Shown here: positions 1-64,000 of the stretch, piece by piece
How positions within the stretch are numbered: the first letter of the stretch is position 1
How the letters are laid out: every line of letters starts with the position of its first letter
Notes under the pieces: model-generated
What the model was told of the DNA's origin: nothing
The model's database searches: none
What the model saw: only the letters and a program-made list of their open reading frames with translations
Virus record (IMG/VR): IMGVR_UViG_3300032770_000019
Location: 8,495-72,494 of that record
Length of the DNA stretch: 64,000 nucleotides
Source: a virus
Direction: 5' to 3' (one strand)
Program-made: the position numbers and the translations under genes

Positions 1-678
1 TTCGGCTTTAGTGAAGTTAGGAGAACGTAGTCCGTCGAGCTTGACGACGTTCCAGCCACTACCGGGTCGGACAACAGTCGCAAAATACGAGTCGGTGCTG
101 TCCGGGTTGCCAATCGCCAATACGTGCGCCCGCCCGCTGGAAGCAAGAGTATCCGCAGCGATCCAGAGCGGCTCGGGAATTCCATCGGCTTCCTCCAAGA
201 TGATAAGGATAAAGCGTTCGTGAATACCCTGAAAGCTGGCTACCTCGGTAGGCCTACGGCCGAACGCTACCAGCTCGTCGCCAATGTGCCATTGCGGATA
301 CCCAGCTCGTGTAAGCCTGCCACGGAGTCCTGCCACTGCATGCACGCGGATCAGTTCGCGCCAAAGCACACTCTCTACCTGAGCGCTTGTCGGTGCCGTT
401 GTAACGACAAAAGCAGAACCCACGGCATGCGAGTCGATAAAATGACCGGTCTTTATCGCCGAGAAGCGGCTTTTCCCCTGAGCGTGGGCCGCTGGTACCG
501 CCGTGTAGCGATTCCGAATTACCGACTCGTTGATCAGCCTCTGCTGCGGGGTCAGATACTGACCGACTTTCTCTCGACACCACTGCTCCAATGTGTCGGT
601 ATTTCGTGGCGCAAAGTGAGCTGCAGCGAGTAGAATAGGATCTGTCTCATCCAGTCGCTTCGACGGGGACAGAACCAT
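1..678 (-). CDS. terL: Terminase large subunit, N-terminal ATPase part (runs off the window)
   Basis: Not in the ORF track. Manual translation from ATG 678: MVLSPSKRLD...YLTPQQRLINESV...VPAAHAQGKS (Walker A)...VVTTAPTSAQV...FQGIH..FILIILEEADGI (Walker B)...LAIGNP. Open to the window edge. Confidence 0.9.
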   Translation of the reverse strand, partial: MVLSPSKRLDETDPILLAAAHFAPRNTDTLEQWCREKVGQYLTPQQRLINESVIRNRYTAVPAAHAQGKSRFSAIKTGHFIDSHAVGSAFVVTTAPTSAQVESVLWRELIRVHAVAGLRGRLTRAGYPQWHIGDELVAFGRRPTEVASFQGIHERFILIILEEADGIPEPLWIAADTLASSGRAHVLAIGNPDSTDSYFATVVRPGSGWNVVKLDGLRSPNFTKAE

Positions 679-769
679 TCCTTTTACACGGACCTGATTG
701 CGGCTCGGACTCGTAGAACTCAATCGGACCACCCAAGGTATATGTACCCAAGTGCTATCAGCTTGAAAC

Positions 770-1393
770 CTAAGGATCTATTGGCAGCGCAGTAGCAGGC
801 TTCGTGTCTACTCCTTGCGCCTGCGAGAGCCACTTGTAGACAACCGACCGGACGTTATCATCCTCGGGATCTAGACCCAAGTCATAAAGCATTCCTCGGA
901 TAGCTTCTCCGACTCGTTCAGCAAGCCGTTCAGCCAGTCGAATACGTCTCTCCTCAATACCGGCCGCCAAAGCGGTTCGGCAAATACTAGCGAGGTGCTT
1001 TCGTTCGGACTGGTAAAGCTCAACCCAGAGAGCTCCGGCTGCTGACCAATCGCTTGTATCGATCTCATGAGATCCGACATATCCGCTAATCCTTCCACGC
1101 AACCACAACGACCGAACGAACTGCTCAGGGTCGCTGTGCATTAGCTGCAAGCGAAGCCATTCGATATGACCAGCAGTGCGCCTAATCTCTTGCAGCAGTA
1201 CTTCACCGGGATCGCTATCGTCCGTGGGTGTACCGAAAAGCATTTCCCTGCGACGCTGATGAGCTGCCGTTAGCTGCACGCCTTCTGTCTTAGGAAGATT
1301 CGTTTTGCGCCTCGGTCCGCGTGTCTTAGTTGCTTTCCGAAACGCACCCGGGTTAGCAGCGATCTCCTCAGGCGTAATCTTAGAACCTTGCAC
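770..1393 (-). CDS. Probable terminase small subunit
   Basis: Immediately upstream of terL on the same strand, helical protein (DPGEVLLQEIRRTAGHIEWLR...ERKHLASIC..ALAAGIEERRIRLAE). The track start TTG 1429 coincides with a -35 box, so GTG 1393 is preferred. Confidence 0.6.
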   Translation of the reverse strand: MQGSKITPEEIAANPGAFRKATKTRGPRRKTNLPKTEGVQLTAAHQRRREMLFGTPTDDSDPGEVLLQEIRRTAGHIEWLRLQLMHSDPEQFVRSLWLRGRISGYVGSHEIDTSDWSAAGALWVELYQSERKHLASICRTALAAGIEERRIRLAERLAERVGEAIRGMLYDLGLDPEDDNVRSVVYKWLSQAQGVDTKPATALPIDP

Positions 1394-1399
1394 CTTTGC

Positions 1400-1429
1400 A
1401 GCATAACATGCTAAGGCCGTAATTGTCAA
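1400..1429 (-). promoter_or_regulatory. SigA/HrdB-type promoter for the terminase genes
   Basis: TTGACA-18 nt-TATGCT on the minus strand; GTG lies 6 nt after the -10 box (leaderless geometry). Confidence 0.6.
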
Positions 1430-1453
1430 CAGTTTTTCGGTAAAAGCCTTCTT

Positions 1454-1483
1454 TTGACAACTTAACCCTTTCGGTTGTATACT
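1454..1483 (+). promoter_or_regulatory. SigA-type promoter, divergent from the terminase promoter
   Basis: TTGACA-18-TATACT upstream of ATG 1492. Confidence 0.7.
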
Positions 1484-1491
1484 GACAAATC

Positions 1492-1884
1492 ATGGACGAG
1501 CGTGCATACTATCGCGTTCATCAGCAACTACGACGCAAACGCGGACCTGCAACTAAGTTCCGGTGTAGTGACTGTACCAAGCAGGCAAGCCAGTGGTCCT
1601 GGACGCACGATACGAACCCGTTCCTACTCGAAAGCTACGAACCTCGATGCTACAGTTGCCATATGATCTACGATAGCGGCTTTTCCGGTCTCCTCTCGGA
1701 CACTCCTAGAATACGAACCCCTCGGACGAAAGAAGAAAAAGAGCTGCGAAGGATACAAGGGGGTGTCCTAAGTCGTACCGGAAGCTGCGAGGAGGATGAC
1801 GGGAACGGACCTTGCGGTAAAGAAATCGCAGCACGCAGAAAGTGCTGGAAGCATTATCAACGATGGCGTAGATCGCTAACTTGA
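1492..1884 (+). CDS. HNH-like Zn-binding endonuclease
   Basis: YYRVH..LRRKRGPA...CxxC...W...YEPRCYSCH..YD pattern; paralog of 21101..21505. Confidence 0.6.
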   Translation: MDERAYYRVHQQLRRKRGPATKFRCSDCTKQASQWSWTHDTNPFLLESYEPRCYSCHMIYDSGFSGLLSDTPRIRTPRTKEEKELRRIQGGVLSRTGSCEEDDGNGPCGKEIAARRKCWKHYQRWRRSLT

Positions 1885-1909
1885 CAGGTTTGTGATCATC
1901 TGCTACACT
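1881..1909 (+). promoter_or_regulatory. SigA-type promoter
   Basis: TTGACA-17-TACACT followed by GGAGGTGA SD. Confidence 0.65.
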
Positions 1910-1930
1910 TAGTAAATGGAGGTGACCGCT

Positions 1931-2266
1931 ATGCCTACAATAGAGTTTGTAGCAATCAACGGTGACGAGTGGGAAACCGATCCGGATAACCCGGTGCGTA
2001 CCGGAACACGCGTTGTCGTAAAATACAGTGTTCTGAACAAGGGACGCACCGGAGTGGTAGTCGGTCTCGGACGCGCTACTAAGGCACACTCACACTGGAT
2101 GACCTTTCACGAAGGAAATCCCGAGATTCCGTGTCCGTTCGGTGACTGGTGCGATATGCTTTGCGATAGCGAAGGTCCGCTGGTCCGTTACGATGACCAG
2201 GACCCGCGTGACGAGTCCGTGGACTTCTACTGCGGACAAGGTTCAAGTGCATTGGAGCCGCTATGA
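1931..2266 (+). CDS. Hypothetical protein
   Basis: SD GGAGGTGA before ATG 1931; ATGA overlap with the next gene. Confidence 0.55.
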   Translation: MPTIEFVAINGDEWETDPDNPVRTGTRVVVKYSVLNKGRTGVVVGLGRATKAHSHWMTFHEGNPEIPCPFGDWCDMLCDSEGPLVRYDDQDPRDESVDFYCGQGSSALEPL

Positions 2267-2703
2267 GCGACTTCGGATTCTCGGGGAGCGAACACGGGCT
2301 AACGGTTCCCCAGCGGAACACGCTTACCCGCCTTCTCACTCCGCAAACGGGTATGACACCGGGATTCGTAAGGCACGGTAGCTGCATCGGTGCGGACGAT
2401 CAGTTTGGCTGGATCGCACATACGCTCGGCTACTGGGTCATCCTGCATCCGCCAAACAACCCGCGAAAGCGTGCGTACTCGTATTGCGATGAAATTCTAC
2501 CCGAGGAGCCATACCTCACTCGCAATCATCATATCGTTGATAGCTCACCGCGAATGCTATTCGGTCCCGGTACAATGGAGGAAACGCTTCGGAGTGGTAC
2601 GTGGGCTACCGTTCGCTATGCCAAAAAGGCCGAGCGTAATGGCGTGATCGTGCTACCAAACGGTACACCCGTGAACCTCTCCGAATACGTGACACGATAC
2701 TAG
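2263..2703 (+). CDS. SLOG/DprA-like Rossmann-fold protein
   Basis: FGFSGS, HGSCIGAD, HPP, YLTRNHHIVD and RSGTWATVRYA motifs. Confidence 0.7.
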   Translation: MSDFGFSGSEHGLTVPQRNTLTRLLTPQTGMTPGFVRHGSCIGADDQFGWIAHTLGYWVILHPPNNPRKRAYSYCDEILPEEPYLTRNHHIVDSSPRMLFGPGTMEETLRSGTWATVRYAKKAERNGVIVLPNGTPVNLSEYVTRY

Positions 2704-2704
2704 C

Positions 2705-2733
2705 TTGACAGGCGTTTCCCGGTGTGCTAGCCT
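2705..2733 (+). promoter_or_regulatory. SigA-type promoter
   Basis: TTGACA-17-TAGCCT, then GGAGGTGACC SD. Confidence 0.65.
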
Positions 2734-2754
2734 GATACTTGGAGGTGACCAGGT

Positions 2755-2973
2755 ATGCTTTGGGAAGACAAGATCGAATTCGGACACGGTATCGAGACCG
2801 AGATAAGAGCACACACTACCGGTCACGGCATGTACGTAGACTTCTACCAGAGCGGCGACAAGCCGGTAGACGACCACGTGATGATCTTTCCCGAGGACAT
2901 CGATACGGTAATCGAATTCCTTCAGAAGTCGAAAAAGACCGCAGCCGAGAGGGAGGAAAAGGCGAATGCCTGA
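2755..2973 (+). CDS. Hypothetical protein
   Basis: Strong SD, first gene after the promoter. Confidence 0.6.
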   Translation: MLWEDKIEFGHGIETEIRAHTTGHGMYVDFYQSGDKPVDDHVMIFPEDIDTVIEFLQKSKKTAAEREEKANA

Positions 2974-3400
2974 GTATCGCATTACCGTAGAACGCAAGGA
3001 GCGCAAGCCGGATATCCAGATCAGCGCCTGCGGTAGTACGCATCACTGGGTAACGGAGTTCACGATGCACGGTGAATCGGAAAATACAGTGACGGCTCTA
3101 ATAGATGCCGCAGTGGCACGAAGGAGCCATCCGGCATTCCGCAGCGACCACTCGGCATTCCGCGAGGAAGGAGAGCTAGAAATGTTTACGCGCTTGCCCG
3201 AGGAGGGCGATCGAGTAGCGTTCCGCGAGAACGAGAGCACAGTTACCGAGGGTACCGTTACCCGAGTGTGGGACAAGCCGAAGAACAATCCGTATATCAC
3301 TATCGTAACGGACGACAACCGGGCCTTCGTCCGGTTCCGCACACTAGTTAAAATGCTCCCAAAAGCGGACAAAGTGGACCGCACACTTCCCGAGCGGTAA
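2966..3400 (+). CDS. Hypothetical protein (C-terminal SH3-like beta domain possible)
   Basis: SD GGAGG; overlaps the upstream stop; EGDRVAF...GTVTRV pattern. Confidence 0.5.
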   Translation: MPEYRITVERKERKPDIQISACGSTHHWVTEFTMHGESENTVTALIDAAVARRSHPAFRSDHSAFREEGELEMFTRLPEEGDRVAFRENESTVTEGTVTRVWDKPKNNPYITIVTDDNRAFVRFRTLVKMLPKADKVDRTLPER

Positions 3401-3534
3401 GTGTCATGAAGCGCCAGCTCAGGGCACGCGTACTTTAGACGCGGACAGACATGCCAGTCCAGGGGCGACCGCGTCCGGAGCTGGCGCTTCATCAGCTGAG
3501 CGTACAAGGCAGGGTACGGAGGAGAAGTTGGATC

Positions 3535-3768
3535 ATGGACGAAGCGGTTAAGTATCCGAAGATCACGGTAAAGCTTACCGGCGGTAGCGGCAACGCCTTT
3601 ATGATCGTCGGAAAGATGCGACGTGAGCTGCGTATCGGACTAGAAAATACGTACAAGCTTAGTAGGGACGAGGCGAATTCGCTGGTTATCGCTTTCACGA
3701 CCGAGGCGACCAGTGGCGATTACGACAAGGTACTACAAACGTGCATGAAGTGGGTGACCGTGAAATGA
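3535..3768 (+). CDS. Conserved phage hypothetical protein
   Basis: KLTGGSGNAF.IVG...ATSGDYDKVLQTCMKWV resembles a common small phage family. Confidence 0.6.
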   Translation: MDEAVKYPKITVKLTGGSGNAFMIVGKMRRELRIGLENTYKLSRDEANSLVIAFTTEATSGDYDKVLQTCMKWVTVK

Positions 3769-4097
3769 GTAACGTAGTAGCGATGTTTATCGCGTTCGAC
3801 GACAAGGACGAGGGAGCTAAGTTCCTCGAAGCAGTACAGGAGCACAAGATAGCCGGTTACCCGGTGCCGATCAACCCGGACAGCGAATACGGTCGCTTCG
3901 CATGGCATCGTACGAAGGTACTCGCGGTGTACCGTTCCGGTACCGAGGAAGCCAAACTTAACGGTCGGCAGCCCGGTTACGTTAAGGCCCTTATGGACGC
4001 GAGTGACGAGGACCTTAACGACGCACTGAAAGTCCTCGGGCCTAGGTTCCGTAATCGGCTCCGTAAGGCACTTAAGCTAACCAGCTTGACAAGCTAA
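3765..4097 (+). CDS. Hypothetical protein
   Basis: ATGA coupling with the upstream gene. Confidence 0.55.
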   Translation: MSNVVAMFIAFDDKDEGAKFLEAVQEHKIAGYPVPINPDSEYGRFAWHRTKVLAVYRSGTEEAKLNGRQPGYVKALMDASDEDLNDALKVLGPRFRNRLRKALKLTSLTS

Positions 4098-4114
4098 TTC
4101 GTCTCTGCTAGTCT
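4086..4114 (+). promoter_or_regulatory. SigA-type promoter
   Basis: TTGACA-17-TAGTCT, then GGAGGTG SD. Confidence 0.65.
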
Positions 4115-4141
4115 TGAGCATGAAGGAGAGGAGGTGCGCAA

Positions 4142-5137
4142 GTGATTACCTACGAAGTGGTAGATGCCGAACCGCTCGACATCTTCCTAGGTGTTTGTCG
4201 TCGCTGCGTGCGCCCTCTGCGGGAGACCGACACGATTTACCCGCTGTCTTCGTGGGCCGACAAGCACTCTGCAAGTTGCCCGCAATGCCAGCGGCCCGTT
4301 CCGATGGAGCGGGTCTTCGGTGTCGAGATGGGCATGAACTGTGACGACCGTTGCATGGGTGCAACCGGTAATCACTGCGAATGCGCCTGCGGGGGCGTAA
4401 ATCACGGCGGTATCTGGTCGGAGAAGGGTCAGGTGCTCGCTACCGCACTCAAGGCATACCGGGCAACGGCAGCTAAGCGGGAGGCGAACAAGGTGGCCCG
4501 ACAGAACGATAAGCAGCATCAGGCCGAGATCGCATTCAAGGAATGGATCAACGGTATGCCGCAGCGTCCGTTGGTCGAGTACCTGTTTAGCTATCGAGCT
4601 CAGCGTGACGACGGTACCGAAGAGTACCCGAACCCGTTCCTCGATTCCCTGACCGAGTGGCTGCTAAGTAAGAAGCCACTTACCGAGAAGCAGGTCATCG
4701 CTGGAACACGCACGATGGAGCGTCGTCTTCATGCCCGTCAGGAAGCTATCAAGAAGCAGGTAGCTGACGCTAATCCGCACACGCATCCCGGTGAGCACCT
4801 TAGCAACAAGCAGCTGACGCTGGGCATCTTCAAGTACCACGGTGACGTTTACGTGGTCAAGCCCAACAAGAAGGGCACTGCGTCCTACGCGATGAGGATG
4901 GTCGAGATCCATTCGGACCGCCTTACCAGCGGGGGCGAGAAAGTGCACTGGGAGTGGGAGTACACTCCCGGTATTGTCCCGAAGCTCACCGAAGCTGATA
5001 GGCTTCCGGTTGAGGACGTCCAGGACCTAATGATTCGGTACGAGCGGTGCATCGTGTGCCACCACCCGATCAAGAGGGCGAAGACAATCGAGCGCATGAT
5101 GGGAAAGACATGCGCGAGGAAGGTAGGGTTGCTGTGA
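4142..5137 (+). CDS. Multi-Zn-finger protein with a C-terminal DUF6011-like finger
   Basis: CRRC, CPQC, CDDRC..A.G..CECACGG.NHG and C-terminal CIVCHHPI...MGKTCA. Confidence 0.65.
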   Translation: MITYEVVDAEPLDIFLGVCRRCVRPLRETDTIYPLSSWADKHSASCPQCQRPVPMERVFGVEMGMNCDDRCMGATGNHCECACGGVNHGGIWSEKGQVLATALKAYRATAAKREANKVARQNDKQHQAEIAFKEWINGMPQRPLVEYLFSYRAQRDDGTEEYPNPFLDSLTEWLLSKKPLTEKQVIAGTRTMERRLHARQEAIKKQVADANPHTHPGEHLSNKQLTLGIFKYHGDVYVVKPNKKGTASYAMRMVEIHSDRLTSGGEKVHWEWEYTPGIVPKLTEADRLPVEDVQDLMIRYERCIVCHHPIKRAKTIERMMGKTCARKVGLL

Positions 5138-5255
5138 AGTGCTACCGATGCATCAAGCACGCCGGTAAGCGGCGGCACTGGTGCATCGGCTTTGCGTTCC
5201 CCAACGGGAACCCCGTTCCGTGTCAGTGCGGATGCGAACTACGAAGGAGAAGGTA

Positions 5256-5507
5256 ATGGCGAAGGCCACGATCAAGGAGCTCAAGGAGTTCTTCGACTCC
5301 CCCGCGGTGCAGACCAAGGAGATGATGCGCCTCAAGAAGGACCCGGTCGGACCGAACGGTGAGCCGCCGGTGGAGCTCCCGGACTACGACGAGATCGCTA
5401 ACGGGATCGGTGACGGCACCTTCACCTACCCGGACGTGAGCGAGGACCGGAAGGCGATCGCCAGCCAGCGGACGGACGCGCTGGGAGTCCCGCAGCTGCG
5501 AAGCTGA
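5256..5507 (+). CDS. Hypothetical protein
   Basis: SD AAGGAG; strongly GC3-biased codons. Confidence 0.6.
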   Translation: MAKATIKELKEFFDSPAVQTKEMMRLKKDPVGPNGEPPVELPDYDEIANGIGDGTFTYPDVSEDRKAIASQRTDALGVPQLRS

Positions 5508-5508
5508 C

Positions 5509-5591
5509 CCCTGAACGTCCTGCTCAACGGGTACCTAACCGCCGTAAAAAGCGAGATGCGTCACGAACCCCGTTGAGCAGGGCCTTGAGGG
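5509..5591 (+). promoter_or_regulatory. Conserved RNA stem, copy 1 (RNase III-site-like)
   Basis: CCCTGAACGTCCTGCTCAACGGG...CCCGTTGAGCAGGGCCTTGAGGG directly before SD AAAGGAG. Confidence 0.6.
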
Positions 5592-5690
5592 AAAGGAGAT
5601 GACGATGGACGACGACGATCCTAACGAAGAGGCGTACGTGAGCGAACTGTTCGCGGACGCGACACAAGAGGTACGCGATCAAGATCCGGC

Positions 5691-5719
5691 TTGACATGCC
5701 ATTCCGGGCATGATAGCCT
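5691..5719 (+). promoter_or_regulatory. SigA-type promoter
   Basis: TTGACA-17-TAGCCT. Confidence 0.6.
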
Positions 5720-5765
5720 GGTCATTACATAGGGAAGCAACCGCAACAGAGGAGTGGATTTAGAA

Positions 5766-6494
5766 ATGGCTACTGTGTCCCAGCAGCTGCGCGCCAAGAA
5801 GCCGGCTGCCGCTAAGCCCGCAGCCAAGCCAGTCGCTGCGAAGCCTCAGGCGGCTAAGCCAAAGGCACCGGCGCCTAAGCCTCCGCAGCCGACCGAGCCT
5901 GAGGTCGAGAAGAAGGAAGAGCTGACCCCGGAGCAGAAGGCCGCAATCAAGGAGGAGAAGAAGAAGGCAGCTTTCGCGAAGCTGAAGGCCCGTGCCGAGG
6001 AGAAGAAGAAGGTCAAGGTCGCCGCCCGCAAGGAAGCGATGAAGTCCCTCAAGGGCGAGCTCGAGGTCGGTCAGCACGTCTTCATGACGCGCGCCAGCTA
6101 TTACGGCTGCGAGGCCGTAGTGGAGGGCTTCGAGGAGGTCCGGGGTCGTAACCTGGTCGTGCTCAAGGTCGTCAGCACCAAGAAGGGTCGCGCCCTCGAG
6201 GACGACAAGACCTATATCCGCAAGGTGTCGCCGAAGTTCGTTCAGGACGAGCGCCCGACCGAGCCTTACGTGAAGCGCCGGGCCACCGCCGCCTCCGATG
6301 AGGCCGAAGAGGAGGCACCGGAGGAGCTCGAAATCGAGGAGGAAGAGGCCGAGCTCGAGGACGAGGAAGGCGAAGAGGAGTCCGAGGAGGAGGAAGAGTC
6401 TGAGGAGGAGGAGGAGGAAGAGGCCACCGAGGACGACTCCGAATCGGAGGAGGACGAGGACTCCGACGAAGAGGATGAAGAGAGCTGGGGCTAA
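5766..6494 (+). CDS. Bipolar protein: K/A/P-rich N-terminus, KOW-like core, very acidic C-terminal tail
   Basis: AAKP repeats, LEVGQHVFMTRASYYGCEAVV, about 60 C-terminal residues mostly E/D; own promoter and downstream hairpin. Confidence 0.75.
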   Translation: MATVSQQLRAKKPAAAKPAAKPVAAKPQAAKPKAPAPKPPQPTEPEVEKKEELTPEQKAAIKEEKKKAAFAKLKARAEEKKKVKVAARKEAMKSLKGELEVGQHVFMTRASYYGCEAVVEGFEEVRGRNLVVLKVVSTKKGRALEDDKTYIRKVSPKFVQDERPTEPYVKRRATAASDEAEEEAPEELEIEEEEAELEDEEGEEESEEEEESEEEEEEEATEDDSESEEDEDSDEEDEESWG

Positions 6495-6503
6495 TCCCAA
6501 GCA

Positions 6504-6542
6504 TCCGGGTGCCGTTACCGATACGCTCTGACGGCACCCGGA
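6504..6542 (+). terminator. Hairpin after the acidic protein gene
   Basis: TCCGGGTGCCGTTA / TGACGGCACCCGGA inverted repeat. Confidence 0.55.
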
Positions 6543-6702
6543 CTTCAACGTCCGGCTGGAACCGACGTTACTCGCAGGCAAAGGTGTCGAACCGGCGATC
6601 CGGAATACGAGCAGCCAGTCCTAGGCGGTCTGTCAGTCCGGGTAGGTAGACACAGCTAGCTGTAGCGGTGGTCAGTGGAGGCGTTTCAGCCGGGCCTTGA
6701 GG
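6543..6702 (+). promoter_or_regulatory. Conserved RNA stem, copy 2 (large insert)
   Basis: CTTCAACGTCCGGCTGGAAC...GTTTCAGCCGGGCCTTGAGG directly before SD AAAGGAGG. Confidence 0.55.
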
Positions 6703-7284
6703 AAAAGGAGGGACATGCCCCGTTACAGTTACAACAAGTGGTTCGGCTTCAATACCGAATTCACGGAGGCGGATCGCGTTCCGCCTCCGGGTGTACCGAA
6801 AATGGCTAAAAAGCATCCGAAGAAACGCAAGCGAAAGAAGGCGAAATGAACGCCGGAGAAATCGCCTCGCTGGTAACTGCCGTAGTGGCGTGCCTCGGAG
6901 CACTTACCGCGTACCTCAAGTCACGTACGGCTACTAAGCAAGCAGCTGCCACCAAAGCCCAGCTTGACGCGCATGTCGATTCTTATCGTCACCTTTCCAA
7001 GTAACGTCACCGCCCGTCGCTTCGTGGACGCTAGGAAAGGCACAACGTTATGTCGAATGGTACTACCGAGAACGCAGATGCAACGCCGAGTCAATGGAAT
7101 AGCGGGAAGCCTCCGACACACGGTTACTACCTCGGTGCCTGGCGACACGGAGACAGATGGTTCGTTAGCGAGCTATGGTACAACCCCGATAGCGTCTACA
7201 CCGGCTGGTGGACCGGAAGAGGCTATCTTGAAGAACGCTCAGATCCACGAAGCGTACAAGTACAGTACTGGATGCCGATGCCCG

Positions 7285-8622
7285 ATGCACCTAAGTCCTG
7301 AGCAAATCAAAGCAGCGAACCTCTTTCTCGAGCACGAAACGTTTGCTTGCTATGATCCGCAAGGAGCTGGGAAAACGGCAGTAGCAATTAACGCTGCTGT
7401 TGAACACGGTCAGTTTCCCGTTCTAATTGTACTTCCAGCTCACTTGATACCGCAATGGCGAATGCAGCTTGAACTCTGGGGCGTACCAGCGGAGGAGATC
7501 GCCACTGCCCCGAGAGGTTGCGGTCCTGCGATTAGGCACGCCGCACTACAAAGTGACTGTGCTTTCACGCTTGTATCGTACAACACCCTTGCAAGCTACG
7601 ACTATATGCCGGAGTGCTTGGACCCTCGCTGGAAAGCATACGTATTTGACGAGAGCCATCGAATGGGGCGCAACGGTAAAGGGCAAGCGTGGCATCATGC
7701 TAAGCTGCTGCGTACTAAGTCACGGACAAAGCACACGCACACTCCGATTTGGCTGCTTTCGGGCACACCCCTAGTAAAGAACGCAGTCGACGTTTGGCCA
7801 CTACTATTCCTCGTTAACAAGTACAAGTACGGTAACCGCGAAAGGTTTGCTCGTGATACCTGCCATACCTACCAAGGCGACTACAGCCTGCAAATCGGTG
7901 CTGTCAAAGATACCCATGCCTTTCATCAGCTGCTTGGCCAGCATAGCATTCGTAGATCATGGCGTGAAATTCCGAGCCTCGCTGGACTGTCGAGAAGGGA
8001 CGTTAACCTTCCACTGGAGCTTGCTCCGAAGGATCTCAACCGACACCGTGAAATCAAAAGGAACTACCGAGATCCGGAGACCGGAGAGCCACTGAATAGC
8101 TCGGCTCAGATGATTCACGCGCTGAGGCGTTTGACCATATCAGCCAAGGTGGAGGCGGTGACAGAATTCGTACAGGACCACCCAGGAAGGTTGTTGCTCC
8201 TCGCCTGGTACAGGTCAAGCGCCCATTCCCTGGCCACCGCGGTTTCGCGTGTCAACAAAGTACCGATTGCCTACGTTGACGGGGGCACACCGGAAAGACA
8301 ACGCGAACATGCGTTTAGCACGTACAGTAGCGATTCGAATTGCATATTCGTTGGTACAATCGGCTCGATGGCGGAAGGGTGGGACGGCTTCCAGCGGATC
8401 GGGCATCAGGTACTATTTGCGGAGCAGCATTACCTTTCAGCAACGAACGAACAGGCCGTTGCGCGCGTCCTTCGTCGCGGTCAATCGCAGCCAGTTCTGG
8501 TATACTGGATGTATGCACTTAAAAGCTTTGATATGCGCGTACGTCGCGTTGCTAAGAAACGCCAAGCTGATATCGACGAAGCGCTAGGAGAGTTCTTGAA
8601 GGAGGAAGAATGGCGCCAGTAA
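7285..8622 (+). CDS. SNF2-family helicase
   Basis: DPQGAGKT, VFDESH, LLSGTP, MAEGWD and EQAVARVLRRGQ motifs. Start re-set to ATG 7285 because 7050..7301 is a plausible gene in another frame. Confidence 0.85.
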   Translation: MHLSPEQIKAANLFLEHETFACYDPQGAGKTAVAINAAVEHGQFPVLIVLPAHLIPQWRMQLELWGVPAEEIATAPRGCGPAIRHAALQSDCAFTLVSYNTLASYDYMPECLDPRWKAYVFDESHRMGRNGKGQAWHHAKLLRTKSRTKHTHTPIWLLSGTPLVKNAVDVWPLLFLVNKYKYGNRERFARDTCHTYQGDYSLQIGAVKDTHAFHQLLGQHSIRRSWREIPSLAGLSRRDVNLPLELAPKDLNRHREIKRNYRDPETGEPLNSSAQMIHALRRLTISAKVEAVTEFVQDHPGRLLLLAWYRSSAHSLATAVSRVNKVPIAYVDGGTPERQREHAFSTYSSDSNCIFVGTIGSMAEGWDGFQRIGHQVLFAEQHYLSATNEQAVARVLRRGQSQPVLVYWMYALKSFDMRVRRVAKKRQADIDEALGEFLKEEEWRQ

Positions 8623-9393
8623 AGTACTCGATAGGGCGTCTCACGGACCTGCTTACCGATGCTGCGAAAACGAAATACGCGAAGGACCTGCTATGCGCTC
8701 GGGACGTTTGCGATAAGCTAGCAGAAGCAGTACCGCCACCTAAGGAAGGTCGAAGCGCAACATACAATACGCTAGCCTTGCTAATGTCAGTGAACGTCAT
8801 CATCACACCAGACAGTCCGCCGGGTCACTTTCGTCTCGTTAGACACGACAACTGCAAGGTGAACGACCCGTGGACGGAAATCGATAGTACCGACGGAGGC
8901 GGAATTGTCTACGTAGCTCCTCCAGCTTCGCCACCGCCACTTACCGTTTCGCATTCTGAATGTTCGATTCTAGAAGAAGGAGTACTCGAATGAGCACCGA
9001 GGAAATCGAAGCGCATAACCACCTACCGGTAGCTCCGTGCAAGCCGGACTGCCCGGGATACGCAAGCGTTCAAGTAGAGAAAGCAACTTCAGCACTCGTT
9101 ACCGTTGAGTACGAGTTTGCCGCCGTCCAGCGGGAGGCGGATGAACGGTTGCCTATCGGCTGGTGCAACGCATGCGTCGCCAACGCTAAGAACGCTCAGG
9201 ACCAAGGACTACCGGCGGATGCGATTCACGCAGGCGTTACAACAATCGCTCAGATTCAGAAGCTTAAGCTTCCCGATCAGCCGATGCCCGTAACGGTCGT
9301 TATCCCACTTCCTTCGTGCCTATACCACATTGGTATCGATAAGTCCGGCTCGCGAAGGATTCAGGTAGCTGACGGTCCACTACCTCCTCGCGT

Positions 9394-9423
9394 TTGACAG
9401 GCCTGTAGGTAATCGGGTATACT
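9394..9423 (+). promoter_or_regulatory. Promoter with conserved spacer
   Basis: TTGACAGGCCTGTAGGTAATCGGGTATACT; GTG 9430 follows 6 nt later. Confidence 0.75.
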
Positions 9424-9632
9424 TTAAGGGTGCGATGGTTTAAGCGAAAGAAAAAGACAACGGGCGGTCTTGGCAATACGCTGCGCACCCTCGAAACACC
9501 GTCCGAGTACGACCAGCGAGCAGCTTTCTACGGTCGTTGCAAGAAGTGTAACGAGCCGCTCGATATATGCTTGACCGCTGACCCTCGTAGGGACACCTAT
9601 TATCTCTACTGTCCTAGTTGCGGGAAACGCCA

Positions 9633-9932
9633 ATGAACCCGGTAGATACGTTTCGCAGGAACATGCGCTATTATCGATTGAAGCGCGGCTGGACGTTCCA
9701 GGAGCTATCTCACTACTCAGGAGTGTCGGACTCCGTCCTAGCAAAGTTCGAGCGCTCACGATCTCGTGGACTGTCGCTTAGATCCGCTATAGAAATAGCT
9801 AGGTCACTTGAGGTGACAATGGACGATATGCTACGGGTTCAGGTAATACAAGAAAGCGAGATAGAAGATATGGAATACGAAATACGCTCACGATCCTCCC
9901 GCGCAGGAGCACTAAATCGGAGATCCGAATGA
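9633..9932 (+). CDS. XRE-family HTH regulator
   Basis: MRYYRLKRGWTFQELSHYSGVSDSVLAKFER...IARSLEVTMDDM. Confidence 0.85.
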   Translation: MNPVDTFRRNMRYYRLKRGWTFQELSHYSGVSDSVLAKFERSRSRGLSLRSAIEIARSLEVTMDDMLRVQVIQESEIEDMEYEIRSRSSRAGALNRRSE

Positions 9933-11152
9933 AGGAACTAGTATTTCCGCCTAACTGGAAGCAGCGACCGGTTCCTAAGGAACGCAAAGGTAAGTTCCTA
10001 GTAAGCGTAAACGAGCTTAACTCTTTCCAGCGGTGCCGCCGTGCGTGGGATATCACGTCACCGTCACGCCAGTCATTGCACCGTATCGGTATGCCCGTCC
10101 CTGCGTTGCACATTGGTAGTGCCGTTCACTATTCAATGGCTTCGCTGGCTCTCGGTGGCGATCCGGTAGCTGCCGCGTTGATCTTCTACGAGGATAGCAA
10201 GGAGCAGCTGGAAAAGAAGTATATCGAAACGGTCGGCGCACCCCTTAGTAGTCAAGAACTAGCGATATTGGCGGAACAACGTGACCAAGTCGTTGATATG
10301 GTTCGAGCTTATACTGCTCGCTACGGAAAGCGTAACCCTACTAAACCTTATAAGATTGTTGCGCCAGAAGTCACGTTCGAGATACCGCTCGTTCCAGATT
10401 ACGGCATATACCTCGTTGGGACTATTGACCGCGTGCATGTCGATGCTTACGGTAATCCTATACCTGGCGAGGTAAAGACCTACAAAGCCAAGCCGAATAA
10501 GACCGGCTGGCGCTATAACCATCAAGTGTACGGTTACGCAGCTGCGCTACAGGTGCTAACGCGTAAGAGGGTACCGTTGGCGCTATACGATGGAATACGC
10601 AAGAAAGCACCCGAGCCTCCTAGGATATTGAAAGATGGAACGGTATCTACAGCTTGGATTGATACTACATACGATCTTTACCGAGCTACGCTCCTCGAAG
10701 TGTATAACGGTGATAAAAGTGTACTTGTTCACCCGGCGTACGCTCCGCTATTGCAGCGTCTGTGGAACCGTGATCACTCCGCAGACAGTGCGTTCCATAC
10801 GAGGTTCCGGGTGCCGATATCACAACACGCGATCGAACTATGGTGGGACCAAGCTCAGGTACTAGCAATGGAGATGGCGCATTCTCCGATAATCTACCCG
10901 AACTTCGACTGGCAGGGTTGTCCGTTGTGTCGGGTACGCGATCTATGCCACGCCATTCAAGGAGGAGAACTTCAAGCTCAAGACGTAATTCGTAGCGAAT
11001 TTACTAGGGGGCTAACACATACACGACAGGCAAAGCACGTAGCAACGCCGCAGAATGTCAAAAGCATCGATGACCTCATCGCGTTCGCTGGCGAAATGTC
11101 ACCGGACAGACCGTTCGAGATATCCACGGAGGCAGAAAGTGACCCGAGTTGA
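9929..11152 (+). CDS. PD-(D/E)XK Cas4/RecB-like exonuclease
   Basis: SVNELNSFQRCRR, GSAVH, GTIDRV...GEVKT, QVYGY, C-terminal CPLCRVRDLC. Confidence 0.85.
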   Translation: MKELVFPPNWKQRPVPKERKGKFLVSVNELNSFQRCRRAWDITSPSRQSLHRIGMPVPALHIGSAVHYSMASLALGGDPVAAALIFYEDSKEQLEKKYIETVGAPLSSQELAILAEQRDQVVDMVRAYTARYGKRNPTKPYKIVAPEVTFEIPLVPDYGIYLVGTIDRVHVDAYGNPIPGEVKTYKAKPNKTGWRYNHQVYGYAAALQVLTRKRVPLALYDGIRKKAPEPPRILKDGTVSTAWIDTTYDLYRATLLEVYNGDKSVLVHPAYAPLLQRLWNRDHSADSAFHTRFRVPISQHAIELWWDQAQVLAMEMAHSPIIYPNFDWQGCPLCRVRDLCHAIQGGELQAQDVIRSEFTRGLTHTRQAKHVATPQNVKSIDDLIAFAGEMSPDRPFEISTEAESDPS

Positions 11153-11361
11153 ACGCAGCTGCAGCGACACACGCTAGGACTTCGCATGTAACGATTAAGG
11201 AGCTCAGAAGGCGAATTCGCAGCGAGCAGACACTTCGCTATCGCTCACTACGTGAGCTTAAAGATAGCGGACTTTCCTATCGCGCCATTTCAAAGCTCAC
11301 GGGTATTCCGAGGAGCACCGTCGCGTACGTACTAAACAACCCGGAGGAGTGGTACCAATGA
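11149..11361 (+). CDS. Small HTH DNA-binding protein
   Basis: GLSYRAISKLTGIPRSTVAYVL. Confidence 0.7.
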   Translation: MNAAAATHARTSHVTIKELRRRIRSEQTLRYRSLRELKDSGLSYRAISKLTGIPRSTVAYVLNNPEEWYQ

Positions 11362-11936
11362 GTAAGCCTGAGATTTACGTGTCAATCGACATCGAGACCG
11401 ATGGTCCGGTAGCCGGAATCAATTCAATGCTGTCGCTAGGTGCAGCAGCATTCGTGGACGATCCGGTTACGCCACTCGATGAGTTCTACGACAAGCTCGC
11501 TCCACTTTTCGGAATGGTATCGAATCCGGAAACGATGAAGTGGTGGGAAACGCAGACCGAGGCATACGCCGAAGCAACACGAAATCCGAGCGCACCGCAC
11601 GAAGTAGTAGCTGCCTTCAATATCTGGTGCGAAAAGCTTTCTAGCGACGGAAAGCTAATCGCGGTCGCCTGGCCAGCGGCATTCGACTTTCCCTTCGTCA
11701 ACTACTACATGCACGCGTTCCTAGGAAAGAATCCACTAGGCTTCGCTTGTCTCGACATCCGCAGCTATGCGAATGGCTTGATGAAGGAAGCTAACTACTA
11801 CGGTCTCAAGGAGGAAGAGGTTCGTCACGTAGTCGGTGAGATCGACAAAACGGACCTACGTCCGCACTTCGCTATCGACGATGCGATCGAACAAGGCCGT
11901 CTCTTCATGGCACTACGAAAGCTGACATCGCAATGA
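11358..11936 (+). CDS. DEDDh 3'-5' exonuclease
   Basis: SIDIETDG, AAFDFPF, LDIRS, HFAIDDAIEQ. Confidence 0.85.
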   Translation: MSKPEIYVSIDIETDGPVAGINSMLSLGAAAFVDDPVTPLDEFYDKLAPLFGMVSNPETMKWWETQTEAYAEATRNPSAPHEVVAAFNIWCEKLSSDGKLIAVAWPAAFDFPFVNYYMHAFLGKNPLGFACLDIRSYANGLMKEANYYGLKEEEVRHVVGEIDKTDLRPHFAIDDAIEQGRLFMALRKLTSQ

Positions 11937-12118
11937 GCAAGATTACGAAAGCCGAAGCAGCAGCTATCGGTCGCCGAACGATTACTGAGGAGCGTAAGAA
12001 GAGAGAAGCTAAAGCGAGGGACATGTTTCAGCGAGGAAGGAAAATACCCTATATCGCCTACTATCTCGAGGTAAGCGAAAAGACCGTTTACCGCTATCTG
12101 AAAGGAATGCTGAAGTGA
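11933..12118 (+). CDS. Small HTH DNA-binding protein
   Basis: IAYYLEVSEKTVYRYL. Confidence 0.7.
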   Translation: MSKITKAEAAAIGRRTITEERKKREAKARDMFQRGRKIPYIAYYLEVSEKTVYRYLKGMLK

Positions 12119-13037
12119 GGCCGCTCTTTGTCGATGGTCCGTGGAAAGGTCGCGACGAGGAAGTATCGACCGACAATATCCAGCGGGGGCTTGCAGTCGA
12201 AGATAGCGGTCCCGACAAGGCTTTCGGTAGTCGTCCTAACCAGCCGGTGATCTACCACTTTCATCAGTTCGTGCTGCTTGGCCACGTGCTAATTATCGGC
12301 TCAGTGCAAACGAACCTGCAGGCGATAGCGTTCTCGGATATGAAGGACCTATTCGACGTCGTTACTAGCGACAGGGCAAAGGCAGCTCAGCAGCAATGAA
12401 CGTATACGTAGTAACGGAGCTTTCGCTCTTCGGTGCGATCAACGTCATCGGTATCTACATAGACGAAGTCGAGGCGCTTAGAGAAGCCAATAAGTCAACG
12501 ATGCGTAAGGTAGGTACGTTTCCGTTGCTTGGCGACTTGACAAAATTGTCAGTTGCGCCTATCCTGAAGACTGGAGGTGACGAAGGTGATCAGAGTAGGA
12601 GAGAGCTGGCGGACCCGTAACGGACATCGTCGCTGGGTGTCGATGCCGCTAGGACTTCTCGTGCTGTTCTTCGCGATTACGTGGCCATACTGGGCGGTAC
12701 TTTACTCGATCAAGCTGATCGTGCTACTGTTCTATATTTGCTACTGCATTGTGCGGTGGCTCGTCATAACGATAGGTGAGATTCATGGGGCTTATACACA
12801 CGCACGCGAGTAAGCAGCGTGACAAGGCACAAGCTAAGGAAGCTAAGGCTACTGCTAAGCTGGCGAAGGCCGAGCGCAAGCAGCTGAGCAACCAGCGGGG
12901 ACCGGCTAACCAGTGGGACGACATTCTCGCTGGCTTCGAATCGGGCGAGATAACCTGGGAGGACCTTGGTCGCATGCAGAAGATGCAAATGCCGATCGGT
13001 TACCAGATAAAGTGCAAGGCAGCGGAAAGGAAGGCTA

Positions 13038-13370
13038 ATGCTCGGAAGTCGGTGGACAAAGTCTAGCGATAGTGCCTACAACGGTAACTGCGTAGAGGCT
13101 AAGTTCGTAAGGTCCAACCATAGTACGGGGAATGGTGCCTGCGTGGAGATTAGCTACAACAAGTCCAGCCATAGCTCCTGCGGTGAATGCGTGGAAGTAG
13201 GTTATAAAAAGTCCAGTCGTAGTACTAATAACGGAGCCTGCGTAGAGACTGGCGGACCGAACTGCTGCGGAGCCGTCCACGTACGCGACTCGAAGAACCC
13301 GGAAGGCGGAATTCTGTCGTTCAGTCCGGAAGCGTGGCAGAAGTTCGTCGATACACTCAAGACCACTTAG
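13038..13370 (+). CDS. DUF397 protein with four tandem N-terminal motif repeats
   Basis: Four copies of (K/R)S(S/N)xS...GxCVE, then VHVRDSKNPEGGILSFSPEAWQKFV. Confidence 0.9.
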   Translation: MLGSRWTKSSDSAYNGNCVEAKFVRSNHSTGNGACVEISYNKSSHSSCGECVEVGYKKSSRSTNNGACVETGGPNCCGAVHVRDSKNPEGGILSFSPEAWQKFVDTLKTT

Positions 13371-13371
13371 A

Positions 13372-13408
13372 GTAGAAACCCGGTTACGTCTAGTAGCCGG
13401 GTTTCTAC
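13372..13408 (+). terminator. Hairpin terminator
   Basis: GTAGAAACCCGGTTAC / GTAGCCGGGTTTCTAC. Confidence 0.7.
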
Positions 13409-13411
13409 CTA

Positions 13412-13441
13412 TTGACAGGCCTGTAGCAAATCGGATAGACT
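13412..13441 (+). promoter_or_regulatory. Promoter with conserved spacer
   Basis: TTGACAGGCCTGTAGCAAATCGGATAGACT. Confidence 0.75.
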
Positions 13442-16061
13442 TAAATCAGGAGGTGACCGCAGTGGACATCGAAGAGCTCAAGAAGCTGTGGCAGAAGCTC
13501 GGCGGCAGTATGAATCAGGACGTTCCCGAAGCGGTATTCGAGGCAGCCATCGAATTCGGCGATAACGAAGGCTGGGACATAGTCTTCGATGAAAAGATGG
13601 ACCCGCTCGATCTCGGCTACCAGGACTGGAATCCGCAGATGCTAGCGGTCGTTCTCGTTCTGCTGCATATCAGTCGCGGTGCGGTTCCGAACTTCGTAAT
13701 GGAAGCTCCGTTCTAATGGCGCGTATCGTTATTACCGTAACCGATCAGGAAGCCGATGAGATTCGCGAGTGGCTGAAAACTCACGAGAAGCTTACTCTGC
13801 GCCCTATAGGCGGTAGCAGGCTATGGCACGTACTCGGTGCTGAGATAGAAGAGAAGGTGCGAGAATGGCCAGGCTAGTACTACTGAGCTTCAAAGACAAC
13901 GCTGAGGCTGAACGCCTAGCTCAGAACTTGACGGAGAACGAAGGCGATATCAGTACCGTCATTCCCTGTACGGCTCATATCGAATGGGTTATCGCTCAGC
14001 CGACAAAAGCGTGTCAGTGCGGGCTGTCTGAGCAGCCGGTAAAACGCTCGCGTAGGCGTAAAGGACTTAACCGTACCAGCGCAGATGCGTTCTCGAAAGG
14101 TAGGCGTTTCGGCTGGTGGTGCCATGCTACGTGCCACCGCGTTTCGCGAGGCGTGCTGGAACGCTTTGTCGCCAATCTGACTAACGGCAACTACGACCTG
14201 CTACCGGAAATCCTCGACGATCCCGAACGCGTGCCCAACGACATGCGTCGCTTCCACGACTTCATGCCGAACATTCGGAGCAAGCGATGAAAGTTATTCG
14301 CGTAACCGTCATCGTTGACAAACAAGGACATATTAGTATCGAGGCGTACGGTCCGCTAAAGGAAGGCGGACTTACGGTACTCCTAGAGGAAGCCGCCAAG
14401 ATAGCTAAGGAAGCAGGAAAGTAGGTGATCACTACTCTTCAAGATCTTATCCTGCAACTAGTAGATCTATCGAATAGCGGTCAGAAGAACGTAACCGTAA
14501 ACGTATCCGGACGCTGGGTCCAAATACGCAGCGTAACCGTAGATCCGAACGGGTTCGGTGCGTTTATTAACACGGAGGAGTAATGGATACTCACGAGCTA
14601 GTCGTAGCATTCGTGGCAGTGCGTTTCATCGCAGAGGCGGAGGTATATCCCGTCTGGGAAGCGTATAACCAAATGGTCCTAGGAAGTAGCTTTCCCGATG
14701 AAAAGCTGCCTCCCACTCCAAGTCGCACCGAGCTCACGGAAGTAGCAACTAAGCTAATGAAGCAGGCCCTTGTAGCCTTGCCCGAGGACGAAAAGGCGGA
14801 AGTAATACGTCTACTTAAAGAGCGACTGTGAATACCGCACTAGGTCCGGTAGCGTGGCTAAACCGACGCGAGCCGTATACGATACTTAAGCGACGGCTAT
14901 CACAAATGCGTCAGCTCGAGTTGCTACAGGAAATACTCGAGCTGAATCCGGGCTGCTTTAGCGCAGCTAGACTTTCACGTGACGGTCTGATAGCGGAGAT
15001 TCTTAACTATTACGACCTGCTAACTATCGAGTGCGTCGATTGTCCCGTATGCTGGGCTAGCGGGAGAACGCCTTGCTTTCCGAGCATTACGTACATTAAA
15101 GGCGTTAAGAACAGCGTTTACCCTACGCAAACGGAGCTCTATCGTCCGTACCATACCCAGCGGAGGACGCGTGCAATTAGAAAGGTCGGACTGCGTTAGT
15201 GGCTAAGATAAGCGAACCACGAATAGTCCTAATTGCGCACTGTAAGGACCCGGACTGCGACTGGAGCGAAGCACTAGAGGACACTCCAGTCGGTCACGGC
15301 CTAGAGCACTGTAACGCGTTTGCACACCCAGTAACGGAAATGCTAATCAGTGCGTATGATATGCTACCGGATGACTCGGACAAGCTGCATAAGGAGGCAC
15401 GTAATGGATCGGCTAGAGCAGGCGGAAAAAGCACTCAAGGACCTGCGTAGCGCAATCCGTGAAGGACACGAGATACTGCAAGGCTTCAAGGAAGCAATAC
15501 GTGAAGCACGCGAGTTCGAAAAGCATCAGCTTAGTCAGGACACGATAAAGCAGAAAATCGAAGATAAGCTAATAGCTGGACTAAAGGAGTTCGAGGAAGC
15601 ACTAGCTAAGGCTATTAGCGATGCAACGCAAGCTACCTACGATCGCTTTGACCTACTAGCGTCGATAATGCTAGGTGAAGACGCTGAAAGTGCTAAGAAA
15701 GGAATGCCGCCTATCGAGGAGCTAATCAAGCGCTATCGTGCTACCGCCGCGCGCCCGCCAGTAGCTGTTCTTACCGACAACGACCTAAAAGTCGGACTAG
15801 AGAAGATGCGAAAGGAACGCAATGCAAGCTCAAGACCTAAACTCCGAGATTTGCCTAGCACTTCACGAGGGCCCGGTACTACAGACGTTCAATAGCAATA
15901 TTACCTCCGTAGGTACGGTTTTCTCCGAACCGGGTCAAGCTTGGTTCGAGATACAAACGAACGAAGGTACTAAGCAGGTAATCGTACGCGATGCCGTAGG
16001 CCAGCCGGAAGCAACATAGACATTTGTCATACAAATCATCAGATACCCCCATGGGTATCGC

Positions 16062-16091
16062 CATTTACCTAAAGCTACCTTTAGGTAAATG
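16062..16091 (+). terminator. Hairpin
   Basis: CATTTACCTAAAG / CTTTAGGTAAATG perfect inverted repeat in an intergenic gap. Confidence 0.55.
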
Positions 16092-16138
16092 CGTTTCACC
16101 GGATAAAACCGAACTCTTTAGGACAGGAAAATAAGCCA

Positions 16139-16558
16139 ATGACTAATCAAACGGAACGTCCGGAAGACACTGTCCGCAGGCTAGCACGTGAGCTTACCGA
16201 GCTCGAGTCCGCAACACTAACACCGCGCGTAAAGGCGCAAGCATCAATAATCGATGCATTCCTCGACAAGAAGACAAGCGGCATCTACCAAGCTCAGCCA
16301 CTAGCACAAACCTGGACCCGGGTCGCAAAGATTGCTGAAGAAGCAGGCGAAGCTATCAGCGAGCTAATCGCGGCAACCGGTGCGAACCCGCGTAAAGGCG
16401 TTATTGAAGGCGCATACGAAAAAATGCTACAAGAGATCGCCGACGTATGGTGCACGGCACTCTTCGCGCTGATGCACTTCACCAAGGATGCGGACGAAAC
16501 GGAACGCATCCTCTCGGAATCTCTGGAAAAGGCATATCAGCGGGTTCAGGGTACTTAA
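16139..16558 (+). CDS. MazG-like nucleotide pyrophosphohydrolase
   Basis: KIAEEAGEA...GANPRKG...EIADV (ExxE...ExxD). Confidence 0.75.
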   Translation: MTNQTERPEDTVRRLARELTELESATLTPRVKAQASIIDAFLDKKTSGIYQAQPLAQTWTRVAKIAEEAGEAISELIAATGANPRKGVIEGAYEKMLQEIADVWCTALFALMHFTKDADETERILSESLEKAYQRVQGT

Positions 16559-16561
16559 GTC

Positions 16562-16591
16562 TTGACAGGCCTATAAAGTGTCTGATATGCT
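16562..16591 (+). promoter_or_regulatory. Promoter of the primase operon
   Basis: TTGACAGGCCTATAAAGTGTCTGATATGCT (18-nt spacer). Confidence 0.65.
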
Positions 16592-16713
16592 AGCCCTTTA
16601 AGGGTTAGGTAGGGAGAAAGGGCCTGGGGAGGTGACGACCCAAGCCCTTTCTCAGGAGGTCCGGCGACCAGACCGGAAGCTCCTTCCAACCTCCCGTGCC
16701 GGCAGGAGGTCAT

Positions 16714-17568
16714 ATGGATAGGCTATCAGGCTCCAAAAGCCCTGTCAAGTTCGACCTTTTCGTTGCGCAACAGCTAATTGACAGTGGTACTCCGCTGGTT
16801 ATCGCTAAGTCGATGCCGAACGGAAAAGTCAATCCTATCGAGAAGGCATGGCAGGACAAAACGCCTGACCAGCGGACACTCGACCAATGGTTGAGCGGTG
16901 TCGGTACCGTTCTGGGTGCCGTCATGGGTCGTACGTACGATGTCTTCGATTTCGACCCGCAAAATGGCTGTTCACTAGCCGAGTTTCTCGATTATTACGC
17001 CTCGCTTGGCAATAAGTCTCTTTGTGTGCAAGCCATAACCGCTACACCATCGGGCGGTCACCATCTTTGGGTACGTACCCTACAAAAGCCAAAGCGCAAT
17101 CCTATTACTCGCGGAGTTGACTATCAAGGTCAACGCACCTGGGTAGCCATTCCGCCTTCACGCAAGCCGAGCAAAGTCACCGGCGAAGTTTTGCCATACA
17201 AGTGGCTAGAGTACAATCCAGATGGAGGAACCGGCAATGACTCTGGCCTTGCTATTTGGACAGCGCTGTCGCAATGGCCGAACCATTCTCCGCTACCATC
17301 GAAACGCGAAGCGCAGCACCGCGAGTCCGAGAAAGTCACACGTTCCGACGTACGCGAATACCGAAAGGACGGACTACCTCCGAACTCGGATCACGACAAC
17401 CTACTAAGCCATATCACCTTCCTCCTATGCCTATGGGGAGCAAACGAGAATGTCGCACTCGAAATATGGCAAGACATCGTGGACAATACCGAACTCAAAG
17501 GACGCGAATACGAAGCGGAGCGTGACTTCTACCGTCACTGGAATGGAGCGTTGCGGAAGCTAAGATGA
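16714..17568 (+). CDS. Bifunctional DNA primase/polymerase (Prim-Pol)
   Basis: VFDFDPQNG, TPSGGHHLW, GVDYQG...VAIPPS motifs. Confidence 0.85.
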   Translation: MDRLSGSKSPVKFDLFVAQQLIDSGTPLVIAKSMPNGKVNPIEKAWQDKTPDQRTLDQWLSGVGTVLGAVMGRTYDVFDFDPQNGCSLAEFLDYYASLGNKSLCVQAITATPSGGHHLWVRTLQKPKRNPITRGVDYQGQRTWVAIPPSRKPSKVTGEVLPYKWLEYNPDGGTGNDSGLAIWTALSQWPNHSPLPSKREAQHRESEKVTRSDVREYRKDGLPPNSDHDNLLSHITFLLCLWGANENVALEIWQDIVDNTELKGREYEAERDFYRHWNGALRKLR

Positions 17569-18926
17569 GCAAAGAAGCTGATGAGCTCCTCAAGGACCGT
17601 AGCACTATCGGTGATTACACGCAATCCGAATACGCGGATCGCTTTACAGAAGAATACGGTGATCGCTTCCGTTACATACCTCCAGAGGACCGATGGCTAA
17701 ACTATAGCGACGGACGATGGCGCGAGGATCAATACGACGCAGCATTCCACTTCGCGGAAAAAATGTGTCGTCAGATTCTCGAAGACACTCCGAAAATGTC
17801 TAGCAGCGGAACAAAGACAAATCCGTACCGCGAAGTAGCACGCTCACGTTGCAGTGCAGCCAGTATCGCAGCGGTATGCCGAATAGCACGCACGAAGCGA
17901 CCGATCGTAACAACCCGCGACAAATTCGACGCTAATCCGTACTTGCTCAACACACCAAACGGCACATACGACCTGCTAACTGGCGAGATACTCCCGCACG
18001 ACTCGAAGCACATGATTACGCACATAACCAGCGGAGTATACTCCCCGGATATCGAAGCACCCGAAGACTTTACGGAATACTTCGATGAGGTACAAACGCT
18101 TGAATGGCAAGAACAGCTATGGCGAGCGGTTGGCTGCTCACTTCTCGGAGTGTTCGGTGAATACGCCTTCCTCCACACCGGTAGTGGCGGTAACGGTAAA
18201 TCCACCTTTCTCGATCTCGTAGGTGAAGCGTTGGGCGACTACGCTGATGAGGCCAGCTGGAAGGTCCTCCACAAAATCGGTGAAGAAGCTCACGAAACCA
18301 TTCTCGAAGACCTTCGCGGAAAACGCGTATCGATCATTCATATGGGCTCGCGAAGTCTCTCACCCGAGCAACTGCGGCTACTCGTATCGGAATCGACCGT
18401 AAAGGCGCGTGGCATGCGCGAAAACATGCACACGTTTCGCGCATCGCATACCTTCCACGTATCAATGAACAATCCGCCTCCGATGAACGACCTTGACGCC
18501 AGTGTTCGGAGGCGATTGCTGATTGTACCGTGGAACGTAACTGTCCGTGAGCCCGACCCGATGCTAAAAGAGCGCCTACGAATAACCGCCAAAGACTATG
18601 TGCTAACGCAGCTGATCGATGGCTACCAGCGGTGGTCGCTTGCGCAATTCCCCCGTGATCCTACCGAAGCGCAATTCAGCAAAAACCCGATATATGCTTT
18701 CGGTACTACGTGCTGCGAATTCGACCCGACCTACAGCGAACTAACCGAAAATCTCTATGCAGCTGCTCAGCGATGGGCAGAGGACACCGGTGAAAAGCTA
18801 CCATCTCCGGCGATCTTCGGACGGACTCTTAGCCGCACCTTTAACCTTTCCAGCTATCGTACTAGCGGCTCCCCAAGAAGGAAAGGTTGGTCGGGTATTC
18901 GGCTTATTACCGACTACCATGTCTAA
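17565..18926 (+). CDS. D5/P4-family SF3 helicase
   Basis: FDANPYLLNTPNGTYDL, GSGGNGKST, LRGKR, RRRLLIVPW. Confidence 0.9.
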   Translation: MSKEADELLKDRSTIGDYTQSEYADRFTEEYGDRFRYIPPEDRWLNYSDGRWREDQYDAAFHFAEKMCRQILEDTPKMSSSGTKTNPYREVARSRCSAASIAAVCRIARTKRPIVTTRDKFDANPYLLNTPNGTYDLLTGEILPHDSKHMITHITSGVYSPDIEAPEDFTEYFDEVQTLEWQEQLWRAVGCSLLGVFGEYAFLHTGSGGNGKSTFLDLVGEALGDYADEASWKVLHKIGEEAHETILEDLRGKRVSIIHMGSRSLSPEQLRLLVSESTVKARGMRENMHTFRASHTFHVSMNNPPPMNDLDASVRRRLLIVPWNVTVREPDPMLKERLRITAKDYVLTQLIDGYQRWSLAQFPRDPTEAQFSKNPIYAFGTTCCEFDPTYSELTENLYAAAQRWAEDTGEKLPSPAIFGRTLSRTFNLSSYRTSGSPRRKGWSGIRLITDYHV

Positions 18927-18935
18927 CATAGGCTA

Positions 18936-19186
18936 GGACACTATCTTTTATAAGATACTGAGGCGATAGGACATGATAAGGACATGGTACCTAAACACCT
19001 TCTACTGCAAGGACACGATAGGACACGTAAATACACCACATATACCATGTACCTTACATGCACCCGTAAGGTTACATGTATGAATCCCAACGTTCTCAAC
19101 TTTCGTGTCCTATCGTGTCCTTGCAGTAGACGGTGCTTAGGATCGTATCCAGCGTACGCATACCGACCGTGTCCAAAACCATGTCC
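18936..19186. repeat. Iteron/inverted-repeat array, probable replication origin
   Basis: 37-bp inverted repeat (18991-19027 / 19104-19140, 2 mismatches); five GGACA on the left and four TGTCC on the right; directly after the helicase gene. Confidence 0.7.
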
Positions 19187-19366
19187 TGGCCTACGAAGGA
19201 GATAGCCTAGGTAATGCTAAAATGGCTATGGCGCCAAATACGCCTAACCTTTCACGACGTTCGCAAGAACTTCGACGCTAATGGTACGTGCAACTACTGC
19301 GGTAGCAAATGGCTACAATGCGAAACATGCAAAGGCTGGTTCTACGGAACGCACCATTGCCCGCCC

Positions 19367-19396
19367 TTGACAACCACTAAGGAAATCGGATAGGCT
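19367..19396 (+). promoter_or_regulatory. SigA-type promoter
   Basis: TTGACA-18-TAGGCT with AAATCGGA before the -10 box. Confidence 0.6.
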
Positions 19397-19434
19397 TGTC
19401 CTGCATAGCAATTCACCCCGCACTAGGGAGAGAC

Positions 19435-20289
19435 ATGCACAAGCTTTCATTCTTGGCTATTGCTGCGTTTGCGGCACTGGCCACCATCTTCGGCACCGTG
19501 GCGGCCTCCGCCTCGATCATCGGTGACCCGGCGGTGGTTACCGCTAACGGTGAGGCCGGCTACTTTGCCGACATGAACGGTCCGGGTCACTTCACCACGG
19601 CTAAGGACCAGTTCTACATCCGCAAGGCCGCCGAGCAGATGACCCCGTACTGCAGCAGCTACCCCTGCACGCCGAATCCGAAGTGGAGTGGAATCGGCAT
19701 CCAGCTGGGCAACGACTCAAGCAACAATGTGGCGCAGCTTGGTATCGTTCGTAACGGACCGGACTGCGTGGCGAATCAGTTCGAGGTCGGCTGGAGTAAC
19801 GGAACACTCTCGGCAACTACTGGAACGAACACGACGCCACTGAACTCAGGCGGTATCTTGCCGACGTTCCATCCGATGGTTCCCGCTCTGTGCGTTCCGC
19901 AGGGCGATACGCTCAAGCTGAACCTCACGGAAGTGCATCCCGGAGTGTACGAGGCGTATGCGAAGGACGTAACGCTCGGCATCTCGTCCAGTAAGGGCTT
20001 TGCCTCCCTCGACTTCCCGGACAACGCTGGCTTCGGCGTGGTGCAGGATATCGGTAGCCGGAGTGCTCCCGCCAACAACAAGTACGTTCACTTCGCCTAT
20101 ATCGACCTGAGCGACAACATCGGGGCACACAACGACGGCCTGCTGAACTCAGGCGGTGACTGGTCCGTTACCGGAGTGGCGTCCAACCCCGCTGGTAACA
20201 GCTCGACGCCATACCTCGTTGCACCGTCCGTCCTTACCGGTCAGGGTCATCACTTCGACATCTTCGTCGGTGCCCTGACCGGCGCCTAA
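19435..20289 (+). CDS. Secreted beta-rich protein, weakly G1 glutamic-peptidase-like
   Basis: Signal peptide MHKLSFLAIAAFAALATIFGTVAASA; AGY, AQLG and VPQGDTLKL motifs. Confidence 0.6.
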   Translation: MHKLSFLAIAAFAALATIFGTVAASASIIGDPAVVTANGEAGYFADMNGPGHFTTAKDQFYIRKAAEQMTPYCSSYPCTPNPKWSGIGIQLGNDSSNNVAQLGIVRNGPDCVANQFEVGWSNGTLSATTGTNTTPLNSGGILPTFHPMVPALCVPQGDTLKLNLTEVHPGVYEAYAKDVTLGISSSKGFASLDFPDNAGFGVVQDIGSRSAPANNKYVHFAYIDLSDNIGAHNDGLLNSGGDWSVTGVASNPAGNSSTPYLVAPSVLTGQGHHFDIFVGALTGA

Positions 20290-20292
20290 AAA

Positions 20293-20417
20293 GACCCTGC
20301 CCGGACCCCCGAAGGTAAGCCAGGCCTAGGTAGCTTTTCAGCGACGTTCCGCTGGGGTAGGCTAACAGCTGAGAAGCCGAACGGCCGGCTATCAAGAGTA
20401 CGGGGTCTGGGCAGGTC
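20293..20417 (+). ncRNA. Candidate structured RNA (nested stems)
   Basis: CCTGCCCGGACCCC/GGGGTCTGGGCAGG outer stem; GCTTTTCAGC/GCTGAGAAGC inner stem. Confidence 0.35.
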
Positions 20418-20423
20418 CAGAAC

Positions 20424-20489
20424 CCGAAAAGGCCCTCACGGGGGAACACCCGGTTGACCCCCGCACCGGGAATGTGAGGGCCTTTTCGG
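20424..20489 (+). terminator. Long hairpin terminator
   Basis: CCGAAAAGGCCCTCAC / GTGAGGGCCTTTTCGG perfect 16-bp stem. Confidence 0.7.
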
Positions 20490-20509
20490 TCGCTTAACCT
20501 AAAAATCTT

Positions 20510-20539
20510 TTGACAGGCCTGTAGCAAATCGGCTATACT
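20510..20539 (+). promoter_or_regulatory. Promoter with conserved spacer
   Basis: TTGACAGGCCTGTAGCAAATCGGCTATACT. Confidence 0.75.
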
Positions 20540-20700
20540 TGTAGACATGACAGGTGAGTCGCGACGCAGTATACTGCAGTATATCTGCGGGGAGGTATTC
20601 ACACCGTTTAGCGAGGTACAACCTGACCCCGTATGGGGTACTCGTGAGAGAGCGACTGGACGGACCTCCCCTGCCACCCTACTAAACGGAGGTGACAACG

Positions 20701-21120
20701 ATGGCTAGAATGACCCGTGGCGAAGTCATGGCGCTGGCAAGGCAGGCAGCCAAAGCTATGGCGGATCTCGAACGATTGACCGAGCAGTACGGAGAGGACA
20801 AGCCTCCCGGTACGGTTATCCGGTTCCGTAAGCGCTTTCCGTCTCGCAACTGGGATGCATTCCCGACCACCTATGCGCAGCAACAGGTACTGCTGGCAGC
20901 TCAGAACATGCCGTACACCTACGCTGCCATTCGTGCGGACAACGGTAAGTGGTACGTCACCGGCGTCTCGAAAGCCATATCGAACGAGGGTGTCGAGTGG
21001 GAAGAGCTTCTCGACTTCATGGACGAAGGCGTACCAGCGGAGGGTTTCGAAATCTGGCCCGCCACGAAGGCCGCCATCGAGACCGAAGAAGGTGCCGAAG
21101 TTGCCCCTAACGCTGAGTAG
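20701..21120 (+). CDS. Hypothetical protein
   Basis: SD GGAGGTGA; PPGTVIRF...YTYAAIRA..GKWYVTG is typical of actinophage small proteins. Confidence 0.65.
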   Translation: MARMTRGEVMALARQAAKAMADLERLTEQYGEDKPPGTVIRFRKRFPSRNWDAFPTTYAQQQVLLAAQNMPYTYAAIRADNGKWYVTGVSKAISNEGVEWEELLDFMDEGVPAEGFEIWPATKAAIETEEGAEVAPNAE

Positions 21121-21505
21121 ATCGTACGATAGCGTTGGCTATGCCGGACGCCATCTTAGAGTAAAGAGGGTCCGGGGACGTGCTACTCAGCATTCCTGCT
21201 TTGCTTGCGGCGAGCAAGCACGTGACTGGTCGCAGATACACGATACGGACGGACTAGATGTCTATGAAGATTACGTACCGATGTGCCGAAGCTGCCATCG
21301 CGACTACGATAACGCACATCCACGGGGAGAACGAAATAGCCATTCGAAGCTAACCGAGAGCGACGTTCGAGCTATTAGAGAGAGGCTCCCCGAACCGAAG
21401 GGCGTACGACACCCGGAATGCATCGCACTTTCCGAAGAGTTCGGCGTCTCGACGGCAACTATCTGGGAGATAGCTACTCGAAGGACGTGGCGCCGTGTCT
21501 ATTAA
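21101..21505 (+). CDS. HNH-like endonuclease with C-terminal HTH
   Basis: H.RV.RVRGRA..HSCxxC...W...YVPMCRSCH.DYD plus GERN..SKLTESDVRAIR...EEFGVS..TI; start uncertain. Confidence 0.65.
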   Translation: MPLTLSRSYDSVGYAGRHLRVKRVRGRATQHSCFACGEQARDWSQIHDTDGLDVYEDYVPMCRSCHRDYDNAHPRGERNSHSKLTESDVRAIRERLPEPKGVRHPECIALSEEFGVSTATIWEIATRRTWRRVY

Positions 21506-22727
21506 ACTCAGCGACGACCAGCAGAGCGCACTGGATACCATTCTCGACTGGAGCAAGGGTGCAGCGATCGACCCGGACGATCGACCGCACATTATCCGTG
21601 GTGCTACGCTAACGCTCGGCGGTTACGCAGGCACGGGTAAAACCACCTTGCTCGGACAGTTGCCGCGCTACTTCCCCGGTAAGCATATTCACTTTGCGAG
21701 CTATACGGGTAAAGCGGTAAGCGTGCTCAAGCAGAAACTGCCCGCTGGTTCGGAGGTGTCCACACTTCACCGTTTGCTTTACCGACCACGACCGCAGAAC
21801 GTTTGCAAGCTGACCGGTGAAGTGGTCCTCTACGCCGGAGGTACCTGTCCGAAGCATACGCCAACCGGTGAAGCTCCGGAGGCTAAGGACGGCTGCGAGA
21901 CGGTAAAGAAGCTGGAATGGTCTCCGGTGATGAACCCGTTGCACGGTATCGACCTGGTAGTGGTTGACGAAGCCTCGATGGTGAACGATAAGATCTGGAC
22001 CGACCTTACCCGCTGGGGTGTCCCCGTACTGGCGGTCGGTGATCACGGTCAGCTACCGCCAATTAAGTCCGAGTTCAACCTGATGGAGAAGCCCGACATC
22101 CGACTCGAGCGAATCCTGCGTCAGGCCGAAGGCTCGCCGATCATTCAGATGTCGATCCAGGCTCGTACGCGAGGCGGAATTCGCAATGGTGATTACGGTC
22201 AGGGTTGCGTAAAGATATCACGAAGCCAGATGATCAACTACGAAATGGACCCCGACAACGGCGACCTGATCATCGTTGGCTATAACCGTACACGTAACGA
22301 GCTGAACGATGCCATGCGCTCACTACTAGGCCGAAGTGGCACACCGAAGGTCGGTGACATCGTAATCTGCCTACGGAACAACTACGAGGCAGGTATCTTC
22401 AACGGCATGCGGGGTCGTATCAAGGAAATCGAAATCGCTAAGGACGACACGGCATTCGCTACCATCGGAATGATGGACGAAGGCTTCGACTTCACTGGCG
22501 AGATATACCTACCGCAATTCAGACAACCGAAAACGCAACAGCAAGTGGGTCGCTGGTTGTCTCTGTTCGATTACGGCTACGCTATGACGTGCCACAAGGC
22601 GCAAGGCTCACAGGCCGATCGCGTCATGGTAATCGAAGAATACCTGCCGCAAAGCGACCCGAAGCGCTGGCTATACACCGCAGTAACCCGAGCAGCCAAG
22701 GAGTTGATCGTAGTTGGACAACGGTAA
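21495..22727 (+). CDS. Dda/RecD-like SF1B helicase
   Basis: GYAGTGKTT, DEASMV, GDHGQLPP, YAMTCHKAQGS, LYTAVTRA. Confidence 0.92.
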   Translation: MSIKLSDDQQSALDTILDWSKGAAIDPDDRPHIIRGATLTLGGYAGTGKTTLLGQLPRYFPGKHIHFASYTGKAVSVLKQKLPAGSEVSTLHRLLYRPRPQNVCKLTGEVVLYAGGTCPKHTPTGEAPEAKDGCETVKKLEWSPVMNPLHGIDLVVVDEASMVNDKIWTDLTRWGVPVLAVGDHGQLPPIKSEFNLMEKPDIRLERILRQAEGSPIIQMSIQARTRGGIRNGDYGQGCVKISRSQMINYEMDPDNGDLIIVGYNRTRNELNDAMRSLLGRSGTPKVGDIVICLRNNYEAGIFNGMRGRIKEIEIAKDDTAFATIGMMDEGFDFTGEIYLPQFRQPKTQQQVGRWLSLFDYGYAMTCHKAQGSQADRVMVIEEYLPQSDPKRWLYTAVTRAAKELIVVGQR

Positions 22728-22902
22728 AGTACGCACACGCATTACTCTAGAATGCGATCATACATATTCGCATCCGGGACCGCCTAACGAAATCGAACGA
22801 GTTACTGAAGCGCATAAAGAACCGAAAGTACTATGTCCGACGTGCAGAGTGTCGCTGCGAATAGTAAACACGCAGATAGTAGTTAAAAAGAGGTGACCAG
22901 CA

Positions 22903-23724
22903 GTGGGTAGATATCAGGACACGATCGAGTTCCTCGAAGTCGATCGCATTCACGCCAATCCCGACAACCCGCGCAAGGAAGCCGGCGACGTAACCGACCT
23001 AGCTAACTCGATCGAAGAGATCGGCATGGTACAACCGGTCTCCGTTCGTGGCGATAGCCGCTTCGGTACCGGTCACTACATTCTCGATTCGGGTCTCCGT
23101 CGCTGGACGGCAGCGAGACTAGCCGGTACCGCAAAGATACCCGCACGAATCTACATGATGTCTCCCGGTGAGGACCCCGTAGAGCGTACCTTGCTCGTAG
23201 GCCTTTCCGACGTTCACAGCGAAGAGCTTAACCCGATGGAAAAGGCTTTCGCGTTTGCTCGCCTCCGTGACCTGACGGACCCGCCTCGTCCCCAAAACGA
23301 TATTGGTCGGCTGTGTGGTGTTACCGGAGCAACGGTGAGCTACTACCTGTCACTACTCGAGCTCTCGGTTAAGACGCAGGAAGCCGTAGCTAACGGCAGA
23401 GTTAGCGTAGAGCTTGCCGTTAAGTCAGTACGCCAGGAGCGAGCACGTAAGCGACGCAAGAAAGGGCATAAGCCGTCCACCGCTGGGTGGGAACCGGACG
23501 CGTTTAACGAAAAGCACTTCCTGTCACGCAAAGCCAAAGCGCTGTGCGACTCGCGAGGCCATTCGAATAGGCGTCGCCATGGCGGTGCATGTCACGGCTG
23601 CTGGGAGACCACTATCCGCATGGACGAGGCAAAGGTACAGCAGATCGCATGGCGTGAGCAAGGCTACGACCTTCCGTACCAAGACCCGGCAACTAACCTG
23701 CTAAGGAGTGCACTGACGCCATGA
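22903..23724 (+). CDS. ParB/Spo0J-like protein
   Basis: NPDNPRK..GDVTDLANSI...GMVQPV, G.RRW.AA, LNPMEKA.AF, then HTH. Confidence 0.85.
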   Translation: MGRYQDTIEFLEVDRIHANPDNPRKEAGDVTDLANSIEEIGMVQPVSVRGDSRFGTGHYILDSGLRRWTAARLAGTAKIPARIYMMSPGEDPVERTLLVGLSDVHSEELNPMEKAFAFARLRDLTDPPRPQNDIGRLCGVTGATVSYYLSLLELSVKTQEAVANGRVSVELAVKSVRQERARKRRKKGHKPSTAGWEPDAFNEKHFLSRKAKALCDSRGHSNRRRHGGACHGCWETTIRMDEAKVQQIAWREQGYDLPYQDPATNLLRSALTP

Positions 23725-24242
23725 CATTCGAATACCCAGCGGAAGTAGTGTTCGAACGCGCAGAAGCTCTCCGAACACTTGACAGGGAGCGCACAGCACT
23801 ACAAGCACACATCGCAGCGGACCACGAAGTGCTAAAGCGTATCTGGGACCTGCACCGTAGTGATAACTTCCTAAGTCCGTACTGTACCGGCTGCGAGCTC
23901 GCATGGCCTTGCCCGACCATTAGAGCGTTCGATGCCGCAATTTGACGAGCGCCATTGCCTTCAATATGCCCTCGTCTTCGGCTTGCAGTATCCGTACGCT
24001 CCGGCGGTATACGGTACCGAAGGTATGTCCGACCACGAAATCCTCCGCTGGCTACAAAGCCACTGCGATAACCTTTCGCCGTCCGCTCAGTACAAGCTTA
24101 AGCATAGCGATCTTAAAGGCGGTTCGCCGATACCTGGCGTCTCTATCGTACGACATAACAAGTGTATAGTCTGCGGTACGGATTCGCCCTGTGCGAAGCG
24201 AATCGTTGAACGTAGCAACTTCTGGAGGAAGGTGTTCGGTCG

Positions 24243-24518
24243 ATGAGAATAGATGAAGAAATCGGCGTAAGTTACCGGCAGATCGACTGGTGGACGCGTC
24301 AGGGGTATCTTAACGTAACCGGTAACGGCAGTGGGACGATGCGCAACTTCACCAACGTCGAAAAGGAAGTTGCTCGCTTGATGGGCCGCCTTGTTCGTGT
24401 CGGCTTTGCACCGAAGTCAGCCGCCGGTATTGCCCGTGTCGCAGTGGAGGAACATGCAAGTACCCTCGACCTGGGTGACAATATCGAATTGCAGATCGGT
24501 GCACCAGTTACTGTCTGA
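24243..24518 (+). CDS. MerR-like HTH protein
   Basis: GVSYRQIDWWTRQGYL...GSGTMRNF. Confidence 0.75.
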   Translation: MRIDEEIGVSYRQIDWWTRQGYLNVTGNGSGTMRNFTNVEKEVARLMGRLVRVGFAPKSAAGIARVAVEEHASTLDLGDNIELQIGAPVTV

Positions 24519-24672
24519 CCGGCTACACAAGTACTGCAGCTGTCAGACCGGGAGCGTGTCAATGTGACCAAGTCGGTGACAGGCACCGTCCTGAGCACCT
24601 GAGGAATTTTAGCCAAACCCGTAGGTGCTGTGGTTGGACCCATGATGACCCTGCCCCACCCAAAACTGAAAG

Positions 24673-24744
24673 GTACTACATTGACAGAGTTCGGCAAGGA
24701 ATTTCGCCGTACTACATTGACAGAGTTCGGCAAGGAATTTCGCC
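24673..24744 (+). repeat. Perfect 36-bp tandem duplication
   Basis: GTACTACATTGACAGAGTTCGGCAAGGAATTTCGCC occurs twice in tandem. Confidence 0.95.
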
Positions 24745-25295
24745 AGAGAATGCACGACGAGCAGGACGTTGACCAGCGGGCATTCCGTGATCTCGACATA
24801 CCGGTGTTTCGAACGGTACCGTATTCGGTTCCGCTGGGCAGGCGTTACGTATACGATAATCGCACACCGCAGATTAAGATGTCGGACTACAACTACGTGC
24901 CGGTGCTAAAGCAGCTAACGCAAGATAGCATACTCATCGAGTGGGACATTGCATATACGAAGGAAGCCCTAGAGACCTTTATCGAGTACTGCAAAGACCA
25001 GCCGCAAATCGTACACGTTGCACCGTATAAGCTTTACCCGATAAGCACTGCACTTGAAAAGCCGGTATGGGTACATCGTACCTATGAGCCAATGTGGTGG
25101 GTCAATCGCTACGACCCGTACTGTCAGCTATTCGGTTTCGGCTTTGTCTACCTCCCGCTGGATGCCGTTCACGCTTTCCTCGAAACTAAGCCTGAAAAGG
25201 CTGACGATGCACGATTCTCGAAATGGTACTGGGAAACGTACAAGACAGCAACACCGATACACTGGAACGTCGAAATCATTCACTTGCATTGGTAG
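24681..25295 (+). CDS. Possible GT-A fold glycosyltransferase
   Basis: ILIEWDI, FGFVYL, DDARFS and C-terminal HLH; motif order shared with 62612..63181. TTG start after GAAAGG. Confidence 0.45.
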   Translation: MTEFGKEFRRTTLTEFGKEFRQRMHDEQDVDQRAFRDLDIPVFRTVPYSVPLGRRYVYDNRTPQIKMSDYNYVPVLKQLTQDSILIEWDIAYTKEALETFIEYCKDQPQIVHVAPYKLYPISTALEKPVWVHRTYEPMWWVNRYDPYCQLFGFGFVYLPLDAVHAFLETKPEKADDARFSKWYWETYKTATPIHWNVEIIHLHW

Positions 25296-26037
25296 GAGCA
25301 GCTAATGTCGCCGGAGATGGAAAGCATCAGCAGAGTACGCTCGCTGGTTAGCTGGCTGCGGAAGACCGGAAAGCAACCGACCAGCTACCCGAAGCTTAGT
25401 GCGATGACCGAGACCGAAGTACGCGAAGCGAAGTACTTCGCCAGCGGAATCTATCCGATGCCTGTCCGCTGGACGCGTAGGCTTTTTGAGCTTGCAAGGC
25501 AGGACTAATTCTGCTAAACTCAAAGGGAGAGGTGACCCGATGGGAAAACGGTTTAGCGGTACGAAATCAGGTGGTTCACGAACTAGTATCGGCGTTGCGG
25601 TAACGCTTGATTACGCTGAAACGCGAGACATGCGTGAACGCCTACTGCACAAGCGAGGAGCCGGTATTGCGCCCGGACATCAGCCAAACGGCTTCCCGCA
25701 CTTCAGTAGCTCAAAGCACCACCGTTGCCTATGCCTCAATAGATGCTGTCTCGGACCGGCCGGCTGCATCTGCCCCGACTGTCCGTGTACTGTGCAAACG
25801 GTAGAAACGTGCTTCGCGTGCGGTGACCCAGCGACGAATCGCGTACAAGGCGAATGGCTATGTAGCCCCTGCAAGAAGGAGTTCGAAAGTGAATAGTAAA
25901 AATATCCCGATACTAATTCTTCCGAAGATTTCGGACGATCTAAATGCCGAACTCCCGGAAGCCGTCGCTGAGCTAATTCTACCTAACCGGGAGGTAAAAA
26001 ATGAGACACGTAAGACCGCCTTCGGGTCGGCAATCTG

Positions 26038-26904
26038 ATGACAACGCCACCGAGAGTAACAAAACCGAAGCCACCTGTAAAGTCGCCTTCCGAAGCGGCA
26101 CCGGAGAATGGTGCCAGTGCTGGTACTACTGCACCCGATACCACGTCCAGCTCAGCGGCCCCGTGGAGTCCGGTCAGTAAGGTCGCACACTTCCAAGGCC
26201 TCTCGCTGGCCTTGTTCGGTCCACCGGGGGTCGGTAAAACGACACTCCTGGCTACTGCACCGGACCTGCTTCTCGTTAACTTCGATCCGGACCTTACCTC
26301 GCTGCAAGATCGCGATGACGTAATGACGTGGCCCGGTGAAAAGCAAGGCGGTGTCGTAAAGAGCTGGCAGCAGATCAGTGCGTTTAGTGCGCAAATGCTA
26401 CGCAGAAAGCATCCGTTCAAGACGGTAGCGTTCGACACGATTAACGGTATGTACGACCTGGCATACCAGAACGTAACGGAAAGAGGCAGTCCGAACCGCG
26501 ATGGTAGGCAGATTTTCGGAGAGGCTAACGACCTGGTTCTCGGCATTGTCAAGGACTGGTGCATGGCAGCACGCGAGACCGGTATCAACGTTGTCTTCTC
26601 AGCGCACAGCGAAGAAAAGCAGGACGGAGAAAACGGTCCCCTTGTGCTTCGCATGTCTATCACGCCAGGTGTCGTCAAAGGCACTTACCAGCGGGTCAGC
26701 AATGTCGGCTGTCTGCTGGAGCTCCCGGGAGTCGGACGGCACCGTAAGCTGTACCTTCATAACACCGCAAAAATCGTCGCAAAGGTGCATCAGCCGAAAT
26801 CCGGACCGCAACTCCCGCTGGAAATCGTCGATCCCGACCTCGGCAAGATGATCGACCACATTAAAGGCGTCAAGCCATACCCGAAGCCGGAGGTAAAGAA
26901 GTGA
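26038..26904 (+). CDS. AAA_24/Sak4-like ATPase
   Basis: LFGPPGVGKTT, TVAFDTI, NVVFSAH. Confidence 0.85.
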   Translation: MTTPPRVTKPKPPVKSPSEAAPENGASAGTTAPDTTSSSAAPWSPVSKVAHFQGLSLALFGPPGVGKTTLLATAPDLLLVNFDPDLTSLQDRDDVMTWPGEKQGGVVKSWQQISAFSAQMLRRKHPFKTVAFDTINGMYDLAYQNVTERGSPNRDGRQIFGEANDLVLGIVKDWCMAARETGINVVFSAHSEEKQDGENGPLVLRMSITPGVVKGTYQRVSNVGCLLELPGVGRHRKLYLHNTAKIVAKVHQPKSGPQLPLEIVDPDLGKMIDHIKGVKPYPKPEVKK

Positions 26905-27100
26905 TTCTTAAGCTACTTCAACGCATTTCGCCACGCCCCTGTCAGCTCTGCGGACGGAAGTACGGCGTACGCCGTAACTACATAAGGCTATGGAACGGTA
27001 CGCGCTTTACTCTTTGCATCTCCTGCGTATACCGCACCGGCCTTGCTACCGTCATTGACGAAGTCAGTAGAAACATCGTCGCACGCTATCAGGACGCAGA

Positions 27101-27661
27101 ATGCCCTTCCTAATTGCAGCTATAGCCATACTCGTAATCGTAGCTGTCGTTCTCTACGTTCGTAAGCGTCCGGAGCCGTTTACGGGTATCAATCCCGCAA
27201 TGCTGGAGGAGAAGAACGCAGAGATAACTGAGCTGCGACAGCAGCTAGAACAAGCTAATCTTCGGACGTTTCGTATACAAGACGAAGCCGCACTCGCGCT
27301 GAAAGAAGAACGTCACCGCCTACAACTGGAATGGGCGGAGACAAAGCGAGCCGATCGAAAGGCGAGTAATGAACGCTCACGGTCCGCACTGGTTGCGAAA
27401 ATTGCGGAACATATGGCACCTTTCCTCCCCGGCTTCGCGTTCAATCCGAAAGACGCTAGACATATCGGAGAGCTCATTGACTTCATCGTATACGATGGCT
27501 TGGAAGATGGCGAAATACGCGAGGTGGTATTTCTAGAGGTAAAGACACGACGCACCGGTCGAGTATCGAACCCTCGCGAAAGGCTTCTTAAAGAAGCTAT
27601 CGATGCTGGAAGGGTTAGTTACCGGGTGTTCGTACCCGAAGTAATACGTAAGCAGTCTTGA
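27101..27661 (+). CDS. Holliday-junction-resolvase-like endonuclease with an N-terminal TM helix
   Basis: EHMAPFLPGF.FNPKDARHIG..IDFIVYDG...VVFLEVKT. Confidence 0.8.
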   Translation: MPFLIAAIAILVIVAVVLYVRKRPEPFTGINPAMLEEKNAEITELRQQLEQANLRTFRIQDEAALALKEERHRLQLEWAETKRADRKASNERSRSALVAKIAEHMAPFLPGFAFNPKDARHIGELIDFIVYDGLEDGEIREVVFLEVKTRRTGRVSNPRERLLKEAIDAGRVSYRVFVPEVIRKQS

Positions 27662-27687
27662 CACATTCGTAGTGGCTGATATATGCT
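27658..27687 (+). promoter_or_regulatory. SigA-type promoter
   Basis: TTGACA-18-TATGCT. Confidence 0.6.
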
Positions 27688-27736
27688 ATAGGTACGGGCA
27701 AATGACCCGCCCGACAAGGGTCAAAGGAGGATCCCC

Positions 27737-28168
27737 ATGCCGGTTACCGTTGACCTCACTGGCGTTACCGCCGGTGGACCGGAACCGTGGGAAGCCGGAA
27801 ACTACCCGGCTATCATCACGAAGGCGGAAATCAAGCCGTCAAGGAGCTCAGGAGAGGACGCGCTTTACCTCGACCTGGCAATGACCAAGGAAAGCGAGGA
27901 CGGAGAGGACCCCGAAGAGCGTACGCTCCGCTGGAATACGTCCATGCAGACTAAGCAGCTCGGGCGTTTCAAGCAGCTGCTTATCCGACTCGGATTCGAG
28001 TTCCCGGAGGAAGGAGCATTCGAGTTCGACGAGCAAGACCTGGTCGGTCAGGAGTGCGTGGCTAGGCTTACGCTAGAGCCGCACTATCGCGACCCGGAGC
28101 GTATGACGAACAAGGTAGCCGAAATTCTCGGCACCGACACCGATGGACAAGGAGACTGGGGCGGATGA
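27737..28168 (+). CDS. DUF669-like ssDNA-binding protein
   Basis: AGNYPAIITKAE, DLVGQEC.A, acidic tail ending in W; near the AAA_24 ATPase. Confidence 0.75.
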   Translation: MPVTVDLTGVTAGGPEPWEAGNYPAIITKAEIKPSRSSGEDALYLDLAMTKESEDGEDPEERTLRWNTSMQTKQLGRFKQLLIRLGFEFPEEGAFEFDEQDLVGQECVARLTLEPHYRDPERMTNKVAEILGTDTDGQGDWGG

Positions 28169-28255
28169 ACAGCGGTAGTAGCGGCAGTAACGTGGACGCG
28201 ATGTACACGGGCAACACGAATCCGTTCCTGGTGCGCGTGAAGGTTAGCTAACCTT

Positions 28256-28318
28256 CCTTGAACGTCCGGCTCAAACGGACCTTCCTGAGACATGCCCGTC
28301 TGAGCCGGACCTTGAGGG
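28256..28318 (+). promoter_or_regulatory. Conserved RNA stem, copy 3
   Basis: CCTTGAACGTCCGGCTCAAACGG...CCGTCTGAGCCGGACCTTGAGGG overlapping the SD of the next gene. Confidence 0.6.
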
Positions 28319-28328
28319 GAGAGTTACG

Positions 28329-28721
28329 TTGCTAACACGTTTTGTTATCGGAGTAGATCCCGGTGGAGTATACACCGGTATAGCAGTATACAACGTAGAA
28401 GATCGAAGGTTCATTATCCACGGAGAATATGTCGAGCCGGACTCGGTGTGGAGTATCATTTGTCGATATCCGCGTTCGCAAACGCGGGTACTCGTAGAGG
28501 ACTTTCGCGGATCGGGAAGGCTTACTAAATATCGTAAGCGCACCATAGCAGTTCTCGGTTTTATCTACTGGAGCTGTAAGTACAACGGAATAGCAGTTGC
28601 GATGGTTATGCCGGATGCTCGATTGTCGAACGTTAGCAACGTACCGGCTGACATTCGAGGTAAGGACGAAATTGCGGCAGCAGCTCACGTACTTAGTTAC
28701 CTAGAGAGGAACAATGTATAG
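28329..28721 (+). CDS. RuvC-like resolvase
   Basis: VIGVDPGGVYTGIA, VLVEDF, DEIAAAAH. Confidence 0.7.
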   Translation: MLTRFVIGVDPGGVYTGIAVYNVEDRRFIIHGEYVEPDSVWSIICRYPRSQTRVLVEDFRGSGRLTKYRKRTIAVLGFIYWSCKYNGIAVAMVMPDARLSNVSNVPADIRGKDEIAAAAHVLSYLERNNV

Positions 28722-29133
28722 CATCAGCAAGGAGTTTGCGTTTAGCGCGGCTCATCGCTTGGATAAGCTACCAGCGGATCATCCGTGTTCACGCATTCAC
28801 GGACATAACTACGTCGTAACGGTAGTGCTAGCCCAAGCACGTGTAATGCCGCTGGAAGGTTGGATTCGTGACTTCGGTGACCTTGACAAGTTCAAGGACC
28901 ATATCGATACGTACTTCGACCACCGCTGGCTAGGACACGGTACGCTACTCGACGGAGATCCGGTTACTTCCGGAGATGGAACGTACACTACGCCAGCGAT
29001 AGGCTTCAATCCGACAGCCGAGAACCTGGCCAAGCACTTCTATGACATAGCAAGAGATACCTATCCGGAAACGTGGAAGGTAGGCGTAAGCGAAACGCCT
29101 AAGACGATTGCGTGGTATAGCAATGGCGCGTGA
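28714..29133 (+). CDS. queD: 6-carboxytetrahydropterin synthase
   Basis: FSAAHRL, CSRIHGHNY, DFGDL, FDH, PTAENLA, VSET. Confidence 0.95.
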   Translation: MYSISKEFAFSAAHRLDKLPADHPCSRIHGHNYVVTVVLAQARVMPLEGWIRDFGDLDKFKDHIDTYFDHRWLGHGTLLDGDPVTSGDGTYTTPAIGFNPTAENLAKHFYDIARDTYPETWKVGVSETPKTIAWYSNGA

Positions 29134-29884
29134 CTGGCTACTAGTTAGTGAGACGTTCTATACCCTACAAGGCGAAGGTCCGTCCAGCGGTACGCCTGCG
29201 TTCTTCGTTCGGCTAGGGTCGTGCGATCTATCGTGTAAGTGGTGCGATACTCCGTACACGTGGGCATTCGGCGACAAGGCCGAGCTGCACGAAAGCGGTA
29301 AGCGTTACACGCCACTTGAAGAGCTCGGTCGGGTACAGATCCTCGATGCTGTTAGCGAGATTCGTACACGTAAGCCTCCGCTGGTCGTTATTACCGGTGG
29401 CGAGCCGTTGCTGCAACTCGAATCGGTTGCGGTACTCGTCAGCGCGTGTAACGAAGAACCGAACGGTCCGCGCTTCGAAATCGAGACGGCAGGTACGCAC
29501 GCACCGTACGAGCTCGGAGTATTCGAAAACGTAAGCTTCAACGTATCGCCTAAGCTACGTTCCAGCGGTAACTCGGTCGAAAAGGCCTATAAGCCGGACG
29601 TGCTTGAAGCCTACTGCGGCCTTAAGAATCGAGTCCGCTGGAAGTTCGTACCTGAAACGCGTTTCGGTAGCTCCGCCGAGCTCGTTAGGGATATAGGCGA
29701 AATCGAAACTATCGTAGAAACGCACCGCATCGCACCTGGGGACGTATGGCTAATGCCGTGCGCCACGACCATCGAAGAGCTTGATCGAGGGCTGAAACTC
29801 CTTGCACCTGTAGTACTGGCACGCCACTGGAATCTCACCGATCGTACACATATCCGTATTTGGGGTAACTCGCGTGGACACTGA
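29123..29884 (+). CDS. queE: 7-carboxy-7-deazaguanine synthase (radical SAM)
   Basis: ETFYTLQGEG, FVRLGSCDLSCKWCDT (CxxxCxxC), ITGGEPLLQ, IETAG, VSPKL. Confidence 0.95.
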   Translation: MARDWLLVSETFYTLQGEGPSSGTPAFFVRLGSCDLSCKWCDTPYTWAFGDKAELHESGKRYTPLEELGRVQILDAVSEIRTRKPPLVVITGGEPLLQLESVAVLVSACNEEPNGPRFEIETAGTHAPYELGVFENVSFNVSPKLRSSGNSVEKAYKPDVLEAYCGLKNRVRWKFVPETRFGSSAELVRDIGEIETIVETHRIAPGDVWLMPCATTIEELDRGLKLLAPVVLARHWNLTDRTHIRIWGNSRGH

Positions 29885-30434
29885 TAAGCTAGAAAAGGCC
29901 GTACAGTCCATTCTAAAAGAGCTCGGTTACAAGCCCGATGAGCACATGAAACGGACGCCTGCTCGCGTAGCTGAATGGCTGATGGACTTCGAAGCAGTCG
30001 ATCTAAATGGCGCCGGTCGCATACTCGAAGTGGTATTTCCCGAGAACGTCCCCGGCTCGCTAGTTATCGTTGGACCGGTAGAGTATCGCTCACTATGTGC
30101 GCACCATCTCTTGCCGGTAAACGGTAAAGCGTGGGTTGGTTACCTTCCGGACGACGGTATCTGCGGCCTATCCAAGCTGGCGCGCTTGGTCGAATACTTC
30201 GCGACAAGGCTTACCGTTCAGGAACGCGTAACGAATCAGATCGCCGATGCGATTGAAGAGTTCCTTAAGCCGAAAGGTTGCATGGTCGTTGTTAGTGCTA
30301 CGCATATGTGCATGAGCTTCCGAGGAGTTCGTGACGGAGATGCGTCCACCGTTACCAGCGCAGTACGTGGCGTTCACGAGACAAGTGACAACGCACGAAG
30401 CGAATTTCTTTCGCTAATGAAAGGATACCGATGA
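29874..30434 (+). CDS. folE: GTP cyclohydrolase I
   Basis: TPARVA, SLCAHHLLP, GLSKLARLV, VQER, HMCMSFRG. Confidence 0.95.
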   Translation: MDTDKLEKAVQSILKELGYKPDEHMKRTPARVAEWLMDFEAVDLNGAGRILEVVFPENVPGSLVIVGPVEYRSLCAHHLLPVNGKAWVGYLPDDGICGLSKLARLVEYFATRLTVQERVTNQIADAIEEFLKPKGCMVVVSATHMCMSFRGVRDGDASTVTSAVRGVHETSDNARSEFLSLMKGYR

Positions 30435-31231
30435 AGCTGTCGCACCTGGTTCCAACGTCGATGCTGAGCGAGCTACCGGAACAACAGACAACGCATCTAG
30501 CGCTGGCGAATCTGATAACGGATGACGAAGAGTATCGAGACTTCTACTGTCGGCTAGTAACCAGCGGACATACGGTCATTCTCGATTACCCGGCTCACGA
30601 ACGTCTCGATATCGATCTTGAGCAGTGGTTGGGTGCCGTTGAGATTCTACGACCTTCCGCAGTCGTCCTACCGGACAGTATCGACAGCGCGGACGAAACG
30701 CTACTACAAGCGGGTATAGCAATTCGCATGCTGCTTCGAAAGACGCTTAACCAGACACCGGAGTATATCGGAGTACCGCACGGTAAAACGCAGAAGGAGT
30801 ACCTCGCGTGCGCCGAAAAGCTATGGCGATACGGCTGCCGCTGGTTCGGTATCTCTCTCGAACGGCAACTAAGCGATGCGGACGCTCTAAATCTTCGACA
30901 GCAGCGACTCGAAGGACTACTTACTAATACGTATACGAAAACCTCAAAGTATCACCTCCTCGGTATCTCGGAGACAGCTAGCGAGCTTATCGACCCGTTC
31001 TTTCAGGAGCATTGCGGAACGGCGGATGCTTCGAAATTCGCTGTCTGGTGGCTAACCAGCTGGGATAGTGCCGTTCCGTATCCGAAGGACGTTCCGATAA
31101 ACCGTCCGTATCCGGGGCGTAAAGCCCTTGGCGGAAGCGTAGATTACTTCAACTACTGCGGGGTAAGTACCGGACTCCAGTGGTATCTGGAGCGGTGGTC
31201 CGTCTTCGCTGAGAAAGGTGAACCTGAGTGA
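30431..31231 (+). CDS. Divergent TGT/DpdA-like TIM-barrel, candidate DNA 7-deazaguanine transglycosylase
   Basis: Motif order VILD..AHE / VLPD / GVPHG / HLLG / ADAS parallels TGT DSGG / FD / GIxQG / YLMG / FDC; embedded between folE and queC. Confidence 0.6.
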   Translation: MKLSHLVPTSMLSELPEQQTTHLALANLITDDEEYRDFYCRLVTSGHTVILDYPAHERLDIDLEQWLGAVEILRPSAVVLPDSIDSADETLLQAGIAIRMLLRKTLNQTPEYIGVPHGKTQKEYLACAEKLWRYGCRWFGISLERQLSDADALNLRQQRLEGLLTNTYTKTSKYHLLGISETASELIDPFFQEHCGTADASKFAVWWLTSWDSAVPYPKDVPINRPYPGRKALGGSVDYFNYCGVSTGLQWYLERWSVFAEKGEPE

Positions 31232-32538
31232 GTGGTATTTTTGCGAATCTAATTAGGACAGACGATGCCGGTATTCGCCACGACACGTTTATGCAAATTA
31301 AGCGTAGCGGAGATCGCGGTCGCGACGGACTCGGACTAGTTACCATTCGTGACGGTGAAATCGCCGAAGATCGCTCAATTGAAAGAAAAGCTTCAACGCT
31401 TCGCGAGCCCGGCTTTTCGACCAAATTCGACGGTACAGCATCGCAGCTAATCGGCTGCGCGTATAGTGGCGACTATGCTAATTCGTTTAAGAAAGCCGAA
31501 TCCGTTCCGCCGTTCGTTAGTTACGATCGCACTTGGGTCGTTTCGCTAGACGGTATCGTAGTCGGCCTTACCGGTCAGCAAGTAGCTGATACGCTTAGTC
31601 GTGACGGGTTCTCCTGCCTTCACGACTTCAAAGGACAGTTCGCGCTACTAGCGTTTCACGTTTCGCAGCCCAACCGTATCTACTTCGCGAATACGTCCAA
31701 GCCACTTTACGGTCTGTATGATTCGCTAGGTCGAGTCGTACGAGTAGCCAGCCAGCGGAAGTACTTCGAAAGCTTTTACCACCCGACGCGTTCACCGCAG
31801 CCGTTCGAGATGGGTCCGAATCTCTACGGAATGCTAAGCAGCGAGGGTATACTGTCTACGTACCCGCTACCCGTAGAGAAAGGTAGCGGCTCGCTGATAC
31901 TGTGCGGAGGTGGCCTGGATAGCCTAGTAGCTTCGTACGACGTAGCCGCACGTTTTCCCGATGAGCCACTAGCGTTGCTATTCTTCGACTACGGTCAGCG
32001 AGCAGCCGTACCCGAGTGGAAAGCTACGTGCGAAATTGCACACGCACTCGGTAAGCTACCCGGAGCAGTACAGCATCCGCTGCCATCCTTTAGCCATACC
32101 ACACTGGTCGAAGGTAATATCGAAACGACTCCGGTAGCGGGTGTGCCGTCCGAATGGTGTCCCGCACGGAATACGGTACTGATGGCGCACGCACTTAGCT
32201 ATGCCGAGGCAGGTAACTACGCTCGTATCGTAACCGGTATTAACGCTACAGCGGCCGATGCGTATGCAGACAACGAGAAGGAATGGCTTAACAAGTGTCG
32301 CTCGCTGGTTCCGTATGCCGTAAACGATCGTAGTATCGATCTTGTTGCGCCTCTCGAGAATCTAACTAAGACGGAGATCGTTAAGCTCGGGAAGGTGCTA
32401 AAGGTACCGTGGACCAGCTGGAGTTGCTACGGGGGCGGAGAAAAACACTGCGGGGAATGCTCAAGCTGTCGAGCTCGTAGAGCGGCGTTCCGAGGCGCAG
32501 GCGTAAAAGACTCTACCGAATACGAGTACACGCCATGA
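31228..32538 (+). CDS. queC: Gat-QueC fusion (degenerate class II glutaminase domain plus QueC)
   Basis: N-terminal MSGIF...DRGRDG; QueC motifs GGLDS, FDYGQR, PARN, YADN, TKTEIV, WSCY, HCGECSSC. Confidence 0.9.
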   Translation: MSGIFANLIRTDDAGIRHDTFMQIKRSGDRGRDGLGLVTIRDGEIAEDRSIERKASTLREPGFSTKFDGTASQLIGCAYSGDYANSFKKAESVPPFVSYDRTWVVSLDGIVVGLTGQQVADTLSRDGFSCLHDFKGQFALLAFHVSQPNRIYFANTSKPLYGLYDSLGRVVRVASQRKYFESFYHPTRSPQPFEMGPNLYGMLSSEGILSTYPLPVEKGSGSLILCGGGLDSLVASYDVAARFPDEPLALLFFDYGQRAAVPEWKATCEIAHALGKLPGAVQHPLPSFSHTTLVEGNIETTPVAGVPSEWCPARNTVLMAHALSYAEAGNYARIVTGINATAADAYADNEKEWLNKCRSLVPYAVNDRSIDLVAPLENLTKTEIVKLGKVLKVPWTSWSCYGGGEKHCGECSSCRARRAAFRGAGVKDSTEYEYTP

Positions 32539-32709
32539 TATGTCGCGTATGCTGTCTTTCAGACGACCATAGCAGCTGTCCCGGCGGTACCTGGTGCGAT
32601 TGTCAGCACATGCCGAGATCAGCTAAGCTCGTCTTGCCGGTAAGCAAGAAATCGGTTACAATGGTAGTAACCGGCACAATTAGTAGTGAGAACGCAGGGA
32701 TTGCCCTAG

Positions 32710-35241
32710 GTGAAACGAACACTAAGTAACGGTTGTCACGGCTGTCCTTGGATACCGGGTAAGGGTCGAGGATGGTGCGGCGGTAGCGGACCAGCGAAGG
32801 CACGCTTGGTTATCGTTGGCGAGGGTCCCGGAGATACCGAAACCGTTACCGGTCGTCCTTTTAGCGGTAAGTCAGGCGAGCTGCTGAACGCAACGCTAAA
32901 AAAATGCGACATTAAGCGAAGTGAGTGCTATGGCACGAATTCGGTGCAGTGCAATATCAAGCCGAACTCCGCAGAGCTGGCTAGTTGCCGTCCTAGGCTT
33001 ATCGAAGAAATAAAGGCCAGGGGTCCTTCGCTGGTACTTGTCCTAGGAAAGATTGCGTGGCAGCAGCTCAGTGGCTCACGAGAAGCCCTCACAAACGTAA
33101 TCGGAACGCTATGGTGGCAGGAAGATATCGGTGTATGGCTCATACCGACCTGGCACCCAGCGGCCATCCTTCGGGGAGGTGGCGGTGACACGCGCTTTCC
33201 GGACTTCGCTAATGCGATATACCGTGCATCGCGCTTCCTCTCGGGTGCTGAGGACCTACCTGATCCGAGTCCGAAGGTACCGTTCCCTTGGACGTTTTTC
33301 CGTACTCCCGAAGGTGCAATAAAGGCATTCAAGTACTTTGAGCGACAGGCTGAACTTTACGGCAGACTGACAATTGCCGCGGACACTGAATCCCAATCAC
33401 CGGGCCGCTGGCCACACCCGGAAAGCGACCGCTGGCTGATGCATCAGATGTACGACGGAAAGAGGGCCTGTGCAATCGATATCACCGCACAAAACGAACG
33501 CAGCACAGCCTATCTACGTCGCCTACTTGCCAATAAGCGTATCATTTGGACGATGCATAACGGTGCAGCTTACGACCTCCGAGTCTTTCGTCATAATCTC
33601 GGAATGTGTCCTCCGGATGATAACGTACGGGATACTATGGTCCTGGGTATTGGCTTGTCGGAACGCAAACAGGCAATCGGTCTCGAGCCACTATCGCGAG
33701 TTTACCTCAACGCACCTGCGTACAAAAAGGCCCTCAAGAACAGTGGCTACCGACATGCTAAAGGCCCGCAAAACGAGCAGCAGTGGCGATTCCTAGCGCG
33801 CTATGGCGTTGAAGACGTCTATCTCGGTTGGCACCTCAATCGGGTACTTCCCGCCATAGTTCGTGAAGAAGGCACGATGGGCCTGTGCCGTAACGTTCTT
33901 ATGCCGCTGGCATTGACGTGCGGTCGAATAGCCGGTCGTGGCTTCGAAATAGATATGAAACAATTGCATAAGCTAAACGAGCTTTGGGGAGGAAAGGCAG
34001 CTGAGCTCACGGGGGAACTGCAAGAGCTGGCTACTGAAGCTGGCTGGCCTCTCTACCCGGAGATCGCTAAGGCGAAAGACGGGTTGTTTAATCCTCGTAG
34101 TCACCTACAGTTGGCTCATTTGGCGTACGATGTACTTGAGCTCAGCCCGACCGATGGTACAACTAATAGAAAGTACACTTCTAAGTGGGACGGCGGTCGT
34201 AGTCTTCGTAGCGTGGATCAAGATTTCTTGATGGGACACTCCGACACTAAGATGTGTCAGTTGATGTCGCGATTGCGTACCTACGATAAGCTGCACCGAA
34301 CATACGTTAAGACCATTGAGCGAGAGGTAGCTCTCGATCCTAACGGCCTAATTCATCCCGACTTTAAGTATGGTGATACGGTAACGGGTAGGCTGGTAGT
34401 TAGACCGCTACTTCAAGTGCTACCGCATTACGGAGCTCATAGCCAGCTGGCAGATGAGGACTTCGCACAAGAAACACGAAGAATGTTCCCGGCGAGAAAG
34501 GGTTACGTAATCGTTTCAGCTGACTTTAAGCAGCTGGAAATGAGGATAGCATGGGCACTCAGTGGCGACACGAAACTCGGAATTGCGCTGTCCAGCGGAG
34601 ACGTTCACGCGAACACCGCTTCGTATATGTTCCGCAAGCCAAAAGAAACGGTTACCAGCGGAGACCGTCATGCTGCGAAGCGGGTCTCCTTCGGTGTTGC
34701 CTACAACCGCAGTGCTTTTACGCTTGCGCGTGGTCCGCTGCTGGAGGTCTTGGGTGGCGTTGACGTATCCGAACATGTCCGTCAGGCGAAGGCACAGCAG
34801 TATATTGACGCGTTCTGGGACGGGTATCCGGACTACTATGCGTACCACCAGTGGTGCAAGGAGGAAGCACTCCGTACCCGTGAACTGACCACGCCATTCG
34901 GTAGAAAGCGCCGCTGGGGACTAATTACGGATGAAACTCGGCGAGAGATTGAGAATCAGGCGGTAAACTTCCCGATTCAGAGCACCGCTGGAGATATGTG
35001 CTCGATGTCCCTTGTACGGTGTGAAAAGGAGCTCGGAAGGCGCAAGCTCGGCTTTCCGTTGTACACAGTTCACGATGAAGTAGTATTCGAGCTTAAGATC
35101 GCAACGCTACCGCAGGCGCTTCGAGTAATCACCGACGTAATGACCGACCCGCCATTCGATGCCGGTGATGCGCAGTTCCCGATCGACATAAAGGTAGGCC
35201 CGAACCTAGGCGACCTAGAGCCGTGGACCGGAGTGCTATGA
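32710..35241 (+). CDS. Family A DNA polymerase with N-terminal family-4 uracil-DNA glycosylase and 3'-5' exonuclease domains
   Basis: UDG: CHGC, GEGPG..E..GRPFSGKSG, TNSVQC, WHPAAILR. Exo: DTES, HNGAAYD, YGVED. Pol: TGRL, ADFKQLEMR, R..AK..SFGVAY, NFPIQS, VHDE. Confidence 0.93.
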   Translation: MKRTLSNGCHGCPWIPGKGRGWCGGSGPAKARLVIVGEGPGDTETVTGRPFSGKSGELLNATLKKCDIKRSECYGTNSVQCNIKPNSAELASCRPRLIEEIKARGPSLVLVLGKIAWQQLSGSREALTNVIGTLWWQEDIGVWLIPTWHPAAILRGGGGDTRFPDFANAIYRASRFLSGAEDLPDPSPKVPFPWTFFRTPEGAIKAFKYFERQAELYGRLTIAADTESQSPGRWPHPESDRWLMHQMYDGKRACAIDITAQNERSTAYLRRLLANKRIIWTMHNGAAYDLRVFRHNLGMCPPDDNVRDTMVLGIGLSERKQAIGLEPLSRVYLNAPAYKKALKNSGYRHAKGPQNEQQWRFLARYGVEDVYLGWHLNRVLPAIVREEGTMGLCRNVLMPLALTCGRIAGRGFEIDMKQLHKLNELWGGKAAELTGELQELATEAGWPLYPEIAKAKDGLFNPRSHLQLAHLAYDVLELSPTDGTTNRKYTSKWDGGRSLRSVDQDFLMGHSDTKMCQLMSRLRTYDKLHRTYVKTIEREVALDPNGLIHPDFKYGDTVTGRLVVRPLLQVLPHYGAHSQLADEDFAQETRRMFPARKGYVIVSADFKQLEMRIAWALSGDTKLGIALSSGDVHANTASYMFRKPKETVTSGDRHAAKRVSFGVAYNRSAFTLARGPLLEVLGGVDVSEHVRQAKAQQYIDAFWDGYPDYYAYHQWCKEEALRTRELTTPFGRKRRWGLITDETRREIENQAVNFPIQSTAGDMCSMSLVRCEKELGRRKLGFPLYTVHDEVVFELKIATLPQALRVITDVMTDPPFDAGDAQFPIDIKVGPNLGDLEPWTGVL

Positions 35242-35418
35242 TCTATACGACACAGGAAGGCGTATGGCATAATCACCGCAAGTGTCAGTGGGAGTATATG
35301 AGTCGGGCTGGACAGTGCGTAGCGTGGATAACGGATGAGATGCTGTATCGTGCCGTTCCGGAGATGCTGCTACAGCATCATAGCCACGTAATCCGGGCTA
35401 TTGCGAGAGAGGCATTTC

Positions 35419-35958
35419 ATGGACTGGTTTGACGTAATAGCAGACAAGCGAGTGCCGCCAGGTCTTGCTATTCTAGTAAGTGGGGAGAGCGTTGTGGCGA
35501 TGCAAGGGTATACTACAATTGAGCAGAGCGGCGAAGAAGTGTGGATACCGGCTCCGCTGGTTGATGCGATCAAGGTGATGGTCGGTACCTTCCAAGCGAA
35601 GAGCGCTGACTACTCGGACACCGATGATCAGTGGGATAGCAACTTTGCGATGACCGCTGAGCAGTTCGATCTTAATCGATACGAAGCATGCGAGTTTAAC
35701 GTTGTTCAAAAGCTAGCGCGACTACGTGCCCTTAGGCGTAGAGGAACTGCTCCGGTAAACGAATCGGTAGAAGACACCTATCGTGACATGATGAACTACG
35801 CCACCTACGCGTACGCACTTTACCTAGAGGAAACTGCGCCAAAACCCGCCAAAGTGGACACGCAGATCGAGCAGTATACCCTGCCCAAAGACCCAGCTCA
35901 GGACGCGGTCTCTCGGGGCGTGGACAGACATGCAGGTCACCAGACACCGACCACCTGA
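35419..35958 (+). CDS. Nucleotide-modification-associated domain 1 (DUF1599-like) protein
   Basis: KSADY...NF...KLARL...NESVEDTYRDMMNYA. Confidence 0.75.
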   Translation: MDWFDVIADKRVPPGLAILVSGESVVAMQGYTTIEQSGEEVWIPAPLVDAIKVMVGTFQAKSADYSDTDDQWDSNFAMTAEQFDLNRYEACEFNVVQKLARLRALRRRGTAPVNESVEDTYRDMMNYATYAYALYLEETAPKPAKVDTQIEQYTLPKDPAQDAVSRGVDRHAGHQTPTT

Positions 35959-36113
35959 GCTGGCGCGATGCAAACCACGTGCCCCGGGCAGGGTTCCTCC
36001 TGTAACTGGTTGAACTCTCAACGATCCGGTACACCCGCGTCCAGCGGCATGTCAAGCGGTTCCAGCGTCTGTCTTGTCACAGCTCCCCGGGCATAAACCC
36101 GCGGTCTCCCCGT

Positions 36114-36141
36114 GTTGTACCAGTTGTACAACTGGAACAAC
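36114..36141. promoter_or_regulatory. 28-bp near-perfect palindrome (operator-like)
   Basis: GTTGT-A-CCAGTTGTACAACTGG-A-ACAAC just upstream of ORF 36156. Confidence 0.55.
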
Positions 36142-36155
36142 GAAGGGATCATGAT

Positions 36156-36560
36156 ATGGCCACCATCCTCAGGACCGTAGAGGAAAAGGGTCACTGGACC
36201 GAAGGAACCCCGGGACATTGGAAGCCGCTCCCTAAGGGTAAGCGGGAATGGGTCCCCGGGGAAGATCGCGAATGGGTCGTGGACGGCTACGAAACGGTCC
36301 GCGAGCAGGTCGTGAACCCGACAGCGGTTGGAAGCCGAAAGGGTTCCGTCACCAAGAAGCGCGTGGAAGCGTGGCAGAAGGGTACGGGAAGGCGTAACCG
36401 TTCCGCCTACCAGGCAAGGGCACTGGCATCCGCACAAGGTGTTCTCGCCCCCGCTAATACCCGGTACACCCGTGACCCGCAATCCGTGACCAAGCAGTAC
36501 CTTCCCGGATTCGCAACCCTCAGCGAGGGCGATGTCGTCCCCGTAGTTTACCCGAGGTGA
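36156..36560 (+). CDS. Hypothetical basic protein
   Basis: First ORF of a block of small plus-strand genes (36156-39993). Confidence 0.55.
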   Translation: MATILRTVEEKGHWTEGTPGHWKPLPKGKREWVPGEDREWVVDGYETVREQVVNPTAVGSRKGSVTKKRVEAWQKGTGRRNRSAYQARALASAQGVLAPANTRYTRDPQSVTKQYLPGFATLSEGDVVPVVYPR

Positions 36561-38026
36561 CCAAGTGAACATGAAGCGGCGCGAAAAGGTAATCCGCGAA
36601 GCCAATGCGAAGTGGGCCGGAAAAGTACACCCCGGAACGCGATTCAGCACCGACTTCGAAACCGGTTGCGTGGCCATCGAAGAGCCCGATCAGTTCGGTT
36701 CGTTCGGTGCGCTGGACAGCGAGGGCGTGGAGTGCGGTTTCAGCCTCACGATGGTAAAGGAGATCGAGTCATGAACGAGGTTACGCAGACCGCAGAAGAT
36801 CGTGCATTCAGCGCGTGGTACAAGAAGGAGTTCGGCCGTCCGGTCGACCCGTTCGATGACAACGTCAAGGTGTACCGCTCAGCGTGGGAGGGGAGCCGGA
36901 AGTACGCCGAAACGGTGATAAAGCGGCCCTCGGTTTACGCCACGCCGTGGGACTTCCAGCCGAATAGCTATGCCCGCAACCTCGAAGAGGCCACGGTTCA
37001 GAAGATCGCAGAGGTCTACTGGTCCGTAGCTACTTCGAATAACAACGCGCTGGCGAGCTATCAAAGTCGCACGTACAAGGCAGCTAACAACGCGCTGGTC
37101 GCCGCCATCGCTGAAGTATATCAGTTGCCGAACAAGAAGGCTCGTCAGGTGCGTAACCTGGTGAGCGAATACGGACCGCACGAGTCGTTGGTCGAAACGG
37201 GACATACCACGGGCGTTCGCAGTTTCGTTGAAGCAGTTCGGGCGGACCCCGAAGCCGGAAAGGAGATCTGACAATGAACGAGCAAGAGTTCCGCGAGTGG
37301 CTCACCGAAGTGCTTATCGAGCACGCCGATAACTATCCCGATGAGGAAGCACACGTTTCCTCGTTCGCAGAAGAAGACCTGATGACGAACAACGAAGGTC
37401 TGGTCGTGACCATGCCGCACGGACAGGGCGAGTTCCAGCTCACGATTCACAAGACGGAGTAGCAATGTATAAGATCGAAGTGACCGAAGCTCGCGACAAG
37501 CATGCGCAGCGGGAAGGTAAAAGCGCGGTTCGCTTTCGCTGGTCGTCACAGCAGGAGACAGTGGTCGACCTGACCACCGAGGAACTGCGAGAGCTTTTCG
37601 CAGCCATCTACGGTCGGTTGTTCGCAATCGTTAAGGAAGGACCACAGTCATGACTAACGTAAACCCGACACCGGACCGGAGTAGGAAAGGTCCACTTACC
37701 GATTTCGATGTCATGCGCGAGATCATGGATGACTGGGACGGTGAGATATACGTTCGCGAGGCACCGTTCGAGCAGGTCCTGCAAGACTTCTACGGGAACC
37801 TGATGGACGACCTTCACGACTCGAGAGGCGATTCCGACTACCAGCGGGACGTGCTGGAGCGGATGGCGATTATCGAGAGGTGGCTCAAGGTATTCCGCGT
37901 GACGCCGTTCCCGACATTCAGCGAGGCCGACAAAGCAAGGGAAATCGAGCCGGTGGGGCTGGCACCCGAACGGTAGCGAAGAGCATCCGAGGACTTCCTC
38001 GGTTACCTGGCACAGAAGGAGGAGAA

Positions 38027-38770
38027 GTGAACACGACCAAGCTGGACCGTATACGTAAGCTTCTTCAGAAGGCGGAGCATATCCGCAATATGCCGGCGGA
38101 GGGGCTAACGCCAGAGCTCGAGAAGGAGGCTGATGCCCTTCGGGATAGTGCTTTCGCAATGGCCGCGAAGTACCATATCGATGCAGCGTTGGCAGCCAAA
38201 ACCGGTACACCCCGCGAGGAGCCGGAAAAAGTGAAGAGTATCTTTATCACGTTCGGTAAGCCGCAGGTTCAGCTCGACGTTCTCGCTAACGGTATTAGCA
38301 AGGCGATGGGCTGTAAGATGATCGTAGTCGAGAAAGGTACGAGCCAGTACAAGGCGCACGTGTTCGGCTTCGAGAGCGACGTAACGATGTTCCGCATGCT
38401 ATGGAACTCTGTGCTAGTTCAAGGCGAACGCGCGTGTGCTGCTTCGTATCACGGCCCAGCGGGGAGGCTCTATCGTCGTTATCGTAGGTCGTGGTGGCAG
38501 TCATTTGCTAACGCAGTACTGCCTCGAGTGCGTCAGATGTACGCTAAGGCGGAAAAGGAAAGCGGAGCCAGCAGCACCTCAACCGAAATCGCCTTGCGTG
38601 ACCGTTCGCTGGACGTCCAGCGGGAGGTCGAAAGTGTCTATGCGGAACTACGTAAGGGACGGCGCTCATCTACCCGATACAACGAAGGTGGCTACGCTGG
38701 TCGCGAGGCAGGAAAGCGCGTTGACATTGGCGCAGGAAAGCTCGGAGGCGGAAAAAAGGAGATATCTTGA
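38027..38770 (+). CDS. DUF2786-like protein
   Basis: KLDRIRKLLQKAE...EADA....A.AMAAKYHID; VFGFESD; RRSWWQSF; GY.AGREAG. Confidence 0.75.
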   Translation: MNTTKLDRIRKLLQKAEHIRNMPAEGLTPELEKEADALRDSAFAMAAKYHIDAALAAKTGTPREEPEKVKSIFITFGKPQVQLDVLANGISKAMGCKMIVVEKGTSQYKAHVFGFESDVTMFRMLWNSVLVQGERACAASYHGPAGRLYRRYRRSWWQSFANAVLPRVRQMYAKAEKESGASSTSTEIALRDRSLDVQREVESVYAELRKGRRSSTRYNEGGYAGREAGKRVDIGAGKLGGGKKEIS

Positions 38771-38795
38771 CAGGAATGTAGTAATCGGATAGACT
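38767..38795 (+). promoter_or_regulatory. Promoter with related spacer
   Basis: TTGACAGGAATGTAGTAATCGGATAGACT, then GGAGGTGACC SD. Confidence 0.7.
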
Positions 38796-39989
38796 GAGTA
38801 TGGAGGTGACCAGATGCGCAGAAAGACCACTACACAGATAGTTACCAGGCGCACCGCTGCGAGGAGGGCACGAAAGCGCGAAGCTCTCGAGAAGCAACGG
38901 GCACAGGCCCGACAGCGTGTCGTCGAACCTGAAACGATCGGACAGGCCCGTGTCTGGGAGCGTAAGTTTAAGCGCTATCAGATAGCTGGCTTGTGTAACG
39001 CGTGTGCATCCCAGGCAGCCTGGGGTCACGCGATGGGATTCGGTAAGATCAAAGACCCGTGTGCCGAGTGCCAGCCCATCGTAAACGCGTTCCCGAACGA
39101 CGGACCACGTGGTAGCAAGTGGCGTAAGTGCCTAATCAAGCTCGAGTACCTATCCCAAAGCGAGATCGAGGAGATCGGTCTATGTTGAACGGAATGCGAG
39201 TGCGAAATCGCATCAGTGGGCGCACTGCTACGGTGGAATACGCCACCGAGAACGGTATATTTGTCCGCTACGACGATACGCCCGACGAAGTAGCTGGCGG
39301 GTCGTTCCGAGCATTCCGAGAGGAGTAAGCGATGAGCATCGAGCCAACGGTTACCGCGTTCTGCATGGTCGGTGGTCACCCAGCGGAGGAGCTTACCGTT
39401 AACGGTGACCTTCCAGCTGGTTGGACGAAGGTCCGTGCCACAATGCAGACCCTTAACGGACACTGGATGGCGGACCCGAATTCGCCGGCTTCGATTCTCC
39501 ATTGTCCGGCACACCCCGTAGACGCTTATCAGCCCTCGCGAAAGACCAACTGGGACGGTAAAATCTGGGTGCTGGTCACCTTTAGCCTCCCCACAGAAGT
39601 AGAGGTCTTTGACCAGGACCCGAGTAAGACAATCGAGCTGGAAGTAAACCAGGTCCTATACGAAGCGAACATTAACGGTGGCGACAGCAGGGAGGTAAGG
39701 TAATGCCTGCGCCAACAGGACCGAAAACGAAGAAGAGAGTCGGTCTGTGGCGTCGGATTAAGTGGCGGTTTTTTACCGTAGCTGTTTCCTGGCCCGGGAT
39801 GCCCTCGCGTAAGACTTGTCCTGACTGTAAGAGCGCTGGCTATCTACGCAATACGCCGGAGACACCGACGCAACGTGTACCCCTGCGTGGACATAAAGCA
39901 GGCTTTCCTTGCGACACGTGTAAAGGCCGCGGTACCGTTGTTGATACTAACTATCCTTCGTTTGCCGGTACCGGTAGGCCGCGAAAGCG

Positions 39990-40169
39990 TTAGTCTCTTT
40001 CCTTCGAAATAAGACCGCGCTTATACGCAATAGCAGTGTACTTAGCTATCGTACTTTGAGCTACGCCGAATCGCCGAGCAAGAACTCGCTGCGGCGTTCC
40101 GTGATTCGCAACTATTCGCCTGATAAGATCTTCACGTTCCGTGTTCGTGAAACGTCGTACACCGTACAT
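39990..40169 (-). CDS. Small HTH protein (59 aa, below the track cutoff)
   Basis: Manual translation: MYGVRRFTNTEREDLIRRIVANHGTPQRVLARRFGVAQSTIAKYTAIAYKRGLISKERD. Confidence 0.65.
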   Translation of the reverse strand: MYGVRRFTNTEREDLIRRIVANHGTPQRVLARRFGVAQSTIAKYTAIAYKRGLISKERD

Positions 40170-40207
40170 CTACTTTGTCCTGTCATCGCGAACCCAAAGG
40201 CCAGGCG

Positions 40208-40269
40208 GGGCAGGCGTTAACCGTTCCAGTCCTGAGCACCTCCGGACCTTTACGGGTTAACGCCTGCCC
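40208..40269 (-). terminator. Long hairpin after the NlpC/P60 gene
   Basis: GGGCAGGCGTTAACC / GGTTAACGCCTGCCC. Confidence 0.6.
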
Positions 40270-40285
40270 TGCCCATGCGGTTATA

Positions 40286-40744
40286 TCACCCGGCACCCCT
40301 GATATGGAAGAACATTGTCGGGACCCATCCCCACCCGTAAGCTATCCAGCCAATGGGCTGTCCCGTTTCGTGTGCGCCGAACGTATGTCCCCAGCGGACG
40401 AATAGCTCTACGTGTCCACTACCGTAGAAGGCCAGGTCGCCCTTAACGGGATGACTAGTAGGCTGAAGCTCCCCGCTGGCTACGTCGGCTAGCATTTCGT
40501 AGGTCGTTCGCGGTAGGCGAATACCGGCGTGGGCGTACGCCTTCATCACCAGGCCACTACAGTCGTAGCCATACGGACCGGTACCGCCCCACACGTACGG
40601 CTTACCTGCTTGTGTCCGGGCCCAGTAGAACGCTACTAGGCGTTTGGGTAATGTCGATGCACTAGCACCCGTACTCTGGCACGCTGCGAACAGCGCTACG
40701 ATGGTAAACGCTAGGGTTATCGCGAAGATAATGCGCCGTTTCAT
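40286..40744 (-). CDS. Secreted NlpC/P60 peptidoglycan endopeptidase
   Basis: Signal peptide; GKPYVWGGTGP.GYDCSGLV, LPRT, GDLAFY, GHV. Confidence 0.92.
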   Translation of the reverse strand: MKRRIIFAITLAFTIVALFAACQSTGASASTLPKRLVAFYWARTQAGKPYVWGGTGPYGYDCSGLVMKAYAHAGIRLPRTTYEMLADVASGELQPTSHPVKGDLAFYGSGHVELFVRWGHTFGAHETGQPIGWIAYGWGWVPTMFFHIRGAG

Positions 40745-40959
40745 TAAAGCTCCAGTTGCGAGTTTTCTCCGGGAGTCTCGTGCTGACCCGGTACGTGTCG
40801 ATGCCCGTACCAGTCCTCTCGGGCACGCGTTACCTTATCGAAGGTAGCAAGGCAGTCCGTCAGATAGGCTGCCAGGATGAAGTCAGGCGTATTAGAACCG
40901 TTCTCGGCGGAATGCTCGTTGAGTAGTTCCTCTAGGCCCTTGCGTAGGCTAGCAGCCAT
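40744..40959 (-). CDS. Conserved phage hypothetical protein
   Basis: LEELLNEHSAENGSNTPDFILAAYLTDCL. Confidence 0.6.
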   Translation of the reverse strand: MAASLRKGLEELLNEHSAENGSNTPDFILAAYLTDCLATFDKVTRAREDWYGHRHVPGQHETPGENSQLEL

Positions 40960-41629
40960 CGTAAGGAGCCCAGTCGCTGGTCCCATCGGCTCGGACGGTA
41001 TTCCAGAAGATCTCGGTCTGGTAGGCGAAATCGGCCTTACCGAACAGAGCAGGATCGCCACCATGAGCGACCCAAGTAGAGAACGAGAACTGGTAGGCGC
41101 CCCAGTGTCCGCTGGCGTTCCAAATCTGTGCATCACCGCCACTTTCGTGCTGGATAACGCACGCCTGGAATGCGCCCATACCAGCGACGCTTACGGTTGT
41201 CGTAGACCGGTAGCTGTGCGAGCCCGAATAGTGTTGCACGGAGGCGAGTCGCGTGTGCCGCTGGACAGGCTTCGGAATGGCTGCGAGAGCCGTCTCGGTA
41301 ATCCACTTCTTCTTCGGGTGCCATGACTCGAGGGTTAGGCGTTCACCGACACGAATGACGTTCGGGTTCTTGTTGTGCCACCGATTGACTAGCCATAGCG
41401 CGGGCCAGCGGGAGGCGTGTCCGTAGAACTTCTTAGCCAGTGCACTGAGAGTGTCACCGGGACGAACGTAGTAGAACCATTTAGTGCGCACTCGCTCCGA
41501 GAAGGAGGTATGCGTAAGTGCCCTAACCGGCACACCCTCGGTCGAACGTATTGCGGAATGCGAAGGGACGGTGAGAAGGAACGGGACGGTAATAGCTGAA
41601 AGAGTAGGAGCTAGCCAAGCTTTTGACAC
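40949..41629 (-). CDS. LysM plus Rpf-like transglycosylase
   Basis: YVRPGDTLSALAKKFYG...NPNVIRVGERL (LysM); CVIQHESGG...GAYQF..STW..HGG. Confidence 0.85.
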   Translation of the reverse strand: MSKAWLAPTLSAITVPFLLTVPSHSAIRSTEGVPVRALTHTSFSERVRTKWFYYVRPGDTLSALAKKFYGHASRWPALWLVNRWHNKNPNVIRVGERLTLESWHPKKKWITETALAAIPKPVQRHTRLASVQHYSGSHSYRSTTTVSVAGMGAFQACVIQHESGGDAQIWNASGHWGAYQFSFSTWVAHGGDPALFGKADFAYQTEIFWNTVRADGTSDWAPYDGC

Positions 41630-41760
41630 GAGTTTTCCCTTGTTCGTGCTTCGGCGTGACCCTAAGCGAAATACACTGCTAGGGCGACGCCCGGATACGC
41701 AGTGTTAATTGAGGTCCTCCCTCTTGAGAACGCTAGTTTAGGCCAGCGTCCACGACAGTT

Positions 41761-42399
41761 TTACGGGGTAAGCGTCCAGGAACCGAAGTGATGCTCCTCG
41801 ACGTCAACGTCGGCTGATCCCCCGAAGGCAGTCGAACCATTCTGGTAAAGCTGTGCGCGAGTATCGATATGTCCGCCGGACCACGCAACGGTTTGGAAGC
41901 CGTACGTGATAAGCTGCGCATCGAATAGTCGCTTGATTAGCCAGTACCCGCCGTACGCAGCGGAAAGGTGCAGGCCTCGCTCCGCCTGAATTACGTACCA
42001 GTAGTCAGCCAGCGGCCCGAGCTTAGCACGCGCATTTGACGGAGTATCCGAGAGGTGAGGCGCAAAGTCGGGTACATCGAAGTCCGCCGCGAAGTAGCAC
42101 GGCTCCGACCGAATCGGATGACCGTCCGGCGGTGCAACGGAGCGTGCTTGCTGGCGGAAGACGCGAATGTCCTCATACGCCTGCTTAGCCCCGAGTAGTG
42201 CTTGCTTCGCCCCGTACTCGAACAACGAAATAATGCGAATTCCGGCCTGCGATAGCTCCGACGCTTCCGAATGGTCGAGGAACTTCGGCGGTTGCGAACC
42301 TTCGCCAAAGTAGCGACCAACGGCATATACGCCAGCTGCCTTAAGCTGCGCAATGGTCGGATGCTGAAAGGCATAGTCGACAACCAGCAATTTGCTCAT
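41761..42399 (-). CDS. DUF1906 (Rv2525c-like) glycoside hydrolase, probable endolysin
   Basis: LKAAG...VGRY, K.L...EA..L..AGI.I.S.FE, YFAADFD, YGG, QTVAWSGG; directly downstream of holin-like genes. Confidence 0.8.
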   Translation of the reverse strand: MSKLLVVDYAFQHPTIAQLKAAGVYAVGRYFGEGSQPPKFLDHSEASELSQAGIRIISLFEYGAKQALLGAKQAYEDIRVFRQQARSVAPPDGHPIRSEPCYFAADFDVPDFAPHLSDTPSNARAKLGPLADYWYVIQAERGLHLSAAYGGYWLIKRLFDAQLITYGFQTVAWSGGHIDTRAQLYQNGSTAFGGSADVDVEEHHFGSWTLTP

Positions 42400-42465
42400 G
42401 AGGAAAGCCTAACAGCCACTTACAGATTCGGCAAGGCGCAAAATAACAGCCAATTTATAAAATCT

Positions 42466-42864
42466 TTACCGATAGTGCTTCCACGGTAGGCGTACTTTCC
42501 ATTCGTGTAGGTGACCTAGAAGCACCGTTCGAGATAGTACCGTACCGGCTACGACACCTAGAGCTACTACTGTAAAACGAATAAGTAGCCATTCCGGTAG
42601 AGTAACTCCGAAATCGAGCTTAAGAATCGGTCCAAGAAGAGCGAGAGCTACTCCGAGATCCAGTGAAACGTACATACGTCCGGCAACGTTATGCCACCAC
42701 GGAGTAAGACATGTATACAGAATAACAAAAAGCACCGACCCCCAGAAAGCTGCACGGAGTACGATCTGCGTACCGATCCAGTCAGCATCGCGCAACGGAA
42801 GAACAAAAGCTAGTACGGCACCAACGATAAGAAGTACCAAGGTCCGAAATACTTTCAGCGACAC
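42466..42864 (-). CDS. Holin-like multi-pass membrane protein
   Basis: Four hydrophobic segments; PWW.N..GR motif. Confidence 0.6.
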   Translation of the reverse strand: MSLKVFRTLVLLIVGAVLAFVLPLRDADWIGTQIVLRAAFWGSVLFVILYTCLTPWWHNVAGRMYVSLDLGVALALLGPILKLDFGVTLPEWLLIRFTVVALGVVAGTVLSRTVLLGHLHEWKVRLPWKHYR

Positions 42865-42865
42865 C

Positions 42866-43075
42866 TTAGCTCTTTCCGTACCTATCTGAGAGCGCCTGAA
42901 ATGCTAGTTCGGCAAGATGGTTACCGTTGGCAAGTCTCGTTAGCTGTACGCGCACTGCCTCGTCCTCCTGTTCCAACTTCCGCTCCTGTTCCGAGCGCAA
43001 CTTCCTAGCATCCTCTAGCTGTACTTCCGCCTTCTCCAGATCGCAATCACGGACTTTCCTGCGAAGGAATCGCAC
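42866..43075 (-). CDS. Small coiled-coil lysis-module protein
   Basis: Between two membrane genes; NHLAE C-terminal motif; GTG 43075 after GGAGGAG. Confidence 0.45.
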   Translation of the reverse strand: MRFLRRKVRDCDLEKAEVQLEDARKLRSEQERKLEQEDEAVRVQLTRLANGNHLAELAFQALSDRYGKS

Positions 43076-43346
43076 GAGAGTCTCCTCCTCGAACGCGTAC
43101 ACCGGTAAGCGCCTCCGCAATAAGACTCGAAGCGTGTACGGCCGTATCGGCACGCGCTATAGCGGCCTCCAAGGCTCGGTCCTTTTCTTTCAATGCTTCC
43201 TCTAGCTTATCCCCACGGGCTACCTCCCGATCAAACTCCGTATCAGTATGCATCTTACCTGAAAGAATAAGCGTAAGCCAAATAACAACAACGGTAAGAG
43301 CACCGCTGCCGCCACTTATTAGCGAAACCAGACTTTCGACACTCAC
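43047..43346 (-). CDS. Single-TM plus coiled-coil membrane protein
   Basis: GALTVVVIWLTLIL followed by a charged helix. Confidence 0.55.
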   Translation of the reverse strand: MSVESLVSLISGGSGALTVVVIWLTLILSGKMHTDTEFDREVARGDKLEEALKEKDRALEAAIARADTAVHASSLIAEALTGVRVRGGDSRAIPSQESP

Positions 43347-44416
43347 TTCGCCCTCTGTGCTAGAACTTGTGACAGTATGGACGACAAGTCAGTCTTGTAC
43401 GATAGGTACGGTGTTACTGAGCCTAGCTCGGTAGTTGAATCGTATTCGTATTGTCCGACCATGAACTGAATCGGACCCATTACTACTTCGCCACCGAATG
43501 GCGAGTCAACTATCAGTAGGCGTACTACCTCTCCGGCTTGCTCGGCCGCAAGATCCACCGGAGTACCGCCTGCGTTTAGGTACTGACCCGGAGCGACAGT
43601 GAAAGCCGTAGAGAACGGTGCCCGCTGGTATTTTGATAGTACGTCACTGGCTATGCTACGAGCGGCACTACCCGAGAGTACACCTTGACCGGTAAGGTCA
43701 ATGTAATCTTCGTTTTCTCCGTGTGCCGCAACCAGCGAAGCATTCTGGACGGAGGTAAGTCCGTATGTCGTAACGCCGCTCTTGGTATTGTCGGTAGCCG
43801 TATACTTCACGTAGATAGTATTTACGTCAGCGTTAATGGTCCGTCCGGGACCAACGGTAGCCACTAGCAAACGCGTTACCGTACTTGGTACGCTAGTCAC
43901 CTGCAAGGTAGCACTGCGATCGAGATACCAGATCTGCGGAGGCGAAATCATCATTCCGTTAAGGAAGTCGGTAATCGACTGCGACCCACTATCCACGGAC
44001 TGACCGAGATAGCCACTACTGATACCGGGATTGATCCACGGCAAGCCTCGCGAAATCGCTTCATTTATCGCGTCGTTCTGATTCCACGTAGACCAGATGT
44101 CAAGGAAGTTGGCTCCGAGCGTACCGATTCCGTTAGCCGTTACGTTCCAGCCAGTAGCCGTTTGTACAGGCTCCGTCATTTGACCGTACCAGATACGACT
44201 AGCACCGAGAAACGCTTCGCAGTACCTACCGGGATCAATTGCCGGAACGCGATACGCCGGGTCGCTATTAAGCGTACACGTAAGCTGCGCATCCCCGCCT
44301 GGTCGCGTAGAGCTATACTTCAGCTGGTTAACGATACCGTACGAGCCCAACCAGCGGGGGTCGCTACCGTCCGGACGCTTTGTCCGAATCTGAGCTAGTG
44401 CACTACGCCAGACCAT
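43343..44416 (-). CDS. Minor tail (hub-like) protein
   Basis: Position downstream of the tail genes; beta-rich, 357 aa. Confidence 0.6.
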   Translation of the reverse strand: MVWRSALAQIRTKRPDGSDPRWLGSYGIVNQLKYSSTRPGGDAQLTCTLNSDPAYRVPAIDPGRYCEAFLGASRIWYGQMTEPVQTATGWNVTANGIGTLGANFLDIWSTWNQNDAINEAISRGLPWINPGISSGYLGQSVDSGSQSITDFLNGMMISPPQIWYLDRSATLQVTSVPSTVTRLLVATVGPGRTINADVNTIYVKYTATDNTKSGVTTYGLTSVQNASLVAAHGENEDYIDLTGQGVLSGSAARSIASDVLSKYQRAPFSTAFTVAPGQYLNAGGTPVDLAAEQAGEVVRLLIVDSPFGGEVVMGPIQFMVGQYEYDSTTELGSVTPYLSYKTDLSSILSQVLAQRAK

Positions 44417-44422
44417 TTCTAA

Positions 44423-44722
44423 CTAACCGAGTCCGATCATCGATTTTGCGTACGCCATTGGATCGCCGGAAGGTGCGGCTACGTTACCGCCTCCGGTAAG
44501 CCACGCGTACGTAGCTGCTGCTTGGTCGAGCATTCCGAGAATGTTGGCCTTATCTACGGTATCTCCCTCGTAGAAATCGGCGGTGTCAAGCGTACCGGCA
44601 GCTAGCTCTACCGCACAACGCTCGTCGAGCAGCATTAGCTGGTAGAGACCGTCGATTGCCCGATTAAGCTGCTCCGTAGCACGCGCTTCAAGAGTCGCAC
44701 GGGTAAAGTTACCGAGTGTCAT
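44423..44722 (-). CDS. Hypothetical tail-module protein
   Basis: SD AAGGAG; position in the tail module. Confidence 0.5.
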   Translation of the reverse strand: MTLGNFTRATLEARATEQLNRAIDGLYQLMLLDERCAVELAAGTLDTADFYEGDTVDKANILGMLDQAAATYAWLTGGGNVAAPSGDPMAYAKSMIGLG

Positions 44723-44752
44723 TTCTCTCCTTTTTAAGGCTTCGGGTACTCT

Positions 44753-45184
44753 TTAGGTGTCGATCGGGAAGCTACTGTTGACAGACATATTAGTTGTTGC
44801 AGGTGCGCTGGTAGTAACTCCGTAGCAAGCAATATTTCCACTACTATCGATACGGAAGGCACCGTCGTTATACGTAACCGAGTTATCTCTCCTAGCCATA
44901 ATCCACTGGTTATGTAGCGGTCGATATCCGACCGGTAGGACGGCAATGGTAGTTCCGTCCGCAGTAGTAGTGCCGACGCTTGCCTGACCGGTAAGCAGAA
45001 CACTTCGCTGGTCGTTAGACAGTCGAAACTGGAAGGTAGGCGATGAAGATCCCCAGCCATTCGCAAAGTTACCGACCGGCTGCCAGGAATCCGCAAACGC
45101 AGTGTTGTTAAAGCGTCGCTGGAGTTCGATAAGCTGCTCGCGAAGTGCACGCGCCCACGTTGGAGTACCGACTTGAACGCCCAT
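44753..45184 (-). CDS. Minor tail/fibre-tip-like protein
   Basis: WQPV..FANGW...IAVLPVGYRP...RIDSSG motif. Confidence 0.65.
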   Translation of the reverse strand: MGVQVGTPTWARALREQLIELQRRFNNTAFADSWQPVGNFANGWGSSSPTFQFRLSNDQRSVLLTGQASVGTTTADGTTIAVLPVGYRPLHNQWIMARRDNSVTYNDGAFRIDSSGNIACYGVTTSAPATTNMSVNSSFPIDT

Positions 45185-48100
45185 TTACATCGTCCTATCG
45201 GTACGCCAGCTTGGCGTGTACACTAGAACGATGTTCGGTGCACCTTCGATGCAGTACGCAAGCAAGTTTGTATCCGGAATCTGAAGCTGGAGTGGACCGC
45301 CACTTACTAGGCTGCTACCTAGGACGGATTGTGCGGAGTCTCGATCTTGCTGCGTTCCAAGAACTCTACCGATGTCGTGAAGGGTCGAAGGCTCGTCAAC
45401 GTAGAATGTCGTATAGGTAACGGGCGAGCTAATTAGCACCAGCTGACCCTGCGTATCCAGGAAGAAGCAGTCCAAGAAGCGATCATTGGTATCCGTGCTG
45501 GTTACGGTAATCGTGTAGTACGCAAGGTAGTTGTCCGGAGCAACATCTAGAACCGGGAGGGTAATCTCTCCTACTGTTACGAATCCGTTACCTAGGGGTA
45601 GGTTGTTAGGCGTAATTGTCGTACTAACCGACAAGGGGCTAGCAGCACCGCCGTCATTCGGGTACTGCTTTACGGTAACAGTAAGCGTACGGGAATTAGC
45701 AGGAGTGTCCCACGAATAGGCTACAAGCACTACGGAATACGTGCCGTTGAATTGCGGGTTAGCCGCTGGGTCAAGGGACGAAACCGCGTACTCGGTACCG
45801 CCATTGGGAACGTCGCCGCCGTTACCGACACCTACTAGCGGCATGAGGTTTGCCGGCGTATTCGTACCCGGAATGTGTAGCAAGCATGTCTGGAATGGCG
45901 GATATACCGGCGTGTACGTCAGCTGCACCTGACCGTTACCACCGGTACCGCTGTAGTGATACGTACCTCCCGTTCCGGAGGAGTTACCGCTGGCACCGCC
46001 TCCCGGGTTACCGCCGTTAAGGCCGCCGTAGTTACCGGGTAGTGTACCGCCGTTTGCGCCACGACCACCGCCAGTAACTGCGGCACCTCCGGTAGCACCG
46101 GACGCATTATTACCAGCGGCAGAAGTACCGGCAGCTGAACCGCCACCGCCGGAATGCCCGCCGCTACCGCCTACACCGGCAGCTCCCGAACCACCGGCAT
46201 GTCCTCCCGTACCTGCTGCTCCTCCAGCTCCTGCGGTACCCGAAGAACCGCCGGTTAGTGCATTACCACCGTTCTTACCCGAGTTAGCAGTTACCGTTAC
46301 GGAGTCACCGGTAAACGTCGTGGTACCTTGCGCACCGGGAAAGTCCACGTAGAGGCTATACATATTACCAGCGGTGACCGCTACTGAAGCGTTAGCTGCC
46401 GTTCCGCCACCGCCAGCTCCGCCAGCGCAGGCGTTAGCCCCTTCCGAATCTCCCGAGTTACCACCTGAGCCGGTATTAAGAACGGAGACGGTACTGACAC
46501 CGAATGGACACGTCCACTGATAGTTACCGGGAGAGTTGAACGTAACGGTTTGGGCTACTCCGGAGCCTTGCGGTTGAGCTGCCTGAATTGATACCGGAGT
46601 CCGAGCGGTACCGAGAGCACCATTAATCTGGTACATATAGCCACGGTTATTCGTCACCGGATTCAAGGACACCGGGTTAGCCGTGAGAACGTCCAGCGAC
46701 GGGACGGTATACCGCAGCTTCTGAGCTGACTTCCAGTTGGTAATCGTGATTGACCAGCCGGTGACGTTCGCCCAGTTAAACTGAGTGCTCGAAGGTAGGG
46801 GTACGCTTACGTACTGCCATTTCGGAGCAGAAAGCTTCATGCTGGCACGCACCTGATACGTTTTACCGAATGTTAGCGTAAGTCCGTTGCTATCGGTTAG
46901 CGTATAGAATAGGTGGATGTCGGCTTTCTTTGTCGTACCCCAGAGATAGTTCCAGCCCCATACCGTTGGATCAGCCGAGAAGCCTAGCCAGTGTCCGAGC
47001 GAAGCTTGACCGGTAAGGTTTAGCGACAAGCCGGTCTTCGAGTACACTGCCCAGTTATTATTCCTAGTATAGCCAGTATACTGCGCAGCTACGTTACCTT
47101 GCTTGGCGGAGCTAATACCCTTCCATAGCGACGGGAAACTACTCTGGAACTGCTCAATAGTCACCGGCGAAACGGGAGCCGATCCGGTTCCAGCCAGCGG
47201 GTTGACGAACGTAACGGTCTGCGGTTGCTCACTACGACCGAACGGTGCCGCTGGTATGCTAAGGGTAAGCGTTCCTACGTACGTGGTACGATCGCGTCTG
47301 CTGGAGTAGTCAAGGGCGGATTGGTTTGCACGGTAGCAGTTGTAGATCATTGGCTCCGCAAGCAGATCCGTAAATGCGGATGCGGAGGAGTTGGCACCGT
47401 CGTCAAGGTAAAGGTAGTTAGTGTTAGGCGGAGTACCGATAAAGCCGATCGTTATAAAGCACTCAATGGCACCGGTTGGAGCTATACCCGCAATGCTAAT
47501 CTGCTGAAAGCCGTCACTTGACTGCAGTGTTATGTTGCTTTGAACCGTAGCCGCTGAGATAACGGTATGCGAGCTGTTGCGAAACTGGATGCTGATATAG
47601 CAAGTAAAGGCAGCGGTGATTTGCGCCCAAATGCTGAACCCTGCACCCTGACCTGGAGATATAGAAACGACCGGACCAGTGATTGACGGGTACGCGGTCG
47701 AACCATTAGGCTGTATGCGTCCCGAGTACGTACCGCCATGTGCGTACGTTGAGCTTTGAGTAAGGCCTGCACCATTTATGGCGGTCCAACCGGAGACACC
47801 CGATTCAAAGCTACCGTTACTAATAACGGCCGGACTAGGCGTTCCTGCGGCATAGTTATCGCGAATCCACGTTATGATGAATTCGTCTTGGTCGATAAGC
47901 TGAAGTAGCGTTTCCCGCGAGCTGGCCAGCGTAGGGTAGTCCGGAGCTTGAATGACTATCGGAAGCGTCATCAAGCGATTACCGGTTCGCGTACCGAACG
48001 GGCGCTCTCCGTCGAGAATGTTCTCTACCGTAGTATCGACAATCGGTAGTGGCGCACCCTGGTCATAGCCGGGCGACAAAGAGAAGATAGAACCGACCCC

Positions 48101-48187
48101 GCTGGCACTTTGGCATTGCGGCAAGGTACAGTTAACGCCACCGCCTAGTAGTTCGATAGCGTTCGCAATAACGAGACTGTCGCTCAT
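45185..48187 (-). CDS. Large minor tail protein (Dit-like) with carbohydrate-binding and Gly-rich inserts
   Basis: Follows the tape measure gene; ISNGSFESGVSGW (CBM-like); WTCPFGVSTV plus Gly-rich domain. Confidence 0.75.
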   Translation of the reverse strand: MSDSLVIANAIELLGGGVNCTLPQCQSASGVGSIFSLSPGYDQGAPLPIVDTTVENILDGERPFGTRTGNRLMTLPIVIQAPDYPTLASSRETLLQLIDQDEFIITWIRDNYAAGTPSPAVISNGSFESGVSGWTAINGAGLTQSSTYAHGGTYSGRIQPNGSTAYPSITGPVVSISPGQGAGFSIWAQITAAFTCYISIQFRNSSHTVISAATVQSNITLQSSDGFQQISIAGIAPTGAIECFITIGFIGTPPNTNYLYLDDGANSSASAFTDLLAEPMIYNCYRANQSALDYSSRRDRTTYVGTLTLSIPAAPFGRSEQPQTVTFVNPLAGTGSAPVSPVTIEQFQSSFPSLWKGISSAKQGNVAAQYTGYTRNNNWAVYSKTGLSLNLTGQASLGHWLGFSADPTVWGWNYLWGTTKKADIHLFYTLTDSNGLTLTFGKTYQVRASMKLSAPKWQYVSVPLPSSTQFNWANVTGWSITITNWKSAQKLRYTVPSLDVLTANPVSLNPVTNNRGYMYQINGALGTARTPVSIQAAQPQGSGVAQTVTFNSPGNYQWTCPFGVSTVSVLNTGSGGNSGDSEGANACAGGAGGGGTAANASVAVTAGNMYSLYVDFPGAQGTTTFTGDSVTVTANSGKNGGNALTGGSSGTAGAGGAAGTGGHAGGSGAAGVGGSGGHSGGGGSAAGTSAAGNNASGATGGAAVTGGGRGANGGTLPGNYGGLNGGNPGGGASGNSSGTGGTYHYSGTGGNGQVQLTYTPVYPPFQTCLLHIPGTNTPANLMPLVGVGNGGDVPNGGTEYAVSSLDPAANPQFNGTYSVVLVAYSWDTPANSRTLTVTVKQYPNDGGAASPLSVSTTITPNNLPLGNGFVTVGEITLPVLDVAPDNYLAYYTITVTSTDTNDRFLDCFFLDTQGQLVLISSPVTYTTFYVDEPSTLHDIGRVLGTQQDRDSAQSVLGSSLVSGGPLQLQIPDTNLLAYCIEGAPNIVLVYTPSWRTDRTM

Positions 48188-51100
48188 GTCTGCGCAGCTC
48201 CGTGAATCGAAGCAGTCATTGCCTGATGTGCCGTGCCGTTAAGAACACGTCCCATTGCGGCGCCCATCTGCGGACCGCTGGCTTTAACGCATGCAATCAA
48301 CTGATCAAGCTTTCGTCCAATGTCGTCACCGTTAGCTCCCTTTGCCAGTGCGATAAACGCACGACGCTCTTCCGGAGTTAGTACCTCTTCCATTCCTCCG
48401 GTACGGTTAGTGACTAGGCGAGTTCCTGGCGGAAGTGGTCCGCCCTTGTCGTACCAGCCGTACGCTTGTTCGTGTGCCCACGCTTTTTCCGGCGTTCCGT
48501 ATATCGATCTAATGTAGTTGTGCATCCAAACGATTTGGTCGCCGGCACCGCCGCTGTTAGCTGAGCGGTCACCGGAAAGGTTAAGACCGTATCCACCGTA
48601 CTCGTTACCGAGAGATCCTCCGCCACCAGGAACACCGTGACCTAGTGCCTGAGCGATGCCCAACGCACCGGAACCCGGATTCTGTGCACGGCTGTTCCAG
48701 CCAGCTTCACGCATTTCGACAGCGTTCCACGCTAGCCAGTTCTGTCCGGTACTCCATTCCGGGTACATTCGTCTGGCCAGCGCAGCATTTTGTCCAGCTG
48801 TTCCGCCTGGCGTAAGTGCTCCGGTAATTCCGGCTGCTGTCTGAGCAGCGATGTTTTCCGCTTTAAACGCATGTGCCTTAATACCGCCGAACAGTCCCTC
48901 CATTAGTGACTTTCCTCCTTCGAACATTACGCTCGAAGGACTAAACCAGCCCCAAATCTTCTTAAAGATGCTAATGATTCCGTCAGCAAAACTAGTGAAG
49001 AAGTGCTCGATATCTCCTGCGATACTTTTGGCACCGTTCCAGATACTTGTTATCGCAGTCTTACCGATAGCGTACATTCCACTACCGAGGCGACTAAATG
49101 CTCCGAGTATCTTACCGGGTATTGCTTCGAAGAAGCTTACGATATCGCCCCAGACGTTCTTGATCGTTGAGAACATCGAATTCCACGCATTCGACGCATT
49201 GGTCTTCATACCGGACCAAACGTCGTTAGCGAAATTCTTTATGCTATTCCATACTCCCTTTAGCCATCCGAATATCGTATTCCAGATATTCTGAATGAAC
49301 TGCCAGATCTGTTCGTGATACTTGTAGATTACGCCACCGACACCGAGAAGTAGTGGCCACCACTGCTTAGCAAAGTTGAGAAAGTCGTTCCACGTTCCCT
49401 TTAGGAAGCTTACGATAGCGTCCCAGGTCTTGACAATTACGTTCCAGATCTGCGCATGATACTTCACGATCAGCGTTACGAGAATAGCTATTGCAATACC
49501 TATTGCCACAAACGGGTTCGTCGCCATTGCAAGAGTAAGAAGCTTCCATGCAATTACCAGTCCGGCTAGTACCGGAAGCATCGGCTTAAGTGCGCCTTCG
49601 AGTAGGGTAGTAAGCCACCTAACAATCTCAGTAAACGTCGGTACCAGCGGGAGAAGCAGTTTCAGGAGCGCGGATAGAACGGCTGCCGCCTGCCCGGCTA
49701 GCAGCGCAACGAACTGCGCAAACAAGTTAATGATCTGCGGTAGTACCGGTGCAAGGCCAACGAGAAGAGCTTCGATTACCTTAGCCAGTGGCTTGAGAAC
49801 TTCGTCAAGCGCATTGGCTAGTACGAACATAACGCCGGAATTTTCGAGTACCTGGAAGACACTAGCAAACGCCTGCGCAAATACCTTCAAGCCGGGAGAG
49901 ATCGCAATAATCAGGTCGGCTACCAGCTTTAGGGAGCTAGCCAAACTACCAATTACCGCGGCAGCCAGCTTTCCTAGTACTTCGCCAACGGAAACGATAA
50001 TCGGCTCAACTGCTTCGAACGCCTTAGTAAACGCAACAATTACGGGTCCGAGAAGCTTAGCAAAGACGCTGGCGAGCGTTCCAATAATCGGTAGCAACTG
50101 TCCGATTGCTCCGAGAACGGCTTTAAGCACCTGAGCCGAGTCCGCCACCGCTGGTGCCATATCTCGGAAGAAGCCACTAAGGTCCTTACCCAGCTCTTCG
50201 AATACCTGTGCTAGGGTACCCATCACCGGAACGGTAGCCTTTACGAGCTCAATCAGTCCCGGGAAGATATCCTTGACGAGTCCTAGTAGCGTATCAACGA
50301 ACGGTGCAAACGCAGGTGCCGCTGCCGACATTAGATCGAGGACCTGCTTAATAACGCCGGCAAGGCTATTAAAGATCGGCTGCAACTGCGGTGCGATGGT
50401 CTTAAAAATACTGGTCAGCTGCGGGAGAATTGCGTGTACGAGCTGCGTTACCTGACCAAGGATCTTCGTAATTGCCGGTACCATCGGAGCAAAGGCTGCT
50501 TCAATGGTCGTAGTTAGCGATCCCGTTACCTGCTTGCCAGCGGCATTCTGACCGCCGAATAGACTAGTAAAGGCGCTCTTTAGCTGCGGGCTAGCAGCTG
50601 CTAGCTTAGCGGTCAGGCCACCGATAAGAGCGACGCCCATTCCGATACCGGTAAAGCCGCCAAGTGCCGGAAGGGTAGCCATTGCCGAAGCAATACCGGT
50701 TGCTAGTGCACCGGTCTTACCGAACGTTGTATTAGAAAGGAACGAACGAATGAAGTGGTAACCGTAGTTGCGACCGGCATCGTCAGCCGAGTTACTTCCT
50801 CCCCCGCCACCGCCTCCCTTAAAGATAGCAGTAACTAGCCCGATAGTACGGGACTTAAAGCTAGAGCTAAAGTGCGACCCCGACTCACTACCGGCGGCAT
50901 CCGCTGAGGCATCGTCCGCCTGCACCCGTACCTTTTCGGTAACCTCTCCAGGTGCACTAATCCCGGGACCGACCTGTACCTGTCGGACATTCTGCGTAAC
51001 CGTACCGGCAGTGGCTTGACGGACGACATTCTGCGTAACGTCCTGTACGACCCGCTGGGTATCCGTTCCGCTAACTCCGGCACCGAGCTGCGGTGAGCCG

Positions 51101-51429
51101 CCTCTAAGCTGGTTCTGCAACTGCTGACGCAACAGGCGCTGCAGGGTCTGGTCGGTACCCGTTCCGATAAGACCGATGCCACCCGGCGCAGCTGCGGACT
51201 GCTCTAGCTTCTTAAGGAGTGTCGGATCGCTTCCGAGTAGCCCCTGACCTTGCGCCTCTACTCGGCTACGGTGACCTCCCTCGACATCCGTCTTTACCTT
51301 GATCGTAATGTCTTTAGAAAGCTCCGCGCGCAGCTTATCGTAATCGGCCCTAGCAGCGTTTACATCCCGCTGGAACTGGTCGCGCTTAAGTGTTAGCGTA
51401 GCCTCGATTGCACCGGCATCGAATGTCAT
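48184..51429 (-). CDS. Tape measure protein with C-terminal lytic-transglycosylase-like domain
   Basis: 1081 aa, A/L/G-rich helical repeats, W-spaced repeats; REAGWN..AQNPGSGA.GIAQAL...YG.P..AWAH...GWY. Confidence 0.92.
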   Translation of the reverse strand: MTFDAGAIEATLTLKRDQFQRDVNAARADYDKLRAELSKDITIKVKTDVEGGHRSRVEAQGQGLLGSDPTLLKKLEQSAAAPGGIGLIGTGTDQTLQRLLRQQLQNQLRGGSPQLGAGVSGTDTQRVVQDVTQNVVRQATAGTVTQNVRQVQVGPGISAPGEVTEKVRVQADDASADAAGSESGSHFSSSFKSRTIGLVTAIFKGGGGGGGSNSADDAGRNYGYHFIRSFLSNTTFGKTGALATGIASAMATLPALGGFTGIGMGVALIGGLTAKLAAASPQLKSAFTSLFGGQNAAGKQVTGSLTTTIEAAFAPMVPAITKILGQVTQLVHAILPQLTSIFKTIAPQLQPIFNSLAGVIKQVLDLMSAAAPAFAPFVDTLLGLVKDIFPGLIELVKATVPVMGTLAQVFEELGKDLSGFFRDMAPAVADSAQVLKAVLGAIGQLLPIIGTLASVFAKLLGPVIVAFTKAFEAVEPIIVSVGEVLGKLAAAVIGSLASSLKLVADLIIAISPGLKVFAQAFASVFQVLENSGVMFVLANALDEVLKPLAKVIEALLVGLAPVLPQIINLFAQFVALLAGQAAAVLSALLKLLLPLVPTFTEIVRWLTTLLEGALKPMLPVLAGLVIAWKLLTLAMATNPFVAIGIAIAILVTLIVKYHAQIWNVIVKTWDAIVSFLKGTWNDFLNFAKQWWPLLLGVGGVIYKYHEQIWQFIQNIWNTIFGWLKGVWNSIKNFANDVWSGMKTNASNAWNSMFSTIKNVWGDIVSFFEAIPGKILGAFSRLGSGMYAIGKTAITSIWNGAKSIAGDIEHFFTSFADGIISIFKKIWGWFSPSSVMFEGGKSLMEGLFGGIKAHAFKAENIAAQTAAGITGALTPGGTAGQNAALARRMYPEWSTGQNWLAWNAVEMREAGWNSRAQNPGSGALGIAQALGHGVPGGGGSLGNEYGGYGLNLSGDRSANSGGAGDQIVWMHNYIRSIYGTPEKAWAHEQAYGWYDKGGPLPPGTRLVTNRTGGMEEVLTPEERRAFIALAKGANGDDIGRKLDQLIACVKASGPQMGAAMGRVLNGTAHQAMTASIHGAAQT

Positions 51430-51794
51430 AGCCGCTTACCTGCGATCGGTAGCTCCGGAGGCTTCTCTAGCCAATCAGCTTTACCTGAGATAGGCGTAAC
51501 GTTGATACCTACCTGTTCAAGCGTTAGCTGTCGACCGCCGCTGGTATTCGTACCCGGCTGAGCAGTAGAAGGAGACGCATCCGGGTTGCCCATCGCACCC
51601 TCCTTCTGAAAGCCTTCGAGGTACATTCGCTTCTTATACCACTCGAGCTCTTCCCATTCCTCCGGTTCATAGCCAAGATATCGCTTTGCGGCGTAGTAGA
51701 TCAGGCGCCTTTCACTGTACGCATCGGCGGGAGCTGCAGTAGCTGACCATTGCCCGGAGCCCGATTCGTCGTAGCGGCGCCAAAGTCTTCCGGG
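51426..51794 (-). CDS. Frameshifted extension of the tail assembly chaperone
   Basis: -1 frame open from CCCGGAA (51794-51788) through ...LIYYAAKRYLGYEPEEWEELEWYKKRMYLEGF... to the stop at 51426. Confidence 0.7.
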   Translation of the reverse strand, partial: PGRLWRRYDESGSGQWSATAAPADAYSERRLIYYAAKRYLGYEPEEWEELEWYKKRMYLEGFQKEGAMGNPDASPSTAQPGTNTSGGRQLTLEQVGINVTPISGKADWLEKPPELPIAGKRL

Positions 51795-52162
51795 CGCAGC
51801 TCACCCGCAAGCCAAACGAAGAAGCGCATCCGGATACGTAGCGGAAGCTTAAGCAGCTGTGCCTCGCTAGGCTGATTCTTGCACAGCTTAGCGAAGATCT
51901 TAGCCATCTGCTTCATGACGTCCGCGATACCGATAGTTGCATCCTCAGGAAGGTCAGCTAGCGCGATAAGCAGTTCCTCCGGTGAGGTATCACTATCGGT
52001 AATACCGACCTGCTCCAGGACATTCTTCGACATTCCGGAGAGATCCTTGAATAGAGTATCGATAGCCTTGTCGGACGGCTCGGGTATCGTTCCCTTTCCC
52101 GCATCGAACCTGGTGAAGTCCCAGTCGAGCGGCTCGACAATTGTTCCTGCATCGAAGCCCAT
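51701..52162 (-). CDS. Tail assembly chaperone
   Basis: Between the major tail and tape measure genes; ends ...ELRPE at the slippery site. Confidence 0.8.
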   Translation of the reverse strand: MGFDAGTIVEPLDWDFTRFDAGKGTIPEPSDKAIDTLFKDLSGMSKNVLEQVGITDSDTSPEELLIALADLPEDATIGIADVMKQMAKIFAKLCKNQPSEAQLLKLPLRIRMRFFVWLAGELRPEDFGAATTNRAPGNGQLLQLPPMRTVKGA

Positions 52163-52174
52163 TTCGCCTTCCCC

Positions 52175-52783
52175 TTACGAGGTAGCGTTGGCCAGGAAGT
52201 CCGAGATCGCGATCTGGCTGAGGTCGCACAGTGCGTTCAGCGTAATCGGGTAAAGTCGGGCATTCGCGGCACGACGGAAGTTGGTCGTAACGGTACCAGC
52301 GGACATAATCTTCGGAACGTAGTACACCCGGGGGTAGCCGAGGTTATTCGTCCCTAGAAGTGCGCACGCCAGCAGTGCGAAGTTCGTGGAAAGCTTGAGT
52401 ACCTGCATCTGCGGCTGACCTGCACCGGCAGCGTAAGGCGTAATGGTACCGCCACCGCCGTATGCTAGGTTAATATTGACGAGGTTTTCCTCCGAAAGCG
52501 TAGTGGTAATCTGGAAGGTCGCCGTACTAACCAGCGAGGCAACCGGAATCGGAGTTTCCTCGATCTGAATCAGCGACATGTTCGGCGTGAAGGCGTTCTG
52601 GACCCCCTGGTCCGTTGCGCCATTGTACGTCCAACCGCTGGTAGCCCACTGAGTCGAGTCACCGTAGTTGTCCAGCGATGGCGGAGCAGTTCCGTACGGT
52701 GCCGTAAAGAGGTAAGCCACTCCGTACAGCACCTGCGTGGTATCGTATGCCGGTGGGATGAACTCGGTACCGAGGTTAGCCAC
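52175..52783 (-). CDS. Major tail (tube) protein
   Basis: Position; W...GATDQG, TLSEENL.N..LA motifs. Confidence 0.8.
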   Translation of the reverse strand: MANLGTEFIPPAYDTTQVLYGVAYLFTAPYGTAPPSLDNYGDSTQWATSGWTYNGATDQGVQNAFTPNMSLIQIEETPIPVASLVSTATFQITTTLSEENLVNINLAYGGGGTITPYAAGAGQPQMQVLKLSTNFALLACALLGTNNLGYPRVYYVPKIMSAGTVTTNFRRAANARLYPITLNALCDLSQIAISDFLANATS

Positions 52784-52795
52784 TGGTTATCCTCC

Positions 52796-53170
52796 TTACG
52801 GTGAAACGGTAGGAATCGAAATGACGGCAGCAGCTACGGTCGTTGTTACGCCGGAAAGCGTAATAACCATCGTCCCGCCAGGCTGGAAGTTCTGGTTGAA
52901 GTGCGCCGGGCTATACGGTCCTAGGATCCACGACTTGGTTGTCGGGATGCTTACCGTACGAGTATTCGTAGGAACGACCGATTCGATCGCTGCAGTAATA
53001 ACCGGAGTGCAGATCAGCGTGCCCGTGCTACCGTTGTAGATAATAACACCGAGGTTGCCGCTGTTCGCGAAGGCAATACCGTTACCCGATGTAATCGAAA
53101 CCAGCGCCGCATTCGAGATATCGACACCGTTTTGGCTGATTGCTACGGGAGCCAGTGTAGTGTTCGCCAT
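52796..53170 (-). CDS. Small virion structural protein
   Basis: Beta-rich; FANSG, ILGPY...FNQ. Confidence 0.55.
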   Translation of the reverse strand: MANTTLAPVAISQNGVDISNAALVSITSGNGIAFANSGNLGVIIYNGSTGTLICTPVITAAIESVVPTNTRTVSIPTTKSWILGPYSPAHFNQNFQPGGTMVITLSGVTTTVAAAVISIPTVSP

Positions 53171-53466
53171 TACTGCTCCTCGATGTCGATACCGGCTTCA
53201 CGAGCCGCACGGAGGAGAGGTCCGACCCTATCCGGCTTGACCGGGGTCCAGTCCGTACCGATTTCGATACCGCACCAGATGAAGCCGATAGCGTTAGGCG
53301 TTACCACCCGCAGCTTCGGTCCTTCCACTTCCGTTTTCTCGGTAGCCACTACCTCTTCTCCCGCTGGCCTACCGGCACCCGGAGGATTCGGTGGTGCATC
53401 GCCTTGCGGCACCGACAAGGGCAGCGTAGGCTGCGGCTTGCTTTCGTCCTCCCACGCTTCGCTCAT
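53170..53466 (-). CDS. Hypothetical protein
   Basis: Tightly packed in the structural operon. Confidence 0.5.
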   Translation of the reverse strand: MSEAWEDESKPQPTLPLSVPQGDAPPNPPGAGRPAGEEVVATEKTEVEGPKLRVVTPNAIGFIWCGIEIGTDWTPVKPDRVGPLLRAAREAGIDIEEQ

Positions 53467-53469
53467 TTT

Positions 53470-53913
53470 TCACACTCCAATCACAGCACGATACGTGCAC
53501 GTATAGTCATAGCGGAAAGCCTGATCCGGAGGTCCTAGCGGTGCCGGCGAACCAGCGGCGCGTGTCACCAACGACACCTTGGTGTCGATACTTACTAGGT
53601 CGTTGGCGAAGTTTAGCGTTACCGGAAACTTCGCATTCAGAATCCGAAAATCGATATCCTGAGCGAGGATCTCACCGCTGGCCTGGTTGTTCTGATCGCT
53701 CCGCACACGCACCTGAAAGGTAGGCTGGTCTACGGCTCCTTCCATTGCGTATCCGAGTCCCGGCAAAAGGGTCACCGTGATTAGGCGATCCGGCATTTCG
53801 TGTATGTACGGACCCATCATTATCGCAGGCCAGCTGATCGGCGGAGTGGGCGGAAGTGTCGAAAGGGATGCAAGCCAATCGACCAGCGTTCCGACCGTCA
53901 ATGCCGGCATCAC
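53470..53913 (-). CDS. Tail terminator-like protein
   Basis: PDRLITVT..PG, DQPTFQVRVRS; position. Confidence 0.65.
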   Translation of the reverse strand: MMPALTVGTLVDWLASLSTLPPTPPISWPAIMMGPYIHEMPDRLITVTLLPGLGYAMEGAVDQPTFQVRVRSDQNNQASGEILAQDIDFRILNAKFPVTLNFANDLVSIDTKVSLVTRAAGSPAPLGPPDQAFRYDYTCTYRAVIGV

Positions 53914-54491
53914 GCACCGCCTTTGTAGTTCGGCGGATGTTCGTGATGCTCAACGTGCCACCAGATCCAGCCAAGAAGTTCCGGAGGCAGCGGAGTACGC
54001 CGTGCCTTTTCTCGCAGCTCTTCTTCGGTCAAGCGATGCACCTGCGGAGGTCGCTCGTAAACGACCTCATCGTTATCCGTGACTGAAGGGTGACCGGAGT
54101 GATGAAGATCGCCCCACAGGAACGGTGCATGACCTTCGACACCGCCGATACCGGCAAGGTCCTCAACAGCATCCCGCATCGCACGGTGAAGCCCGCCCTC
54201 TTCGAAGGCCTGCCGGGCAATCTCCTCGAAGTACTCGTCACGATGTTCGTAAAGCGGTACCTCTAGGTACTTAGCCATTCCGCCGCGCGGGTGATGCAGA
54301 TCGAGGCGCTCGTGCTGGTAATGCGCATAGATCTGATCCACGACTACGTGTCCAACGAGGTCCCCGTGACCTACCCTTTCGGATAGCTCACGAAGACCCT
54401 CATCGAACGTTCGTGTCACCGTACCTGCCTTGAATGTACCTAAGCGACCAGCTAATCTGACGGCGCGCATTCCGACGAGAACGTCTAGCAC
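53910..54491 (-). CDS. Neck/head-tail joining protein
   Basis: YAHYQHE..LHHPRGGMAKYLE.PL; real start probably further downstream. Confidence 0.6.
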   Translation of the reverse strand: MLDVLVGMRAVRLAGRLGTFKAGTVTRTFDEGLRELSERVGHGDLVGHVVVDQIYAHYQHERLDLHHPRGGMAKYLEVPLYEHRDEYFEEIARQAFEEGGLHRAMRDAVEDLAGIGGVEGHAPFLWGDLHHSGHPSVTDNDEVVYERPPQVHRLTEEELREKARRTPLPPELLGWIWWHVEHHEHPPNYKGGA

Positions 54492-54711
54492 GCCACCAGT
54501 TTCTCACGCGTTGTCTTCCCGTTCCGCCTTAGCAGCTTCGAGTAGATCGCCGAGCTGCCTGTGGAAGTACTCGACGTGCTGAGCGTTCTCGGTAATCTCT
54601 ACCGAAGACACGCGGCTCTGCTGCACCCAAAGATCGACGCCAAGGTTGCCGCCGATAACGATGTTCTGACCGTCACGTCTTGCGTGCAACGTCACTAGTC
54701 GTCACCGCCCA

Positions 54712-55233
54712 CTAGATAATTCCCCAATCTTCCAGCGCAGGGTCGATTGACGGTCCTTGTCCATCGTCGCTTCCCTGCGAAATCTTTAGTCCGACATCCG
54801 ACAGCTGGAACATCGGAACGGTCTGAGCGCCCGTTGAACCGCCCGGCTGGAATACCGAAGGACCTGAACGTGTAGGCGGTACATCGGCATCCGTAGTTGG
54901 CGTGCTATCCAGCAGGCCCTGCTTGATCTGCGTTAGGGTCGTCCTAGCATCCTGGTACTGCAACACGACCGGGTGGTACTGATCGAGAGACTTACCTTTA
55001 CGGTATGCCAAGGTTGCGTAGTACGACCCCAACGCGATAACCACACCGCAGACCAGCGACGGGGCATTGTCCGCCGTGTAGGTCGTTCCGGTCGTTGCAT
55101 CTACAAGGTCTTGTCCCCGCTGGATGTGCCTAGCGAGTTGCTCGTCAGTGAGCTCACCGCACGTACCGACCACGTTACCATCCGGGGCAACCGCTTCCCG
55201 AATGTCCTGCGGCAGTACGTACGGATCGCTCAT
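54712..55233 (-). CDS. Head-tail adaptor (Mu gp36-like)
   Basis: Y....DI, I..(A)...VD, Y.DA...L..I..G pattern; follows the capsid gene. Confidence 0.65.
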   Translation of the reverse strand: MSDPYVLPQDIREAVAPDGNVVGTCGELTDEQLARHIQRGQDLVDATTGTTYTADNAPSLVCGVVIALGSYYATLAYRKGKSLDQYHPVVLQYQDARTTLTQIKQGLLDSTPTTDADVPPTRSGPSVFQPGGSTGAQTVPMFQLSDVGLKISQGSDDGQGPSIDPALEDWGII

Positions 55234-55462
55234 CTACTCCTCCTCGTTGCCCTTTCCGTACACTTGGGCCTTTTCCGCATCGTTGAGCTTGCGAATGGCT
55301 CCCTTGCGCAGGAACTCCTCGGCGAGCGACCTACGCATACGGACATGCCGGTTAGCCTGAACCAGCGTTCCGTGGCTGCTGATCGGACGCAGCGTAACTG
55401 CATGCACGATCGGCTCGGCCGCCGGGGCCTCCACTTCAGTATCGGACACTTTACCTCCCTTG

Positions 55463-56524
55463 CTAGTTCAGAAGCGTACCGGACTGGGCACCGGCAAAGC
55501 TACCGCCACCAGTGCTCTCACCCGGAGCCGGGTAGGCATCGGAGGCACCGGTAACACCTGTGATCGCTACGATAGCGAAGGGCTGATCCAGACCCATAGC
55601 GGACGCCCGCTGGATATCCGAACGCCACTTCTTGTGCGGCTCGTCACGGTACAGGGGCGTGGCGGTCATCGGAACTTCATCGGAAACGAATCCGAGCCGG
55701 TTCCGCTGGCACACGAAAGCCACTCCGGTCGGGCACTGACGGGAAACGAGAACGTCGAGGCCCATGATCTGTCGTGGCATCAGACCCGTGTACTGAATCG
55801 AACTGGACGCCGCATCGCCAATGTACGGACGAGCGAAGTCCTGCGACTTGAACAGGGCCAGCTTAGCCACGTGATCGATGATCAGCGTATCCGCTTCGAA
55901 GCCGAAGAAGTTCTGCGGCTGAGTAGGAAGCGCTGCGTTATCGACCAGGTAAATCGCATCCGAGATGTGGTTGCGAATGATGTACGGCAGGTTAACCAGC
56001 GCAGCAGGGGTAGTGCTGGTGCCACCGCCGATCGATTCCGCACCGTCCCAGGCTTCGGCTGACGGCACCGAGTACACCTGAGTTGACGGCATCGTTGTCT
56101 GGAGCAAGGAGAAGAACGCCTGGTTCCAGTCCTTGATCATCGTGTTCTTTACTTGCGTCAGCTGACGGGTTACCGGGTCGACCAGCTGCCTACGGCGCAT
56201 TTCATCCGTAACGCTGATCGCCATTGCCCGCTCATAGCTATACGCCACGAGGATCTCTCCGACCGAGCCGGTAACCGCAGGCACCTCAGCGCCTTCAGCT
56301 CGAATCGTCGCATCCTTATTAGCGAACAGCGGAGTGGACTGCTCGTATCGAACAGCTCCCGAAACGTTGTTGCCAGCGTTTCGAAGGACGGTCTCGATGA
56401 TGAACTCGTTCTGCATGATGTCCAGCACGAGTGCCGGAATCCGCAGCGGATCCTTCAAGTAGTCATCAACGGTAATCCGCTGACCGTCATAAGAGCTGAC
56501 GATTGGGTAAGTGGGGCTAACCAT
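55463..56524 (-). CDS. Major capsid protein
   Basis: 353 aa, GC3-rich codons; AEGAEVP, IMGLDVLVS, DQPFA; downstream of scaffold and decoration genes. Confidence 0.88.
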   Translation of the reverse strand: MVSPTYPIVSSYDGQRITVDDYLKDPLRIPALVLDIMQNEFIIETVLRNAGNNVSGAVRYEQSTPLFANKDATIRAEGAEVPAVTGSVGEILVAYSYERAMAISVTDEMRRRQLVDPVTRQLTQVKNTMIKDWNQAFFSLLQTTMPSTQVYSVPSAEAWDGAESIGGGTSTTPAALVNLPYIIRNHISDAIYLVDNAALPTQPQNFFGFEADTLIIDHVAKLALFKSQDFARPYIGDAASSSIQYTGLMPRQIMGLDVLVSRQCPTGVAFVCQRNRLGFVSDEVPMTATPLYRDEPHKKWRSDIQRASAMGLDQPFAIVAITGVTGASDAYPAPGESTGGGSFAGAQSGTLLN

Positions 56525-56552
56525 CCCTAGGTTCTCCTCCCTTCCTTATTAG

Positions 56553-57281
56553 TTAGATGACGGCGGCAATACGCGCACTGCCGACCACGTTAGCTGCGAT
56601 GTTCACGCCACCCGGCTGCGAACACCGACCGATAATCATCGAGAACAGCGAAGCGGTGGTAGCACCCGGCGCCCACGTCCACGTCGGCGTACCGGAGGCA
56701 TAGGTCGAAACGAAGTACTGACCGGGCGGTAGGATATATACGCCGTTAGCATCGCCAGCGGTAGGCGATCCGGAGGAGAAGACCGTGGTCTCCGCACCGG
56801 ATGCGCCGATACTGATGTTCGAGAACACGCCGGTACCGGCAATCGTTGCCGTCTGCTCTTCACCGGTGGTGTTCTGAATCGCAACGGTGGTTGCGGGGAA
56901 CGCGGGGGCCGCACCGCTGGCGTTACTCCATTCCTGCACTGCACCTGAAGCGGCGCACACGATGAGTTCACCGCAACCGCAGTTCGTGGCGTAGGTAACA
57001 TCAATATCGACACCGTAGTACACTGCCACGATATCCGGCTGCTGCGAAATCACTGCCGGGTTCTGGCTGTCCTGCGACGTCCTAGGTGCCGCTGCATCGA
57101 ATGCAGCAACTCCGAGAGTATCGAGACCGAGGGCACCCTGCGCCTCAACCATCGTTGGCTGAATGGCGTTCGGATGTACCAGCTGACCGCCGGTAATTAC
57201 CGTTGATGCACCGACTCCGTTGTAACCGCAGACAGGCCAGCTAGTCGGACCGTCCTTATAGTTCGGAATAACACCGGGCAT
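56553..57281 (-). CDS. Capsid decoration/cement-like protein with an inserted domain
   Basis: ITGGQLV...LGVAAFDA...GELIVCAASGAV...IIGRC; between scaffold and capsid genes. Confidence 0.65.
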   Translation of the reverse strand: MPGVIPNYKDGPTSWPVCGYNGVGASTVITGGQLVHPNAIQPTMVEAQGALGLDTLGVAAFDAAAPRTSQDSQNPAVISQQPDIVAVYYGVDIDVTYATNCGCGELIVCAASGAVQEWSNASGAAPAFPATTVAIQNTTGEEQTATIAGTGVFSNISIGASGAETTVFSSGSPTAGDANGVYILPPGQYFVSTYASGTPTWTWAPGATTASLFSMIIGRCSQPGGVNIAANVVGSARIAAVI

Positions 57282-57302
57282 AGTTCACCTACCTCTCTGC
57301 GA

Positions 57303-58481
57303 TTAAACGAGACCCAGTCGCTGCTTTTCGCCTTCAACGAAGGCCCGACGATCAGCTTCCTCCTTGTTGGCCTGCTCGACCTCTTCATCCGTAGGCGGCA
57401 TACCGTTACCGAGAAGGCCACTCAGGTCGAGCATCTTGACCTTCTTACCGATTTCGGTAAGCACCCGGCGCATCACCTGACCGGCATCGATCTCATCTCC
57501 GCCGGAAAGCTGGATGACGTGTCCTTCGCCTTCCAGCAGCGGACGCGCCAGCTCGATATCGCTCGGAGCAAACCCGAACTGGTTGACGAAGACCGCCTTT
57601 TCGTTCTGGAATGCGGAATCGGCAAGCTGTGCCGAAACGCGTGCCAGTTCGATTGCCTGCTCGGCGCTCTGAGCTCGAAGCTGCGTCAGCTCCAAGGTGT
57701 CACCGTTGACATGACCGTTCGAAGCAGCGATGGGCTCCGTGTCTTCGGCCTCCGCCTCGGCGATGATTGCTTCGAGCTCCTCATCGGTAAGTTCTTCGTC
57801 GCTAGTACCTTCCTCGGTACCTTCGGCGTCACCGATCAGACCTTCGATGTCCTCATCGCTAATGGCGTCTCCGCCATCTCGCACCTTCTTCAGCAGATCA
57901 CGAAGTGCGGTCTTGTCACTGTCTGTAAGAGCCACCGGCTCCCCTCCTTCCTCATCGAAATGTGCGCTGGTAAGATCCAGCACTCGTGTCTTCTGCTGAT
58001 TGCTCAAAGCCGCAACTTCCTTCCACGGCTTCATTCCGGCGATATGCGGATCAAGACAGCCGAGAACGTGCTGCAAAGCTGCGGACCACCTCTTACCGTC
58101 CGAACGCTCATAGTTCTCGTAGATCCGAGCGGAGACACCCAGCGACGGGTTGTCCTTTAGTACCTTCTCACCGGCTTCGGTAAGGTCAACCACAACGTAC
58201 AAACCGTCGGCATCGACCTCGACGTCTTCGATAAAGCCCCGAGTCCGTTCCGGATCATTCGTATGCTTGTTATCCGCACCGGCGAGCTGGAACGGGATGC
58301 GATCGAACGCCTTGTCCTTGAAGCTCTTTGCGAGCTCCGTCAGGTAGTCCTTCGTAAAGGACAGCTTACGCCCCTTGTAGTCGATGTCCCCTACCGGGAG
58401 CAGCTGCTTCTTCCAGCGGGAGTTACCGAGGTCGATAGCAGCACTGTTGCGGTACGGCGTTAGAACGGTAAGCGTCTTCAT
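57303..58481 (-). CDS. Prohead protease/scaffold (Mu I-like)
   Basis: NKHTNDPER.RG, DGLY, GVSARI, LQHVLGCLDP.I.GM..W; acidic coiled-coil C-terminus. Confidence 0.8.
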   Translation of the reverse strand: MKTLTVLTPYRNSAAIDLGNSRWKKQLLPVGDIDYKGRKLSFTKDYLTELAKSFKDKAFDRIPFQLAGADNKHTNDPERTRGFIEDVEVDADGLYVVVDLTEAGEKVLKDNPSLGVSARIYENYERSDGKRWSAALQHVLGCLDPHIAGMKPWKEVAALSNQQKTRVLDLTSAHFDEEGGEPVALTDSDKTALRDLLKKVRDGGDAISDEDIEGLIGDAEGTEEGTSDEELTDEELEAIIAEAEAEDTEPIAASNGHVNGDTLELTQLRAQSAEQAIELARVSAQLADSAFQNEKAVFVNQFGFAPSDIELARPLLEGEGHVIQLSGGDEIDAGQVMRRVLTEIGKKVKMLDLSGLLGNGMPPTDEEVEQANKEEADRRAFVEGEKQRLGLV

Positions 58482-58557
58482 CGTACCTTCGGACCGCCTT
58501 TACACGTACAGTAGCTAGCCTCTCGACCGCACTGACGACATGCGTCAAACGAAATGA

Positions 58558-58812
58558 TCATTGCTCCTTGTCCTCCCTTCGCTCCGCAGGTCGCCTATCC
58601 GAAGCATTAAGCGTAAACGTCTCCATCGCCGGTGGAGTACGTCTAGCACTTCCGGACTGCGTAATCGAAGGCGGTACCGTAGGAAACTGCCACTCGGCGT
58701 GAACCGAAATCGGGCGTTGCGGCGTGCTATTGCTGATCGACTCGATCTTCGAACCAATCGGTCGCTTGAACCTAGCTTCTCCGGCTGGAGTGGCTACTTT
58801 GCGTTCAGTCAC
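58558..58812 (-). CDS. Small head-region protein with V.T.AGEA....PIGS.I tag
   Basis: RKVATPAGEARFKRPIGSKI. Confidence 0.55.
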   Translation of the reverse strand: MTERKVATPAGEARFKRPIGSKIESISNSTPQRPISVHAEWQFPTVPPSITQSGSARRTPPAMETFTLNASDRRPAERREDKEQ

Positions 58813-59189
58813 AGTGACCTCGGCGTACTAGCTGCTGCGTGGAAGTCACTCGAGTGGTCCGGCTTTCGTACTATTGTCGTAGCTTTACGACGCATTGCCC
58901 GCTGGTGCTGTCCATAGTGGTTACCGATACGCTCCTGAAGCTGCTCATCGTTAGTTTTCGACTGCGCATCAAGAAGGTTCCTCATCGTCTTTTTATGGTC
59001 ACCGAACTGTGCACTAGCCGCAGCCATACGAAGGCTACGGGCAGCAGCACGATAACCATTACTATCCGCCTGAGCGGCATCCAAGCGGATGGCTTGTGCC
59101 GTACCGGGTATTCCAACGAAATGCCAGCCGTGCGTATAGCCCTTCGGACCTACCAGGTCGATTACGGAGCCACTCCCTGAGCGGCTCAT
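58809..59189 (-). CDS. Small head-region protein
   Basis: VIDLVGPKGYTHGWHFVG N-terminus; coupled start/stop codons. Confidence 0.55.
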   Translation of the reverse strand: MSRSGSGSVIDLVGPKGYTHGWHFVGIPGTAQAIRLDAAQADSNGYRAAARSLRMAAASAQFGDHKKTMRNLLDAQSKTNDEQLQERIGNHYGQHQRAMRRKATTIVRKPDHSSDFHAAASTPRSL

Positions 59190-59755
59190 GCTTTTCCCGC
59201 CGGAGCCTTCTTTTTTCGGTTCTTAAGCTTAACGGCGTTCATCGCCATTTTAGCAGCTGAAGCGTCGGACATTCCGCGCTTCTTCATCGCTGCGAAAACC
59301 TTCTTGTACAGCGGAGAACCGGCGTAATCCTTATCGGTATCGCCGGACGGAGAGGAGTCATCGTCATTGTCGTTATCGGGGTCGTAGGCGAACTCGTATA
59401 CCGCAAAAGCTTGTCGAGTGAGCTCTACCTCCCGCTGGATTCGCTTCGGGTCAAAGCCACTAAGTTCGAGCTGCGCACGCAAGGCGTTCGACATCGCTGT
59501 TGCGCTCTGCGTGTTATCAGCCCACGAACCCTTAACGACGTTCATTGCGCCGAGTTCACGACCGCGCTTGCGGATTAGCTTAGCTAGCGCAGGACGCTTA
59601 CCGGGCGCTGCGCGACCAACGGCTCTAATGGCCTTCTTCAAGTACGCAACGTTAGGAATCGGAAAGCTCCCGTCTTTCAGTGCGTTCCCGACAGCTGCAA
59701 GCCGTTTGCGAGCACCCTGCGTTTCGTTCGGTGGCGTCTTGGCCAGGTCCAGCAT
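59186..59755 (-). CDS. Head-associated protein (DUF6582-like domain)
   Basis: RKRLA..G.ALKDGSFPI.....LKKAIRAVGRA....IRKRGRELG. Confidence 0.6.
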   Translation of the reverse strand: MLDLAKTPPNETQGARKRLAAVGNALKDGSFPIPNVAYLKKAIRAVGRAAPGKRPALAKLIRKRGRELGAMNVVKGSWADNTQSATAMSNALRAQLELSGFDPKRIQREVELTRQAFAVYEFAYDPDNDNDDDSSPSGDTDKDYAGSPLYKKVFAAMKKRGMSDASAAKMAMNAVKLKNRKKKAPAGKA

Positions 59756-59906
59756 CGAATTCTCCCTGCAAACGGATTACACTTCCATTATATCCACTGG
59801 CACACCATTTAACCAGGCTAATTTCCTGGTTACTGATAGAATTTTTTATTCCTTTCCGGGATGGATATAGACATGCGGGACGCCATTCCGTAGCTCGATA
59901 ACACGA

Positions 59907-60548
59907 TCACCCGGCTGAGGCGGCGGCTCGTTCGAGTCGTTGGTCCCAGTGTCCGGTTGCTTGTTGGGCTTTTCGGAAATCGGCTTGCGAGAATTGGTAG
60001 TCACCGAGATACTCCAATGCAGTAACGCGCTTGGAACCGAAGTTCGGATGCGCATAGACCTTTACGGTTCCGGTATCCATATCGACAACTTGCACGGCTA
60101 GAAGGGGCTGCAAACCAGCGACGCGTACGGCAGTATATTTGCGTTCCAGCTCTTCCTTCTTAATAGCCGTCTTCTGGTTCTTAGCGTTAACGTTAAGCGT
60201 CTTTAGCTCGCCACCGTACCTCGAATCCAGCCTAAAATCGAGCGGAGTTTGTCGTGAGGTACGCTTACCCCTTACCTTAGCGTGGGCAATAGGTGAGTAA
60301 GGCTGATGAAAGCGAGCTTCAAGTAGCTGAGCTCCCTTGGTACGAAACAGCTCTTCGAAGGTATCACCGATCTCTGTTTTACCCATCGGAGCCCCAGTAC
60401 TCGGGTGTCGAAACTGTGACGGTGTCTGAACGGGAGCACGCGAACCGGGGTTAATTCGCCTAGCTGTCCTTCCGTGTCGAACAATCGGCGAACCGATCGG
60501 TTCCTTGTAGAAGGCTTCACCGGCTGCTGTTCTAACGTGCTCGACCAT
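59907..60548 (-). CDS. Tagged PD-(D/E)XK restriction-endonuclease-like protein
   Basis: N-terminal HVRTAAGEAFYKEPIGSPI; GDTFEELF...PLDF...GELKT core. Confidence 0.6.
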   Translation of the reverse strand: MVEHVRTAAGEAFYKEPIGSPIVRHGRTARRINPGSRAPVQTPSQFRHPSTGAPMGKTEIGDTFEELFRTKGAQLLEARFHQPYSPIAHAKVRGKRTSRQTPLDFRLDSRYGGELKTLNVNAKNQKTAIKKEELERKYTAVRVAGLQPLLAVQVVDMDTGTVKVYAHPNFGSKRVTALEYLGDYQFSQADFRKAQQATGHWDQRLERAAASAG

Positions 60549-60549
60549 T

Positions 60550-60915
60550 TTAGACCGCCGCGATTTCCAGCGGCCCGTACTGAGAGGTCCGCTTCTTCGA
60601 ATTGAGATATACGTCAAGGCGATACCAGGTCACTCCGGACACCGCGTTATCCGTCTCAGGTATTGCTACGGTGCATACACCGTTGGTCGGGTCCGTTAGA
60701 GTAGCGTTATACTGAATAGCCGAGGCGTCCGTATCCGGAACGTACCGCGTACTCTTACGAGTAAACGTAACCGTTGAACCGGTAATGTCTACTGGAGCAT
60801 TGCTGTTATTCGGATCCGTTATGGTAAACGTCAGCGTAGCATCGTTTCCCTGGGAGAGAATAATCCGCGTTTCGATATAACCGAGCGGATCGGAATAACC
60901 GTACGGAGTGCTCAC
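60550..60915 (-). CDS. BppU-like Ig-fold structural protein
   Basis: QGNDATLTFTITD..PVDITGSTVTF...TDPTNG...WYRLDV. Confidence 0.65.
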   Translation of the reverse strand: MSTPYGYSDPLGYIETRIILSQGNDATLTFTITDPNNSNAPVDITGSTVTFTRKSTRYVPDTDASAIQYNATLTDPTNGVCTVAIPETDNAVSGVTWYRLDVYLNSKKRTSQYGPLEIAAV

Positions 60916-62612
60916 TGAATGGTCACCTCCGATGTTAGAGAGTTATGCAGTCCGAACGAGAGTAGCCTATCAGCTACCGAAGTGCTATAAAGTACTCCGA
61001 TTACCGACAAGCTTTGAAGCGAATCGATATATACGTCTGAGTTGATAAAGTTCGGCAGGCTATTCGCAGAGAATACCTGTACGCCGATAACAAGCAAGCC
61101 GGTACCACTCAGTGCTACCGCTGCACCTACGTTAATAAGCGAACCGGCAACGAATAGCCCACTACCGGATAGTGCTAGCGCTCCCGAAACGCCTACGGAG
61201 CCGCCAGCGACGAAAGTACCTATGCCGGTAAGCGTAACTGCCGCTGGTATGCCGATAATTGAACCGGCGACAAAGACACCCGTACCCGCAAGTGCTAGCG
61301 ATCGCGGAACGTTAATACTAGCACTTGCGGTAAAGACACCAGTTCCACTGAGTGCTAGGGAATCCTTGAAGGAAACCAGAGCACCAATTGTCAGTGCTCC
61401 AGTTCCGGACCAAGCCGCAGCTGACGATATATTACCGCCAACCTGACCCGCAGCGGTAAAGACGCCCGTGCCGGTTAGCGACATTGCGGCCGGAACGTTT
61501 ATACTAGCTGCTGCGACAAAAGTTCCAAGGCCGGTCAGGGCAAGCCCGGCCGGTACGTTAACTTGCGATCCTGCGACAAATAGACCGGAACCGCTTAGCG
61601 ACAAAGCTGCTGGTACGTTTACCAGCGGACCGGCTACAAATAGTCCCGTTCCACTCAGTGCTAGTGAACGCGGTACATCGATACTAGCACCGGCAGTGAA
61701 TACGCCACTACCAGTCCAGGAAGCTGATACCGGAATCGGTCCTGCCACGCCAGCTGCTGCCGTGAATGTACCCGTACCACTTAGTGCTAGCGAAGCCGGT
61801 ACGTTAACAACGGCGGCTAGCGTTAGCGTACCGGTACCAGTTAGAGCGAGTGCCGCTGGTACGTTTACTAGTGCGCCTGCGGTAAAGGTTCCGATACCGG
61901 TAAACGCAGCTGCCGCTGGTACGTTTACTTTACCTGACGCAGTGAAAGCTCCGGTACCCGTCCACGAAGCCGCAGCCGGTACGTTTACCTTCGCACCTGC
62001 GGTAAAGCTTCCGGTACCGGTAAGTACTAGCGCTCCGGGTATATTAACGGTAGCAGGAGCCGGTGCCCTTCCCGGAACGAATCCTGGCTGCATAATTCCC
62101 GGAACTGCTGAACCGAATGCCGATTGTGCTACTACCGGCACGCCAACGAATACTTCATCGAAGTAGCCTACCTGCGAAGCTGAACCGGCGGTGAAAGCGG
62201 GATATACTCGAACTACGGTAGTTCCGCCCGGTGCGACTACGTTGCTACCTGCGAATACTTGCGTCCAAGCGTTCTGCGTTAGCGGAGTGGCTGAGCCGGT
62301 TACCGTAGATCCGTACGTTGTACCGGCGTACCAGTCGAACGCAAGCGTTGCCGACAGACCCGAAACGGTAACGTAGATCCAAGTATAGACCGTGTAAGCC
62401 GTACCGGCTACAACCGTAGCATAGCCGCCACTATTCGGAAACGAACTACAAGCCCCAGCTGCCGTTGCTGTGAGTGCCCCCGAATGCGTACCGTCCTTAG
62501 CATAGGCGGTCGATTGAACACACGAGGAGCAGTTTGTACCGACTCCCCACGCCGATATATCGGTCTCCATCGACTCCGCATTGTAGGAGAGCAGGTTACC
62601 CGGTATAGCCAC
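60912..62612 (-). CDS. Fibre-like virion protein: CBM-like head plus about 20-aa tandem repeats
   Basis: GNLLSYNAESMET..SAW...YFDEV followed by many VNVPAALALTGTGTFTAGA-type repeats. Confidence 0.75.
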   Translation of the reverse strand: MAIPGNLLSYNAESMETDISAWGVGTNCSSCVQSTAYAKDGTHSGALTATAAGACSSFPNSGGYATVVAGTAYTVYTWIYVTVSGLSATLAFDWYAGTTYGSTVTGSATPLTQNAWTQVFAGSNVVAPGGTTVVRVYPAFTAGSASQVGYFDEVFVGVPVVAQSAFGSAVPGIMQPGFVPGRAPAPATVNIPGALVLTGTGSFTAGAKVNVPAAASWTGTGAFTASGKVNVPAAAAFTGIGTFTAGALVNVPAALALTGTGTLTLAAVVNVPASLALSGTGTFTAAAGVAGPIPVSASWTGSGVFTAGASIDVPRSLALSGTGLFVAGPLVNVPAALSLSGSGLFVAGSQVNVPAGLALTGLGTFVAAASINVPAAMSLTGTGVFTAAGQVGGNISSAAAWSGTGALTIGALVSFKDSLALSGTGVFTASASINVPRSLALAGTGVFVAGSIIGIPAAVTLTGIGTFVAGGSVGVSGALALSGSGLFVAGSLINVGAAVALSGTGLLVIGVQVFSANSLPNFINSDVYIDSLQSLSVIGVLYSTSVADRLLSFGLHNSLTSEVTIQ

Positions 62613-63181
62613 TAGGTACCTTCTCTCCGCTTAAATCCGCCTATAAAGTCGATTGCCGGCTGACGTGCTCCTATCGCTCCGGCTTCGACAGCCTGGTACG
62701 GGTGCAAATGGCGCACCTCGCCGTGAACGTGTGGCGAAAGTCCGTAAAGCTTAGTTAGCAGGTGTGCAATCCGACAGTCGAGTTCACCGTAGGTAGCATG
62801 AGGCGTATTACACGTTTCGCACGGCTCTCTTAGTACGTGGTACTCGAAGTCGAACTTTCGCTGGAGCTCAGCGGAAAAGCGAACGCAACCGAGACACGTA
62901 TCGCACATTCGCGTCCACGGCGGAGCAAAAATCTCGTACGCATAAGTACACCACGGTTGCGAGCACTCGGTAAACGAAGGAATTACCTCAGCGGTTATCT
63001 CGTTATCCGGCTCGATAATTACTAGGTCGCTACCCTTGCTCCAGCGGGAGGCTATCGCTTTACCATATGCAAACGGGTCACCGGCTACATTAACGTAATC
63101 AACCGGTGGCGCATACTTAGCTAGGGCTTCCGCGGTATTCGCTTGAATTGCTCCGACGTGGCAGCAAAGGACGGTGACCAT
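62612..63181 (-). CDS. Possible glycosyltransferase in the structural operon
   Basis: DLVIIEPDN, LGCVRFS, ELDCRI, VRHLH; ATG overlaps the upstream TAA. Confidence 0.5.
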   Translation of the reverse strand: MVTVLCCHVGAIQANTAEALAKYAPPVDYVNVAGDPFAYGKAIASRWSKGSDLVIIEPDNEITAEVIPSFTECSQPWCTYAYEIFAPPWTRMCDTCLGCVRFSAELQRKFDFEYHVLREPCETCNTPHATYGELDCRIAHLLTKLYGLSPHVHGEVRHLHPYQAVEAGAIGARQPAIDFIGGFKRREGT

Positions 63182-64000
63182 TAAGCTGCCCGGTATGCTA
63201 GCGGCCCCGGAACGACTACGGAGTTCTGCGTACTTGTCGTACTCCACTTAGCGGTCAGTACCAGCGGACCGCCTCCCGGAGAAGCTGTTAGTCCGGTAAC
63301 GGCGGAGGCGCTGGAGGCCACTCCGGTTCCTACCGAGGTGGCACCGTTGATACCGAACCAGAAGTTGAGGTTCGCGATTGCCGACGTAGCAGTGATAAAG
63401 GTTACGGTACCGTTAACATCGAAAGGCCGCGCAACGGACATTGAGCTGGTTAGCGCCGAGCAGTTAGTACCGGAAACTAGCGCTAGAAGCGAGGTACCCG
63501 AAACGCCTCCCCAGCGGAGCGTCCACGTAATTGTCGGGTTAGAGGTTAGCTGAATCGTTCCGGTAGCAACTAGTTCGAAGGTCGTTCCGGCAACAACCTC
63601 TCCAGCTACCGGCTGGTACGTGCAGACAACGCTTTCGGTTGTAGTTCCGTGAACACTTACCGGGGAAGTAATAGCTCCCGTAGCTTGCTTAAGCTTCGTT
63701 AGATCGCCAGCTGAGACGATTTGCACGAATGTTGCACCGGCTGCATGCGTAACCGGAGTAGTGCTTTCAGCTCCTCTGGTTACGGTAGCAACGTTACCGC
63801 TTACGCTGGTTACGTAGATTAGCTCCGTTGGCGCTGCCGGGTCAGCGATTGTAAACTGCGTAGGCGGTACTGCCGTACTACTAGCTACCGGAAAGCCCGA
63901 AAGTGAAGTGAACGTCCAGCCGGTCTCGCTAGTACCCGATGACGGAGTATCCGCCGTTGCTGAACCGTTATAACCGTTCGTAGCAATGGTCGTTGACGGA
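63181..64000 (-). CDS. Tail-fibre-like structural protein (5' end outside the window)
   Basis: The frame stays open to the edge: GFPVASSTAVPPTQF.IADPAAPTELI.VT..SG...TVTRGAESTTPVTHAAG. Confidence 0.7.
   Translation of the reverse strand, partial: PSTTIATNGYNGSATADTPSSGTSETGWTFTSLSGFPVASSTAVPPTQFTIADPAAPTELIYVTSVSGNVATVTRGAESTTPVTHAAGATFVQIVSAGDLTKLKQATGAITSPVSVHGTTTESVVCTYQPVAGEVVAGTTFELVATGTIQLTSNPTITWTLRWGGVSGTSLLALVSGTNCSALTSSMSVARPFDVNGTVTFITATSAIANLNFWFGINGATSVGTGVASSASAVTGLTASPGGGPLVLTAKWSTTSTQNSVVVPGPLAYRAA

Follow-up and report, generated by a model that had tools for sequence, protein, structure and literature searches.

Three intergenic hairpins in the window

We analyzed a 64,000-nt stretch of DNA (the window) from an uncultured soil or wetland phage, which carries three copies of one mismatch-bearing intergenic hairpin on the + strand (5509-5591, 6543-6702, and 28253-28321). 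No further two-arm copies were found in the full phage genome (72,494 nt). An initial annotation had placed the three stems at 5509-5591, 6543-6702, and 28256-28318, and both arms were recovered at each of these positions. It had also correctly described a C.C mismatch shared by all copies, a compensatory pair (T-A in copy 1, G-C in copies 2 and 3), unrelated inserts of unequal length (51, 130, and 31 nt between its two arm motifs), and the intergenic location of all three stems. The stem of copy 3 was present as described, but its pairing runs slightly beyond the limits given, to 28253-28321. In all three copies a start codon, preceded by a Shine-Dalgarno (SD) sequence, lies 13 to 16 nt past the 3' core.

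Copy 1 (5509-5591) begins 1 nt past the TGA stop (5505-5507) of an ORF at 5181-5507. Its 5' core (UGAACG, 5512-5517) and 3' core (CCUUGA, 5583-5588) face each other with a G.G and a C.C mismatch. The region just downstream (5594-5607) holds an SD (AGGAG, 5594-5598) and two start codons (ATG 5599 and ATG 5605), and the ORF that follows is acidic, has about 30 codons, and ends at 5694. The fold of this copy (-43.3 kcal/mol, z = -5.0) was as good in none of 200 shuffles, and the copy scores 72.4 bits with covariance model R1. Copy 2 (6543-6702) has a large insert and a lower score (23.9 bits, E = 0.0002). A C-G pair replaces the G.G mismatch between its cores (UCAACG, 6545-6550; CCUUGA, 6695-6700), whereas copies 1 and 3 both retain this second conserved mismatch. 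Directly 5' of copy 2 lies a separate GC-rich perfect hairpin (6504-6542, + strand; z = -4.75), which has no U-tract and stands 10 nt past the TAA of the gene at 5766-6494. Together the two form tandem hairpins, as in records G004, G005, and G007, and their joint fold has z = -2.7 (equaled by 2 of 200 shuffles). Downstream of copy 2 (6707-6717), an SD (GGAGG, 6707-6711) precedes ATG 6715 of a 44-codon ORF, which is followed by a 52-codon ORF and an SNF2-type helicase gene (6964-8622).

Copy 3 (28253-28321) is preceded directly by a TAA stop (28249-28251) that ends a short ORF overlapping the end of an SSB-like gene (27737-28168). Its cores (UGAACG, 28259-28264; CCUUGA, 28310-28315) have the same two mismatches as those of copy 1, and the 3' strand of its lower stem (28316-28321) contains the SD, GGAG. 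The downstream gene encodes a RuvC-like resolvase with a TTG start (28329-28721) and is followed by QueD, QueE, FolE, and QueC. This copy scores 76.1 bits with R1, and its fold (-42.2 kcal/mol, z = -5.0) was likewise matched by none of 200 shuffles. A possible degenerate relative lies at 3406-3492 (+ strand; z = -3.8), 5 nt past the stop of the ORF at 2966-3400. Its arms are family-like (TGAA..CC.GCTCAGG), with Watson-Crick pairs at both family mismatch positions, and its R1 score is not significant (13.3 bits, E = 0.19).

The arm motifs themselves are overrepresented in the window. The left arm, AACGTCCKGCT, has four exact matches (+ strand at 5514, 6547, and 28261; - strand at 24760) and, when one mismatch is allowed, nine matches against 2.76 expected, a count reached in 0 of 100 shuffles. 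The right arm, AGCMGGRCCTTGAGG, matches exactly at 5576, 6688, and 28303 (n = 3). With up to two mismatches it has five matches against 0.36 expected (0 of 100 shuffles), and the two extra matches are left arms as read on the - strand.

A covarying family in distantly related phages

Searches of related phages yielded a family of 25 distinct sense-strand copies from at least 12 uncultured phage contigs and four metagenome fragments, with one to four copies per genome or record. Proteins of the contigs carrying the hairpin are only 20 to 54% identical to those of the window phage, yet the hairpin core is identical. The distribution within the clade is patchy, and the hairpin is absent at E ≤ 0.01 from four genomes (G012, G013, G016, and G018). 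In every copy an invariant core separates a variable lower stem from a covarying upper stem. The core runs U-A, G.G mismatch, A-U, A-U, C.C mismatch, G-C. Each of the two A-U pairs is present in 25/25 copies, the G.G position is G.G in 23 (C-G in 2), and the C.C position is C.C in 24 (A.C in 1); at the latter, U.U replaces it in G004b, a 26th copy. The upper stem has at least 10 pairs. When the 25 copies were anchored at the core, positions 5 to 14 above it were paired in 249 of 250 cells, with alternative pair types at 8 of the 10 positions. In an alignment of eight copies, 95.2% of 166 cells were paired, and both partners vary in 8 of the 21 pairs; none of 500 shuffles matched this covariation, and slid registers were just 29 to 51% paired. 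The loop is fully variable (5 to 120 nt or more between 12-nt flanks). The coaxial helix comprises 20 to 28 pairs in the 18 copies in which the stem walk ran through, while in the other 7 of 25 it halted early at flanking pairs.

The upstream stop codon is a tighter and more general neighbor of the hairpin than the next SD. A stop codon lies 3 to 14 nt from the core in most copies, and by script 20/25 have the end of an ORF (40 codons or longer) no more than 14 nt from the core, the frame being doubtful in two of those 20. The idea that each stem abuts the next SD is true of the three window copies but of just ~9 to 11 of the 25 family members. The next ribosome-binding site is abutted or included by ~40% of copies, and in five of them (copy 3, G003a, G007c, G015b, and G019a) the SD forms part of the lower stem itself. 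Since a start codon within 16 nt is found in only ~9 to 11 of the 25 copies, regulating downstream translation cannot be what every copy does. No promoter-like site separates copy 2 or copy 3 from its downstream gene, which places both copies inside operons.

The orientation of the hairpin was also consistent. In all 19 copies from assembled genomes, it lies on the same strand as the flanking ORFs, and R1 scored 72 to 76 bits on the + strand of the window versus 33 to 37 on the - strand. Position 6 is a U.G pair in 14/25 copies, which on the opposite strand would be an A.C mismatch. Pairs in the upper stem include 24 G.U versus 4 A.C. Over the whole walked stem the ratio is only 37 to 13, and 14 of those G.U share a single column and so are not independent events. 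The + strand folds more stably in 18 copies and the - strand in 7. For the window copies, folding energy fails to separate the strands, and copy 3 reaches -42.2 on + versus -44.9 on -.

Because it recurs in distantly related phages, the hairpin is a real and apparently undescribed regulatory element, for which several candidate roles are proposed below. The initial annotation's notion of an element family thus stands as a family of covarying stems conserved well outside this genome, but not as one generally adjacent to the SD. Its suggestion of an mRNA-processing or protein-binding element fits the intercistronic position, the gene-strand orientation, and the helix of 20 to 28 pairs. Covariation, the absence of which it had named as grounds for rejection, was present when a covariance model was built and homologs were scanned.

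Database searches and known systems

The hairpin matched none of the known mobile repeats, the initial annotation's other ground for rejection, and likewise no family in Rfam and no repeat from bacterial genomes. The 64-kb window had no match to Rfam 15 at the gathering threshold. Permissive Rfam scans of the three sites gave only far-sub-threshold matches, which for copy 3 were miRNA-precursor hairpins of a generic kind (the best scored 22 bits, the gathering score being 100). There was no match among 50,697 GenBank phage records or in 151 sampled genomes of one bacterial phylum, and a search of species-representative bacterial genomes (185,579 by the tool's description) returned a single locus, as expected by chance.

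Several classes of element were considered and rejected. A canonical intrinsic terminator would require a U-tract, but the longest T run in the 20 nt past the core is at most 2 in 24/25 copies and 4 in the remaining one; a terminator scan lists none of the three sites. A miniature inverted-repeat mobile element does not fit flanks that are complementary to each other rather than direct repeats, a core that is internal, and one to four copies per record. An integron attC-like site would be a folded imperfect repeat read by an integron tyrosine recombinase; the attC core consensus was compared by eye only, and the best Phage_integrase hit in the genome reached 12.1 bits against a cutoff of 27.1, with two stops inside. 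In contrast, the hairpins have the irregular intercistronic sense-strand helix of about 20 bp or longer that characterizes the RNase III hairpins of phages.

The RNase III sites of phage T7 (R0.3 to R18.5) span about two helical turns, are similar to one another in sequence, and have unpaired positions that shape cleavage. As in the T7 early and late mRNAs, the family consists of irregular intercistronic hairpins, often just before the next ribosome-binding site. The T7 sites, however, have larger asymmetric internal loops, whereas the family hairpins have two single mismatches (G.G and C.C) with two A-U pairs between them and inserts of up to 120 nt or more. The likeness to T7 is one of position and structure, and cleavage of the family hairpins is putative. 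Correia or nemis elements of Neisseria are transcribed inverted repeats whose hairpins are cleaved by RNase III. They share with the family conserved arms, variable interiors, long stems, and transcription within mRNAs, and those of Neisseria affect flanking genes. They differ in being high-copy, mobile, and chromosomal, with terminal repeats and target duplications; the phage hairpin occurs one to four times per phage, without such duplications.

Another intergenic element is the extended start-associated sequence (ESAS) of cluster K mycobacteriophages, an imperfect 17-nt inverted-repeat pair linked to a 13-nt SAS at the start codon (Pope et al. 2011, PMC3203893). As described in PMC3203893 and PMC12699233, ESAS resemble the family in lying intergenically, in one orientation, just 5' of start codons in the non-structural half of an actinophage genome, and they have no known function. 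Their spacers are mostly 4 to 13 bp according to PMC3203893, against 5 to 120 nt or more here. Its authors saw little evidence that ESAS form an mRNA hairpin, in contrast to the strong covariation of the family hairpins. The 13-nt SAS motif occurred at chance level (one match with two mismatches versus 1.3 expected). In the cluster K mycobacteriophage Anaya, R1 found no credible match: its best score, 18 bits, fell on a palindromic hairpin, and a scan of the whole record gave 11 bits (E = 0.78). On the grounds of spacer length, SAS at chance, and Anaya, we rejected identity with ESAS.

The best precedent for sequence-conserved phage processing stems is the set of Bs-RNase III sites in the early mRNA of Bacillus phage SP82 (Panganiban & Whiteley 1983; Mitra & Bechhofer 1994; both as cited in PMC4838370). 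In that system the Gram-positive host has an RNase III of narrow specificity, which cuts the phage hairpins. R1 found nothing at E ≤ 1 in phage SPO1 (132,562 nt), a relative of SP82.

Candidate roles of the hairpin

Our preferred reading, held tentatively and based on sequence, is that these are intercistronic mRNA hairpins recognized by a host RNase III-type enzyme, with possible coupling to translation. We infer that they act in cis at the RNA level, in polycistronic messages from the early and replication genes of what looks like a lytic siphophage. Each begins a few nucleotides past the stop of one gene and ends before the ribosome-binding site of the next or, in some copies, over it. A double-strand-specific endonuclease of the RNase III type would recognize the helix, with the G.G and C.C mismatches positioning or restricting the cut. 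The upstream message would then keep a protective 3' hairpin, and the downstream message would gain a new 5' end just before its ribosome-binding site. No RNase III or dsRBD domain is encoded in the five family genomes searched, so any nuclease would be the host's. A second effect may be that downstream initiation is coupled to upstream translation through the same hairpin. With the stop codon so near the base of the stem, a ribosome that terminates there would have to open both the core and the lower stem, which makes such coupling possible. Bacterial RNase III substrates have a minimum of about two helical turns, in keeping with the 20 to 28 pairs of the family helix. RNase III is not known to require a fixed sequence of such length as the one conserved here. 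An invariant core with ~17 biased nucleotides per arm looks more like the target of a sequence-specific binder, which counts against RNase III. As a precedent in its favor, PMC4838370 describes the enzyme of B. subtilis as narrow in specificity, with targets in SP82.

It is possible, if rather doubtful, that the hairpin is instead an operator, bound by a sequence-specific RNA-binding protein from either phage or host, with no obligatory cleavage, or that it couples translation by itself. Such a protein would read the G.G/AA-UU/C.C core and the biased upper stem and would control the stability or translation of the neighboring cistrons; in the version without a protein, the terminating ribosome would have to open the hairpin, and this would enforce coupling. 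An invariant non-canonical core within a covarying helix is typical of protein recognition sites, and the nearby stop codon in most copies, like the SD within or beside the lower stem in ~40%, suits either version. A conserved zinc-binding basic core protein (window 13865-14290), present in 12 of 13 other compared genomes and absent from G006, could be the reader, but it is without an informative sequence or fold match. Moreover, no protein family is distributed across genomes in the way the hairpin is: families found in all seven near-complete hairpin-bearing genomes, the zinc protein included, also occur in four to five of the five hairpin-less ones. Downstream genes are not conserved, and thus this is not a classic autoregulatory operator. 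We consider a transcriptional signal improbable, whether a gene-end terminator or attenuator that works without a U-tract or a cis-acting put/nut-type antitermination RNA that modifies RNA polymerase. Phage phiC31 is one case for which a U-less terminator has been proposed. The hairpins begin right after stop codons and are often clustered near the start of a conserved helicase or replication module, at one to four per genome. A promoter-like site (TTGACA-N17-TAGCCT) lies ~100 nt past copy 1, the L208 variant hairpin is directly 5' of a TTGACT-N17-TATAAT site, and the lysis domains give a hint of a host of actinobacterial type. In that group U-less terminators have been proposed, according to PMC3993855. 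The title of the same paper, however, states that mycobacterial RNA polymerase requires a U-tract, which the hairpins lack. With no promoter-like site before the genes downstream of copies 2 and 3, efficient termination would also shut off the helicase and Que/PolA genes. A terminator has no need of an invariant core with mismatches, and put/nut sites are recognized through promoter-proximal loops or bulges, whereas the loops here are fully variable.

Related contigs have mosaic junctions that coincide with the cores, which counts against the processing hairpin in that a DNA-level recombination role also fits. G019 is 82 to 87% identical to G015 from 2 nt before the 3' core onward and 74% identical to L125 upstream, ending 2 nt past the 5' core, and all four flanking-gene combinations A-X, A-Y, B-X, and C-Y were observed. 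The hairpin might thus be a hairpin or cruciform in single-stranded DNA (for priming, nicking, or recombination), a module-exchange linker, or a small mobile inverted repeat, a set of options no likelier than a transcriptional signal. Mostly singleton flanking ORFs, patchy distribution, the tolerance of single-stranded DNA for G.T pairs, and the phage's own recombination proteins (Sak4, SSB, RuvC, and PD-(D/E)XK) are consistent with these options. Against them, target-site duplications are lacking, the two flanks beyond the core complement one another and are not direct repeats, and the conserved core sits inside the stem, unlike the terminal repeats of inverted-repeat transposons. Mobility is also hard to reconcile with so few copies per genome, with the lack of the hairpin in the bacterial genomes scanned, and with a phage genome that has no integrase above the cutoff. 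A plain recombination linker would not require a covarying stem, and the hairpin always lies on the gene strand, in the stop-to-start gap, with lower stems adapted to pair with the SD.

Whatever reads the hairpin, a core that stays invariant while proteins have diverged to 20 to 54% identity implies a precise reader. One conceivable, though somewhat unlikely, synthesis is that an undescribed factor, which binds or cuts RNA sequence-specifically, recognizes the core and upper stem as its module. The factor would be either common to the hosts of a deep uncultured phage clade with actinobacterial-type lysis domains or a core protein of that clade, and the hairpin would link the end of translation of one gene to the fate of the next message. 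Since the flanking genes move together with the two conserved arms, the hairpin would double as a junction for module exchange between phages. Intercistronic processing hairpins are textbook material for T7 and almost unexplored in soil Gram-positive phages. The hairpin, a 70-nt RNA with two diagnostic mismatches, offers a handle for finding its reader, and if that reader is an ordinary RNase III, the family would be a new and clean class of substrates for which nature supplies covariation data. It is useful for annotating operon structure in an uncultured phage clade, and it allows conserved intergenic hairpins to be tested as recombination joints in phage mosaicism.

Genome organization and the three hairpins

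The ends of the 72.5-kb contig, 64 kb of which make up the window, overlap by ~127 nt, and the assembly is therefore circular. The phage is of the siphovirus type, with a G+C content of 54-55%. Its + strand arm holds genes of replication, recombination, and modification, encoding an SNF2-type helicase, a PD-(D/E)XK nuclease, PrimPol, a D5-type helicase, a RecD-like helicase, a ParB-like protein, Sak4, an SSB-like protein, a RuvC-like resolvase, QueD, QueE, FolE, QueC, and a UDG-PolA fusion. The - strand arm holds structural and lysis genes, and no tyrosine integrase was found above the cutoff. Given the domains of the lysis proteins (NlpC/P60; LysM with an Rpf-type transglycosylase-like domain; Rv2525c-like), we weakly infer a Gram-positive, probably actinobacterial, host. 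Identity of PolA to the closest GenBank phages is ~26% or less.

Promoter-like sites of the form TTGACA-N18-TAnnCT are spread along the + arm. A 34-nt promoter-like family (TTGACAGGCCTGTAG...ATCGG.TA.ACT) has five copies (9391-9424, 13409-13442, 16559-16592, 19364-19397, and 20507-20540) in which the spacer is conserved along with the -35 and -10 hexamers, suggesting either a class of promoter specific to the phage or an overlap of promoter and operator. A very long, near-perfect inverted repeat at 19000-19136 (~27 contiguous pairs; G+C 45%; fold -73.3 kcal/mol, z -13.5; two GGACACG direct repeats in each arm) is a candidate replication origin because gene 17565-18926, for the D5-type primase-helicase, ends a short way upstream of it. 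Two further repeats fall within genes. One is an exact 36-nt tandem duplication with TTGACA (24673-24744, in ORF 24630-25295). The other is a 60-nt periodic repeat extending over ~900 nt (61135-62030, in - strand gene 60912-62612), read as 20-residue repeats of a 566-aa tail-region protein that probably forms a beta-helical fibre or spike.

The hairpins lie on the + strand at 5509-5591 (copy 1), 6543-6702 (copy 2), and 28253-28321 (copy 3), where we recovered both arm motifs of the initial annotation. Exact matches to the left arm numbered four (5514, 6547, and 28261 on the + strand; 24760 on the - strand). With at most one mismatch there were nine, against 2.76 expected, a number reached in 0 of 100 shuffles. 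The right arm had three exact matches and, with at most two mismatches, five against 0.36 expected (again reached in 0 of 100 shuffles); its two surplus matches correspond to left arms seen from the other strand. Copies 1 and 3 form long stems (z ~-5) that none of 200 shuffles equaled, and copy 2, folded jointly with an adjacent hairpin, gave a z of -2.7. The annotation had also described a C-C mismatch and a compensatory T-A versus G-C pair, and both descriptions are correct. Two pairs below C.C lies a second conserved mismatch, G.G, which is replaced by a C-G pair in copy 2. A fuzzy scan of the entire 72,494-nt genome yielded no additional two-arm copy.

Distribution and anatomy of the hairpin family

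We scanned other records with two-arm patterns that allowed variable gaps, which returned real copies together with chance matches lacking a stem. Contigs of uncultured viruses and fragments from metagenomes were the source of the real copies. Eight copies served to build a covariance model (R1), which then located all sense copies in whole records; in all, 25 distinct sense copies were compared. Three sense copies each were found in the window's own genome (G000, where copy 2 scored 23.9 bits), in contigs G003 and G015, and in G007, which has two in tandem plus a partial match of 20 bits. Two each were found in G004 and G005, as tandem pairs, and in G008 and G009; one each was found in G002, G006, G010, G011, and G019. 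Two fragments are duplicates: G001 (two copies) of G003, and G014 (one copy) of one G003 copy. The sole match in G017 is a divergent variant of 19 bits. With R1 at E<=0.01, there was no copy in the related contigs G012, G013, G016, and G018 (100% complete) or in fragment G020. Common proteins of the window's genome and the other genomes are 20-54% identical. Alignment A3 was left out of all counts because antisense matches and duplicated loci were mixed into it.

Many candidates were discarded. The right arm as sole probe matched at least 118 loci, which were taken as chance; the one inspected, L045, is a collagen-like repeat. Chance two-arm matches without any stem occurred at L122, L127, L128, L130, L131, L150, L151, L152, L154, L156, L161-L164, L166, and L167, and relaxed-core candidates beyond the copies listed here, including G003 5692-5797, were dropped for the same lack of a stem. 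Separately, G012, which is without a canonical element, has a hairpin after a stop codon (L208, 11070-11155). Its upper stem, CGTCCCGCTCG / CGAGCGGGAC, is as in the family, its core is an asymmetric loop unlike the family's, and a strong promoter-like site, TTGACT-N17-TATAAT, follows directly.

When the 25 copies were anchored at the core (U-A, G.G, A-U, A-U, C.C, G-C), its composition was nearly invariant. The two A-U positions and the G-C pair were present in all 25, U-A in 24, and G.G in 23, with C-G in the other 2. The C.C mismatch was kept in 24, with A.C in 1; an extra copy, G004b, has U.U. The lower stem, outside the core, is variable, and its three core-adjacent pairs formed in 20, 22, and 24 of the 25 copies. 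At the ten positions above the core, 249 of 250 cells were paired, and eight of the ten positions used alternative pair types (e.g., U.G 14, U-A 10, G-C 1; U-A 18, G-C 6, C-G 1). Among the first eight copies, 95.2% of cells were paired, with both-sided changes at 8 of 21 pairs, a result that no shuffle matched; sliding the register lowered pairing to 29-51%. The stem walker ran through 18 of the 25 copies, and in these the coaxial helix spans 20-28 pairs. The interior, measured between the printed 12-nt flanks, varies from 5 to 120 nt, and the apical-loop motifs CCTAGG and GATAGG are repeated inconsistently in a few copies. The hairpins are a real family of structured elements.

Placement between genes and the acting strand

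In assembled genomes, all 19 copies lie on the strand of their flanking ORFs. In 20 of the 25 copies, a script placed the end of an ORF (>=40 codons) no more than 14 nt from the core, two of these ORFs being in doubtful frames. Scripted search also put a plausible start codon 9-16 nt past the 3' core in 9 of 25 copies, a number that rises to 11 with G015a and G019a, which were added by eye; elsewhere the spacing was 20-88 nt, and for six copies the script found no start. A Shine-Dalgarno motif sits inside the lower stem of copy 3, G003a, G007c, G015b, and G019a. There was no U-tract 3' of the hairpin (longest T run <=2 in 24 of 25 copies) and no promoter-like site between copies 2 or 3 and their downstream genes. 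One location recurs, separated from the helicase module downstream by a few small genes (G000 copy 2, G002, G009a, and G015a); elsewhere, the flanking genes are mostly singletons.

A 28-codon ORF (28165-28251) shares ATGA with the end of the SSB-like gene and stops at the TAA preceding hairpin 3; it may be a genuine small gene or encode a displaced C terminus of the SSB-like protein. Between copies 1 and 2, gene 5766-6494 has its own promoter-like site (TTGACA-N17-TAGCCT, 5691-5719) and encodes a protein without a family match, whose N-terminal half is Lys/Ala/Pro-rich and whose C-terminal tail, rich in Glu and Asp, is extremely acidic. A direct repeat of 51 nt (71% identity between copies; 3409-3459 and 35888-35938) lies at the 3' ends of the apparently paralogous ORFs 2966-3400 and 35401-35958, and each repeat copy forms a hairpin. 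The first of these is intergenic and family-like without the family's mismatches; the second is within the coding region.

R1 scored 72-76 bits on the + strand versus 33-37 bits on the - strand. At position 6, U.G occurred in 14 of 25 copies and C.A in none. The upper stem has, by our own count, 24 G.U versus 4 A.C; whole walked stems have 37 G.U versus 13 A.C, many of the G.U coming from one column and hence not independent. Of the 25 copies, 18 folded more stably on the + strand and 7, copy 3 among them, on the - strand. When the orientation of the copies and their fit to the Shine-Dalgarno site are also considered, these strand signals favor sense-strand RNA as the element; they leave room for + strand single-stranded DNA as the acting form.

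Possible readers and function

No published description of the hairpin family was found. At the gathering threshold, Rfam gave 0 matches in the window, and with permissive settings every match fell below threshold, those at copy 3 being generic hairpins; no tRNA or tmRNA was found. GenBank phages contained no nucleotide relatives of window 5000-9000 except a low-complexity match in Erwinia phages, and copy 3 had no match at E<=10 in 50,697 GenBank phage records. A look for RNA data sets containing window 4000-9000 returned none. The hairpin was not found in phage SPO1 or cluster K phage Anaya. None of the bacterial genomes scanned had the element; for one phylum, 151 genomes were sampled, with some of the candidates scored in each, and none matched; a single MAG with a pattern match had no R1 match. 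Likeness to the hairpin ribozyme, kink-turn, or loop E was rejected by eye against their consensus sequences, as the pairing pattern did not fit. Closest in anatomy is the ESAS motif of cluster K mycobacteriophages, whose spacers are mostly 4-13 bp, in contrast to an interior of 5-120 nt here. The related SAS motif was not enriched. The ESAS authors consider an mRNA hairpin little supported (PMC3203893; PMC12699233).

The five family genomes searched encode no RNase III or dsRBD domain, and no protein family was found that follows the presence or absence of the element. One protein examined, P0001 (window 13865-14290), is a basic, 141-aa core gene product of the phage clade, present in 12 of 13 other compared genomes (G006 lacks it). 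Its invariant residues include Cys50 and Cys90, as well as R3, A15, P46, R81, G83, and W84; this signature resembles a zinc knuckle. P0001 matched no Pfam or PHROG family and nothing in Atlas, and a PDB sequence search returned an E of 0.28. Its structure models had a pLDDT of 59.5 (first) and 73.7 (second); Foldseek gave no match at E<=0.001, and the best VIA-align Z, 3.6, was restricted to a half-ferredoxin-like N terminus.

A role as a recombination joint, or recombination as a side effect, fits the finding that similarity between related contigs begins or ends at the cores. The match of G019 to G015 begins 2 nt 5' of the 3' core and continues onward, that of G019 to L125 runs until 2 nt beyond the 5' core, and four combinations of flanking genes were seen. 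However, a linker has no need of a covarying stem, and gene boundaries are common mosaic junctions in general. A dedicated binding protein is also in play as the reader of the hairpin, because the conserved sequence is longer than any that RNase III is known to need. B. subtilis RNase III has been presented as a narrow-specificity enzyme with targets in phage SP82 (PMC4838370); those targets offer the best precedent for phage processing stems of conserved sequence.

On balance, the element is in all probability an mRNA hairpin between cistrons that is recognized by a factor specific for double strands. Among putative mechanisms, we rank RNase III-type processing along with translational coupling as the likeliest, a tentative choice to which we would give somewhat less than an even chance.

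Follow-up and report, generated by a model that had tools for sequence, protein, structure and literature searches.

The 7-deazaguanine operon

The window, a stretch of 64,000 nucleotides of viral DNA, belongs to a phage whose 72,494-bp genome is about 98% complete. The open reading frame at 30431..31231 (+ strand; hereafter the ORF) is a real gene that starts with ATG, encodes 266 amino acids and is translationally coupled within an operon of the order QueD-QueE-FolE-ORF-GatQueC. Its product is predicted to be a DpdA3-family 7-deazaguanine transglycosylase, a barrel without a Zn subdomain, based on an AlphaFold2 (AF2) model, matches in the PDB and hhalign comparisons. Upstream on the same strand lie the genes for QueD (6-carboxy-tetrahydropterin synthase; 28714..29133; PF01242, E 3.1e-27; phrog_2389), QueE (radical-SAM CDG synthase; 29108..29884; PF04055, E 1.2e-7; 45-52% identical to the QueE of syntenic loci) and FolE (GTP cyclohydrolase I; 29874..30434; PF01227, E 8.8e-54). 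The stop codon of FolE and the ATG of the ORF overlap (ATGA), an AAGGA lies 6-10 nt 5' of this ATG, and the TGA of the ORF shares bases with the GTG at which the next gene starts (GTGA). That gene (31228..32538, + strand) encodes a Gat-QueC fusion, in which a class-II amidotransferase-like domain is joined to preQ0 synthase (PF06508, E 2.3e-40; GATase_7, E 0.0059). It is 29% identical to the Gat-QueC of phage 9g across both domains (E 6e-43), but a comparison of the N-termini revealed Ser as its N-terminal nucleophile, where the 9g protein keeps Cys.

This arrangement is conserved among relatives of the ORF. Synteny of QueE-FolE-ORF-(Gat)QueC-PolA was found in 12 of 12 close IMG/VR loci, with QueE-FolE present in all 11 that have upstream sequence, and again in seven of seven sister-group loci, where PolA is only 34-39% identical. 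Within the wider family, at least one of FolE, QueD, QueE and QueC is located within 7 kb of the gene in 64 of 80 loci.

Barrel fold and predicted active-site motifs

The AF2 model of the ORF product folds as a (beta/alpha)8 barrel in which eight strands and helices alternate (pLDDT 93.0, pTM 0.91). Searching the PDB with Foldseek returned the DpdA structure 7ui4 first (E 3.5e-6), and the other matches listed were all TGT; the model aligned by VIA-align to Z. mobilis TGT over 233 residues (Z 17.8, rmsd 3.4 A). When 48,161 chains were scanned without bias, arcTGT, bTGT, DpdA and QTRT2 came out as the top four (Z 16.8, 16.4, 15.8 and 14.9, respectively), with a small margin over unrelated TIM barrels (Z 14.9-16.8 versus 14.4 for class II aldolase). 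Among the viral models of BFVD, the phiST protein M4SLA5 was matched (TM 0.70/0.71, E 2.4e-12). The TGT-type fold proposed by the first-pass annotation is what structure prediction and the PDB matches point to. The model is a bare barrel with no obvious nucleic-acid-binding insertion and neither PUA nor Zn tRNA-binding parts, and isoelectric points were uninformative on DNA binding.

Bacterial DpdA (S. Montevideo, 7UI4) and the TGTs of Z. mobilis, P. horikoshii and human (QTRT1) share with the ORF product the (beta/alpha)8 barrel, three invariant aspartates and the H/Q-G position, all in the same order. Identity to these proteins is 9-15%, however, and the ORF product has no Zn site, no large insertions and no N-terminal beta-lid; in bacterial DpdA the insertion Ins8 makes up 30% of the protein, as given in PMC10164549. 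The structural Zn motif of TGT and bacterial DpdA, CxCx2C...H, is taken from the same source. The five cysteines of the ORF product (40, 127, 136, 195 and 243) do not form a CxCxxC...H pattern and C127 alone is invariant, in agreement with the earlier remark that there is no Zn-binding tail.

Residue equivalences with characterised enzymes were derived by profile alignment. When 146 relatives were compared by hhalign with canonical phage DpdA (9g, CAjan, Dp-1, Rosebush and four more; 90.6%, E 1.3e-6, 187 columns), D52, D82, H117 and D199 of the ORF product were paired with D72, D114, H141 and D215 of 9g DpdA. Conservation was assessed in 27 homologues of 34-47% identity, in which D52, H56, E57, D82, H117, H175, G178 and D199 are invariant, and in the 146 wider relatives, at least 90% of which keep D52, E57, D82, G118, G140, H175 and D199. 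In the AF2 model the residues of the catalytic motifs sit at or just past the C-terminal ends of the strands. The motifs that had been read from the ORF in TGT order are indeed present and conserved in relatives, as detailed below.

Motif 1 is ILDYPAHE (aa 50-57; 30578..30601, + strand), whose D52 closes strand E48-52 and is predicted to serve as the general acid/base. The 9g motif with which it is paired is in turn paired with TDSGGFQ of E. coli TGT, and D52 is predicted to be the equivalent of the aspartate in the DSG(A/G)F of DpdA1 and TGT. The reading DYPAHE, rather than a DSG/DNG-like motif, was correctly noted in the first pass, while the sister clade still has LDSxAFE at this position, resembling the DSGAF of 9g and the E. 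coli TGT motif DSGGF. Motif 2, LPD (aa 80-82; 30668..30676, +), contains D82, which is predicted to recognise the base; P81 and D82 are both invariant in the 27 homologues and kept in at least 90% of the 146. Motif 3, VPHG (aa 115-118; 30773..30784, +), includes H117 and G118, which by alignment are the counterparts of H181-G182, active-site residues of bacterial DpdA (PMC10164549). The motif ADASK (aa 198-202; 31022..31036, +) aligns with CDSSSW of 9g DpdA, and its D199, at the end of strand E197-199, is the predicted nucleophile. Through canonical phage DpdA and the shared DSGxF, the three active-site aspartates would be equivalent to D95, D130 and D256 of bDpdA; the roles of the aspartates in DpdA are described in PMC10164549.

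Three further elements surround these positions. The beta6 loop GISLE (aa 140-144; 30848..30862, +), with G140, S142, L143 and E144 invariant in the clade of the ORF, aligns with LGGL of 9g DpdA and is probably a clade-specific form of the Gly-rich loop lining the 7-substituent pocket in TGT and DpdA, a role suggested by analogy with PMC10164549. HLLGISE (aa 175-181; 30953..30973, +), at the end of beta7, aligns with VHGFGIT of 9g DpdA; its G178 occurs without exception in the 146 sequences, at least 90% of which retain H175 and L177. Near the C-terminus, the YPGR...GGS motif (aa 227-236; 31109..31138, +) has Y227, P228, G229, R230, G234 and G235 as invariant residues.

To the first-pass statement that no canonical DpdA was recognised elsewhere in the window we can add the whole 72,494-bp genome. 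Among its 508 stop-to-stop frames of at least 60 aa, only the ORF matched the DpdA/TGT queries, which comprised 9g DpdA1, a DpdA1 HMM, E. coli TGT, HVTV-1 DpdA4, the DpdA of CAjan, Dp-1 and Rosebush, and a canonical-DpdA HMM. A Pfam TGT search of the genome was also negative, although on its own this weighs little, the same search having failed to detect the known DpdA of five reference phages. By the frame searches the ORF, whose motifs align with the catalytic positions of canonical DpdA, is the only candidate in the genome for the base-exchange enzyme of the pathway, as had been proposed in the first pass.

Placement in the DpdA3 family

DpdA3 and DpdA4 were described by Cui et al. (2023, NAR 51:9214, PMC10516641) as short (about 260 aa), Zn-less and Pfam-invisible DpdAs. 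The founding DpdA3 proteins given there are CGPG_00065 of Cellulophaga phage phiST, gp056 of Campylobacter phage CP220 and gp64 of Flavobacterium phage immuto; the family was delimited by PSI-BLAST from these proteins, and DpdA3 was proposed as the inserting enzyme (PMC10516641). Profile comparisons place the ORF product in this already described family and not in a new kind. Its only PHROG match is phrog_20335, the family of phiST DpdA3, which scores 627.6 bits on phiST DpdA3 itself. An HMM derived solely from the three published DpdA3 proteins detected the query with 53.5 bits (E 1.4e-18), and hhalign aligned the 37-row clade of the ORF with the three together (99.5%, E 3.1e-22, 207 columns) and with each of them singly (97.5-98.3%). 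Searching by tblastn with the query returned only immuto DpdA3 (4 of 4 records), and with the relative P0011 immuto and phiST-like phages (9 of 9 records). Direct identity between the query and the DpdA3 references is about 27% and covers the N-terminal half only. The clade was also matched to the rest of the superfamily (hhalign 100%, E 2.4e-58, 245 columns), and phiST DpdA3 matches 164 of 171 representatives retrieved by the query. Homology to the founders is accompanied by the fold and catalytic aspartates and by a viral set of 7-deazaguanine genes in which the ORF is the sole DpdA.

Like the ORF, the genes of the DpdA3 phages encode a Zn-less barrel of about 260 aa that Pfam TGT models do not see, and they occur with FolE, QueD and QueE in a tailed phage. 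The ORF differs in several respects. Motif 1 is DYPAHE (DNPVHE in its clade) but of the DNGA type in published DpdA3, and both the beta6 loop and the C-terminal motif of the ORF product are distinctive, the latter falling in a region that a narrow comparison did not align to the published proteins. The ORF is linked to QueC/Gat-QueC in a phage with no thymidylate kinase, MazG or PRTase among 47 non-structural ORFs (E <= 1e-4), whereas the reference DpdA3 phages have these enzymes; according to PMC10516641 they make DG, ADG or formyl-preQ1 and replace 100% of G.

A FastTree phylogeny of 160 rows, rooted on one long DpdA4 branch, placed the query in a clade of 37 rows (support 100), itself part of a 74-row set (support 98). 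The published DpdA3 proteins form a separate 8-row group (support 82) outside the 74-row set, and the joining nodes have support of 42-54. The clade of the ORF is a distinct, well-supported and uncharacterised clade of the DpdA3-like superfamily. It carries the motifs DNPVHE, GISLERRL and YPGR..GGS, the last being specific to the 74-row set and present in the sister group too, and it is linked to QueC or Gat-QueC in every locus examined (12 close and 7 sister-group). From this gene context it is plausible that its base preference differs, with preQ0/G+ in place of CDG, DG, ADG or preQ1. The suggestion that the ORF might found a new DpdA subfamily was therefore only partly right, because short Zn-less DpdAs were described in 2023: the ORF product is a full-length homologue of published DpdA3, while the separate clade and the altered motif 1 stand. 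DpdA3-type genes are numerous in uncultivated phages, where 601 cluster representatives were found at E <= 1e-3; a scan of 185,579 species genomes with two peptide patterns yielded 74 pattern matches, none a relative of the clade.

Other groups were compared and set aside. DpdA4 (HVTV-1 gene 69) is likewise a TGT-like barrel, short and Zn-less, that contains VPHG and HLLG, but it belongs to an archaeal virus, has an acidic N-terminal extension and falls in different PHROGs. Membership in DpdA4/DUF6610 was rejected, neither the ORF nor the genome having a match to PF20314 (gathering score 27 bits), a model on which HVTV-1 scores 192.3 bits. Close relatives do touch PF20314 at E <= 0.1 (21 of 27); of six searched singly, one passes (P0011, 34.3 bits), four fall below the cut-off and one has no match. 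By hhalign, a single HVTV-1 DpdA4 sequence aligned at 6.3% with the clade and at 28.7% with the family profile, and HVTV-1 DpdA4 matched none of 171 superfamily representatives.

Canonical DpdA1 and DpdA2 were rejected as well. Searches with phmmer and hmmsearch using 9g, CAjan, Dp-1 and Rosebush found nothing at E < 0.05, and hhalign alone connected them with the ORF (86.7-90.6%). A low-diversity alignment of 9g-type DpdA1 gave 25% (E 7.8e-4), and the single E. coli TGT sequence gave 0.8% against the family profile; a more diverse alignment of canonical DpdA was needed since single-sequence and low-diversity comparisons are too weak. The DpdA1 of 9g (FH31_gp03) and that of CAjan occupy the equivalent place in a cassette of QueE, Gat-QueC, QueD, FolE, DpdA and polymerase, and the same chemistry is predicted. 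Nevertheless, 9g DpdA is a protein of 317 aa with a DSGAF motif, while the ORF product has 266 aa and DYPAHE. There was no match of the ORF to PF01702 or PF23859, and one of 27 relatives touches PF23859 (E 0.035); in searches of five phages known to carry DpdA, both models likewise returned nothing and so missed known phage DpdA1/2. Pfam, NCBIfam and PADLOC had no match for the ORF, the PADLOC result giving no sign of a DpdB-type ATPase partner, and phmmer with the ORF or the 146-relative profile against PDB sequences returned chance-level rows without TGT or DpdA. A tblastn search of the phage collection with E. coli TGT found only bacterial-type TGTs and no phage DpdA.

Proposed activity and competing readings

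We consider it likely that the ORF encodes the 7-deazaguanine transglycosylase of the phage, a minimal (beta/alpha)8-barrel member of DpdA3 that exchanges guanine in phage dsDNA for preQ0. FolE, QueD and QueE would convert GTP to 7-carboxy-7-deazaguanine (CDG), and the QueC part of Gat-QueC would convert CDG to preQ0. The ORF product would then swap guanine for preQ0 in dsDNA by the double-displacement mechanism of TGT and DpdA, in which D199 would attack C1' to yield an intermediate in which enzyme and DNA are covalently linked, with D52 as the general acid/base. The Gat domain may subsequently yield dG+, although the end product may stay dPreQ0 because the N-terminal nucleophile of Gat is Ser instead of Cys. 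We infer the roles of the catalytic residues, the use of DNA instead of a nucleotide as substrate, the inserted base and the extent of replacement, and the predicted product is dPreQ0 and/or dG+ in phage DNA. Such a modification would shield the DNA from restriction.

A nucleotide-level route is unlikely but deserves to be weighed against exchange in DNA. Here the base would be exchanged on free dG, dGMP or dGTP, and the product phosphorylated and incorporated by the phage PolA. Ten of 171 superfamily representatives are fused to an N-terminal P-loop domain resembling deoxynucleoside or thymidylate kinase (PF01712, best E 8.5e-9) and one to a dATP/dGTP diphosphohydrolase domain (PF18909, E 1e-14), which hints that some members of the superfamily may work on nucleotides; moreover, a thymidylate kinase and/or MazG-like pyrophosphohydrolase gene adjoins or lies near the gene in all three reference DpdA3 phages. 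Extended to the entire DpdA3-like superfamily as a family that exchanges bases on nucleosides or nucleotides and feeds 7-deaza-dGTP analogues to the polymerase before replication, the proposal seems to us improbable, even though it would account for the fusions, for the complete replacement of G in the reference phages and for the failure of DpdA3 to modify DNA in E. coli. In the E. coli assay reported in PMC10516641 both DpdA3 and DpdA4 were inactive, a result that counts against activity at the DNA level, and the bare barrel of the ORF product speaks for the nucleotide-level route. However, all ten kinase fusions fall in one 29-row clade outside the set of the query. Across 80 IMG/VR loci the kinase domain occurs in 10, nine of them without QueC, and 41 of 42 QueC-bearing loci have no kinase; because kinase and QueC rarely co-occur, the QueC-linked type of the query looks like a different functional class. 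None of the families dNK, thymidylate kinase, MazG, PRTase and dGTP diphosphohydrolase was recognised among 47 non-structural ORFs of the phage at E <= 1e-4, and the cassette is a copy of the one in 9g, a phage with a DNA-acting DpdA1 (PMC10516641).

The remaining readings concern what kind of enzyme the ORF encodes. That it represents a sixth DpdA subfamily separate from DpdA3, for instance a preQ0/G+-specific DNA transglycosylase, is in our view distinctly unlikely. The fully supported clade apart from the published DpdA3 group, its invariant motifs, the low and N-terminal identity to the references, about 55 final residues that do not align to them, the tie to QueC/Gat-QueC where the reference phages make other bases, and the contacts of relatives with the DpdA4 model would all fit this idea. 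Against it, the published DpdA3 proteins are as distant from each other as from the query (tblastn with immuto returned no Cellulophaga phage or phiST among the matches listed), phiST DpdA3 itself retrieves nearly all query-found representatives, the profile match to the rest of the superfamily is full-length and unambiguous, and the PSI-BLAST-derived DpdA3 lists of Cui et al. (PMC10516641) may already contain members of the clade. As a milder version of the superfamily-wide proposal above, the QueC-linked clade may be a DNA transglycosylase of its own, specific for preQ0/G+ and partnered by a Gat-QueC with a Ser nucleophile; if true, genomes in which dPreQ0 or dG+ fully replaces the usual base could be seen here for the first time. 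Least credible of all is that the ORF product performs no base exchange in DNA, being an unrelated TIM barrel, a scaffold without catalytic activity or a TGT that modifies tRNA. Other TIM-barrel families do score almost as high (Z 14.4 and below) and the ORF is without a Pfam match, but the Asp-Asp-His-Gly-Asp pattern is kept across 146 sequences in alignment with canonical DpdA, its place within the 7-deazaguanine operon is obligate, no tRNA gene was found within the window, the protein is devoid of tRNA-binding parts, and the genome contains no other enzyme able to use the pathway product.

Insertion of preQ0 into phage dsDNA by a DpdA3-family enzyme remains our preferred reading. DNA modifications with 7-deazaguanines protect phage genomes against restriction enzymes and some CRISPR nucleases, and DpdA is the signature gene for predicting them. 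DpdA3-type genes that are invisible to Pfam and NCBIfam are widespread in uncultivated phages, and one large uncharacterised clade takes the place of DpdA1 in an otherwise 9g-like preQ0/G+ cassette. The analysis provides conserved residues to mutate and a prediction of the modified base. Looking forward, the split of the superfamily into kinase-fused members without QueC and unfused members with QueC could guide experiments that distinguish exchange in DNA from exchange on nucleotides.

A DpdA3-family gene in a predicted 7-deazaguanine operon

The virus record (72,494 bp; completeness ~98% by CheckV), of which the window covers bases 8495-72494, carries a plus-strand ORF for a protein of 266 aa at 30431..31231 of the window. 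It opens with an ATG that shares nucleotides with the TGA of the gene before it (ATGA), AAGGA lying just 5', and its own TGA overlaps the GTG start of the next gene (GTGA). Upstream lie QueD (PF01242, E 3.1e-27), QueE (radical SAM) and FolE (PF01227, E 8.8e-54); downstream are a Gat-QueC fusion (start 31228-31245; QueC match E 2.3e-40) and then a family-A DNA polymerase with an N-terminal UDG domain. Genes for a Sak4-like annealing protein, a Holliday-junction-resolvase-like nuclease and a DUF669 protein are found farther upstream. Enterobacteria phage 9g has the same module, except that there a canonical DpdA1 gene adjoins the FolE and polymerase genes, and the Gat-QueC proteins of the two phages are 29% identical across both domains (E 6e-43). 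Within the polymerase (32710-35241) the UDG-superfamily domain (PF03167, E 2.6e-26) precedes the 3'-5' exonuclease and polymerase domains, a fusion kept in 19/19 related loci examined. Just 3' of it, a 185-aa ORF (35401-35958) matches DUF1599, "Nucleotide modification associated domain 1" (E 8.1e-7), and could be an extra component of the DNA-modification module.

A first-pass annotation had singled out the ORF as a divergent TGT-fold gene, with no canonical DpdA elsewhere. The absence holds for the whole genome: among 508 frames of at least 60 aa, no other one resembles the DpdA of 9g, CAjan, Dp-1 or Rosebush, or matches the DpdA1 HMM, the canonical-DpdA HMM, E. coli TGT or HVTV-1 DpdA4. The motifs named in that annotation were likewise all found in the translation (aa 50-57, 80-82, 115-118, 175-181 and 198-202). 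Profile searches with PF01702 (TGT) and PF23859 (DpdA) returned nothing in five phages for which the literature reports a DpdA (9g, CAjan, Rosebush, nt-1 and Dp-1), and in four of which the gene was located here; negatives from these models in phage genomes are uninformative because both miss known phage DpdA.

The ORF had no match in Pfam or NCBIfam, and its sole PHROG match was phrog_20335 (E 1.7e-5), the family of phiST CGPG_00065 (627.6 bits). Across 50,697 phage records, tblastn with the ORF product recovered immuto phages only (4/4 records), the matched gene being annotated DpdA, while the close relative P0011 recovered immuto and phiST-like Cellulophaga phages (9/9 records). Cui et al. 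(2023; PMC10516641) describe DpdA3, a distant TGT/DpdA homologue, from phiST, immuto and CP220, and identify DpdA4 with the DUF6610 protein of Halovirus HVTV-1. An HMM made solely from the three published DpdA3 sequences matched the ORF product at 53.5 bits (E 1.4e-18, aa 1-179). When 171 representatives of the DpdA3-like superfamily were compared by phmmer, phiST DpdA3 matched 164, immuto 138, CP220 73 and HVTV-1 DpdA4 none. The DpdA4 model PF20314 touched 21/27 close relatives at E <= 0.1, yet of six relatives scanned singly only P0011 passed the cut-off (34.3 bits vs 27), and the ORF product itself was without a match. On the profile, PHROG and tblastn comparisons, the predicted protein belongs to the DpdA3 family; it is not a DpdA4, DpdA1/2, bacterial DpdA or TGT sensu stricto.

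A new clade, probably within DpdA3

A FastTree phylogeny of 160 rows, rooted on the HVTV-1 core, combined 146 full-length representatives with the C-terminal parts of ten fused forms and the three DpdA3 references; 15 of the 171 representatives (<235 aa or other long forms) were omitted. The protein falls in a 37-row clade (support 100) nested in a larger set of 74 rows (support 98). A separate 8-row group (support 82) contains the three references, and the nodes joining it to the 74-row set have support of 42-54, with several long branches flagged. By hhalign, the 37-row clade matched the three references together at 99.5% (E 3.1e-22, 207 columns) and singly at 97.5-98.3% each, compared with 86.7% for eight canonical phage DpdA sequences and 6.3% for the HVTV-1 core alone; against the 85 rows outside the 74-row set, references included, the match was 100% (E 2.4e-58, 245 columns, full length). 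The proposal of a new DpdA subfamily holds only in part: the clade is new and uncharacterised, but by profile comparison it lies within the published DpdA3 family.

The sister group, also in the 74-row set, has VILDSxAFE as motif 1, resembling FLDSGAFS in 9g DpdA and TDSGGFQ in E. coli TGT; the motif reads ILDNPVHE in the clade under study and ILDYPAHE in the protein itself. Two further motifs, GISLERRL on the beta6 loop and YPGR..GGS towards the C-terminus, are either specific to this clade or shared with the sister group.

A word-indexed search at E <= 1e-3 gave 27 proteins including the window's own. The others share 34-47% identity with it, and nearly all measure 252-292 aa (one fragment, 217 aa). 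Exhaustive phmmer gave 601 cluster representatives at E <= 1e-3, of which 108 reach E <= 1e-10 and 15 reach E <= 1e-30. Invariant in the 27-sequence alignment are D52, H56, E57, P81, D82, H117, G140, S142, L143, E144, H175, G178, D199, Y227-R230 and G234-G235. Across 146 wider relatives G178 is invariant, and at least 90% retain D52, E57, P81, D82, V115, G118, G140, H175, L177 and D199.

Predicted fold and catalytic residues

An AlphaFold2 model based on the 27-row alignment (mean pLDDT 93.0, pTM 0.91) has eight strands alternating with helices. In Foldseek against the PDB the top match was the DNA preQ0 insertase DpdA (7ui4; E 3.5e-6, TM 0.51 by query), all other rows listed being tRNA-guanine transglycosylases; VIA-align on that list superposed Z. 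mobilis TGT with Z 17.8 (rmsd 3.4 A, 233 residues). A Foldseek-independent scan of 48,161 representative chains ranked P. horikoshii archaeosine TGT (Z 16.8), bacterial TGT (16.4), DpdA (15.8) and QTRT2 (14.9) highest, with a small margin over generic TIM barrels because a class II aldolase, in fifth place, already scores 14.4. Among predicted viral structures, the 259-aa phiST protein M4SLA5 matched the model (TM 0.70/0.71, E 2.4e-12). ESM Atlas matches comprised viral clusters, one mostly actinobacterial cluster and, by structure, archaeal TGTs; in one matched cluster 17% of members bear PF23859.

In bacterial DpdA, D95 is described as the general acid/base and D256 as the nucleophile, D130 and H181 recognise the base, G182, G206 and G207 are also in the active site, and C368/C370/C373/H395 form the Zn site; the three aspartates are given as invariant across DpdA and TGT alike (Gedara et al. 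2023; PMC10164549). We aligned the 146-sequence family profile with that of canonical phage DpdA (9g, CAjan, Dp-1, Rosebush and four relatives) using hhalign (90.6%, E 1.3e-6, 187 columns). D52, D82, H117 and D199 paired with D72, D114, H141 and D215 (CDSSSW) of 9g DpdA, and HLLGIS with VHGFGIT. In the model the paired residues sit at or just past the C-terminal ends of strands beta3, beta4, beta5, beta7 and beta8, and such strand ends are the catalytic face of a TIM barrel. By profile alignment and strand position, the putative catalytic aspartates correspond to those of canonical phage DpdA and presumably to those of TGT. The CxCxxC...H pattern is absent from the protein, in agreement with the first-pass reading of no Zn-binding tail, and the functional guess of a TGT-type base-exchange enzyme appears right, as a predicted activity.

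Gene neighbourhoods and the predicted DNA modification

Downstream of the gene in IMG/VR loci of close relatives (38-45% identity) are a QueC-type gene and a UDG-PolA gene (12/12), and upstream are QueE and FolE (11/11 with upstream sequence). Of the 12 QueC-type genes, three encode a full Gat-QueC, one has a partial Gat match and eight are QueC only. All seven sister-group loci share the order Sak4...QueD-QueE-FolE-gene-GatQueC...PolA; these phages are much more distant, since their PolA is only 34-39% identical. A broader set of 80 IMG/VR loci was retrieved with a profile of fused relatives; of these, 64 have at least one of FolE (59), QueE (49), QueD (45) and QueC (42) within 7 kb, these loci being related to each other, so that the counts are not independent events, and the neighbours being detected with a tblastn panel (E <= 1e-5) that can miss divergent genes. 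Ten loci on ~50-kb contigs (L039-L048) hold unfused DpdA3-like genes, 43-46% identical to the barrel part of kinase fusions, and none of FolE, QueD, QueE and QueC was seen there within 7 kb.

Pfam families in the phage's other ORFs (DUF397, Rv2525c-like, Rv2179c-like, NlpC/P60, Rpf-type transglycosylase-like domain, LysM) suggest an actinobacterial host, and one ESM Atlas neighbour cluster is mostly Actinomycetota. The only public run containing the DNA is a wetland metagenome, which may be the source sample. A pattern scan of species-representative genomes found no relative.

FolE, QueD, QueE and QueC would make preQ0, which the DpdA3-family protein would insert into DNA in place of guanine, as DpdA1, according to Cui et al. 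(PMC10516641), inserts preQ0 in 9g and CAjan; attempts with DpdA3 in E. coli are reported there to have failed. We consider it quite probable that the clade acts at the DNA level, an activity that for DpdA3 in general is a predicted one. A nucleotide-level route is unlikely for this clade, even though a dNK-/thymidylate-kinase-like domain is fused N-terminally in ten of the 171 representatives and a dATP/dGTP diphosphohydrolase domain occurs in one fusion (P0089, P0098, P0114, P0117, P0123, P0133, P0135, P0146, P0167, P0168 and P0107, diphosphohydrolase fusion included), and thymidylate kinase or MazG-like genes adjoin the three reference DpdA3 genes or lie close by. The ten kinase fusions all group in a single clade of 29 rows, separate from the set under study. 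Moreover, the kinase domain occurs in 10 of the 80 loci (L037-L116), nine of them without QueC, whereas 41 of the 42 QueC loci lack it, and no dNK, thymidylate kinase, MazG, PRTase or dGTP-diphosphohydrolase was detected among the phage's 47 non-structural ORFs (E <= 1e-4). For these reasons we retain DNA-level insertion as the favoured reading. The kinase/QueC split suggests two functional classes, possibly nucleotide-level versus DNA-level insertion. No paper proposing a nucleotide-level route was found in the literature on DpdA3/7-deazaguanine or pre-replicative phage 7-deazaguanine, nor anything further on DpdA3 in DpdA literature since 2023, judged by title or abstract start.

The Gat domain may turn preQ0 into G+. 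Class-II amidotransferases use Cys1, and the N-terminal nucleophile is Cys in 9g and in 6/6 sister-group copies (L027-L032). In this phage group the residue is Ser (M/V-S-G-I/L) in 4/4 full-length copies (the window, L002, L009 and L013); the window's frame is not extendable because a stop codon directly precedes its GTG start. The domain may be decaying or a Ser-nucleophile variant, and the end product may be dPreQ0, as in the eight related phages from which the Gat domain has disappeared entirely. Whether this residue is Ser or Cys affects which of dG+ and dPreQ0 the pathway would yield. The finding is of an ordinary kind but offers a useful target for experiments.
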